Shown: positions 1 to 64,000, numbered from the stretch's first letter. The stretch is DNA of 64,000 nucleotides from Eledone cirrhosa (GCA_964016885.1 OZ024746.1:51956001-52020000), one strand, 5' to 3'. Numbers and translations are program-made. The notes: generated from the sequence alone by a model not told the origin.

Positions 1-636
1 ATACTTTGAATAGAGTAGTGTATGGTATAGAATGGTGTATATAGGTGTGTGTTGTATGGTATGGAATTCTATGTATTGGGTATGTTATACTGAATATGGA
101 GTAGTATATGGTATAGAATGGTGTATATAGGTGTGTGTTGTATGGTATGGAATTCTATGTATTGGGTATGTTATATTTTGTATCGTGTAGTGTATGGTAT
201 AGAATGGTGTATATAGGTGTGTGTTGTATGGTATGGAATTCTATGTATTGGGTATGTTATACTGAGTATGGAGTAGTGAATGGTATAGAATGGTGTATAT
301 AGGTGTGTGTTGTATGGTATGGAAATCTATGTATTGGGTATGTTATATTTTGTATGGTGTAGTGTATGGTATAGAATGGTGTATATAGGTGTGTGTTGTA
401 TGGTATGGAATTCTATGTATTGTTATGTTATACTGAGTATCGAGTAGTGTATGGTATAGAATAGTGTATATAGGTGTGTGTTGTATGGTATGGAATTCTA
501 TGTATTGGGTATGTTTTACTTAGTATGGAGTAGTGTATGGCATATAATGGTGTATATAGGTGTGTGTTGTATGGTATGGAATTCTATGTATTGGGTATGT
601 TATACTGAGTATGGAGTAGTGTATAGTATAGAATAG

Positions 637-3600
637 TGTATATAGGTGTGTGTTGTATGTTATGGAATTCTAAGTATTGGGTATGTTATACTGTGTATAG
701 AGTAGTTTATGGTATAGAATGGTGTATATAGATGTGTGTTGCATGGTATCGAATTCTATGTATTGGGTATGTTATACTTTTTATGGAGTGGAGTATGGTA
801 TAGAATGGTGTATATAGGTGTGTCTTGTATGGTAAGGAATTCTATGTATTGGGTATGTTATACTTTGAATAGAGTAGTGTATGGTATATAATGGTGTATA
901 TAGATGTGTGTTGTATGGTATGGAATTTTATGTATTGTGTATGTTATACTTAATATGGAGTAGTGTATGGTATAGCATGCTGTATATATGTGTGTGTTGT
1001 ATGGTATGGAATTATATGTATTGGGTATGTTATACTTAGTATGGAGTAGTGTATGGTATAGAATGGTGTATATAGGTGTGTGTTGTATGGTATGGAATTC
1101 TATGTATTGGGTATGTTATACTGAGTATGGAGTAGTGTATGGTATAGTATGGTGTATATAGGTGTGTGTTGTATGGTATGGAATTCTATGTATTGGTATG
1201 TTATATTTTGCATGGTGTAGTGTATGGTATAGAATGGTGTATATAGGTATGTGTTGTATGGTATGGAATTCTATGTATTGTTATGTTATACTGAGTATGG
1301 AGTAGTGTATGGTATAGAATGTTGTATATAGGTGTGTGTTGTATGGTATGGAATTCTATGTATTGGGTATGTTTTACTTAGTATGGAGTATGGTATGGCG
1401 TAGAATGGTGTATATAGGTGTGTGTTGTACGGTATCGAATTCTATGTATTGGGTATGTTATAGTTAGTATGGAGTAGTGTATGGCATAGAATGGTGAATA
1501 TAGGTATCTGTTGTATGGTATGGAATTCTATGTATTGGGTATGTTATACTTTCTATGGAGTAGTGTATGGTATAGAATGGTGTATATAGGTGTGTGTTGT
1601 ATGGTATGGAATTCTATGTATTAGGTATGTTATGCTGAGTATGGAGTAGTGTATGGTATAGAATGGTGTATATAGGTGTGTGTTGTATGGTATGGAATTC
1701 TATGAATTGGGTATGTTATATTTAGTATGGAGTAGTGTATAGTATAGAATGGTGTATATAGGTGTGTGTTGTATGTTATGGAATTCTATGTATTAGTATG
1801 TTAAAATGAGTATGGAGTAGTGTATGGTATAGAATGGTGTATATAGGTGTGTGTTGTATGGTATGGAATTCTATGAATTGGGTATGTTATATTTAGTATA
1901 GAGTAGTGTATGGTGTAGACTGGTGTATATAGGTGTGTGTTGTATGGTATGGAATTCTATGTATTGGTTATGTTATATTTAGTATGGAGTAGTGTATGGC
2001 ATAGAATGGTGTATATAGGTGTGTGTTGTATGGTATGGAATGCTATGTATTGGGTATGTTATACTTTGTATTGAGTAGTGTATGGTATAGAATGGTGTAT
2101 ATAGGTGTGTGTTGTATGGTATGGAATTCTATGTATTGGGTATGTTATACTTTGTATGGAGTAGTGTATGGTATAGAATGGTGTGTATGGGTGTGTGTTG
2201 TATGGTATGGAATTCTATGTATTAGGTATGTTATACTGAATATGGAGTAGTGTATGGTATAGAATGGTGTATATAGGTGTGTGTTGTATGGTATGGAATT
2301 CTATGAATTGGGTATGTTATATTTAGTATGGAGTAGTGTATGGTATAGAATGGTGTATATAGATGTGTGTTGTATGGTATGGAATTCTATGTATTGGGTA
2401 TGTTATACTGAGTATGGAGTAGTGTATGGTATAGAATGGTGTATATAGATGTGTGTTGTATGGTATGGAATTCTATGTATTAGTATGTTATACTGAGTAT
2501 GGAGTAGTGTATGGTATAGAATGGTGTATATAGGTGTGTGTTGTATGGTATGGAATTCTATGTATTGGGTATGTTTTACTTAGTATGGAGTAGTGTATGG
2601 CATAGAATGGTGTATATAGATGTGTGTTGTATGGTATGGAATTCTAAGTATTGGGTATGTTATACTGTGTATGGAGTAGTGTATGGCATATAATGGTGTA
2701 TATAGGTGTGTCTTGTAGGGTTAAGAATTCTATGTATTGGGTATGTTATACTTTGAATAGAGTAGTGTATGGTATAGAATGGTGTACATAGATGTGTGTT
2801 GTATGTTATGGAATTTTATGTATTGGGTATCTTATACTTAATATGGAGTAGTGTATGGTATAGAATGCTCTATATATGTGTGTGTTGTATGGTATGGAAT
2901 TATATGTATTGTGTATGTTATACTTAGTACGGAGTAGTGTATGGTATAGAATGGTGTATATAGCTGTGTGTTGTATGGTATGGAATTCTATGTATTGGGT
3001 ATGTTATACTGAGTATGGAGTAGTGTATGGTATAGAATGGTGTATATAGGTGTGTGTTGTATGGTATGGAATTCTATGTATTGTTATGTTATACTGAGTA
3101 TGGAGTAGTGTATGGTATAGAATGGTGTGTATAGGTGTGTGTTGTATGGTATGGAATTCTATGTATTGGGTATGTTATACTGAGTATGGAGTAGTGTATG
3201 GTATAGAATGGTGTATATAGGTGTGTGTTGTATGGTATGGAATTCTATGTATTAGGTATGTTATACTGAGTATGGAGTAGTGTATGGTATAGAATGGTGT
3301 ATATAGGTGTGTGTTGTATGGTATGGAATTCTATGTATAGGGTATGTTATACTTTGTATGGAGTATTGTATGGTATAGAATGGTGTATATAGGTGTGTCT
3401 TGTATGGTTAAGAATTGTATGTATTGGGTATGTTATACTTAGTATGGAGTAGTGTATGGCATAGAATGGTGTATATAGGTGTGTGTTGTATGTTATGGAA
3501 TTCTATGTATTAGTATGTTATACTGAGTATGGAGTAGTGTATGGTATAGAATGGTGTATATAGGTGTGTGTTGTATGGTATGGAATTCTATGAATTGGGT

Positions 3601-6600
3601 ATGTTATATTTAGTATAGAGTAGTGTATGGTATAGACTGGTGTATATAGGTGTGTGTTGTATGTTATGGAATTCTAAGTATTGGGTATGTTATACTGTGT
3701 ATAGAGTAGTTTATGGTATAGAATGGTGTATATAGATGTGTGTTGCATGGTATCGAATTCTATGTATTGGGTATGTTATACTTTTTATGGAGTGGAGTAT
3801 GGTATAGAATGGTGTATATAGGTGTGTCTTGTATGGTAAGGAATTCTATGTATTGGGTATGTTATACTTTGAATAGAGTAGTGTATGGTATATAATGGTG
3901 TATATAGATGTGTGTTGTATGGTATGGAATTTTATGTATTGTGTATGTTATACTTAATATGGAGTAGTGTATGGTATAGCATGCTGTATATATGTGTGTG
4001 TTGTATGGTATGGAATTATATGTATTGGGTATGTTATACTTAGTATGGAGTAGTGTATGGTATAGAATGGTGTATATAGGTGTGTGTTGTATGGTATGGA
4101 ATTCTATGTATTGGGTATGTTATACTGAGTATGGAGTAGTGTATGGTATAGTATGGTGTATATAGGTGTGTGTTGTATGGTATGGAATTCTATGTATTGG
4201 TATGTTATATTTTGCATGGTGTAGTGTATGGTATAGAATGGTGTATATAGGTATGTGTTGTATGGTATGGAATTCTATGTATTGTTATGTTATACTGAGT
4301 ATGGAGTAGTGTATGGTATAGAATGTTGTATATAGGTGTGTGTTGTATGGTATGGAATTCTATGTATTGGGTATGTTTTACTTAGTATGGAGTATGGTAT
4401 GGCGTAGAATGGTGTATATAGGTGTGTGTTGTACGGTATCGAATTCTATGTATTGGGTATGTTATAGTTAGTATGGAGTAGTGTATGGCATAGAATGGTG
4501 AATATAGGTATCTGTTGTATGGTATGGAATTCTATGTATTGGGTATGTTATACTTTCTATGGAGTAGTGTATGGTATAGAATGGTGTATATAGGTGTGTG
4601 TTGTATGGTATGGAATTCTATGTATTAGGTATGTTATACTGAGTATGGAGTAGTGTATGGTATAGAATGGTGTATATAGGTGTGTGTTGTATGGTATGGA
4701 ATTCTATGAATTGGGTATGTTATATTTAGTATGGAGTAGTGTATAGTATAGAATGGTGTATATAGGTGTGTGTTGTATGTTATGGAATTCTATGTATTAG
4801 TATGTTAAAATGAGTATGGAGTAGTGTATGGTATAGAATGGTGTATATAGGTGTGTGTTGTATGGTATGGAATTCTATGAATTGGGTATGTTATATTTAG
4901 TATAGAGTAGTGTATGGTATAGACTGGTGTATATAGGTGTGTGTTGTATGGTATGGAATTCTATGTATTGGTTATGTTATATTTAGTATGGAGTAGTGTA
5001 TGGCATAGAATGGTGTATATAGGTGTGTGTTGTATGGTATGGAATGCTATGTATTGGGTATGTTATACTTTGTATTGAGTAGTGTATGGTATAGAATGGT
5101 GTATATAGGTGTGTGTTGTATGGTATGGAATTCTATGTATTGGGTATGTTATACTTTGTATGGAGTAGTGTATGGTATAGAATGGTGTGTATGGGTGTGT
5201 GTTGTATGGTATGGAATTCTATGTATTAGGTATGTTATACTGAATATGGAGTAGTGTATGGTATAGAATGGTGTATATAGGTGTGTGTTGTATGGTATGG
5301 AATTCTATGAATTGGGTATGTTATATTTAGTATGGAGTAGTGTATGGTATAGAATGGTGTATATAGATGTGTGTTGTATGGTATGGAATTCTATGTATTG
5401 GGTATGTTATACTGAGTATGGAGTAGTGTATGGTATAGAATGGTGTATATAGATGTGTGTTGTATGGTATGGAATTCTATGTATTAGTATGTTATACTGA
5501 GTATGGAGTAGTGTATGGTATAGAATGGTGTATATAGGTGTGTGTTGTATGGTATGGAATTCTATGTATTGGGTATGTTTTACTTAGTATGGAGTAGTGT
5601 ATGGCATAGAATGGTGTATATAGATGTGTGTTGTATGGTATGGAATTCTAAGTATTGGGTATGTTATACTGTGTATGGAGTAGTGTATGGCATATAATGG
5701 TGTATATAGGTGTGTCTTGTAGGGTTAAGAATTCTATGTATTGGGTATGTTATACTTTGAATAGAGTAGTGTATGGTATAGAATGGTGTATATAGATGTG
5801 TGTTGTATGTTATGGAATTTTATGTATTGGGTATCTTATACTTAATATGGAGTAGTGTATGGTATAGAATGCTCTATATATGTGTGTGTTGTATGGTATG
5901 GAATTATATGTATTGTGTATGTTATACTTAGTACGGAGTAGTGTATGGTATAGAATGGTGTATATAGCTGTGTGTTGTATGGTATGGAATTCTATGTATT
6001 GGGTATGTTATACTGAGTATGGAGTAGTGTATGGTATAGAATGGTGTATATAGGTGTGTGTTGTATGGTATGGAATTCTATGTATTGTTATGTTATACTG
6101 AGTATGGAGTAGTGTATGGTATAGAATGGTGTGTATAGGTGTGTGTTGTATGGTATGGAATTCTATGTATTGGGTATGTTATACTGAGTATGGAGTAGTG
6201 TATGGTATAGAATGGTGTATATAGGTGTGTGTTGTATGGTATGGAATTCTATGTATTAGGTATGTTATACTGAGTATGGAGTAGTGTATGGTATAGAATG
6301 GTGTATATAGGTGTGTGTTGTATGGTATGGAATTCTATGTATAGGGTATGTTATACTTTGTATGGAGTATTGTATGGTATAGAATGGTGTATATAGGTGT
6401 GTCTTGTATGGTTAAGAATTGTATGTATTGGGTATGTTATACTTAGTATGGAGTAGTGTATGGCATAGAATGGTGTATATAGGTGTGTGTTGTATGTTAT
6501 GGAATTCTATGTATTAGTATGTTATACTGAGTATGGAGTAGTGTATGGTATAGAATGGTGTATATAGGTGTGTGTTGTATGGTATGGAATTCTATGAATT

Positions 6601-6667
6601 GGGTATGTTATATTTAGTATAGAGTAGTGTATGGTATAGACTGGTGTATATAGGTGTGTGTTGTATG
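637..6667. repeat. Tandem duplication of a 3004-bp (35-monomer) block: about 637-3640 and 3641-6667
   Basis: Identical ORFs at 2023 and 5027 (offset 3004). Rare variants AGTAGTTTAT, GGAGTGGAGT, TAGCATGCTG, TTAAAATGAG and AAGAATTGTA recur at the same offset. Only 3 differences were noticed (about 1634, 1915, 2787). Confidence 0.95.
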
Positions 6668-9600
6668 GTATGGAATTCTAAGTATTGGGTATGTTATACT
6701 GTGTATGGAGTAGTGTATGGTATAGAATGGTGTATATAGATGTGTGTTGCATGGTATGGAATTCTATGTATTGGGTATGTTATATTTTGTATGGTGTAGT
6801 GTATGGTATAGAATGGTGTATGTAGGTGTGTGTTGTAGGGTATGGAATTCTATGTATTGTTATGTTATACTGAGTATGGAGTAGTGTATGGTATAGAATG
6901 GTGTATATAGGTGTGTGTTGTATGGTATGGAATTCTATGTATTGGGTATATTTTACTTAGTATGGAGTAGTGTATGGCATAGAATGGTGTATATAGGTGT
7001 GTGTTGTATGGTATGGAATTCTTGTATTGGGTATATTATACTTTGTATGGAGTAGTGTACGGTATAGAATGGTGTATATAGGTGTGTGTTGTATGGTATG
7101 GAATTCTATGTATTGGGTATATTTTACTGAGTATGGAGTAGTGTATGGTATAGAATGGTGTATATAGGTGTGTGTTGTATGGTATGGAATTCTAAGTATT
7201 GAGTATGTTATATGTGTATGGAGTAGTGTATGGTATAGAATGGTGTATATAGATGTGTGTTGCATGGTATCGAATTCTATGTATTGGGTATGTTATACTT
7301 TGTATGGAGTAGTGTATGGTATAGAATGGTGTATATAGGTGTGCTTGTATGGTTAAGAATTCTATGTATTGGGTATGTTATACTTTGAATAGAGTAGTGT
7401 ATGGTATAGAATGGTGTATATAGATGTGTGTTGTATGTTATGGAATTTTATGTATTGGGTATGTTATACTTAATATGGAGTAGTGTATGGTATAGAATGC
7501 TCTATATATGTGTGTTGCATGGTATGGAATTATATGTATTGGGTATGTTATATTAGTACGGAGTAGTGTATGGTATAGAATGGTGTATATAGCTGTGTGT
7601 TGTATGGTATGGAATTCTATGTATTGGGTATGTTATACTGAGTATGGAGTAGTGTATGGTATAGAATGGTGTATATAGGTGTGTGTTGTATGGTATGGAA
7701 TTCTATGTATTGTTATGTTATACTGAGTATGGAGTAGTGTAAGGTATAGAATGGTGTATATAGGTGTGTGTTGTATGGTATGGAATTCTATGTATTGGGT
7801 ATGTTTTACTTAATATGGAGTAGTGTATGGCATAGAATGGTGTATATAGGTGTGTGTTGTATGGTATGGAATTCTATATATTGGGTATATTATACTTTGT
7901 ATGGAGTAGTGTATGGTATAGAATGGTGTATATAGGTGTGTGTTGTATGGTATGGAATTCTATGTATTAGGTATGTTATACTGAGTATGGAGTAGTGTAT
8001 GGTATAGAATGGTGTATATAGGTGTGTGTTGTATGGTATGAAATTCTATGTATTAGGTATGTTATACTGAGTATGGAGTAGTGTATGGTATAGAATGGTG
8101 TATATAGGTGTGTGTTGTATGGTATGGAATTCTATGTATAGGGTATGTTATACTTTGTATGGAGTAGTGTATGGTATAGAATGGTGTATATAGGTGTGTG
8201 TCGTATGGTATAGAATTCTATGTATTGGGTATGTTATACTTAGTATGGAGTAGTGTATGGCATAGACTGGTGTATATAGGTGTGTGTTGTATGGTATGGT
8301 ATTCTATGTATTGGGTATGTTATACTGTGTATGGAATAGTGTATGGTATAGAATGGTGTATATAGGTGTGTGTTGCATGGTATCGAATTCTATGTATTGG
8401 GTATGTTATACTTTGTATGGGGTAGTGTATGGTATAGAATGGTGTATATAGGTGTGTGTTGTATGGTATGGAATTCTATGTATTGGTTATGTTATACTTA
8501 GTATGGAGTAGTGTATGGCATAGAATGGTGTATATAGGTGTGTGTTGTATGGTATGGAATTCTATGTATTGGGTATGTTATACTGTGTATGGAGTAGTGT
8601 ATGGTATAGAATGGTGTATATAGCTGTGTCTTGTATGGTAAGGAATTCTATGTATTGGGTATAAGATACTTTGAATAGAGTAGTGTATGGTATAGAATGG
8701 TGTATATAGATGTGTTTTGTATGGTATGGAATTTTATGTATTGGGTATGTTATACTTAATATGGAGTAGTGTATGGTATAGAATGCTCTATATATGTTTG
8801 TGTTGTATGGTATGGAATTATATGTATTGGGTATGTTATACTTAGTATGGAGTAGTGTATGGTATAGTATGGTGTATATAGGTGTGTGTTGTATGGTATG
8901 GAATTCTATGTATTGGGTATGTTATACTGAGTATGGAGTAGTGAATGGTATAGAATGGTGTATATAGGTGTGTGTTGTATGGTATGGAAATCTATGTATT
9001 GGGTATGTTATATTTTGTATGGTGTAGTGTATGGTATAGAATGGTGTATATAGGTGTGTGTTCTATGGTATGGAATTCTATGTATTGTTATGTTATACTG
9101 AGTATGGAGTAGTGTATGGTATAGAATGGTGTATATAGGTGTGTGTTGTATGGTATGGCATTCTATGTATTGGGTATGTTTTACTTAGTAAGGAGTAGTG
9201 TATGGCATAGAATGGTGTATATAGGTGTGTGTTGTATGGTATGGAATTCTATGTATTGGGTATATTATACTTTGTATGGAGTAGTGTATGGTATAGAATG
9301 GTGTATATAGGTGTGTGTTGTATGGTATGGAATTCTATGTATTAGGTATGTTATACTGAGTAAGGAGTAGTGTATGGTATAGAATGGTGTATATAGGTGT
9401 GTGTTGTATGGTATGGAATTCTATGTATTGGGTATGTTATACTGAGTATGGAGTAGTGAATGGTATAGAATGGTGTATATAGGTGTGTGTTGTATGGTAT
9501 GGAAATCTATGTATTGGGTATGTTATATTTTGTATGGTGTAGTGTATGGTATAGAATGGTGTATATAGGTATGTGTTGTACGGTATGGAATTCTATGTAT

Positions 9601-12600
9601 TGGGTATGTTATAGTTAGTATGGAGTAGTGTATGGCATAGAATGGTGTATATAGGTGTCTGTTGTATGGTATGGAATTCTATGTATTAGTATGTTATACT
9701 GAGTATGGAGTAGTGTATGGTATAGAATGGTGTATATAGGTGTGTGTTGCATGGTATGGAATTCTATGTATTGGGTATGTTATACTGAGTATGGAGTAGT
9801 GTATAGTATAGAATGGTGTATATAGGTGTGTGTTGTATGGTATGGAATTCTAAGTATTGGGTATGTTATACTGTGTATGGAGTAGTGTATGGTATAGAAT
9901 GGTGTATATAGATGTGTGTTGCATGGTATCGAATTCTATGTATTGGGTATGTTATACTTTGTATGGAGTAGTGTAAGGTATAGAATGGTGTATATAGGTG
10001 TGTCTTGTATGGTTAAGAATTCTATGTATTGGATATGTTATACTTTGAATAGAGTAGTGTATGCTATTGAATGGTGTATATAGATGTGTGTTGTATGTTA
10101 TGGAATTTTATGTATTGGGAATGTTATACTTAATATGGAGTAGTGTATGGTATAGAATGCTCTATATATGTGTGTGTTGTATGGTATGGAATTATATGTA
10201 TTGGGTATGTTATACTTAGTACGGAGTAGTGTATGGTATAGAATGGTGTATATAGCTGTGTGTTGTATGGTATGGAATTCTATGTATTGGGTATGTTATA
10301 CTGAGTATGGAGTAGTGTATGGTATAGAATGGTGTGTATAGGTGTGTGTTGTATGGTATGGAATTCTATGTATTGTTATGTTATACTGAGTATGGAGTAG
10401 TGTATGGTATAGAATGGTGTATATAGGTGTGTGTTGTATGGTATGGAATTCTATGTATTAGGTATGTTATACTGAGTATTGAGTAGTGTATGGTATAGAA
10501 TGGTGTATATAGGTGTGTGTTGTATGGTATGGAATTCTATGTATTAGGTATGTTATACTGAGTATGGAGTAGTGTATGGTATAGAATGGTGTATATAGGT
10601 GTGTGTTGTATGGTATGGAATTCTATGTATAGGGTATGTTATACTTTGTATGGAGTAGTGTATGGTATAGAATGGTGTATATAGGTGTGTGTTGTATGGT
10701 ATAGAATTCTATGTATTGGGTATGTTATACTTAGTATGGAGTAGTGTATGGCATAGACTGGTGTATATAGGTGTGTGTTGTATGGTATGGTATTCTATGT
10801 ATTGGGTATGTTATACTGTGTATGGAGTAGTGTATGGTATAGAATGGTGTATATTGGTGTGTGTTGCATGGTATCGAATTCTATGTATTGGGTATGTTAT
10901 ACTTTGTATGGAATAGTGTATGGTATAGAATGGTGTATATAGGTGTGTGTTGTATGGTATGGAATTCTATGTATTGGGTATGTTATACTGTGTATGGAGT
11001 AGTGTATGGTATAGAATGGTGTATATAGGTGTGTCTTGTATGGTAAGGAATTCTATGTATTGTGTATAAGATACTTTGAATAGAGTAGTGTATGGTATAG
11101 AATGGTGTATATAGGTGTGTGTTGTATGGTATGGAATTCTATGTATTGGGTATGTTATACTGAGTATGGAGTAGTGTATGGTATAGAATGGTGTATATAT
11201 GTGTGTGTTGTATGGTATGGAATTCTATGTATTGGGTATGTTATATTTTGTATGGTGTACTGTATGGTATAGAATGGTGTATATAGGTGTGTGTTGTATG
11301 GTATGGAATTCTATGTATTGGGTATGTTATACTGAGTATGGAGTAGTGAATGGTATAGAATGGTGTATATAGGTGTGTGTTGTATGGTATGGAAATCTAT
11401 GTATTGGGTATGTTATATTTTGTATGGTGTAGTGTATGGTATAGAATGGTGTATATAGGTGTGTGTTGTATGGTATGGAATTCTATGTATTGTTATGTTA
11501 TACTGAGTATCGAGTAGTGTATGGTATAGAATAGTGTATATAGGTGTGTGTTGTATGGTATGGAATTCTATGTATTGGGTATGTTTTACTTAGTATGGAG
11601 TAGTGTATGGCATATAATGGTGTATATAGGTGTGTGTTGTATGGTATGGAATTCTATGTATTGGGTATGTTATACTGAGTATGGAGTAGTGTATAGTATA
11701 GAATAGTGTATATAGGTGTGTGTTGTATGTTATGGAATTCTAAGTATTGGGTATGTTATACTGTGTATAGAGTAGTGTATGGTATAGAATGGTGTATATA
11801 GATGTGTGTTGCATGGTATCGAATTCTATGTATTGGGTATGTTATACTTTTTATGGAGTAGAGTATGGTTTAGAATGGTGTATATAGGTGTGTCTTGTAT
11901 GGTAAGGAATTCTATGTATTGGGTATGTTATACTTTGAATAGAGTAGTGTATGGTATAGAATGGTGTATATAGATGTGTGTTGTATGGTATGGAATTTTA
12001 TGTATTGTGTATGTTATACTTAATATGGAGTAGTGTATGGTATATCATGCTGTATATATGTGTGTGTTGTATGGTATGGAATTCTATGTATTGGGTATGT
12101 TATACTTAGTATGGAGTAGTGTGTGGTATAGAATGGTGTATATAGGTGTGTGTTTTATGGTATGGAATTCTATGTATTGGGTATGTTATACTGAGTATGG
12201 AGTAGTGTATGGTATAGTATGGTGTATATAGGTGTGTGTTGTATGGTATGGAATTCTATGTATTGGTATGTTATATTTTGCATGGTGTAGTGTATGGTAT
12301 AGAATGGTGTATATAGGTATGTGTTGTATGGTATGGAATTCTATGTATTGTTATGTTATACTGAGTATGGAGTAGTGTATGGTATAGAATGGTGTATATA
12401 GGTGTGTGTTGTATGGTATGGAATTCTATGTATTAGGTATGTTATACTGAGTATGGAGTAGTGTATGGTATAGAATGGTGTATATAGGTGTGTGTTGTAT
12501 GGTATGGAATTCTATGAATTGGGTATGTTATATTTAGTATGGAGTAGTGTATGGTATAGAATGGTGTATATAGGTGTGTGTTGTATGTTATGGAATTCTA

Positions 12601-15600
12601 TGTATTAGTATGTTATAATGAGTATGGAGTAGTGTATGGTATAGAATGGTGTATATAGGTGTGTGTTGTATGGTATGGAATTCTATGAATTGGGTATGTT
12701 ATATTTAGTATAGAGTAGTGTATGGTATAGACTGGTGTATATAGGTGTGTGTTGTATGGTATGGAATTCTATGTATTGGTTATGTTATATTTAGTATGGA
12801 GTAGTGTATGGCATAGAATGGTGTATATAGGTGTGTGTTGTATGGTATGGAATGCTATGTATTGGGTATGTTATACTTTGTATTGAGTAGTGTATGGTAT
12901 AGAATGGTGTATATAGGTGTGTGTTGTATGGTATGGAATTCTATGTATTGGATATGTTTTACTTAGTATGGAGTAGTGTATGGCATATAATGGTGTATAT
13001 AGGTGTGTGTTGTACGGTATGGAATTCTATGTATTGGGTATGTTATACTTAGTATGGAGTAGTGTATGGCATAGAATGGTGTATATAGGTGTGTGTTGTA
13101 TGGTATGGAATTCTATGTATTGGGTATGTTATACTTTGTATGGAGTAGTGTATGGTATAGAATGGTGTATATGGGTGTGTGTTGTATGGTATGGAATTCT
13201 ATGTATTAGGTATGTTATACTGCATATGGAGTAGTGTATGGTATAGAATGGTGTATATAGGCGTGTGTTGTATGGTATGGAATTCTATGAATTGGGTATG
13301 TTATATTTAGTATGGAGTAGTGTATGGTATAGAATGGTGTATATAGGTGTGTGTTGTATGTTATGGAATTCTATGTATTAGTATGTTATACTGAGTATGG
13401 AGTAGTGTATGGTATAGAATGGTGTATATAGGTGTGTGTTGTATGGTATGGAATTCTAAGTATTGGGTATGTTATACTGTGTATGGAGTAGTGTATGGTA
13501 TAGAATGGTGTATATAGATGTGTGTTGCATGGTATCGAATTCTATATATTGGTTATGTTATACTTTGTATGGAGTAGTGTATGGTATAGAATGGTGTATA
13601 TAGGTGTGTCTTGTAGGGTTAAGAATTCTATGTATTGGGTATGTTATACTTTGAATAGAGTAGTGTATGGTATAGAATGGTGTATATAGATGTGTGTTGT
13701 ATGTTATGGAATTTTATGTATTGGGTATGTTATACTTAATATGGAGTAGTGTATGGTATAGAATGCTCTATATATGTGTGTGTTGTATGGTATGGAATTA
13801 TATGTATTGTTATGTTATACTGAGTATGGAGTAGTGTGTGGTATAGAATGGTGTGTATAGGTGTGTGTTGTATGGTATGGAATTCTATGTATTGGGTATG
13901 TTATACTGAGTATGGAGTAGTGTATGGTATAGAATGGTGTATATAGGTGTGTGTTGTATGGTATGGAATTCTATGTATTAGGTATGTTATACTGAGTATG
14001 GAGTAGTGTATGGTATAGAATGGTGTATATAGGTGTGTGTTGTATGGTATGGAATTCTATGTATAGGGTATGTTATACTTTGTATGGAGTATTGTATGGT
14101 ATAGAATGGTGTATATAGGTGTGTCTTGTATGGTTAAGAATTGTATGTATTGGGTATGTTATACTTAGTATGGTGTAGTGTATGGCATAGAATGGTGTAT
14201 ATAGGTGTGTGTTGTATGGTATGGTATTCTATGTATTGGGTATGTTATACTGTGTATGGAGTAGTGTATGGTATAGAATGGTGTACATAGGTGTGTGTTG
14301 CATGGTATCGAATTCTATGTATTGGGTATGTTATACTTTGTATGGATTAGTGTATGGTATAGAATGGTATATATAGGTGTGTGTTGTATGGTATGGAATT
14401 CTATGTATTGGTTATGTTATACTTAGTATGGAGTAGTGTAGGGCATAGAATGGTGTATATAGGTGTGTGTTTTATGGTATGGAATTCTATGTATTGGGTA
14501 TGTTATACTGTGTATGGAGTAGTGTATGGTATAGAATGGTGTATATAGGTGTGTCTTGTATGGTAAGGAATTCTATGTATTGGGTATAAGATACTTTGAA
14601 TAGAGTAGTGTATGGTATAGAATGGTGTATATAGATGTGTGTTGTATGGTATGGAATTTTATGTATTGGGTATGTTATACTTAATATGGAGTAGTGTATG
14701 GTATAGAATGCTCTATATATGTTTGTGTTGTATGGTATGGAATTATATGTATTGGGTATGTTATACTTAGTATGGAGTAGTGTATGGTATAGAATGGTGT
14801 ATATAGGTGTGTGTTGTATGGTATGGAATTCTATGTATTGGGTATGTTATACTGAGTATGGAGTAGTGAATGGTATAGTATGGTGTATATAGGTGTGTGT
14901 TGTATGGTATGGAATTCTATGTATTGGGTATGTTATATTTTGTATGGTGTAGTGTATGGTATAGAATGGTGTATATAGGTGTGTGTTGTATGGTATGGAA
15001 TTCAATGTATTGTTATGTTATACTGAGTATGGAGTAGTGTATGGTATAGAATGGTGTATATAGGTGTGTGTTGTATGGTATGGAATTCTATGTATTGGGT
15101 ATGTTTTACTTAGTATGGAGTAGTGTATGGCATAGAATGGTGTATATAGGTGTGTGTTGTATGGTATGGAATTCTATGTATTGGGTATATTATACTTTGT
15201 ATGGAGTAGTGTATGGTATAGAATGGTGTATATAGGTGTGTGTTGTATGGTATGGAATTCTATGTATTAGGTATGTTATACTGAGTATGGAGTAGTGTAT
15301 GGTATAGAATGGTGTATATAGGTGTGTGTTGTATGGTATGGAATTCTATGTATTGGTTATGTTATACTGAGTATGGAGTAGTGTATGGTATAGAATGGTG
15401 TATATAGGTGTGTGTTGTATGGTATGGAATTCTAAGTATTGGGTATGTTATACTGTGTATGGAGTAGTGTATGGTATAGAATGGTGTATATAGATGTGTG
15501 TTGCATGGTATCGAATTCTATGTATTGGGTTTGTTATACTTTTTATGGAGTAGTGTATCGTATAGAATGGTGTACATAGGTGTGTCTTGTATGGTAAGGA

Positions 15601-18600
15601 ATTCTATGTATTGGGTATGTTATACTTTGAATAGAGTAGTGTATGGTATAGAATGGTGTATATAGATGTGTGTTGTATGGTATGGAATTTTATGTATTGG
15701 GTATGTTATACTTAATATGGAGTAGTGTATGGTATAGAATGCTGTATATATGTGTGTGTTGTATGGTATGGAATTCTATGTATTGGGTATGTTATACTTA
15801 GTATGGAGTAGTGTATGGTATAGAATGGTGTATATAGGTGTGTGTTGTATGGTATGGAATTCTATGTATTGGGTATGTTATACTGAGTATGGAGTAGTGT
15901 ATGGTATAGAATGGTGTATATAGGTGTGTGTTGTATGGTATGGAATTCTATGTATTGGGTATGTTATATTTTGTATGGTGTAGTGGATGGTATAGAATGG
16001 TGTATATAGGTATGTGTTGTATGGTATGGAATTCTATGTATTGTTATGTTATACTGAGTATGGAGTAGTGTATGGTATAGAATGGTGTATATAGGTGTGT
16101 GTTGTATGGTATGGAATTCTATGTATTGGGTATGTTTTACTTAGTATGGAGTAGTGTATGGCGTAGAATGGTGTATATAGGTGTGTGTTGTACGGTATGG
16201 AATTCTATGTATTGGGTATGTTATAGTTAGTATGGAGTAGTGTATGGCATATAATGGTGTATATAGGTGTGTGTTGTATGGTATGGAATTCTATGTATTG
16301 GGTATGTTATATTTAGTATGGAGTAGTGTATGGTATAGAATGGTGTATATAGTTGTGTGTTGTATGTTATGGAATTCTATGTATTAGTATGTTATACTGA
16401 GTATGGAGTAGTGTATGGTATAGAATGGTGTATATAGGTGTGTGTTGTATGGTATGGAATTCTATGAATTGGGTATGTTATATTTAGTATAGAGTAGTGT
16501 ATGGTATAGACTGGTGTATATAGGTGTGTGTTGTATGGTATGGAATTATATGTATTGGTTATGTTATATTTAGTATAGAGTAGTGTATGGCATAGAATGG
16601 TGTATATAGGTGTGTGTTGTATGGCATGGAATGCTATGTATTGGGTATGTTATAATTTGTATGGAGTAGTGTATTGTATAGAATGGTGTATATAGGTGTG
16701 TGTTGTATGGTATGGAATTCTATGAATTGGGTATGTTATATTTAGTATGGAGTAGTGTATGGTATAGAATGGTGTATATAGATGTGTGTTGTATGGTATG
16801 GAATTCTATGTATTGGGTATGTTATACTTAGTATGGAGTAGTGTATGGTATAGAATGGTGTATATAGGTGTGTGTAGTATGGTATGGAATTCTATGTATT
16901 AGGTATGTTATACTGAGTATGGAGTAGTGTATGGTATAGTATGGTGTATATAGGTGTGTGTTGTATGGTATAGAATTCTATGAATTGGGTATGTTATATT
17001 TAGTATGGAGTAGTGTATGGCATAGAATGGTGTATATAGGTGTGTCTTGTATGGTATGGAATTCTATGTATTGGGTATGTTATACTTTGAATAGAGTAGT
17101 GTATGGTATATAATAGTATATATAGGTGTGTGTTGTATGGTATGGAATGCTATGTATTGGGTATGTTATACTTTGTATGGAGGAGTGTATGGTATAGAAT
17201 GGTGTATATAGGTGTGTGTTGTATGGTATGGAATTATATGTATTGGGTATGTTATACTTAGTATGGTGTAGTGTATGGTATAGAATGGTGTATACAGGTG
17301 TGTGTTGTATGGTATGGAGTTTGTTGTATTGGTTATGTTATACTTAGTATGGAGTAGTGTATGGTATAGCCTGGTGTATATAGGTGTATGTTGTATGGTA
17401 TGGAATGCTATGTATTGGGTATGTTATATTAGTATGGAGTAGTGTATGGTATAGTATGGTGTATATAGTTGTGTGTCTTGTATGGTAAGGAATTCTATGT
17501 ATTGGGTATGTTATACTTTGAATAGAGTAGTGTATGGTATAGAATGGTGTATATAGGTGTGTGTTGTATGGTATGGAATTCTATGTATTGGGTATGTTAT
17601 ACTTAGTATGGAGTAGTGTATGGCATAGACTGGTGTATATAGGTGTGTGTTGTAGGGTATGGAATGCTATGTACTGGGTATGTTATACTTTGTATGGAGT
17701 AGTGTATGGCATAGATTGGTGTATATAGGTGTGTGTTGTATGGTATGGAATTCTATGAGTTGGGTATGTTAAATTTAGTATGGATTAGTGTATGGTATAG
17801 AATGGTGTATATAGGTTTGTGTTGTATGGTATGGAATTCTATGTATTACGTATGTTATACTGAGTATGGAGTAGTGTATGGTATAGAATGGTGTATATAG
17901 GTGTGTGTTGTATGGTATGGAATTCTATGAATTGGGTATGTTATATTTAGTATGGAGTAGTGTATGGTATAGAATGGTGTATATAGGTTTGTCATGTATG
18001 GTATGGAATTCTATGTATTGGGTTTGTTATACTTTGTATGGAGTAGTGTATGGTATATAATGGTGTATATAGGTGTGTGTTGTATGGTATCGAATTCTAT
18101 GTATTGGTTATGTTATACTATGTATGGAGTAGTGTATGGTATAGAATGGTGTATATAGGTGTGTGTTGTATGGTATGGAATTCTATGTATTGGGTATGTT
18201 ATACTTAGTATGGAGTAGTGTATGGTATAGAATGGTGTATATAGGTGTGTGTTGTATGGTATGGAATTCTATGTATTGGGTATGTTATACTGAGTATGGA
18301 GTAGTGTATGGTATAGAATGGTGTATATAGGTGTGTGTTGTATGGTATGGAATTCTATGTATTGGGTATGTTATATTTTGTATGGTGTAGTGTATGGTAT
18401 AGAATGGTGTATATAGGTGTGTGTTGTATGGTATGGAATTCTATGTATCGTTATGTTATACTTAGAATGGAGGAGTGTATGGTATAGAATGGTGTATATA
18501 GGTGTGTGTTGTACGGTATGGAATTCTATGTATTGGGTATGTTATACTTAGTATGGAGTAGTGTATGGCATAGAATGGTGTATATAGGTGTGTGTTGTAT

Positions 18601-19799
18601 GGTATGGAATTATATGTATTGTGTATGTTATACTTTGTATGGAGTAGTGTATGGTATAGAATGGTGTATATGGGTGTGTGTTGTATGGTATGGAATTCTA
18701 TGTATTGGGTATGTTATACTTTGTATGGAGTAGTGTATGGTATAGAATGGTGTATATAGATGTGTGTTGTATGGTATGGAATTCTATGTATTAGGTATGT
18801 TATACTGAGTATGGAGTAGTGTATGGTATAGAATGGTGTATATAGGTGTGTGTTGTATGGTATGGAATTCTATGTATTAGTATGTTATACTGAATATGCA
18901 GTAGTGTATGGTATAGAATGGTGTATATAGGTGTGTGTTGTATGGTATGGAATTCTATGAATTGGGTATGTTATATTTAGTATAGAGTAGTGTATGGTAT
19001 CGACTGGTGTATATAGGTGTGTGTTGTATGGTATGGAATTCTATGTATTGGTTATGTTATATTTAGTAAGGAGTAGTCTATGGCATAGAATGGTGTATAT
19101 AGGTGTCTGTTGTATGGTATGGAATCCTATGTATTGGGTATGTTATACTTTGTATGGAGTAGTGTATGGTAATAGAATGGTGTATATAGGTGTGTGTTGT
19201 ATGGTATGGAATGCTATGTATAGGGTATGTTATATTTAGTATGGAGTAGAGTATGGTATAGAATGGTGTATATAGGTGTGTGTAGTATGGTATGGAATTC
19301 TATGTATTGGTTATGTTATATTTAGTATGGAGTAGTGTATGGCATAGAATGGTGTATATAGGTGTGTGTTGTATGGTATGGAATTCTATGTATTGGGTAT
19401 GTTATACTTAGTATGGAGTAGTGTATGGTATAGTATGGTGTATATAGGTGTGTCTTGTATGGTAAGGAATTCTATGTATTGGGTATGTTATACTTTGAAT
19501 AGAGTAGTGTATGGTATAGATTGGTGTATATAGGTGTGTGTTGTATGGTATGGAATTCTATGTATTGGGTATGTTATACTTAGTATGGAGTAGTGTATGG
19601 CATAGACTGGTGTATATAGGTGTGTGTTGTAGGGTATGGAATACTATGTACTGGTTATGTTATACTTTGTATGGAGTAGTGTATGGCATAGATTGGTGTA
19701 TATAGGTGTGTGTTGTATGGTATGGAATTCTATGAGTTGGGTATGTTAAATTTAGTATGGAATAGTGTATGACATAGACTGGTGTATATAGGTGTGTGT

Positions 19800-22700
19800 T
19801 GCATGGTATCGAATTCTATGTATTGGTTATGTTATACTTTGTATGGAGTAGTGTATGGTATAGAATGTTGTATATAGGTGTGTGTTGTATGGTATGGAAT
19901 TCTATGTATTGGTTATGTTATACTTAGTATGGAGTAGTGTATGGTATAGAATGGTGTATATAGGTGTGTCTTGTATGGTAAGGAATTCTATGTATTGGGT
20001 ATGTTATACTTTGAATAGAGTAGTGTATGGTATAGAATGGTGTATATAGGTGTGTGTTGTATGGTATGGAATTCTATGTATTGTTATGTTATACTGAGTA
20101 TGGAGTAGTGTATGGTATAGAATGGTGTATATAGGTGTGTGTTGTATGGTATGGAATTCTATGTATTTGTATGTTTTACTTAGTATGGAGTAGTGTATGG
20201 CATAGAATGGTGTATATAGGTGTGTGTTGTACGGTATGGAATTCTATGTATTGGGTATGTTATACTTAGTATGGAGTAGTGTATGGTATAGAATGGTGTA
20301 TATAGGTGTGTGTTGTATGGTATGGAATTCTATGTATTAGTTATGTTATACTGAGTATGGAGTAGTGTATGGTATAGAATGGTGTATATAGGTGTGTGTT
20401 GTATGGTATGGAATTCTATGTATTGGGTATGTTATACTGAGTATGGAGTAGTGTATGGTATAGAATGGTGTATATAGGTGTGTGTTGTATGGTATGGAAT
20501 TCTAAGTATTGGGTATGTTATACTGTGTATGGAGTAGTGTATGGTATAGAATGGTGTATATAGATGTGTGTTGCATGGTATCGAATTCTATGTATTGGGT
20601 ATGTTATACTTTTTATGGAGTAGTGTATCGTATAGAATGGTGTATATAGGTGTGTCTTGTATGGTAAGGAATTCTATGTATTGGGTATGTTATACTTTGA
20701 ATAGAGTAGTGTATGGTATAGAATGGTGTATATAGATGTGTGTTGTATGGTATGGAATTTTATGTATTGGGTATGTTATACTTAATATGGAGTAGTGTAT
20801 GGTATAGAATGCTGTATATATGTGTGTGTTGTATGATATGGAATTCAATGTATTGGGTATGTTATACTTAGTATGGAGTAGTGTATGGTATAGAATGGTG
20901 TATATAGGTGTGTGTTGTATGGTATGGAATTCTATGTATTGGGTATGTTATACTGAGTATGGAGTAGTGTATGGTATAGAATGGTGTATATAGGTGTGTG
21001 TTGTATGGTATGGAATTCTATGTATTGGGTATGTTATATTTTGTATGGTGTAGTGGATGGTATAGAATGGTGTATATAGGTATGTGTTGTATGGTATGGA
21101 ATTCTATGTATTGTTATGTTATACTGAGTATGGAGTAGTGTATGGTATAGAATGGTGTATATAGGTGTGTGTTGTATGGTATGGAATTCTATGTATTGGG
21201 TATGTTTTACTTAGTATGGAGTAGTGTATGGCGTAGAATGGTGTATATAGGTGTGTGTTGTACGGTATGGAATTCTATGTATTGGGTATGTTATAGTTAG
21301 TATGGAGTAGTGTATGGCATAGAATGGTGTATATAGGTGTGTGTTGTATGGTATGGAATTCTATGTATTGGGTATGTTATATTTAGTATGGAGTAATGTA
21401 TAGAATGGTGTATATAGGTGTGTGTTGTATGTTATGGAATTCTATGTATTAGTATGTTATACTGAGTATGGAGTAGTGTATGGTATAGAATGGTGTATAT
21501 AGGCGTGTGTTGTATGGTATGGAATTCTATGAATTGGGTATGTTATATTTAGTATAGAGTAGTGTATGGTATAGACTGGTGTATATAGGTGTGTGTGGTA
21601 TGGTATGGAATTATATGTATTGGTTATGTTATATTTAGTATGGAGTAGTGTATGGCATAGAATGGTGTATATAGGTGTGTGTTGTATGGTATGGAATTCT
21701 ATGTATTGGGTATGTTATACTTAGTATGGTGTAGTGTATGGTATAGAATGGTGTATACAGGTGTGTGTTGTATGGTATGGAATTCTATGTATTGGTTATG
21801 TTATACTTAGTATGGAGCAGTGTATGGCATAGAATGGTGTATATAGGTGTGTGTTGTGTGGTATGGAATTCTATGTATTGGGTATGTTATAATTTATAAG
21901 GAGTAGTGTATGGTATAGAATGATGTATATAGGTGTGTGTTGTATGGTATAGAATTCTATGTATTGTGTATGTTATACTTAGTATGGAGTAGTGTATGGT
22001 ATCGAATGGTGTATGTAGGTGTGTGTTGTATGGTATGGAATTCTATGAATTGGGTATGTTATATTTAGTATGGAGTAGTGTATGGTATAGAATGGCGTAT
22101 ATAGGTGTGTGTTGTATGGTATGGAATTCTATGTATTGGGTATGTTATACTTAGTATGGAGTAGTGTATGGTATAGAATGGTGTATATAGGTGTGTGTAG
22201 TATGGTATGGAATTCTATGTATTAGGTATGTTATACTGAGTATGGAGTAGTGTATGGTATAGAATGGTGTATATAGGTGTGTGTTGTATGGTATAGAATT
22301 CTATGAATTGGGTATGTTATATTTAGTATGGAGTAGTGTATGGCATAGAATGGTGTATATAGGTGTGTCTTGTATGGTATGGAATTCTATGTATTGGGTA
22401 TGTTATACTTTGAATAGAGTAGTGTATGGTATATAATAGTATATATAGGTGTGTGTTGTATGGTATGGAATGCTATGTATTGGGTATGCTATACTTTGTA
22501 TGGAGGAGTGTATGGTAAGGAATGGTGTATATAGGTGTGTGTTGTATGGTATGGAATTATATGTATTGGGTATGTTATACTTAGTATGGTGTAGTGTATG
22601 GTATAGAATGGTGTATACAGGTGTGTGTTGTATGGTATGGAATTCATTGTATTGGTTATGTTATACTTAGTATGGAGTAGTGTATGGTATAGACTGTTGT

Positions 22701-25570
22701 ATATAGGTGTGTGTTGTATGGTATGGAATGCTATGTATTGGGTATGTTATACTTAGTATGGAGTAGAGTATGGTATAGAATGGTGTATATAGGTGTGTGT
22801 AGTATGGTATGGAATTCTATGTATTGGTTATGTTATACTTAGTATGGAGTAGAGTATGGTATAGAATGGTGTATATAGGTGTGTGTTGCATGGTATCGAA
22901 TTCTATGTATTGGTTATGTTATACTTTGTATGGAGTAGTGTATGGTATAGAATGGTGTATATAGGTGTGTGTTGTATGGTATGGAATTCTATGTATTGGT
23001 TATGTTATACTTAGTATGGAGTAGTGTATGGTATAGAATGGTGTATATAGGTGTGTCTTGTATGGTAAGGAATTCTATGTATTGGGTATGTTATACTTTG
23101 AATAGAGTAGTGTATGTTATAGAATGGTGTATATAGGTGTGTGTTGTATGGTATGGAATTCTATGTATTGTTATGTTATACTGAGTATGGAGTAGTGTAT
23201 GGTATATAATGGTGTATATAGGTGTGTGTTGTATGGTATGGAATTCTATGTATTTGTATGTTTTACTTAGTATGGAGTAGTGTATGGCATAGAATGGTGT
23301 ATATAGGTGTGTGTTGTACGGTATGGAATTCTATGTATTGGGTATGTTATACTTAGTATGGAGTAGTGTATGGTATAGAATGGTGTATATAGGTGTGTGT
23401 TGTATGGTATGGAATTCTATGTATTAGGTATGTTATACTGAGTATGGAGTAGTGTATGGTATAGAATGGTGTATATAGGTGTGTGTTGTATGGTATGGAA
23501 TTCTATGTATTGGGTATGTTATACTGAGTATGGAGTAGTGTATGGTATAGAATGGTGTATATAGGTGTGTGTTGTATGGTATGGAATTCTAAGTATTGGG
23601 TATGTTATACTGTGTATGGAGTAGTGTATGGTATAGAATGGTGTATATAGATGTGTGTTGCATGGTATCGAATTCTATGTATTGGGTATGTTATACTTTT
23701 TATGGAGTAGTGTATCGTATAGAATGGTGTATATAGGTGTGTCTTGTATGGTAAGGAATTCTATGTATTGGGTATGTTATACTTTGAATAGAGTAGTGTA
23801 TGGTATAGAATGGTGTATATAGATGTGTGTTGTATGGTATGGAATTTTATGTATTGGGTATGTTATACTTAATATGGAGTAGTGTATGGTATAGAATGCT
23901 GTATATATGTGTGTGTTGTATGATATGGAATTCAATGTATTGGGTATGTTATACTTAGTATGGAGTAGTGTATGGTATAGAATGGTGTATATAGGTGTGT
24001 GTTGTATGGTATGGAATTCTATGTATTGGGTATGTTATACTGAGTATGGAGTAGTGTATGGTATAGAATGGTGTATATAGGTGTGTGTTGTATGGTATGG
24101 AATTCTATGTATTGGGTATGTTATATTTAGTATGGAGTAATGTATAGAATGGTGTATATAGGTGTGTGTTGTATGTTATGGAATTCTATGTATTAGTATG
24201 TTATACTGAGTATGGAGTAGTGTATGGTATAGAATGGTGTATATAGGTGTGTGTTGTATGGTATGGAATTCTATGAATTGGGTATGTTATATTTAGTATA
24301 GAGTAGTGTATGGTATAGACTGGTGTATATAGGTGTGTGTGGTATGGTATGGAATTATATGTATTGGTTATGTTATATTTAGTATGGAGTAGTGTATGGC
24401 ATATAATGGTGTATATAGGTGTGTGTTGTATGGTATGGAATTCTATGTATTGGGTATGTTATACTTAGTATGGTGTAGTGTATGGTATAGAATGGTGTAT
24501 ACAGGTGTGTGTTGTATGGTATGGAATTCTATGTATTGGTTATGTTATACTTAGTATGGAGCAGTGTATGGCATAGAATGGTGTATATAGGTGTGTGTTG
24601 TGTGGTATGGAATTCTATGTATTGGGTATGTTATAATTTATAAGGAGTAGTGTATGGTATAGAATGATGTATATAGGTGTGTGTTGTATGGTATAGAATT
24701 CTATGTATTGTGTATGTTATACTTAGTATGGAGTAGTGTATGGTATCGAATGGTGTATGTAGGTGTGTGTTGTATGGTATGGAATTCTATGAATTGGGTA
24801 TGTTATATTTAGTATGGAGTAGTGTATGGTATAGAATGGCGTATATAGGTGTGTGTTGTATGGTATGGAATTCTATGTATTGGGTATGTTATACTTAGTA
24901 TGGAGTAGTGTATGGTATAGAATGGTGTATATAGGTGTGTGTAGTATGGTATGGAATTCTATGTATTAGGTATGTTATACTGAGTATGGAGTAGTGTATG
25001 GTATAGAATGGTGTATATAGGTGTGTGTTGTATGGTATAGATTTCTATGAATTGGGTATGTTATATTTAGTATGGAGTAGTGTATGGCATAGAATGGTGT
25101 ATATAGGTGTGTCTTGTATGGTATGGAATTCTATGTATTGGGTATGTTATACTTTGAATAGAGTAGTGTATGGTATATAATAGTATATATAGGTGTGTGT
25201 TGTATGGTATGGAATGCTATGTATTGGGTATGTTATACTTTGTATGGAGGAGTGTATGGTAAGGAATGGTGTATATAGGTGTGTGTTGTATGGTATGGAA
25301 TTATATGTATTGGGTATGTTATACTTAGTATGGTGTAGTGTATGGTATAGAATGGTGTATACAGGTGTGTGTTGTATGGTATGGAATTCATTGTATTGGT
25401 TATGTTATACTTAGTATGGAGTAGTGTATGGTATAGACTGGTGTATATAGGTGTGTGTTGTATGGTATGGAATGCTATGTATTGGGTATGTTATACTTAG
25501 TATGGAGTAGAGTATGGTATAGAATGGTGTATATAGGTGTGTGTAGTATGGTATGGAATTCTATGTATTG
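19800..25570. repeat. Imperfect tandem duplication: about 3087-bp (36-monomer) block, then a copy lacking 4 monomers (offset becomes 2744)
   Basis: GCATGGTATCGAATTC...TTGGTT at 19801 and 22888. TATGATATGGAATTCAATG at about 20832 and 23919. GAGTAATGTATAG at 21391 and 24135. Near-identical ORFs at 22449 and 25193. Confidence 0.85.
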
Positions 25571-28500
25571 GTTATGTTATATTTAGTATGGAGTAGTGTA
25601 TGGCATAGAATGGTGTATATAGGTGTGTGTTGTATGGTATGGAATGCTATGTATTGGGTATGTTATAATTTGTATGGAGTAGTGTATGGTATAGAATGGT
25701 GTATATAGGTGTGTGTTGTATGGTATGGAATTCTATGTATTGGGTATGTTATACTTAGTATGGTGTAGTGTATGGTATACAATGGTGTATACAGGTGTGT
25801 GTTGTATGGTATGGAATTCTATGTATTGGTTATGTTATACTTAGTATGGAGCAGTGTATGGCATAGAATGGTGTATATAGGTGTGTGTTGTGTGGTATGG
25901 AATTCTATGTATTGGGTATGTTATAATTTATAAGGAGTAGTGTATGGTATAGAATGATGTATATAGGTGTGTGTTGTATGGTATAGAATTCTATGTATTG
26001 TGTATGTTATACTTAGTATGGAGTAGTGTATGGTATCGAATGGTGTATGTAGGTGTGTGTTGTATGGTATGGAATTCTATGAATTGGGTATGTTATATTT
26101 AGTATGGAGTAGTGTATGGTATAGAATGGCGTATATAGGTGTGTGTTGTATGGTATGGAATTCTATGTATTGGGTATGTTATATTTTGTATGGTGTAGTG
26201 TATGGTATAGAATGGTGTATATAGGTGTGTGTTGTATGGTATGGAATTCTATGTATCGTTATGTTATACTTAGAATGGAGGAGTGTATGGTATAGAATGG
26301 TGTATATAGGTGTGTGTTGTACGGTATGTAATTCTATGTATTGCGTATGTTATACTTAGTATGGAGTAGTGTATGGCATAGAATGGTGTATATAGGTGTG
26401 TGTTGTATGGTATGGAATTATATGTATTGTGTATGTTATACTTTGTATGGAGTAGTGTATGGTATAGAATGGTGTATATGGGTGTGTGTTGTATGGTATG
26501 GAATTCTATGTATTGGGTATGTTATACTGAATATGGAGTAGTGTATGGTATAGAATGGTGTATATAGGTGTGTGTTGTATGGTATGGAATTCTATGAATT
26601 GGGTATGTTATATTTAGTATAGAGTAGTGTATGGTATCGACTGGTGTATATAGGTGTGTGTTGTATGGTATGGAATTCTATGTATTGGTTATGTTATATT
26701 TAGTATGGAGTAGTCTATGGCATTGAATGGTGTATATAGGTGTCTGTTGTATGGTATGGAATCCTATGTATTGGGTATGTTATACTTTGTATGGAGTAGT
26801 GTATGGTAATAGAATGGTGTATATAGGTGTGTGTTGTATGGTATGGAATGCTATGTATAGGGTATGTTATATTTAGTATGGAGTAGAGTATGGTATAGAA
26901 TGGTGTATATAGGTGTGTGTAGTATGGTATGGAATTCTATGTATTGGTTATGTTATATTTAGTATGGAGTAGTGTATGGCATAGAATGGTGTATATAGGT
27001 GTGTGTTGTATGGTATGGAATTCTATGTATTGGGTATGTTATACTTAGTATGGAGTAGTGTATGGTATAGTATGGTGTATATAGGTGTGTCTTTTATGGT
27101 AAGGAATTCTATGTATTGGGTATGTTATACTTTGAATAGAGTAGTGTATGGTATAGATTGGTGTATATAGGTGTGTGTTGTATGGTATGGAATTCTATGT
27201 ATTGGGTATGTTATACTTAGTATGGAGTAGTGTATGGCATATACTGGTGTATATAGGTGTGTGTTGTAGGGTATGGAATACTATGTACTGGGTATGTTAT
27301 ACTTTGTATGGAGTAGTGTATGGCATAGATTGGTGTATATAGGTTTTGTGTTGTATGGTATGGAATTCTATGAGTTGGGTATGTTAAATTTAGTATGGAA
27401 TAGTGTATGACATAGACTGGTGTATATAGGTGTGTGTTGCATGGTATCGAATTCTATGTATTGGTTATGTTATACTTTGTATGGAGTAGTGTATGGTATA
27501 GAATGGTGTATATAGGTGTGTGTTGTATGGTATGGAATTCTATGTATTGGTTATGTTATACTTAGTATGGAGTAGTGTATGGTATAGAATGGTGTATATA
27601 GGTGTGTCTTGTATGGTAAGGAATTCTATGTATAGGGTATGTTATACTTTGAATAGAGTAGTGTATGGTATAGAATGGTGTATATAGGTGTGTGTTGTAT
27701 GGTATGGAATTCTATGTATTGTTATGTTATACTGAGTATGGAGTAGTGTATGGTATAGAATGGTGTATATAGGTGTGTGTTGTATGGTATGGAATTCTAT
27801 GTATTAGGTATGTTATACTGAGTATGGAGTAGTGTATGGTATAGAATGGTGTATATAGGTGTGTATTGTATGGTATGGAATTCTATGTATTGGGTATGTT
27901 ATATTTAGTATGGAGTAGTGTATGGCATATAATGGTGTATATAGGTGTGTGTTGTATGGTATGGAATTCTATGTATTGGGTATGTTATACTTAGTATGGT
28001 GTAGTGTATGGTATAGAATGGTGTATACAGGTGTGTGTTGTATGGTATGGAATTCTATGTATTGGTTATGTTATACTTAGTATGGAGCAGTGTATGGCAT
28101 AGAATGGTGTATATAGGTGTGTGTTGTGTGGTATGGAATTCTATGTATTGGGTATGTTATAATTTATAAGGAGTAGTGTATGGTATAGAATGATGTATAT
28201 AGGTGTGTGTTGTATGGTATAGAATTCTATGTATTGTGTATGTTATACTTAGTATGGAGTAGTGTATGGTATCGAATGGTGTATGTAGGTGTGTGTTGTA
28301 TGGTATGGAATTCTATGAATTGGGTATGTTATATTTAGTATGGAGTAGTGTATGGTATAGAATGGCGTATATAGGTGTGTGTTGTATGGTATGGAATTCT
28401 ATGTATTGGGTATGTTATACTTAGTATGGAGTAGTGTATGGTATAGAATGGTGTATATAGGTGTGTGTAGTATGGTATGGAATTCTATGTATTAGGTATG

Positions 28501-31429
28501 TTATACTGAGTATGGAGTAGTGTATGGTATAGAATGGTGTATATAGGTGTGTGTTGTATGGTATAGATTTCTATGAATTGGGTATGTTATATTTAGTATG
28601 GAGTAGTGTATGGCATAGAATGGTGTATATAGGTGTGTCTTGTATGGTATGGAATTCTATGTATTGGGTATGTTATACTTTGAATAGAGTAGTGTATGGT
28701 ATATAATAGTATATATAGGTGTGTGTTGTATGGTATGGAATGCTATGTATTGGGTATGTTATACTTTGTATGGAGGAGTGTATGGTAAGGAATGGTGTAT
28801 ATAGGTGTGTGTTGTATGGTATGGAATTATATGTATTGGGTATGTTATACTTAGTATGGTGTAGTGTATGGTATAGAATGGTGTATACAGGTGTGTGTTG
28901 TATGGTATGGAATTCATTGTATTGGTTATGTTATACTTAGTATGGAGTAGTGTATGGTATAGACTGGTGTATATAGGTGTGTGTTGTATGGTATGGAATG
29001 CTATGTATTGGGTATGTTATACTTAGTATGGAGTAGAGTATGGTATAGAATGGTGTATATAGGTGTGTGTAGTATGGTATGGAATTCTATGTATTGGTTA
29101 TGTTATATTTAGTATGGAGTAGTGTATGGCATAGAATGGTGTATATAGGTGTGTGTTGTATGGTATGGAATGCTATGTATTGGGTATGTTATAATTTGTA
29201 TGGAGTAGTGTATGGTATAGAATGGTGTATATAGGTGTGTGTTGTATGGTATGGAATTCTATGTATTGGGTATGTTATACTTAGTATGGTGTAGTGTATG
29301 GTATACAATGGTGTATACAGGTGTGTGTTGTATGGTATGGAATTCTATGTATTGGTTATGTTATACTTAGTATGGAGCAGTGTATGGCATAGAATGGTGT
29401 ATATAGGTGTGTGTTGTGTGGTATGGAATTCTATGTATTGGGTATGTTATAATTTATAAGGAGTAGTGTATGGTATAGAATGATGTATATAGGTGTGTGT
29501 TGTATGGTATAGAATTCTATGTATTGTGTATGTTATACTTAGTATGGAGTAGTGTATGGTATCGAATGGTGTATGTAGGTGTGTGTTGTATGGTATGGAA
29601 TTCTATGAATTGGGTATGTTATATTTAGTATGGAGTAGTGTATGGTATAGAATGGCGTATATAGGTGTGTGTTGTATGGTATGGAATTCTATGTATTGGG
29701 TATGTTATATTTTGTATGGTGTAGTGTATGGTATAGAATGGTGTATATAGGTGTGTGTTGTATGGTATGGAATTCTATGTATCGTTATGTTATACTTAGA
29801 ATGGAGGAGTGTATGGTATAGAATGGTGTATATAGGTGTGTGTTGTACGGTATGTAATTCTATGTATTGCGTATGTTATACTTAGTATGGAGTAGTGTAT
29901 GGCATAGAATGGTGTATATAGGTGTGTGTTGTATGGTATGGAATTATATGTATTGTGTATGTTATACTTTGTATGGAGTAGTGTATGGTATAGAATGGTG
30001 TATATGGGTGTGTGTTGTATGGTATGGAATTCTATGTATTGGGTATGTTATACTGAATATGGAGTAGTGTATGGTATAGAATGGTGTATATAGGTGTGTG
30101 TTGTATGGTATGGAATTCTATGAATTGGGTATGTTATATTTAGTATAGAGTAGTGTATGGTATCGACTGGTGTATATAGGTGTGTGTTGTATGGTATGGA
30201 ATTCTATGTATTGGTTATGTTATATTTAGTATGGAGTAGTCTATGGCATTGAATGGTGTATATAGGTGTCTGTTGTATGGTATGGAATCCTATGTATTGG
30301 GTATGTTATACTTTGTATGGAGTAGTGTATGGTAATAGAATGGTGTATATAGGTGTGTGTTGTATGGTATGGAATGCTATGTATAGGGTATGTTATATTT
30401 AGTATGGAGTAGAGTATGGTATAGAATGGTGTATATAGGTGTGTGTAGTATGGTATGGAATTCTATGTATTGGTTATGTTATATTTAGTATGGAGTAGTG
30501 TATGGCATAGAATGGTGTATATAGGTGTGTGTTGTATGGTATGGAATTCTATGTATTGGGTATGTTATACTTAGTATGGAGTAGTGTATGGTATAGTATG
30601 GTGTATATAGGTGTGTCTTTTATGGTAAGGAATTCTATGTATTGGGTATGTTATACTTTGAATAGAGTAGTGTATGGTATAGATTGGTGTATATAGGTGT
30701 GTGTTGTATGGTATGGAATTCTATGTATTGGGTATGTTATACTTAGTATGGAGTAGTGTATGGCATATACTGGTGTATATAGGTGTGTGTTGTAGGGTAT
30801 GGAATACTATGTACTGGGTATGTTATACTTTGTATGGAGTAGTGTATGGCATAGATTGGTGTATATAGGTTTTGTGTTGTATGGTATGGAATTCTATGAG
30901 TTGGGTATGTTAAATTTAGTATGGAATAGTGTATGACATAGACTGGTGTATATAGGTGTGTGTTGCATGGTATCGAATTCTATGTATTGGTTATGTTATA
31001 CTTTGTATGGAGTAGTGTATGGTATAGAATGGTGTATATAGGTGTGTGTTGTATGGTATGGAATTCTATGTATTGGTTATGTTATACTTAGTATGGAGTA
31101 GTGTATGGTATAGAATGGTGTATATAGGTGTGTCTTGTATGGTAAGGAATTCTATGTATAGGGTATGTTATACTTTGAATAGAGTAGTGTATGGTATAGA
31201 ATGGTGTATATAGGTGTGTGTTGTATGGTATGGAATTCTATGTATTGTTATGTTATACTGAGTATGGAGTAGTGTATGGTATAGAATGGTGTATATAGGT
31301 GTGTGTTGTATGGTATGGAATTCTATGTATTAGGTATGTTATACTGAGTATGGAGTAGTGTATGGTATAGAATGGTGTATATAGGTGTGTATTGTATGGT
31401 ATGGAATTCTATGTATTGGGTATGTTATA
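24369..31429. repeat. Tandem duplication of a 3526-bp (41-monomer) block: about 24369-27894 and 27895-31429
   Basis: Three identical ORF pairs (25193/28719, 26030/29556, 26341/29867), all offset by 3526. Private variants GTATACAATG, GGCATTGAAT, AGGTTTTGTG and GTGTATTGTA are duplicated. Confidence 0.95.
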
Positions 31430-31471
31430 CTGAGTATGGAGTAGTGTATGGTATAGAATGGTGTATATAGG

Positions 31472-34400
31472 TGTGTGTTGTATGGTATGGAATTCTAAGT
31501 ATTGGGTATGTTATACTTTTTATGGAGTAGTGTATCGTATAGAATGGTGTATATAGGTGTGTCTTGTATGGTAAGGAATTCTATGTATTGGGTATGTTAT
31601 ACTTTGAATAGAGTAGTGTATGGTATAGAATGGTGTATATAGATGTGTGTTGTATGGTATGGAATTTCATGTATTGGGTATGTTATACTTAATATGGAGT
31701 AGTGTATGGTATAGAATGCTGTATATATGTGTGTGTTGTATGATATGGAATTCTATGTATTGGGTATGTTATACTTAGTATGGAGTAGTGTATGGTATAG
31801 AATGGTGTATATAGGTGTGTGTTGTATGGTATGGAATTCTATGTATTGGGTATGTTATATTTTGTATGGTGTAGTGGATGGTATAGAATGGTGTATATAG
31901 GTATGTGTTGTATGGTATGGAATTCTATGTATTGTTATGTTATACTGAGTATGGAGTAGTGTATGGTATAGAATGGTGTATATAGGTGTGTGTTGTATGG
32001 TATGGAATTCTATGTATTGGGTATGTTTTACTTAGTATGGAGTAGTGTATAGCGTAGAATGGTGTATATAGGTGTGTGTTGTACGGTATGGAATTCTATG
32101 TATTGGGTATGTTATAGTTAGTATGGAGTAGTGTATGGCATAGAATGGTGTATATAGGTGTGTGTTGTATGGTATGGAATTCTATGTTTTGGGTATGTTA
32201 TATTTAGTATGGAGTAGTGTATGGTATAGAATGGTGTATATAGGTGTGTGTTGTATGTTATGGAATTCTATGTATTAGTATGTTATACTGAGTATGGAGT
32301 AGTGTATGGTATAGAATGGTGTATATAGGTGTGTGTTGTATGGTATGGAATTCTATGAATTGGGTATGTTATATTTAGTATAGAGTAGTGTATGGTATAG
32401 ACTGGTGTATATAGGTGTGTGTTGTATGGTATGGAATTATATGTATTTGTTATGTTATAGTTAGTATGGAGTAGTGTATGGCATAGAATGGTGTATATAG
32501 GTGTGTGTTGTATGGTATGGAATGCTATGTATTGGGTATGTTATAATTTGTATGGAGTAGTGTATGGTATAGAATGGTGTATATAGGTGTGTGTTGTATG
32601 GTATGGAATTCTATGTATTGGGTATGTTATACTTAGTATGGTGTAGTGTATCGTATAGAATGGTGTATACAGGTGTGTGTTGTATGGTATGGAATTCTAT
32701 GTATTGGTTATGTTATACTTAGTATGGAGCAGTGTATGGCATAGAATGGTGTATATAGGTGTGTGTTGTGTGGTATGGAATTCTATGTATTGGGTATGTT
32801 ATAATTATTAAGGAGTAGTGTATGGTATAGAATGATGTATATAGGTGTGTGTTGTATGGTATAGAATTCTATGTATTGTGTATGTTATACTTAGTATGGA
32901 GTAGTGTATGGTATCGAATGGTGTATGTAGGTGTGTGTTGTATGGTATGGAATTCTACGAATTGGGTATGTTATATTTAGTATGGAGTAGTGTATGGTAT
33001 AGAATGGCGTATATAGGTGTGTGTTGTATGGTATGGAATTCTATGTATTGGGTATGTTATACTTAGTATGGAGTAGTGTATGGTATAGAATGGTGTATAT
33101 AGGTGTGTGTAGTATGGTATGGAATTCTATGTATTAGGTATGTTATACTGAGTATGGAGTAGTGTATGGTATAGAATGGTGTATATAGGTGTGTGTTGTA
33201 TGGTATAGAATTCTATGAATTGGGTATGTTATATTTAGTATGGAGTAGTGTATGGCATAGAATGGTGTATATAGGTGTGTCTTGTATGGTATGGAATTCT
33301 ATGTATTGGGTATGTTATACTTTGAATAGAGTAGTGTATGGTATATAATAGTATATATAGGTGTGTGTTGTATGGTATGGAATGCTATGTATTGGGTATG
33401 TTATACTTTGTATGGAGGAGTGTATGGTAAGGAATGGTGTATATAGGTGTGTGTTGTATGGTATGGAATTATATGTATTGGGTATGTTATACTTAGTATG
33501 GTGTAGTGTATGGTATAGAATGGTGTATACAGGTGTGTGTTGTATGGTATGGAATTCTTTGTATTGGTTATGTAATACTTAGTATGGAGTAGTGTATGGT
33601 ATAGACTGGTGTATATAGGTGTGTGCTGTATGGTATGGAATGCTATGTATTGGGTATGTTATACTTAGTATGGAGTAGAGTATGGTATAGAATGGTGTAT
33701 ATAGGTGTGTGTAGTATGGTATGGAATTCTATGTATTGGTTATGTTATATTTAGTATGGAGTAGTGTATGGCATAGAATGGTGTATATAGGTGTGTGTTG
33801 TATGGTATGGAATTCTATGTATTGGGTATGTTATATTAGTATGGAGTAGTGTATGGTATAGTATGGTGTATATAGGTGTGTCTTGTATGGTAAGAAATTC
33901 TATGTATTGGGTATGTTATACTTTGAATAGAGTAGTGTATGGTATAGAATGGTGTATATAGGTGTGTGTTGTATGGTATGGAATTCTATGTATTGTGTAT
34001 GTTATACTTAGTATGGAGTAGTGTATGGCATAGATTGGTGTATATAGGTGTGTGTTGTATGGTATGGAATTCTATGAGTTGGGTATGTTAAATTTAGTAT
34101 GGAATAGTGTATGACATGGACTGGTGTATATAGGTGTGTGTTGCATGGTATCGAATTCTATGTATTGGGTATGTTATACTTTGTATGGAGTAGTGTATGG
34201 TATAGAATGGTGTATATAGGTGTGTGTTGTATGGTATGGAATTCTATGTATTGGTTATGTTATACTTAGTATGGAGTAGTGTATGGTATAGAATGGTGTA
34301 TATAGGTGTGTGTTGTATGGTATGGAATTCTATGTATTGGTTATGTTATACTTAGTATGGAGTAGTGTATGGTATAGAATGGTGTATATAGGTGTGTCTT

Positions 34401-37400
34401 GTATGGTAAGGATTTCTATGTATTGGGTATGTTATACTTTGAATAGAGTAGTGTATGGTATAGAATGGTGTATATAGATGTGTGTTGTATGGTATGGAAT
34501 TCTATGTATTGGGTATGTTATACTTAATATGGAGTAGTGTATGCTATAGAATGCTGTATATATGTGTGTGTTGTATGGTATGGAATTCTATGTATTGGGT
34601 ATGTTATACTTTGTATGGATTAGTGTATCGTATAGAATGGTGTATATAGGTGTGTGTTGTATGGTATGGAATTCTATGTATTACGTATGTTATACTGAGT
34701 ATGGAGTAGTGTATGGTATAGAATGGTGTATATAGGTGTGTGTTGTATGGTATGGAATTCTATGAATTGGGTATGTTATATTTAGTATGGAGTAGTGTAT
34801 GGTATAGAATGGTGTATATAGGTTTGTCTTGTATGTTATGGAATTCTATGTATTGGGTATGTTATACTTTGTATGGAGTAGTGTATGGTATAGAATGGTG
34901 TATATAGGTGTGTGTTGTATGGTATCGAATTCTATGTATTGGTTATGTTATACTATGTATGGAGTAGTGTATGGTATAGAATGGTGTATATAGGTGTGTG
35001 TTGTATGGTATGGAATTCTATGTATTGGGTATGTTATACTTAGTATGGAGTAGTGTATGGTATAGAATGGTGTATATAGGTGTGTTGTATGGTATGGAAT
35101 TCTATGTATTGGGTATGTTATACTGAGTATGGAGTAGTGTATGGTATAGAATGGTGTATATAGGTGTGTGTTGTATGGTATGGAATTCTATGTATCGTTA
35201 TGTTATACTTAGAATGGAGTAGTGTATGGTATAGAATGGTGTATATAGGTGTGTGTTGTACGGTATGGAATTCTATGTATTGGGTATGTTATACTTAGTA
35301 TGGAGTAGTGTATGGCATAGAATGGTGTATATAGGTGTGTGTTGTATGGTATGGAATTATATGTATTGTGTATGTCATACTTTGTATGGAGTAGTGTATG
35401 GTATAGAATGGTGTATATGGGTGTGTGTTGTATGGTATGGAATTCTAAGTATTGGGTATGTTATACTTTTTATGGAGTAGTGTATCGTATAGAATGGTGT
35501 ATATAGGTGTGTCTTGTATGGTAAGGAATTCTATGTATTGGGTATGTTATACTTTGAATAGAGTAGTGTATGGTATAGAATGGTGTATATAGATGTGTGT
35601 TGTATGGTATGGAATTTCATGTATTGGGTATGTTATACTTAATATGGAGTAGTGTATGGTATAGAATGCTGTATATATGTGTGTGTTGTATGATATGGAA
35701 TTCTATGTATTGGGTATGTTATACTTAGTATGGAGTAGTGTATGGTATAGAATGGTGTATATAGGTGTGTGTTGTATGGTATGGAATTCTATGTATTGGG
35801 TATGTTATATTTTGTATGGTGTAGTGGATGGTATAGAATGGTGTATATAGGTATGTGTTGTATGGTATGGAATTCTATGTATTGTTATGTTATACTGAGT
35901 ATGGAGTAGTGTATGGTATAGAATGGTGTATATAGGTGTGTGTTGTATGGTATGGAATTCTATGTATTGGGTATGTTTTACTTAGTATGGAGTAGTGTAT
36001 AGCGTAGAATGGTGTATATAGGTGTGTGTTGTACGGTATGGAATTCTATGTATTGGGTATGTTATAGTTAGTATGGAGTAGTGTATGGCATAGAATGGTG
36101 TATATAGGTGTGTGTTGTATGGTATGGAATTCTATGTTTTGGGTATGTTATATTTAGTATGGAGTAGTGTATGGTATAGAATGGTGTATATAGGTGTGTG
36201 TTGTATGTTATGGAATTCTATGTATTAGTATGTTATACTGAGTATGGAGTAGTGTATGGTATAGAATGGTGTATATAGGTGTGTGTTGTATGGTATGGAA
36301 TTCTATGAATTGGGTATGTTATATTTAGTATAGAGTAGTGTATGGTATAGACTGGTGTATATAGGTGTGTGTTGTATGGTATGGAATTATATGTATTTGT
36401 TATGTTATAGTTAGTATGGAGTAGTGTATGGCATAGAATGGTGTATATAGGTGTGTGTTGTATGGTATGGAATGCTATGTATTGGGTATGTTATAATTTG
36501 TATGGAGTAGTGTATGGTATAGAATGGTGTATATAGGTGTGTGTTGTATGGTATGGAATTCTATGTATTGGGTATGTTATACTTAGTATGGTGTAGTGTA
36601 TCGTATAGAATGGTGTATACAGGTGTGTGTTGTATGGTATGGAATTCTATGTATTGGTTATGTTATACTTAGTATGGAGCAGTGTATGGCATAGAATGGT
36701 GTATATAGGTGTGTGTTGTGTGGTATGGAATTCTATGTATTGGGTATGTTATAATTATTAAGGAGTAGTGTATGGTATAGAATGATGTATATAGGTGTGT
36801 GTTGTATGGTATAGAATTCTATGTATTGTGTATGTTATACTTAGTATGGAGTAGTGTATGGTATCGAATGGTGTATGTAGGTGTGTGTTGTATGGTATGG
36901 AATTCTACGAATTGGGTATGTTATATTTAGTATGGAGTAGTGTATGGTATAGAATGGCGTATATAGGTGTGTGTTGTATGGTATGGAATTCTATGTATTG
37001 GGTATGTTATACTTAGTATGGAGTAGTGTATGGTATAGAATGGTGTATATAGGTGTGTGTAGTATGGTATGGAATTCTATGTATTAGGTATGTTATACTG
37101 AGTATGGAGTAGTGTATGGTATAGAATGGTGTATATAGGTGTGTGTTGTATGGTATAGAATTCTATGAATTGGGTATGTTATATTTAGTATGGAGTAGTG
37201 TATGGCATAGAATGGTGTATATAGGTGTGTCTTGTATGGTATGGAATTCTATGTATTGGGTATGTTATACTTTGAATAGAGTAGTGTATGGTATATAATA
37301 GTATATATAGGTGTGTGTTGTATGGTATGGAATGCTATGTATTGGGTATGTTATACTTTGTATGGAGGAGTGTATGGTAAGGAATGGTGTATATAGGTGT

Positions 37401-39397
37401 GTGTTGTATGGTATGGAATTATATGTATTGGGTATGTTATACTTAGTATGGTGTAGTGTATGGTATAGAATGGTGTATACAGGTGTGTGTTGTATGGTAT
37501 GGAATTCTTTGTATTGGTTATGTAATACTTAGTATGGAGTAGTGTATGGTATAGACTGGTGTATATAGGTGTGTGTTGTATGGTATGGAATGCTATGTAT
37601 TGGGTATGTTATACTTAGTATGGAGTAGAGTATGGTATAGAATGGTGTATATAGGTGTGTGTAGTATGGTATGGAATTCTATGTATTGGTTATGTTATAT
37701 TTAGTATGGAGTAGTGTATGGCATAGAATGGTGTATATAGGTGTGTGTTGTATGGTATGGAATTCTATGTATTGGGTATGTTATATTAGTATGGAGTAGT
37801 GTATGGTATAGTATGGTGTATATAGGTGTGTCTTGTATGGTAAGAAATTCTATGTATTGGGTATGTTATACTTTGAATAGAGTAGTGTATGGTATAGAAT
37901 GGTGTATATAGGTGTGTGTTGTATGGTATGGAATTCTATGTATTGTGTATGTTATACTTAGTATGGAGTAGTGTATGGCATAGATTGGTGTATATAGGTG
38001 TGTGTTGTATGGTATGGAATTCTATGAGTTGGGTATGTTAAATTTAGTATGGAATAGTGTATGACATGGACTGGTGTATATAGGTGTGTGTTGCATGGTA
38101 TCGAATTCTATGTATTGGGTATGTTATACTTTGTATGGAGTAGTGTATGGTATAGAATGGTGTATATAGGTGTGTGTTGTATGGTATGGAATTCTATGTA
38201 TTGGTTATGTTATACTTAGTATGGAGTAGTGTATGGTATAGAATGGTGTATATAGGTGTGTGTTGTATGGTATGGAATTCTATGTATTGGTTATGTTATA
38301 CTTAGTATGGAGTAGTGTATGGTATAGAATGGTGTATATAGGTGTGTCTTGTATGGTAAGGATTTCTATGTATTGGGTATGTTATACTTTGAATAGAGTA
38401 GTGTATGGTATAGAATGGTGTATATAGATGTGTGTTGTATGGTATGGAATTCTATGTATTGGGTATGTTATACTTAATATGGAGTAGTGTATGCTATAGA
38501 ATGCTGTATATATGTGTGTGTTGTATGGTATGGAATTCTATGTATTGGGTATGTTATACTTTGTATGGATTAGTGTATCGTATAGAATGGTGTATATAGG
38601 TGTGTGTTGTATGGTATGGAATTCTATGTATTACGTATGTAATACTGAGTATGGAGTAGTGTATGGTATAGAATGGTGTATATAGGTGTGTGTTGTATGG
38701 TATGGAATTCTATGAATTGGGTATGTTATATTTAGTATGGAGTAGTGTATGGTATAGAATGGTGTATATAGGTTTGTCTTGTATGTTATGGAATTCTATG
38801 TATTGGGTATGTTATACTTTGTATGGAGTAGTGTATGGTATAGAATGGTGTATATAGGTGTGTGTTGTATGGTATCGAATTCTATGTATTGGTTATGTTA
38901 TACTATGTATGGAGTAGTGTATGGTATAGAATGGTGTATATAGGTGTGTGTTGTATGGTATGGAATTCTATGTATTGGGTATGTTATACTTAGTATGGAG
39001 TAGTGTATGGTATAGAATGGTGTATATAGGTGTGTTGTATGGTATGGAATTCTATGTATTGGGTATGTTATACTGAGTATGGAGTAGTGTATGGTATAGA
39101 ATGGTGTATATAGGTGTGTGTTGTATGGTATGGAATTCTATGTATCGTTATGTTATACTTAGAATGGAGTAGTGTATGGTATAGAATGGTGTATATAGGT
39201 GTGTGTTGTACGGTATGGAATTCTATGTATTGGGTATGTTATACTTAGTATGGAGTAGTGTATGGCATAGAATGGTGTATATAGGTGTGTGTTGTATGGT
39301 ATGGAATTATATGTATTGTGTATGTCATACTTTGTATGGAGTAGTGTATGGTATAGAATGGTGTATATGGGTGTGTGTTGTATGGTATGGAATTCTA
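31472..39397. repeat. Tandem duplication of a 3950-bp (46-monomer) block: about 31472-35421 and 35422-39397
   Basis: ORF pairs 33361/37311 and 35253/39203 are offset by 3950. Private variants GAATTTCATG, AATTCTACGA, TAAGAAATTC, GACATGGACT and TATGTCATAC are duplicated. Differences noticed at about 33626 and 38641. Confidence 0.95.
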
Positions 39398-40479
39398 TGT
39401 ATTGGGTATGTTATACTTTGTATGGAGTAGTGTATGGTATAGAATGGTGTATTTAGATGTGTGTTGTATGGTATGGAATTCTATGTATTAGGTATGTTAT
39501 ACTGAGTATGGAGTAGTGTATGGTATAGAATGGTGTATATAGGTGTGTGTTGTATGGTATGGAATTCTATGTTTTAGTATGTTATACTGAATATGGAGTA
39601 GTGTATGGTATAGAATGGTGTATATAGGTGTGTGTTGTATGGTATGGAATTCTATGAATTGGGTATGTTATATTTAGTATAGAGTAGTGTATGGTATCGA
39701 CTGGTGTATATAGGTGAGTGTTGTATGGTATGGAATTCTATGTATTGGTTATGTTATATTTAGTATGGAGTAGTCTATGGCATAGAATGGTGTATAAAGG
39801 TGTGTGTTGTATGGTATGGAATGCTATGTATTGGGTATGTTATACTTTGTATGGAGTAGTGTATGGTATAGAATGGTGTATATAGGTGTGTGTTGTATGG
39901 TATGGAATTCTATGTATTGGGTATGTTATACTTAGTATGGTGTAGTGTATGGTATAGAATGGTGTATACAGGTGTGTGATGTATGGTATGGAATTCTATG
40001 TATTGGTTATGTTATACTTAGTATGGAGTAGTGTATGGTATAGACTGGTGTATATAGGTGTGTGTTGTATGGTATGAAATGCTATGTATAGGGTATGTTA
40101 TATTTAGTATGGAGTAGAGTATGGTATAGAATGGTGTATATAGGTGTGTGTAGTATGTTATGGAATTCTATGTATTGGTTATGTTATATTTAGTATGGAG
40201 TAGTGTATGGCATAGAATGGTGTATATAGGTGTGTGTTGTATGGTATGGAATTCTATGTATTGGGTATGTTATACTTAGTATGGAGTAGTGTATGGTATA
40301 GTATGGTGTATATAGGTGTGTCTTGTATGGTAAGGAATTCTATGTATTGGGTATGTTATACTTTGAATAGAGTAGTGTATGGTATAGATTGGTGTATATA
40401 GGTGTGTGTTGTATGGTATGGAATTCTATGTATTGGGTATGTTATACTTAGTATGGAGTAGTGTATGGCATAGACTGGT

Positions 40480-40840
40480 GTATATAGGTGTGTGTTGTAG
40501 GGTATGGAATACTATGTACTGGGTATGTTATACTTTGTATGGAGTAGTGTATGGCATAGATTGGTGTATATAGGTGTGTGTTGTATGGTATGGAATTCTA
40601 TGAGTTGGGTATGTTAAATTTAGTATGGAATAGTGTATGACATAGACTGGTGTATATAGGTGTGTGTTGTAGAGTATGGAATACTATGTACTGGGTATGT
40701 TATACTTTGTATGGAGTAGTGTATGGCATAGATTGGTGTATATAGGTGTGTGTTGTATGGTCTGGAATTCTATGAGTTGGGTATGTTAAATTTAGTATGG
40801 AATAGTGTATGACATAGACTGGTGTATATAGGTGTGTGTT
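40480..40840. repeat. Local tandem duplication of a 172-bp dimer
   Basis: GAATACTATGTACTGGG...GAGTTGGGTATGTTAAATTTAGTATGGAATAGTGTATGACATAGAC occurs twice in a row (ACTATGTACT at 40511 and 40683). Confidence 0.9.
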
Positions 40841-43129
40841 GCATGGTATCGAATTCTATGTTTTGGTTATGTTATACTTTGTATGGAGTAGTGTATGGTA
40901 TAGAATGGTGTATATAGGTGTGTGTTGTATGGTATGGGATTCTATGTATTGGTTATGTTATACTTAGTATGCAGTAGTCTATGGTATAGAATGGTGTATA
41001 TAGGTGTGTGTTGTATGGTATGGAATGCTATGTATTGGGTATGTTATACTTAGTATGGAGCAGAGTATGGTATAGAATGGTGTATATAGGTGTGTGTAGT
41101 ATGGTATGGAATTCTATGTATTGGTTATGTTATATTTAGTATGGAGTAGTGTATGGCATAGAATGGTGTATATAGGTGTGTGTTGTATGGTATGGAATTC
41201 TATGTATTGGGTATGTTATATTAGTATGGAGTAGTGTATGGTATAGTATGGTGTATATAGGTGTGTCTTGCATGGTAAGGAATTCTATGTATTGGGTATG
41301 TTATACTTTGAATAGAGTAGTGTATGGTATAGACTGGTGTATATAGGTGTGTGTTGTAGGGTATGGAATGCTATGTACTGGGTATGTTATACTTTGTATG
41401 GAGTAGTGTATGGCATAGATTGGTGTATATAGGTGTGTGTTGTATGGTATGGAATTCTATGAGTTGGGTATGCTAAATTTATTATGGAATAGTGTATGAC
41501 ATAGACTGGTGTATATAGGTGTGTGTTGCATGGTATCGAATTCTATGTATTGGGTATGTTATACTTTGTATGGAGTAGTGTATGGTATAGAATGGTGTAT
41601 ATAGGTGTGTGTTGTATGGTATGGAATTCTATGTATTGGTTATGTTATACTTAGTATGGAGTAGTGTATGGTATAGAATGGTGTATATAGGTGTGTGTTG
41701 TATGGTATGGAATTCTATGTATTGTTATGTTATACTGAGTATGGAGAAGTGTATGGTATAGAATGGTGTATATAGGTGTGTGTTGTATGGTATGGAATTC
41801 TATGTATTTGTATGTTTTACTTAGTATGGAGTAGTGTATGGCATAGAATGGTGTATATAGGTGTGTGTTGTACGGTATGGAATTCTATGTATTGGGTATG
41901 TTATACTTAGTATGGAGTAGTGTATGGTATAGAATGGTGTATATAGGTGTGTGTAGTATGGTATGGAATTCTATGTATTAGGTATGTTATACTGAGTATG
42001 GAGTAGTGTATGGTATAGAATGGTGTATATAGGTGTGTGTTGTATGGTATAGAATTCTATGAATTGGGTATGTTATATTTAGTATGGAGTAGTGTATGGC
42101 ATAGAATGGTGTATATAGGTGTGTCTTGTATGGTATGGAATTCTATGTATTGGGTATGTTATACTTTGAATAGAGTAGTGTATGGTATATAATAGTATAT
42201 ATAGGTGTGTGTTGTATGGTATGGAATGCTATGTATAGGGTATGTTATACTTTGTATGGAGGAGTGTATGGTATAGAATGGTGTATATAGGTGTGTGTTG
42301 TATGGTATGGAATTATATGTATTGGATATGTTATAGTTAGTATGGTGTAGTGTATGGTATAGAATGGTGTATACAGGTGTGTGTTGTATGGTATGAAATT
42401 CTTTGTATTGGTTATGTTATACTTAGTATGGAGTAGTGTATGGTATAGACTGGTGTATATAGGTGTGTGTTGTATGGTATGGAATGCTATGTATTGGTTA
42501 TGTTATATTTAGTATGGAGTAGTGTATGGCATAGAATGGTGTATATAGGTGTGTGTTGTATGGTATGGAATTCTATGTATTGGGTATGTTATATTAGTAT
42601 GGACTAGTGTATGGTATAGTATGGTGTATATAGGTGTGTCTTGTATGGTAAGGAATTCTATGTATTGGGTATGTTATACTTTGAATAGAGTAGTGTATGG
42701 TATAGAATGGTGTATATAGGTGTGTGTTGTATGGTATGGAATTCTATGTATTGGGTATGTTATACTTTGTATGGAGTAGTGTTTGGCATAGATTGGTGTA
42801 TATAGGTGTGTGTTGTATGGTATGGAATTCTATGAATTGGATATGTTAAATTTAGTATGGAATAGTGTATGACATAGACTGGTGTATATAGGTGTGTGTT
42901 GCATGGTATCGAATTCTATGTATTGGGTATGTTATACTTTGTATGGAGTAGTGTATGGTATAGAATGGTGTATATAGGTGTGTGTTGTATGGTATGGAAT
43001 TCTATGTATTGGTTATGTTATACTTAGTATGGAGTAGTGTATGGTATAGAATGGTGTATATAGGTGTGTCTTGTATGGTAAGGAATTCTATGTATTGGGT
43101 ATGTTATACTTTGAATAGAGTAGTGTATG

Positions 43130-46100
43130 GTATAGAATGGTGTATATAGATGTGTGTTGTATGGTATGGAATTCTATGTATTGGGTATGTTATACTTAAT
43201 ATGGAGTAGTGTATGCTATAGAATGCTGTATATATGTGTGTGTTGTATGGTATGGAATTCTATGTATTGGGTATGTTATACTTTGTATGGATTAGTGTAT
43301 CGTATAGAATGGTGTATATAGGTATGTGTTGTATGGTATGGAATTCTATGTATTAGGTATGTTATACTGAGTATGGATTAGTGTATGGTATAGAATGGTG
43401 TATATAGGTGTGTGTTGTATGGTATGGAATTCTATGTATTACGTATGTTATACTGAGTATGGAGTAGTGTATGGTATAGAATGGTGTATATAGGTGTGTG
43501 TTGTATGGTATGGAATTCTATGAATTGGGTATGTTATATTTAGTATGGAGTAGTGTATGGTATAGAATGGTGTATATAGGTTTGTCTTGTATGGTATGGA
43601 ATTCTATGTATTGGATATGTTATACTTTGTATGGAGTAGTGTATGGTATAGAATGGTGTATATAGGTGTGTGTTGTATGGTATCGAATTCTATGTATTGG
43701 GTATGTTATACTTTTAATAGAGTAGTGTATGGTATAGAATGGTGTATATAGATGTGTGTTGTATGGTATGGAATTCTATGTATTGGGTATGTTATACTTA
43801 ATATGGAGTAGTGTATGGTATAGAATGGTGTATATAGGTGTGTGTTGTATGGTATGGAATTCTATGTATTGGGTATGTTATATTTTGTATGGTGTAGTGT
43901 ATGGTATAGAATGGTGTATATAGGTGTGTGTTGTATGGTATGGAATTCTATGTATCGTTATGTTATACTTAGAATGGAGTAGTGTATGGTATAGAATGGT
44001 GTATATAGGTGTGTGTTGTACGGTATGGAATTCTATGTATTGGGTATGTTATACTTAGTATGGAGTAGTGTATGGCATAGAATGGTGTATATAGGTGTGT
44101 GTTGTATGGTATGGAATTATATAAATTGTGTATGTTATACTTTGTATGGAGTAGTGTATGGTATAGAATGGTGTATATGGGTGTGTGTTGTATGGTATGG
44201 AATTCTATGTATTGGGTATGTTATACTTTGTATGGAGTAGTGTATGGTATAGAATGGTGTATATAGATGTGTGTTGTATGGTATGGAATTCTATGTATTA
44301 GGTATGTTATACTGAGTATGGAGTAGTGTATGGTATAGAATGGTGTATATAGGTGTGTGTTGTATGGTATAGAATTCTATGAATTGGGTATGTTATATTT
44401 AGTATGGAGTAGTGTATGGCATAGAATGGTGTATATAGGTGTGTCTTGTATGGTATGGAATTCTATGTATTGGGTATGTTATACTTTGAATAGAGTAGTG
44501 TATGGTATATAATAGTATATATAGGTGTGTGTTGTATGGTATGGAATGCTATGTATTGGGTATGTTATACTTTGTATGGAGGAGTGTATGGTATAGAATG
44601 GTGTATATAGGTGTGTGTTGTATGGTATGGAATTATATGTATTGGGTATGTTATACTTAGTATGGTGTAGTGTATGGTATAGAATGGTGTATACAGGTGT
44701 GTGTTGTAAGGTATGGAATTCTTTGTATTGGTTATGTTATACTTAGTATGGAGTAGTGTATGGTATAGACTGGTGTATATAGGTGTGTGTTGTATGGTAT
44801 GGAATGCTATGTATTGGGTATGTTATACTTAGTATGGAGTAGAGTATGGTATAGAATGGTGTATATAGGTGTGTGTAGTATGGTATGGAATTCTATGTAT
44901 TGGTTATGTTATATTTAGTATGGAGTAGTGTATGGTATAGAATGGTGTATATAGATGTGTGTTGTATGGTATGGAATTCTATGTATTGGGTATGTTATAC
45001 TTAATATGGAGTAGTGTATGCTATAGAATGCTGTATATATGTGTGTGTTGTATGGTATGGAATTCTATGTATTGGGTATGTTATACTTTGTATGGATTAG
45101 TGTATCGTATAGAATGGTGTATATAGGTGTGTGTTGTATGGTATGGAATTCTATGTATTAGGTATGTTATACTGAGTATGGATTAGTGTATGGTATAGAA
45201 TGGTGTATATAGGTGTGTGTTGTATGGTATGGAATTCTATGTATTACGTATGTTATACTGAGTATGGAGTAGTGTATGGTATAGAATGGTGTATATAGGT
45301 TTGTGTTGTATGGTATGGAATTCTATGAATTGGGTATGTTATATTTAGTATGGAGTAGTGTATGGTATAGAATGGTGTATATAGGTTTGTCTTGTATGGT
45401 ATGGAATTCTATGTATTGGGTATGTTATACTTTGTATGGAGTAGTGTATGGTATAGTATGGTGTATATAGGTGTGTGTTGTATGGTATCGAATTCTATGT
45501 ATTGGTTATGTTATACTATGTATGGAGTAGTGTATGGTATAGAATGGTGTATATAGGTGTGTGTTGTATGGTATGGAATTCTATGTATTGGGTATGTTAT
45601 ACTTAGTATGGAGTAGTGTATGGTATAGAATGGTGTATATAGGTGTGTGTTGTATGGTATGGAATTCTATGTATTGGGTATGTTATACTGAGTATGGAGT
45701 AGTGTATGGTATAGAATGGTGTATATAGGTGTGTGTTGTATGGTATGGAATTCTATGTATTGGGTATGTTATATTTTGTATGGTGTAGTGTATGGTATAG
45801 AATGGTGTATATAGGTGTGTGTTGTATGGTATGGAATTCTATGTATCGTTATGTTATACTTAGAATGGAGTAGTGTATGGTATAGAATGGTGTATATAGG
45901 TGTGTGTTGTACGGTATGGAATTCTATGTATTGGGTATGTTATACTTAGTATGGAGTAGTGTATGGCATAGAATGGTGTATATAGGTGTGTGTTGTATGG
46001 TATGGAATTATATGTATTGTGTATGTTATACTTTGTATGGAGTAGTGTATGGTATAGAATGGTGTATATGGGTGTGTGTTGTATGGTATGGAATTCTATG

Positions 46101-46240
46101 TATTGGGTATGTTATACTTTGTATGGAGTAGTGTATGGTATAGAATGGTGTATATAGATGTGTGTTGTATGGTATAGAATTCTATGTATTAGGTATGTTA
46201 TACTGAGTATGGAGTAGTGTATGGTATAGAATGGTGTATA
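43130..46240. repeat. Older imperfect duplication, about 1.8-1.9-kb offset (43.13-44.34 kb matches 44.94-46.24 kb)
   Basis: ATGCTATAGAATGCTG at about 43213 and 45018 (offset 1805). GGATTAGTGTATCG and TTACGTATG are shared. Near-identical ORFs at 44013 and 45904 (offset 1891, one monomer more). Confidence 0.75.
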
Positions 46241-49229
46241 TAGGTGTGTGTAGTATGGTATGGAATTCTATGTATTGGTTATGTTATATTTAGTATGGAG
46301 TAGTGTATGGCATAGAATGGTGTATATAGGTGTGTGTTGTATGGTATGGAATTCTATGTATTGGGTATGTTATACTTAGTATGGAGTAGTGTATGGTATA
46401 GTATGGTGTATATAGTTGTGTCTTTTATGGTAAGGAATTCTATGTATTGGGTATGTTATACTTTGAATAGAGTAGTGTATGGTATAGAATGGTGTATATA
46501 GGTGTGTGTTGTATGGTATGGAATTCTATGTATTGGGTATGTTTTACTTAGTATGGAGTAGTGTATGGCGTAGAATGGTGTATATAGGTGTGTGTTGTAC
46601 GGTATCGAATTCTATGTATTGGGTATGTTATAGTTAGTATGGAGTAGTGTATGGCATAGAATGGTGAATATAGGTGTCTGTTGTATGGTATGGAATTCTA
46701 TGTATTGGGTATGTTATACTTTCTATGGAGTAGTGTATGGTATAGAATGGTGTATATAGGTGTGTGTTGTATGGTATGGAATTCTATGTATTAGGTATGT
46801 TATACTGAGTATGGAGTAGTGTATGGTATAGAATGGTGTATATAGGTGTGTGTTGTATGGTATGGAATTCTATGAATTGGGTATGTTATATTTAGTATGG
46901 AGTAGTGTATAGTATAGAATGGTGTATATAGGTGTGTGTTGTATGTTATGGAATTCTATGTATTAGTATGTTATAATGAGTATGGAGTAGTGTATGGTAT
47001 AGAATGGTGTATATAGGTGTGTGTTGTATGGTATGGAATTCTATGAATTGAGTATGTTATATTTAGTATAGAGTAGTGTATGGTATAGACTGGTGTATAT
47101 AGGTGTGTGTTGTATGGTATGGAATTCTATGTATTGGTTATGTTATATTTAGTATGGAGTAGTGTATGGCATAGAATGGTGTATATAGGTGTGTGTTGTA
47201 TGGTATGGAATGCTATGTATTGGGTATGTTATACTTTGTATTGAGTAGTGTATGGTATAGAATGGTGTATATAGGTGTGTGTTGTATGGTATGGAATTCT
47301 ATGTATTGGGTATGTTATACTTTGTATGGAGTAGTGTATGGTATAGAATGGTGTGTATGGGTGTGTGTTGTATGGTATGGAATTCTATGTATTAGGTATG
47401 TTATACTGAATATGGAGTAGTGTATGGTATAGAATGGTGTATATAGGTGTGCTTTGTATGGTATGGAATTCTATGAATTGGGTATGTTATATTTAGTATG
47501 GAGTAGTGTATGGTATAGAATGGTGTATATAGGTGTGTGTTGTATGTTATGGAATTCTATGTATTAGTATGTTATACTGAGTATGGAGTAGTGTATGGTA
47601 TAGAATGGTGTATATAGGTGTGTGTTGTATGGTATGGAATTCTATGTATTGGGTATGTTTTACTTAGTATGGAGTAGTGTATGGCATAGAATGGTGTATA
47701 TAGGTGTGTGTTGTATGGTATGGAATTCTATGTATTGGGTATATTATACTTTGTATGGAGTAGTGTATGGTATAGAATGGTGTATATGGGTGTGTGTTGT
47801 ATGGTATGGAATTCTATGTATTAGGTATGTTATACTGAGTATGGAGTAGTGTATGGTATAGAATGGTGTATATAGATGTGTGTTGTATGGTATGGAATTC
47901 TAAGTATTGGGTATGTTATACTGTGTATGGAGTAGTGTATGGTATAGAATGGTGTGTCTTGTAGGGTTAAGAATTCTATGTATTGGGTATGTTATACTTT
48001 GAATAGAGTAGTGTATGGTATAGAATGGTGTATATAGATGTGTGTAGTATGTTATGGAATTTTATGTATTGGGTATCTTATACTTAATATGGAGTAGTGT
48101 ATGGTATAGAATGCTCTATATATGTGTGTGTTGTATGGTATGGAATTATATGTATTGTGTATGTTATACTTAGTACGGAGTAGTGTATGGTATAGAATGG
48201 TGTATATAGCTGTGTGTTGTATGGTATGGAATTCTATGTATTGGGTATGTTATACTGAGTATGGAGTAGTGTATGGTATAGAATGGTGTATATAGGTGTG
48301 TGTTGTATGGTATGGAATTCTATGTATTGTTATGTTATACTGAGTATGGAGTAGTGTATGGTATATAATGGTGTGTATAGGTGTGTGTTGTATGGTATGG
48401 AATTCTATGTATTGGGTATGTTATACTGAGTATGGAGTATTGTATGGTATAGAATGGTGTATATAGGTGTGTGTTGTATGGTATGGAATTCTATGTATTA
48501 GGTATGTTATACTGAGTATGGAGTAGTGTATGGTATAGAATGGTGTATATAGGTGTGTGTTGTATGGTATGGAATTCTATGTATTTGGTATGTTATACTG
48601 AGTATGGAGTAGTGTATGGTATAGAATGGTGTATATAGGTGTGTGTTGTATGGTATGGAATTCTATGTATTGGGCATGTCATATTTTGTATGGTGTAGTG
48701 TATGGTATAGAACGGTGTATATAGGTGTGTGTTGTATGGTATGGAATTCTATGTATCGTTATGTTATACTGAGTATGGAGTAGTGTATGGTATAGAATGG
48801 TGTATATAGGTGTGTGTTGTATGGTATGGAATTCTATGTATTGGGTATGTTTTACTTAGTAAGGAGTAGTGTATGGCATAGAATGGTGTATATAGGTGTG
48901 TGTTGTACGGTATGGAATTATATGTATTGGGTATGTTATACTTAGTATGGAGTAGTGTATGGCATAGAATGGTGTATATAGGTGTGTGTTGTATGGTATG
49001 GAATTCTATGTATTGGGTATGTTATACTTTGTATGGAGTAGTGTATGGTATAGAATGGTGTATATGGGTGTGTGTTGTAAGGTATGGAATTCTATGTATT
49101 AGGTATGTTATACTGAGTATGGAGTAGTGTATGGTATAAAATGGTGTATATAGGTGTGTGTTGTATGGTATGGAATTCTATGAATTGGGTATGTTATATT
49201 TAGTATGGAGTAGTGTATGGTATAGAATG

Positions 49230-51005
49230 GTGTATATAGGCGTGTGTTGTATGTTATGGAATTCTATGTATTAGTATGTTATACTGAGTATGGAGTAGTG
49301 TATGGTATAGAATGGTGTATATAGGTGTGTGTTGTATGGTATGGAATTCTATGAATTGGGTATGTTATATTTAGTATAGAGTAGTGTATGGTATAGACTG
49401 GTGTATATAGGTGTGTGTTGTATGGTATGGAATTCTAAGTATTGGGTATGTTATACTGTGTATGGAGTAGTGTATGGTATAGAATGGTGTATATAGATGT
49501 GTGTTGCATGGTATGGAATTCTATGTATTGGGTATGTTATATTTTGTATGGTGTAGTGTATGGTATAGAATGGTGTATGTAGGTGTGTGTTGTATGGTAT
49601 GGAATTCTATGTATTGTTATGTTATACTGAGTATGGAGTAGTGTATGGTATAGAATGGTGTATATAGGTGTGTGTTGTATGGTATGGAATTCTATGTATT
49701 GGGTATATTTTACTTAGTATGGAGTAGTGTATGGCATAGAATGGTGTATATAGGTGTGTGTTGTATGGTATGGAATTCTTGTATTGGGTATATTATACTT
49801 TGTATGGAGTAGTGTACGGTATAGAATGGTGTATATAGGTGTGTGTTGTATGGTATGGAATTCTATGTATTGGGTATATTTTACTGAGTATGGAGTAGTG
49901 TATGGTATAGAATGGTGTATATAGGTGTGTGTTGTATGGTATGGAATTCTAAGTATTGAGTATGTTATATGTGTATGGAGTAGTGTATGGTATAGAATGG
50001 TGTATATAGGTGTGCTTGTATGGTTAAGAATTCTATGTATTGGGTATGTTATACTTTGAATAGAGTAGTGTATGGTATAGAATGGTGTATATAGATGTGT
50101 GTTGTATGTTATGGAATTTTAAGTATTGGGTATGTTATACTTAATATGGAGTAGTGTATGGTATAGAATGCTCTATATATGTGTGTGTTGCATGGTATGG
50201 AATTATATGTATTGGGTATGTTATACTTAGTACGGAGTAGTGTATGGTATAGAATGGTGTATATAGCTGTGTGTTGTATGGTATGGAATTCTATGTATTG
50301 GGTATGTTATACTGAGTATGGAGTAGTGTATGGTATAGAATGGTGTATATAGGTGTGTGTTGTATGGTATGGAATTCTATGTATTGTTATGTTATACTGA
50401 GTATGGAGTAGTGTAAGGTATAGAATGGTGTATATAGGTGTGTGTTGTATGGTATGGAATTCTATGTATTGGGTATGTTTTACTTAATATGGAGTAGTGT
50501 ATGGCATAGAATGGTGTATATATGTGTGTGTTGTATGGTATGGAATTCTATATATTGGGTATATTATACTTTGTATGGAGTAGTGTATGGTATAGAATGG
50601 TGTATATAGGTGTGTGTTGTATGGTATGGAATTCTATGTATTAGGTATGTTATACTGAGTATGGAGTAGTGTATGGTATAGAATGGTGTATATAGGTGTG
50701 TGTTGTATGGTATGAAATTCTATGTATTAGGTATGTTATACTGAGTATGGAGTAGTGTATGGTATAGAATGGTGTATATAGGTGTGTGTTGTATGGTATG
50801 GAATTCTATGTATAGGGTATGTTATACTTTGTATGGAGTAGTGTATGGTATAGAATGGTGTATATAGGTGTGTGTCGTATGGTATAGAATTCTATGTATT
50901 GGGTATGTTATACTTAGTATGGAGTAGTGTATGGCATAGACTGGTGTATATAGGTGTGTGTTGTATGGTATGGTATTCTATGTATTGGGTATGTTATACT
51001 GTGTA
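49230..51005. repeat. Third copy of the block at about 6470-8330 (also present at about 61.7-63.5 kb)
   Basis: Shared GAATTCTTGTA (1-bp deletion), AGTGTACGGT, TTGAGTATGTTATATGTG, GTGCTTGTATGGTTAAG, GTGTAAGGTA, ATGAAATTC and GTGTCGTAT. Confidence 0.85.
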
Positions 51006-51009
51006 TGGG

Positions 51010-54000
51010 GTAGTGTATGGTATAGAATGGTGTATATAGGTGTGTGTTGTATGGTATAGAATTCTATGTATTGGGTATGTTATACTTAGTATGGAGTAGT
51101 GTATGGCATAGACTGGTGTATATAGGTGTGTGTTGTATGGTATGGTATTCTATGTATTGGGTATGTTATACTGTGTATGGAGTAGTGTATGGTATAGAAT
51201 GGTGTATATTGGTGTGTGTTGCATGGTATCGAATTCTATGTATTGGGTATGTTATACTTTGTATGGAGTAGTGTATGGTATAGAATGGTGTATATAGGTG
51301 TGTGTTATATGGTATGGAATTCTATGTATTGGTTATGTTATACTTAGTATGGAGTAGTGTATGACATAGAATGGTGTATATAGGTGTGTGTTGTATGGTA
51401 TGGAATTCTATGTATTGGGTATGTTATACTGTGTATGGAGTAGTGTATGGTATAGAATGGTGTATATAGGTGTGTCTTGTATGGTAAGGAATTCTATGTA
51501 TTGTGTATAAGATACTTTGAATAGAGTAGTGTATGGTATAGAATGGTGTATATAGGTGTGTGTTGTATGGTATGGAATTCTATGTATTGGGTATGTTATA
51601 CTGAGTATGGAGTAGTGTATGGTATAGAATGGTGTATATATGTGTGTGTTGTATGGTATGGAATTCTATGTATTGGGTATGTTATATTTTGTATGGTGTA
51701 CTGTATGGTATAGAATGGTGTATATAGGTGTGTGTTGTATGGTATGGAATTCTATGTATTGGGTATGTTATACTGAGTATGGAGTAGTGAATGGTATAGA
51801 ATGGTGTATATAGGTGTGTGTTGTATGGTATGGAAATCTATGTATTGGGTATGTTATATTTTGTATGGTGTAGTGTATGGTATAGAATGGTGTATATAGG
51901 TGTGTGTTGTATGGTATGGAATTCTATGTATTGTTATGTTATACTGAGTATCGAGTAGTGTATGGTATAGAATAGTGTATATAGGTGTGTGTTGTATGGT
52001 ATGGAATTCTATGTATTGGGTATGTTTTACTTAGTATGGAGTAGTGTATGGCATATAATGGTGTATATAGGTGTGTGTTGTATGGTATGGAATTCTATGT
52101 ATTGTGTATGTTATACTGAGTATGGAGTAGTGTATAGTATAGAATAGTGTATATAGGTGTGTGTTGTATGTTATGGAATTCTAAGTATTGGGTATGTTAT
52201 ACTGTGTATAGAGTAGTGTATGGTATAGAATGGTGTATATAGATGTGTGTTGCATGGTATCGAATTCTATGTATTGGGTATGTTATACTTTTTATGGAGT
52301 AGAGTATGGTATAGAATGGTGTATATAGGTGTGTCTTGTATGGTAAGGAATTCTATGTATTGGGTATGTTATACTTTGAATAGAGTAGTGTATGGTATAG
52401 AATGGTGTATATAGATGTGTGTTGTATGGTATGGAATTTTATGTATTGTGTATGTTATACTTAATATGGAGTAGTGTATGGTATAGCATGCTGTATATAT
52501 GTGTGTGTTGTATGGTATGGAATTCTATGTATTGGGTATGTTATACTTAGTATGGAGTAGTGTATGGTATAGAATGGTGTATATAGGTGTGTGTTGTATG
52601 GTATGGAATTCTATGTATTGGGTATGTTATACTGAGTATGGAGTAGTGTATGGTATAGTATGGTGTATATAGGTGTGTGTTGTATGGTATGGAATTCTAT
52701 GTATTGGTATGTTATATTTTGCATGGTGTAGTGTATGGTATAGAATGGTGTATATAGGTATGTGTTGTATGGTATGGAATTCTATGTATTGTTATGTTAT
52801 ACTGAGTATGGAGTAGTGTATGGTATAGAATGTTGTATATAGGTGTGTGTTGTATGGTATGGAATTCTATGTATTGGGTATGTTTTACTTAGTATGGAGT
52901 AGGGTATGGCGTAGAATGGTGTATATAGGTGTGTGTTGTACGGTATCGAATACTATGTATTGGGTATGTTATAGTTAGTATGGAGTAGTGTATGGCATAG
53001 AATGGTGAATATAGGTATCTGTTGTATGGTATGGAATTCTATGTATTGGGTATGTTATACTTTCTATGGAGTAGTGTATGGTATAGAATGGTGTATATAG
53101 GTGTGTGTTGTATGGTATGGAATTCTATGTATTAGGTATGTTATACTGAGTATGGAGTAGTGTATGGTATAGAATGGTGTATATAGGTGTGTGTTGTATG
53201 GTATGGAATTCTATGAATTGGGTATGTTATATTTAGTATGGAGTAGTGTATGGTATAGAATGGTGTATATAGGTGTGTGTTGTATGTTATGGAATTCTAT
53301 GTATTAGTATGTTATAATGAGTATGGAGTAGTGTATGGTATAGAATGGTGTATATAGGTGTGTGTTGTATGGTATGGAATTCTATGAATTGGGTATGTTA
53401 TATTTAGTATAGAGTAGTGTATGGTATCGACTGGTGTATATAGGTGTGTGTTGTATGGTATGGAATTCTATGTATTGGTTATGTTATATTTAGTATGGAG
53501 TAGTGTATGGCATAGAATGGTGTATATAGGTGTGTGTTGTATGGTATGGAATGCTATGTATTGGGTATGTTATACTTTGTATTGAGTAGTGTATGGTATA
53601 GAATGGTGTATATAGGTGTGTGTTGTATGGTATGGAATTCTATGTATTGGATATGTTTTACTTAGTATGGAGTAGTGTATGGCATAGAATGGTGTATATA
53701 GGTGTGTGTTGTACGGTATGGAATTCTATGTATTGGGTATGTTATACTTAGTATGGAGTAGTGTATGGCATAGAATGGTGTATATAGGTGTGTGTTGTAT
53801 GGTATGGAATTCTATGTATTGGGTATGTTATACTTTGTATGGAGTAGTGTATGGTATAGAATGGTGTATATGGGTGTGTGTTGTATGGTATGGAATTCTA
53901 TGTATTAGGTATGTTATACTGAATATGGAGTAGTGTATGGTATAGAATGGTGTATATAGGCGTGTGTTGTATGGTATGGAATTCTATGAATTGGGTATGT

Positions 54001-55030
54001 TATATTTAGTATGGAGTAGTGTATGGTATAGAATGGTGTATATACGTGTGTGTTGTATGTTATGGAATTCTATGTATTAGTATGTTATACTGAGTATGGA
54101 GTAGTGTATGGTATAGAATGGTGTATATAGGTGTGTGTTGTATGGTATGGAATTCTAAGTATTGGGTATGTTATACTGTGTATGGAGTAGTGTATGGTAT
54201 AGAATGGTGTATATAGATGTGTGTTGCATGGTATCGAATTCTATATATTGGTTATGTTATACTTTGTATGGAGTAGTGTATGGTATAGAATGGTGTATAT
54301 AGGTGTGTCTTGTAGGGTTAAGAATTCTATGTATTGGGTATGTTATACTTTGAATAGAGTAGTGTATGGTATAGAATGGTGTATATAGATGTGTGTTGTA
54401 TGTTATGGAATTTTATGTATTGGGTATGTTATACTTAATATGGAGTAGTGTATGGTATAGAATGCTCTATATATGTGTGTGTTGTATGGTATGGAATTAT
54501 ATGTATTGTGTATGTTATACTTAGTACGGAGTAGTGTATGGTATAGAATGGTGTATATAGCTGTGTGTTGTATGGTATGGAATTCTATGTATTGGGTATG
54601 TTATACTGAGTATGGAGTAGTGTATGGTATAGAATGGTGTATATAGGTGTGTGTTGTATGGTATGGAATTCTATGTATTGTTATGTTATACTGAGTATGG
54701 AGTAGTGTATGGTATAGAATGGTGTGTATAGGTGTGTGTTGTATGGTATGGAATTCTATGTATTGGGTATGTTATACTGAGTATAGAGTAGTGTATGGTA
54801 TAGAATGGTGTATATAGGTGTGTGTTGTATGGTATGGAATTCTATGTATAGGGTATGTTATACTTTGTATGGAGTATTGTATGGTATAGAATGGTGTATA
54901 TAGGTGTGTCTTGTATGGTTAAGAATTGTATGTATTGGGTATGTTATACTTAGTATGGTGTAGTGTATGGCATAGACTGGTGTATATAGGTGTGTGTTGT
55001 ATGGTATGGTATTCTATGTATTGGGTATGT
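51010..55030. repeat. Diverged copy of about 10650-14250 (offset about 40.4-40.8 kb, with whole-monomer indels)
   Basis: Identical ORFs at 10689 and 51044. Shared rare variants TGTGTATAAGATAC, GGTGTACTGT, TTGGATATGTTTT, TATAGGCGTG and TCTATATATTGGTT occur in the same order. Confidence 0.85.
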
Positions 55031-55289
55031 TATACTTTGTATGGAGTAGTGTATGGTATAGAATGGTGTATATAGGTGTGTGTTGTATGGTATGGAATTC
55101 TATGTATTGGTTATGTTATACTTAGTATGGAGTAGTGTATGACATAGAATGGTGTATATAGGTGTGTGTTGTATGGTATGGAATTCTATGTATTGGGTAT
55201 GTTATACTGTGTATGGAGTAGTGTATGGTATAGAATGGTGTATATAGGTGTGTCTTGTATGGTAAGGAATTCTATGTATTGGGTATAAG

Positions 55290-58200
55290 ATACTTTGAAT
55301 AGAGTAGTGTATGGTATAGAATGGTGTATATAGGTGTGTGTTGTATGGTATGGAATTCTATGTATTGGGTATGTTATACTGAATATGGAGTAGTATATGG
55401 TATAGAATGGTGTATATAGGTGTGTGTTGTATGGTATGGAATTCTATGTATTGGGTATGTTATATTTTGTATCGTGTAGTGTATGGTATAGAATGGTGTA
55501 TATAGGTGTGTGTTGTATGGTATGGAATTCTATGTATTGGGTATGTTATACTGAGTATGGAGTAGTGAATGGTATAGAATGGTGTATATAGGTGTGTGTT
55601 GTATGGTATGGAAATCTATGTATTGGGTATGTTATATTTTGTATGGTGTAGTGTATGGTATAGAATGGTGTATATAGGTGTGTGTTGTATGGTATGGAAT
55701 TCTATGTATTGTTATGTTATACTGAGTATCGAGTAGTGTATGGTATAGAATAGTGTATATAGGTGTGTGTTGTATGGTATGGAATTCTATGTATTGGGTA
55801 TGTTTTACTTAGTATGGAGTAGTGTATGGCATATAATGGTGTATATAGGTGTGTGTTGTATGGTATGGAATTCTATGTATTGGGTATGTTATACTGAGTA
55901 TGGAGTAGTGTATAGTATAGAATAGTGTATATAGGTGTGTGTTGTATGTTATGGAATTCTAAGTATTGGGTATGTTATACTGTGTATAGAGTAGTTTATG
56001 GTATAGAATGGTGTATATAGATGTGTGTTGCATGGTATCGAATTCTATGTATTGGGTATGTTATACTTTTTATGGAGTGGAGTATGGTATAGAATGGTGT
56101 ATATAGGTGTGTCTTGTATGGTAAGGAATTCTATGTATTGGGTATGTTATACTTTGAATAGAGTAGTGTATGGTATATAATGGTGTATATAGATGTGTGT
56201 TGTATGGTATGGAATTTTATGTATTGTGTATGTTATACTTAATATGGAGTAGTGTATGGTATAGCATGCTGTATATATGTGTGTGTTGTATGGTATGGAA
56301 TTATATGTATTGGGTATGTTATACTTAGTATGGAGTAGTGTATGGTATAGAATGGTGTATATAGGTGTGTGTTGTATGGTATGGAATTCTATGTATTGGG
56401 TATGTTATACTGAGTATGGAGTAGTGTATGGTATAGTATGGTGTATATAGGTGTGTGTTGTATGGTATGGAATTCTATGTATTGGTATGTTATATTTTGC
56501 ATGGTGTAGTGTATGGTATAGAATGGTGTATATAGGTATGTGTTGTATGGTATGGAATTCTATGTATTGTTATGTTATACTGAGTATGGAGTAGTGTATG
56601 GTATAGAATGTTGTATATAGGTGTGTGTTGTATGGTATGGAATTCTATGTATTGGGTATGTTTTACTTAGTATGGAGTATGGTATGGCGTAGAATGGTGT
56701 ATATAGGTGTGTGTTGTACGGTATCGAATTCTATGTATTGGGTATGTTATAGTTAGTATGGAGTAGTGTATGGCATAGAATGGTGAATATAGGTATCTGT
56801 TGTATGGTATGGAATTCTATGTATTGGGTATGTTATACTTTCTATGGAGTAGTGTATGGTATAGAATGGTGTATATAGGTGTGTGTTGTATGGTATGGAA
56901 TTCTATGTATTAGGTATGTTATGCTGAGTATGGAGTAGTGTATGGTATAGAATGGTGTATATAGGTGTGTGTTGTATGGTATGGAATTCTATGAATTGGG
57001 TATGTTATATTTAGTATGGAGTAGTGTATAGTATAGAATGGTGTATATAGGTGTGTGTTGTATGTTATGGAATTCTATGTATTAGTATGTTAAAATGAGT
57101 ATGGAGTAGTGTATGGTATAGAATGGTGTATATAGGTGTGTGTTGTATGGTATGGAATTCTATGAATTGGGTATGTTATATTTAGTATAGAGTAGTGTAT
57201 GGTATAGACTGGTGTATATAGGTGTGTGTTGTATGGTATGGAATTCTATGTATTGGTTATGTTATATTTAGTATGGAGTAGTGTATGGCATAGAATGGTG
57301 TATATAGGTGTGTGTTGTATGGTATGGAATGCTATGTATTGGGTATGTTATACTTTGTATTGAGTAGTGTATGGTATAGAATGGTGTATATAGGTGTGTG
57401 TTGTATGGTATGGAATTCTATGTATTGGGTATGTTATACTTTGTATGGAGTAGTGTATGGTATAGAATGGTGTGTATGGGTGTGTGTTGTATGGTATGGA
57501 ATTCTATGTATTAGGTATGTTATACTGAATATGGAGTAGTGTATGGTATAGAATGGTGTATATAGGTGTGTGTTGTATGGTATGGAATTCTATGAATTGG
57601 GTATGTTATATTTAGTATGGAGTAGTGTATGGTATAGAATGGTGTATATAGATGTGTGTTGTATGGTATGGAATTCTATGTATTGGGTATGTTATACTGA
57701 GTATGGAGTAGTGTATGGTATAGAATGGTGTATATAGATGTGTGTTGTATGGTATGGAATTCTATGTATTAGTATGTTATACTGAGTATGGAGTAGTGTA
57801 TGGTATAGAATGGTGTATATAGGTGTGTGTTGTATGGTATGGAATTCTATGTATTGGGTATGTTTTACTTAGTATGGAGTAGTGTATGGCATAGAATGGT
57901 GTATATAGATGTGTGTTGTATGGTATGGAATTCTAAGTATTGGGTATGTTATACTGTGTATGGAGTAGTGTATGGCATATAATGGTGTATATAGGTGTGT
58001 CTTGTAGGGTTAAGAATTCTATGTATTGGGTATGTTATACTTTGAATAGAGTAGTGTATGGTATAGAATGGTGTATATAGATGTGTGTTGTATGTTATGG
58101 AATTTTATGTATTGGGTATCTTATACTTAATATGGAGTAGTGTATGGTATAGAATGCTCTATATATGTGTGTGTTGTATGGTATGGAATTATATGTATTG

Positions 58201-61200
58201 TGTATGTTATACTTAGTACGGAGTAGTGTATGGTATAGAATGGTGTATATAGCTGTGTGTTGTATGGTATGGAATTCTATGTATTGGGTATGTTATACTG
58301 AGTATGGAGTAGTGTATGGTATAGAATGGTGTATATAGGTGTGTGTTGTATGGTATGGAATTCTATGTATTGTTATGTTATACTGAGTATGGAGTAGTGT
58401 ATGGTATAGAATGGTGTGTATAGGTGTGTGTTGTATGGTATGGAATTCTATGTATTGGGTATGTTATACTGAGTATGGAGTAGTGTATGGTATAGAATGG
58501 TGTATATAGGTGTGTGTTGTATGGTATGGAATTCTATGTATTAGGTATGTTATACTGAGTATGGAGTAGTGTATGGTATAGAATGGTGTATATAGGTGTG
58601 TGTTGTATGGTATGGAATTCTATGTATAGGGTATGTTATACTTTGTATGGAGTATTGTATGGTATAGAATGGTGTATATAGGTGTGTCTTGTATGGTTAA
58701 GAATTGTATGTATTGGGTATGTTATACTTAGTATGGAGTAGTGTATGGCATAGAATGGTGTATATAGGTGTGTGTTGTATGTTATGGAATTCTATGTATT
58801 AGTATGTTATACTGAGTATGGAGTAGTGTATGGTATAGAATGGTGTATATAGGTGTGTGTTGTATGGTATGGAATTCTATGAATTGGGTATGTTATATTT
58901 AGTATAGAGTAGTGTATGGTATAGACTGGTGTATATAGGTGTGTGTTGTATGTTATGGAATTCTAAGTATTGGGTATGTTATACTGTGTATAGAGTAGTT
59001 TATGGTATAGAATGGTGTATATAGATGTGTGTTGCATGGTATCGAATTCTATGTATTGGGTATGTTATACTTTTTATGGAGTGGAGTATGGTATAGAATG
59101 GTGTATATAGGTGTGTCTTGTATGGTAAGGAATTCTATGTATTGGGTATGTTATACTTTGAATAGAGTAGTGTATGGTATATAATGGTGTATATAGATGT
59201 GTGTTGTATGGTATGGAATTTTATGTATTGTGTATGTTATACTTAATATGGAGTAGTGTATGGTATAGCATGCTGTATATATGTGTGTGTTGTATGGTAT
59301 GGAATTATATGTATTGGGTATGTTATACTTAGTATGGAGTAGTGTATGGTATAGTATGGTGTATATAGGTGTGTGTTGTATGGTATGGAATTCTATGTAT
59401 TGGTATGTTATATTTTGCATGGTGTAGTGTATGGTATAGAATGGTGTATATAGGTATGTGTTGTATGGTATGGAATTCTATGTATTGTTATGTTATACTG
59501 AGTATGGAGTAGTGTATGGTATAGAATGTTGTATATAGGTGTGTGTTGTATGGTATGGAATTCTATGTATTGGGTATGTTTTACTTAGTATGGAGTATGG
59601 TATGGCGTAGAATGGTGTATATAGGTGTGTGTTGTACGGTATCGAATTCTATGTATTGGGTATGTTATAGTTAGTATGGAGTAGTGTATGGCATAGAATG
59701 GTGAATATAGGTATCTGTTGTATGGTATGGAATTCTATGTATTGGGTATGTTATACTTTCTATGGAGTAGTGTATGGTATAGAATGGTGTATATAGGTGT
59801 GTGTTGTATGGTATGGAATTCTATGTATTAGGTATGTTATACTGAGTATGGAGTAGTGTATGGTATAGAATGGTGTATATAGGTGTGTGTTGTATGGTAT
59901 GGAATTCTATGAATTGGGTATGTTATATTTAGTATGGAGTAGTGTATAGTATAGAATGGTGTATATAGGTGTGTGTTGTATGTTATGGAATTCTATGTAT
60001 TAGTATGTTAAAATGAGTATGGAGTAGTGTATGGTATAGAATGGTGTATATAGGTGTGTGTTGTATGGTATGGAATTCTATGAATTGGGTATGTTATATT
60101 TAGTATAGAGTAGTGTATGGTATAGACTGGTGTATATAGGTGTGTGTTGTATGGTATGGAATTCTATGTATTGGTTATGTTATATTTAGTATGGAGTAGT
60201 GTATGGCATAGAATGGTGTATATAGGTGTGTGTTGTATGGTATGGAATGCTATGTATTGGGTATGTTATACTTTGTATTGAGTAGTGTATGGTATAGAAT
60301 GGTGTATATAGGTGTGTGTTGTATGGTATGGAATTCTATGTATTGGGTATGTTATACTTTGTATGGAGTAGTGTATGGTATAGAATGGTGTGTATGGGTG
60401 TGTGTTGTATGGTATGGAATTCTATGTATTAGGTATGTTATACTGAATATGGAGTAGTGTATGGTATAGAATGGTGTATATAGGTGTGTGTTGTATGGTA
60501 TGGAATTCTATGAATTGGGTATGTTATATTTAGTATGGAGTAGTGTATGGTATAGAATGGTGTATATAGATGTGTGTTGTATGGTATGGAATTCTATGTA
60601 TTGGGTATGTTATACTGAGTATGGAGTAGTGTATGGTATAGAATGGTGTATATAGATGTGTGTTGTATGGTATGGAATTCTATGTATTAGTATGTTATAC
60701 TGAGTATGGAGTAGTGTATGGTATAGAATGGTGTATATAGGTGTGTGTTGTATGGTATGGAATTCTATGTATTGGGTATGTTTTACTTAGTATGGAGTAG
60801 TGTATGGCATAGAATGGTGTATATAGATGTGTGTTGTATGGTATGGAATTCTAAGTATTGGGTATGTTATACTGTGTATGGAGTAGTGTATGGCATATAA
60901 TGGTGTATATAGGTGTGTCTTGTAGGGTTAAGAATTCTATGTATTGGGTATGTTATACTTTGAATAGAGTAGTGTATGGTATAGAATGGTGTATATAGAT
61001 GTGTGTTGTATGTTATGGAATTTTATGTATTGGGTATCTTATACTTAATATGGAGTAGTGTATGGTATAGAATGCTCTATATATGTGTGTGTTGTATGGT
61101 ATGGAATTATATGTATTGTGTATGTTATACTTAGTACGGAGTAGTGTATGGTATAGAATGGTGTATATAGCTGTGTGTTGTATGGTATGGAATTCTATGT

Positions 61201-64000
61201 ATTGGGTATGTTATACTGAGTATGGAGTAGTGTATGGTATAGAATGGTGTATATAGGTGTGTGTTGTATGGTATGGAATTCTATGTATTGTTATGTTATA
61301 CTGAGTATGGAGTAGTGTATGGTATAGAATGGTGTGTATAGGTGTGTGTTGTATGGTATGGAATTCTATGTATTGGGTATGTTATACTGAGTATGGAGTA
61401 GTGTATGGTATAGAATGGTGTATATAGGTGTGTGTTGTATGGTATGGAATTCTATGTATTAGGTATGTTATACTGAGTATGGAGTAGTGTATGGTATAGA
61501 ATGGTGTATATAGGTGTGTGTTGTATGGTATGGAATTCTATGTATAGGGTATGTTATACTTTGTATGGAGTATTGTATGGTATAGAATGGTGTATATAGG
61601 TGTGTCTTGTATGGTTAAGAATTGTATGTATTGGGTATGTTATACTTAGTATGGAGTAGTGTATGGCATAGAATGGTGTATATAGGTGTGTGTTGTATGT
61701 TATGGAATTCTATGTATTAGTATGTTATACTGAGTATGGAGTAGTGTATGGTATAGAATGGTGTATATAGGTGTGTGTTGTATGGTATGGAATTCTATGA
61801 ATTGGGTATGTTATATTTAGTATAGAGTAGTGTATGGTATAGACTGGTGTATATAGGTGTGTGTTGTATGGTATGGAATTCTAAGTATTGGGTATGTTAT
61901 ACTGTGTATGGAGTAGTGTATGGTATAGAATGGTGTATATAGATGTGTGTTGCATGGTATGGAATTCTATGTATTGGGTATGTTATATTTTGTATGGTGT
62001 AGTGTATGGTATAGAATGGTGTATGTAGGTGTGTGTTGTAGGGTATGGAATTCTATCTATTGTTATGTTATACTGAGTATGGAGTAGTGTATGGTATAGA
62101 ATGGTGTATATAGGTGTGTGTTGTATGGTATGGAATTCTATGTATTGGGTATATTTTACTTAGTATGGAGTAGTGTATGGCATAGAATGGTGTATATAGG
62201 TGTGTGTTGTATGGTATGGAATTCTTGTATTGGGTATATTATACTTTGTATGGAGTAGTGTACGGTATAGAATGGTGTATATAGGTGTGTGTTGTATGGT
62301 ATGGAATTCTATGTATTGGGTATATTTTACTGAGTATGGAGTAGTGTATGGTATAGAATGGTGTATATAGGTGTGTGTTGTATGGTATGGAATTCTAAGT
62401 ATTGAGTATGTTATATGTGTATGGAGTAGTGTATGGTATAGAATGGTGTATATAGATGTGTGTTGCATGGTATCGAATTCTATGTATTGGGTATGTTATA
62501 CTTTGTATGGAGTAGTGTATGGTATAGAATGGTGTATATTGGTGTGCTTGTATGGTTAAGAATTCTATGTATTGGGTATGTTATACTTTGAATAGAGTAG
62601 TGTATGGTATAGAATGGTGTATATAGATGTGTGTTGTATGTTATGGAATTTTATGTATTGGGTATGTTATACTTAATATGGAGTAGTGTATGGTATAGAA
62701 TGCTCTATATATGTGTGTGTTGCATGGTATGGAATTATATGTATTGGGTATGTTATATTAGTACGGAGTAGTGTATGGTATAGAATGGTGTATATAGCTG
62801 TGTGTTGTATGGTATGGAATTCTATGTATTGGGTATGTTATACTGAGTATGGAGTAGTGTATGGTATAGAATGGTGTATATAGGTGTGTGTTGTATGGTA
62901 TGGAATTCTATGTATTGTTATGTTATACTGAGTATGGAGTAGTGTAAGGTATAGAATGGTGTATATAGGTGTGTGTTGTATGGTATGGAATTCTATGTAT
63001 TGGGTATGTTTTACTTAATATGGAGTAGTGTATGGCATAGAATGGTGTATATAGGTGTGTGTTGTATGGTATGGAATTCTATATATTGGGTATATTATAC
63101 TTTGTATGGAGTAGTGTATGGTATAGAATGGTGTATATAGGTGTGTGTTGTATGGTATGGAATTCTATGTATTAGGTATGTTATACTGAGTATGGAGTAG
63201 TGTATGGTATAGAATGGTGTATATAGGTGTGTGTTGTATGGTATGAAATTCTATGTATTAGGTATGTTATACTGAGTATGGAGTAGTGTATGGTATAGAA
63301 TGGTGTATATAGGTGTGTGTTGTATGGTATGGAATTCTATGTATAGGGTATGTTATACTTTGTATGGAGTAGTGTATGGTATAGAATGGTGTATATAGGT
63401 GTGTGTCGTATGGTATAGAATTCTATGTATTGGGTATGTTATACTTAGTATGGAGTAGTGTATGGCATAGACTGGTGTATATAGGTGTGTGTTGTATGGT
63501 ATGGTATTCTATGTATTGGGTATGTTATACTGTGTATGGAATAGTGTATGGTATAGAATGGTGTATATAGGTGTGTGTTGCATGGTATCGAATTCTATGT
63601 ATTGGGTATGTTATACTTTGTATGGGGTAGTGTATGGTATAGAATGGTGTATATAGGTGTGTGTTGTATGGTATGGAATTCTATGTATTGGTTATGTTAT
63701 ACTTAGTATGGAGTAGTGTATGGCATAGAATGGTGTATATAGGTGTGTGTTGTATGGTATGGAATTCTATGTATTGGGTATGTTATACTGTGTATGGAGT
63801 AGTGTATGGTATAGAATGGTGTATATAGCTGTGTCTTGTATGGTAAGGAATTCTATGTATTGGGTATAAGATACTTTGAATAGAGTAGTGTATGGTATAG
63901 AATGGTGTATATAGATGTGTTTTGTATGGTATGGAATTTTATGTATTGGGTATGTTATACTTAATATGGAGTAGTGTATGGTATAGAATGCTCTATATAT
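55290..64000. repeat. Near-identical copy of window positions 1-8795 (offset 55289, then 55203, then 55205)
   Basis: ATACTTTGAATAGAG...CTGAATATGGAGTAGTATATGG...TATCGTGTAG begins at both 1 and 55290. Identical ORF pairs are 2023/57312, 5027/60230 and 6957/62160. The window end matches 8786-8795. Confidence 0.95.
55926..61870. repeat. Second instance of the 35-monomer tandem duplication; its second unit lacks one monomer (offset 3004, then 2918)
   Basis: Identical ORFs at 57312 and 60230 (offset 2918 = 3004 - 86). The monomer loss maps near 59330-59355 relative to 4040-4155. Confidence 0.92.

What the first reader, a model, noticed from the sequence alone, without database searches (positions are those of the whole stretch)
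1..64000. Possible ~55.2-kb (~640-monomer) macro-repeat superimposed on an 86-bp satellite
Seen: positions 1-8795 recur at 55290-64000, and the match runs to both window edges. The differences I noticed are one missing monomer (about 59340), a 2-bp GT indel (about 7510 vs 62715) and a few SNPs (about 1915, 2787, 62056, 62540). Inference: either the array is built from tandem ~55-kb units or this is a single large recent duplication. A period of hundreds of monomers is much longer than classical alpha-satellite HORs, which typically span a few to a few dozen monomers.
Basis: partly seen in the sequence, partly recalled or inferred. Interest (0 to 1): 0.75.

Follow-up and report, generated by a model that had tools for sequence, protein, structure and literature searches.

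The report
Two-copy block duplication inside 86-bp satellite
The 55-kb echo is real, but it is two near-identical neighbouring copies of one block in a 507-kb run of an 86-letter repeat, likely made by a single copying event of the kind satellite DNA keeps making, not a giant fixed repeating unit.

Summary
Observation confirmed exactly: 1-8795 matches 55290-64000 with 4 substitutions, one 86-bp and one 2-bp indel. The match runs from -16,204 to 46,251 (copy A) against 46,470 to 99,046 (copy B) and stops, with no third copy on either side. The offset drifts from 62.7 to 52.8 kb, so 55.2 kb is a local offset, not a period. The copies differ by 32 private point mutations (0.06%) and 9 whole-monomer gaps, including nested duplications that formed later. 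The 506.6-kb, gap-free, single-locus array holds three more two-copy duplications of 17-45 kb and many of 2-6 kb. An older, eroded four-copy ~20-kb layer also exists. Junctions keep monomer register with only chance-level homology. The likely mechanism is out-of-register break-induced replication. Similar structures are published for human and Arabidopsis satellites. The scan noted a 31-kb analogue elsewhere in this mollusc genome (e1-9909488). Reads could not be tested, but mis-assembly is unlikely. Ordinary; low interest.

The parts
1..64000 (+). 86-bp satellite, G/T-rich + strand. Part of one 506.6-kb array (window coordinates -74,035 to ~432,567; G000:C6:51,881,965-52,388,567) of about 5,890 monomers, 4.5% from consensus, one orientation, no N
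   Evidence: a 34-bp monomer word has 1,044 genome matches and all 1,044 lie in this array
1..46251 (+). In-window part of copy A of the large tandem duplication (whole copy -16,204 to 46,251, 62.5 kb, 727 monomers)
46252..46469 (+). A/B junction patch, ~220 bp, in monomer register, collinear with neither flank. 197 bp of it match exactly at 19,251, 26,888, 30,414 and their B equivalents
46470..64000 (+). In-window part of copy B (whole copy 46,470 to 99,046, 52.6 kb, 612 monomers)
1..8795 (+).
55290..64000 (+). Its partner in copy B; lacks one monomer at ~59,331
1..2481 (+). End of a 5,667-bp (66-monomer) tandem duplication present in A only (-8,884 to 2,481)
636..6667 (+). 3,004-bp (35-monomer) tandem duplication that is also in B (55,925-61,870), so it predates the large event
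24369..31429 (+). 3,526-bp (41-monomer) tandem duplication, A only, 0 differences. Both sub-copies carry an A-specific mutation (26,344/29,870), so it postdates the large event
31470..39397 (+). 3,950-bp (46-monomer) tandem duplication, A only, 2 differences; A-specific mutation shared at 33,996/37,946
4154..13764 (+). Fourth member of an older, eroded ~20-kb layer (shared landmarks at -54.7, -33.5, -13.3 and +6.6 kb; 4.9-6.2 differences/kb)

Best explanation
The 55-kb echo is a two-copy, head-to-tail duplication of a ~50-kb block (about 580 monomers) in an 86-bp satellite array, likely made in one step when a broken replication fork re-annealed out of register on the sister chromatid and re-copied the block. 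Shown: two copies only; register kept; no gap and no long homology at the junction; each copy later gained its own point mutations and its own 0.5-6-kb whole-monomer duplications and deletions, which is why the offset drifts. Shown: the same process left layers of other ages in the array, namely an eroded ~20-kb layer (5-6 differences/kb), A/B (0.6-0.8), E/F 17-19 kb (1.0), C/D 41-45 kb (0.2-0.4), G/H 17.2 kb (0.06) and 2-5-kb duplications at 0. Inferred: break-induced replication as the route, the ~220-bp junction patch as a short template switch, and no function of the 55-kb spacing. Inferred age: 3x10^4 to 1.5x10^5 generations if the mutation rate is 2x10^-9 to 1x10^-8 per site per generation (assumed, not measured).
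For: Extent and copy number. Offsets 62,674, 60,956, 55,289, 55,119, 60,443, 56,917, 52,967 and 52,795. All 34 differing sites (32 independent) are private derived alleles, 20 in A and 12 in B, and older paralogues carry the ancestral base. Three of them are shared by nested sub-copies of one unit only, which orders the events: large duplication, then mutation, then nested duplication. Thirteen selected clean junctions overlap by 7-232 bp (median 28) against a null median of 20 for random in-register monomers. 5,842 of 5,890 monomers are 81 or 84-87 bp long. Whole-unit and 'complex' mosaic tandem duplications are attributed to BIR in Arabidopsis, and the out-of-register BIR model is reviewed in PMC12321929.
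Against: Sequence alone cannot separate BIR from unequal crossover. No reads were examined. The Arabidopsis events observed directly are 1-31 units, about 20-fold smaller. The junction patch could be a relic left by a later deletion at the other copy's edge, and 65% of random 197-bp windows here have two or more exact copies. The neighbouring 42/45-bp satellite shows only 2-12-kb duplications in the 410 kb examined, so 40-60-kb events are not universal even next door.
Confidence: 0.72

Rival explanations
1. Same two-copy duplication, but made by unequal crossover between homologous chromosomes, so A and B started as two alleles. Their differences would then predate the event, which could be very recent.
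For: The pattern of private SNPs and copy-specific nested duplications is also what two haplotypes would show. A and B carry overlapping but different nested duplications (3,526 bp in A, 5,325 bp in B).
Against: Junction homology is only at chance level for 92%-identical monomers. Three of four large junctions carry non-collinear patches that a simple crossover does not make. G/H and C/D are nearly identical, as expected for sister templates.
Confidence: 0.14
2. Assembly artefact: both haplotypes of one locus were placed in tandem (false duplication).
For: Two copies at 0.06% with structural differences is the classic signature. No read test was possible, and only one run (X1, contigs, share 0.22) held part of the stretch.
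Against: No N in the array, whereas a 200-N join exists 121 kb outside it. The longest alternative exact match across the junction patch is 197 bp, too short for a read overlap. No second contig holds the satellite word (1,044 of 1,044). Four separate large duplications of different ages would each need the same error.
Confidence: 0.07
3. A true multi-copy ~55-kb higher-order repeat, with further identical copies collapsed by the assembler.
For: Between-copy identity (99.94%) far exceeds between-monomer identity (92%). An older four-copy ~20-kb layer shows that multi-copy macro-units do arise here.
Against: No third copy is assembled. The lag is not fixed (594-730 monomers). The copies have already diverged by 9 gaps, so the unit is not being homogenised. 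Distinguishing sites occur about every 1.7 kb.
Confidence: 0.07

Closest known systems
Macro-repeats and large tandem duplications in human alpha-satellite arrays (cen12 two macro-repeats; cenX duplications of hundreds of kb; 10.1101/2021.07.12.452052, passages read)
   Same: Two large near-identical blocks inside one satellite array, with zones of younger local duplications nested in them.
   Different: Here the base layer is a monomeric 86-bp satellite with no short HOR, at one locus of a mollusc chromosome. There are no CENP-A data, and the blocks are 50-60 kb.
Tandem and complex tandem duplications in Arabidopsis CEN178 arrays (10.1101/2025.06.02.657473; abstract, passages and section 5 read)
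   Same: Only whole units are added or removed, hybrid monomers form at breakpoints, mosaic patches occur at some junctions, and BIR is proposed.
   Different: Events there are 1-31 units; here they reach ~580. About 70% of point changes there are assigned to gene conversion, whereas the A/B differences fit independent point mutation (median allele count 31.5; expected 30 for de novo, 377 for conversion).
Alpha-satellite HORs and superHORs (PMC13477032 and PMC8336445, passages read; 58-59-mer orangutan HORs seen in the search listing only)
   Same: Blocks of monomers far more alike between copies than monomers are within a copy.
   Different: No fixed unit length, no recurring monomer classes, and two copies rather than many (the superHOR definition asks for at least three consecutive).

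Membership tests
Higher-order repeat (alpha-satellite type) / superHOR | A block of fixed monomer number repeated many times (superHOR: at least three in a row) | tested here: not met
   Two copies, 727 and 612 monomers, lag 594-730
Higher-order repeat (alpha-satellite type) / superHOR | Identity between units far above identity between monomers | tested here: met
   0.06% versus 8.0% divergence
Higher-order repeat (alpha-satellite type) / superHOR | Distinct monomer classes in a recurring order | tested here: not met
   Mean monomer distance is flat (6.9-7.4 differences) at lags 1-40; the best lag in the array reaches only 5.7% identical monomers
Large in-register tandem duplication (macro-repeat) in a satellite array | Head-to-tail adjacent copies | tested here: met
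   A ends at 46,251, B starts at 46,470
Large in-register tandem duplication (macro-repeat) in a satellite array | Monomer register kept at breakpoints | tested here: met
   Junction monomers are 86 bp; 5,842 of 5,890 monomers are 81 or 84-87 bp
Complex tandem duplication by template switching | Junction mosaic copied from nearby units | tested here: inconclusive
   Patches at 3 of 4 large junctions, but exact matches of that size are common (41-65%) and a later edge deletion is not excluded
Haplotype false duplication | Gap or kilobase-scale overlap at the join | tested here: not met
   No N in the array; at most 197 bp of alternative exact match
Haplotype false duplication | Half read depth over both copies | not testable with these tools
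   No long-read run was offered
Pan-centromeric satellite | Present on most chromosomes | tested here: not met
   All 1,044 exact matches of one 34-bp word lie in this array; diverged relatives elsewhere are not excluded
Pan-centromeric satellite | CENP-A occupancy | not testable with these tools
   The array lies at 51.9-52.4 Mb of a 102.6-Mb scaffold, which is suggestive only

The most novel reading that the evidence does not exclude
This array grows mainly by giant jumps. A single burst first made four ~20-kb (~235-245-monomer) copies at once (star-like tree, no shared derived sites), and later 17-60-kb template-switch duplications doubled whole domains, with point mutation rather than gene conversion separating the copies. 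That would make it a chromosome-specific, possibly centromeric mollusc satellite with a mutational regime unlike Arabidopsis centromeres, and a place to watch a real macro-HOR being born and eroded.
Probability: 0.15. Interest if true: 0.5.

Novelty: new member of a known kind. Interest (0 to 1): 0.22.

Why it matters
As found, it is a clean worked example rather than a discovery. The array is fully assembled and its monomers are 8% apart, so the order of duplications can be read directly, and it shows that single steps of 17-60 kb occur in a mollusc satellite. It gives a rough rate ratio of about one whole-monomer rearrangement per 3-4 point mutations (9 gaps versus 32 substitutions). Had the fixed 640-monomer unit been real and multi-copy, it would have been about ten times the longest primate HORs seen in the search listing, but that reading failed.

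Tried and rejected
Third copy upstream or downstream: none. Short HOR: none at lags 1-40. Gene conversion as the source of A/B differences: rejected, 0 of 10,000 frequency-weighted draws reached so low a median (two rows have uncertain monomer phase). Long homology at junctions: not seen in 13 clean junctions that I selected. Exact matches of junction patches as proof of templated insertion: not accepted, background 41-65%. Star-like origin of the 20-kb layer: only 29 monomers align four ways. After dropping one chimeric monomer row and merging one indel there are about 19 private events and 0 shared pairs, so an internal branch up to about 60% of a terminal branch is not excluded. Four distant control pairs gave no alignment (the control line crashed). 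Rfam on 1-3000: 0 matches. Place look-up of earlier notes: 0. Literature searches showed no paper on this satellite or on cephalopod satellite arrays; they are word searches of open-access text and cannot prove absence. Supplements of the two bioRxiv papers (macro-repeat sizes, Figs S14, S18) were not seen.

Full report
Observation. The window is one 86-bp satellite from end to end (745.5 copies), with a strong G/T bias on the + strand. Alignment of 1-8795 with 55290-64000 gives 4 substitutions in 8,709 bases, one missing monomer at ~59,331 and a 2-bp indel at 7508/62,712, exactly as reported.

Setting. The window is G000:C6:51,956,001-52,020,000 in a 3.0-Gb assembly; C6 is 102.6 Mb. The genome encodes molluscan haemocyanin (39 matches). 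The microsatellite-rich flanks and a SINE-like stretch recall octopods (recalled, not tested). I fetched the whole array: it spans -74,035 to ~432,567 in window coordinates (506.6 kb), with no N, no interruption over 120 bp and no inverted copies. It has about 5,890 monomers, 4.5% from consensus and 8.0% from each other. A 34-bp word has 1,044 matches in the genome and 1,044 in this array, so it is single-locus in the assembly as far as that word shows. Reverse-transcriptase ORFs lie in both flanks (3 of 3 scanned), and a second, 42/45-bp satellite begins about 21 kb after the array.

What the echo is. The collinear match extends to -16,204...46,251 (A) against 46,470...99,046 (B), then ends. 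A has 727 monomers, B has 612, 577 match, and there are 9 gaps. The offset moves through 62,674, 60,956, 55,289, 55,119, 60,443, 56,917, 52,967 and 52,795 bp. No third copy exists: upstream sequence matches A only at 5.8 differences/kb, and the sequence after B shares one old 40-monomer block with B (tile scan). There is no short HOR.

History of the copies. In 58,771 aligned bases there are 34 differing sites, 32 of them independent, with 20 derived in A and 12 in B. For 30 of 34 rows, paralogues outside A/B carry the ancestral base; the other 4 have inside paralogues only. Three derived alleles are shared by both halves of a nested duplication in one copy and absent from the other copy, so the order is large duplication, then mutation, then nested duplication. 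Sequencing error cannot give this pattern, though two haplotypes could. The array-wide counts of the derived alleles (median 31.5) fit new point mutations (expected 30) and not conversion from common variants (expected 377). Transitions to transversions are 11:23, and G>T is the commonest change.

Not alone. The array has three more large two-copy duplications: C/D (104.7-146.0 kb against 146.3-184.6 kb), E/F (270.7-287.7 against 288.0-307.0 kb) and G/H (17,220 bp, 1 difference). One search lists 17 simple tandem runs: G/H and 16 of 2.4-5.7 kb, three of which are copies carried along by a large event. Sixty percent of monomers lie in a near-identical run of 30 or more monomers. An older layer repeats a 6-12-kb core four times at 19.9-21.1-kb spacing, with all six pairs at 4.9-6.2 differences/kb. 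The four-way columns show private changes only, but just 29 monomers align. A/B copied the last two of these units. In the 410 kb of the neighbouring satellite examined (of an estimated 600+ kb), duplications are only 2-12 kb.

Junctions and mechanism. Thirteen clean junctions that I selected overlap by 7-232 bp, median 28, against a null median of 20 (5-95%: 3-64) for random in-register monomers. Exchange therefore used ordinary 92% monomer similarity, in register. Three of four large junctions carry a 220-310-bp in-register patch that is collinear with neither flank. This resembles the complex tandem duplications of Arabidopsis CEN178, for which BIR with template switching is proposed (10.1101/2025.06.02.657473; abstract, passages and section 5). 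Exact matches of that size are common here, however, so the patch origin stays open. I commit to out-of-register BIR on the sister chromatid (model in PMC12321929, passages) at about 0.7. Unequal crossover between homologues is the main rival.

Artefact. There is no gap and no long overlap at the junction, and no second contig holds the satellite word. Distinguishing sites occur about every 1.7 kb, below usual HiFi read length (read length recalled). Replicated Arabidopsis assemblies found centromeric arrays accurate, with the large errors primarily from scaffolding. No long reads were available, so depth remains untested; I put false duplication at 0.07.

Comparison and verdict. It works like the two-copy macro-repeat of human cen12 and the duplications of hundreds of kb in cenX (10.1101/2021.07.12.452052, passages). 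It is not a HOR or superHOR, since the fixed-unit and three-copy criteria fail (PMC13477032 and PMC8336445, passages). Six word searches showed no description of this satellite. Verdict: real, ordinary, a new member of a known kind; interest 0.22.

Noticed in passing
window coordinates -63,000 to 13,800 (G000:C6 ~51.893-51.970 Mb): Older four-copy ~20-kb (~235-245-monomer) layer with equal pairwise divergence and no shared derived sites in 29 four-way monomers; possibly one burst.
   Followed up: partly
L029-L037, window coordinates 104,700-184,600: Second large tandem duplication (41-45 kb, about 6 substitutions), containing a three-copy 5,493-bp unit and a ~306-bp junction patch.
   Followed up: partly
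L074-L077, window coordinates 362,909-397,355: 17,220-bp tandem duplication with one difference and a clean 7-bp junction overlap; the youngest large event.
   Followed up: partly
L078-L080 to beyond L120 (C6:52.41 to at least 53.0 Mb): Second satellite of 42/45-bp units with a variable GTT run. 2,739 genome matches of one word, all on the forward strand, 1,630 of them in 52.41-52.82 Mb. Only 2-12-kb duplications were seen.
   Followed up: partly
L010, window coordinates -108,061 to -98,890: Tandem duplication (4,903-bp offset, 2 differences) of a reverse-transcriptase element with a 1,141-aa open frame in both copies.
   Followed up: partly
window coordinates 187,000-264,000 and 430,524: A 120-bp monomer variant (34 bp longer) occurs 26 times and marks a separate, less duplicated domain of the array.
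   Followed up: no
L024, window coordinates 93,500-95,700: Three small whole-monomer rearrangements cluster within 2 kb of copy B: a re-copied 3-monomer patch, a deletion and a 515-bp duplication.
   Followed up: partly
window 24,369-27,903 and L022 77,365-82,725: A and B independently duplicated overlapping stretches after the large event, both with zero differences; a possible local hotspot.
   Followed up: no
whole array: Extreme strand asymmetry (C is 2.9% of the + strand, GC skew 0.83), shared in direction with the neighbouring satellite; G>T is the commonest recent change.
   Followed up: no
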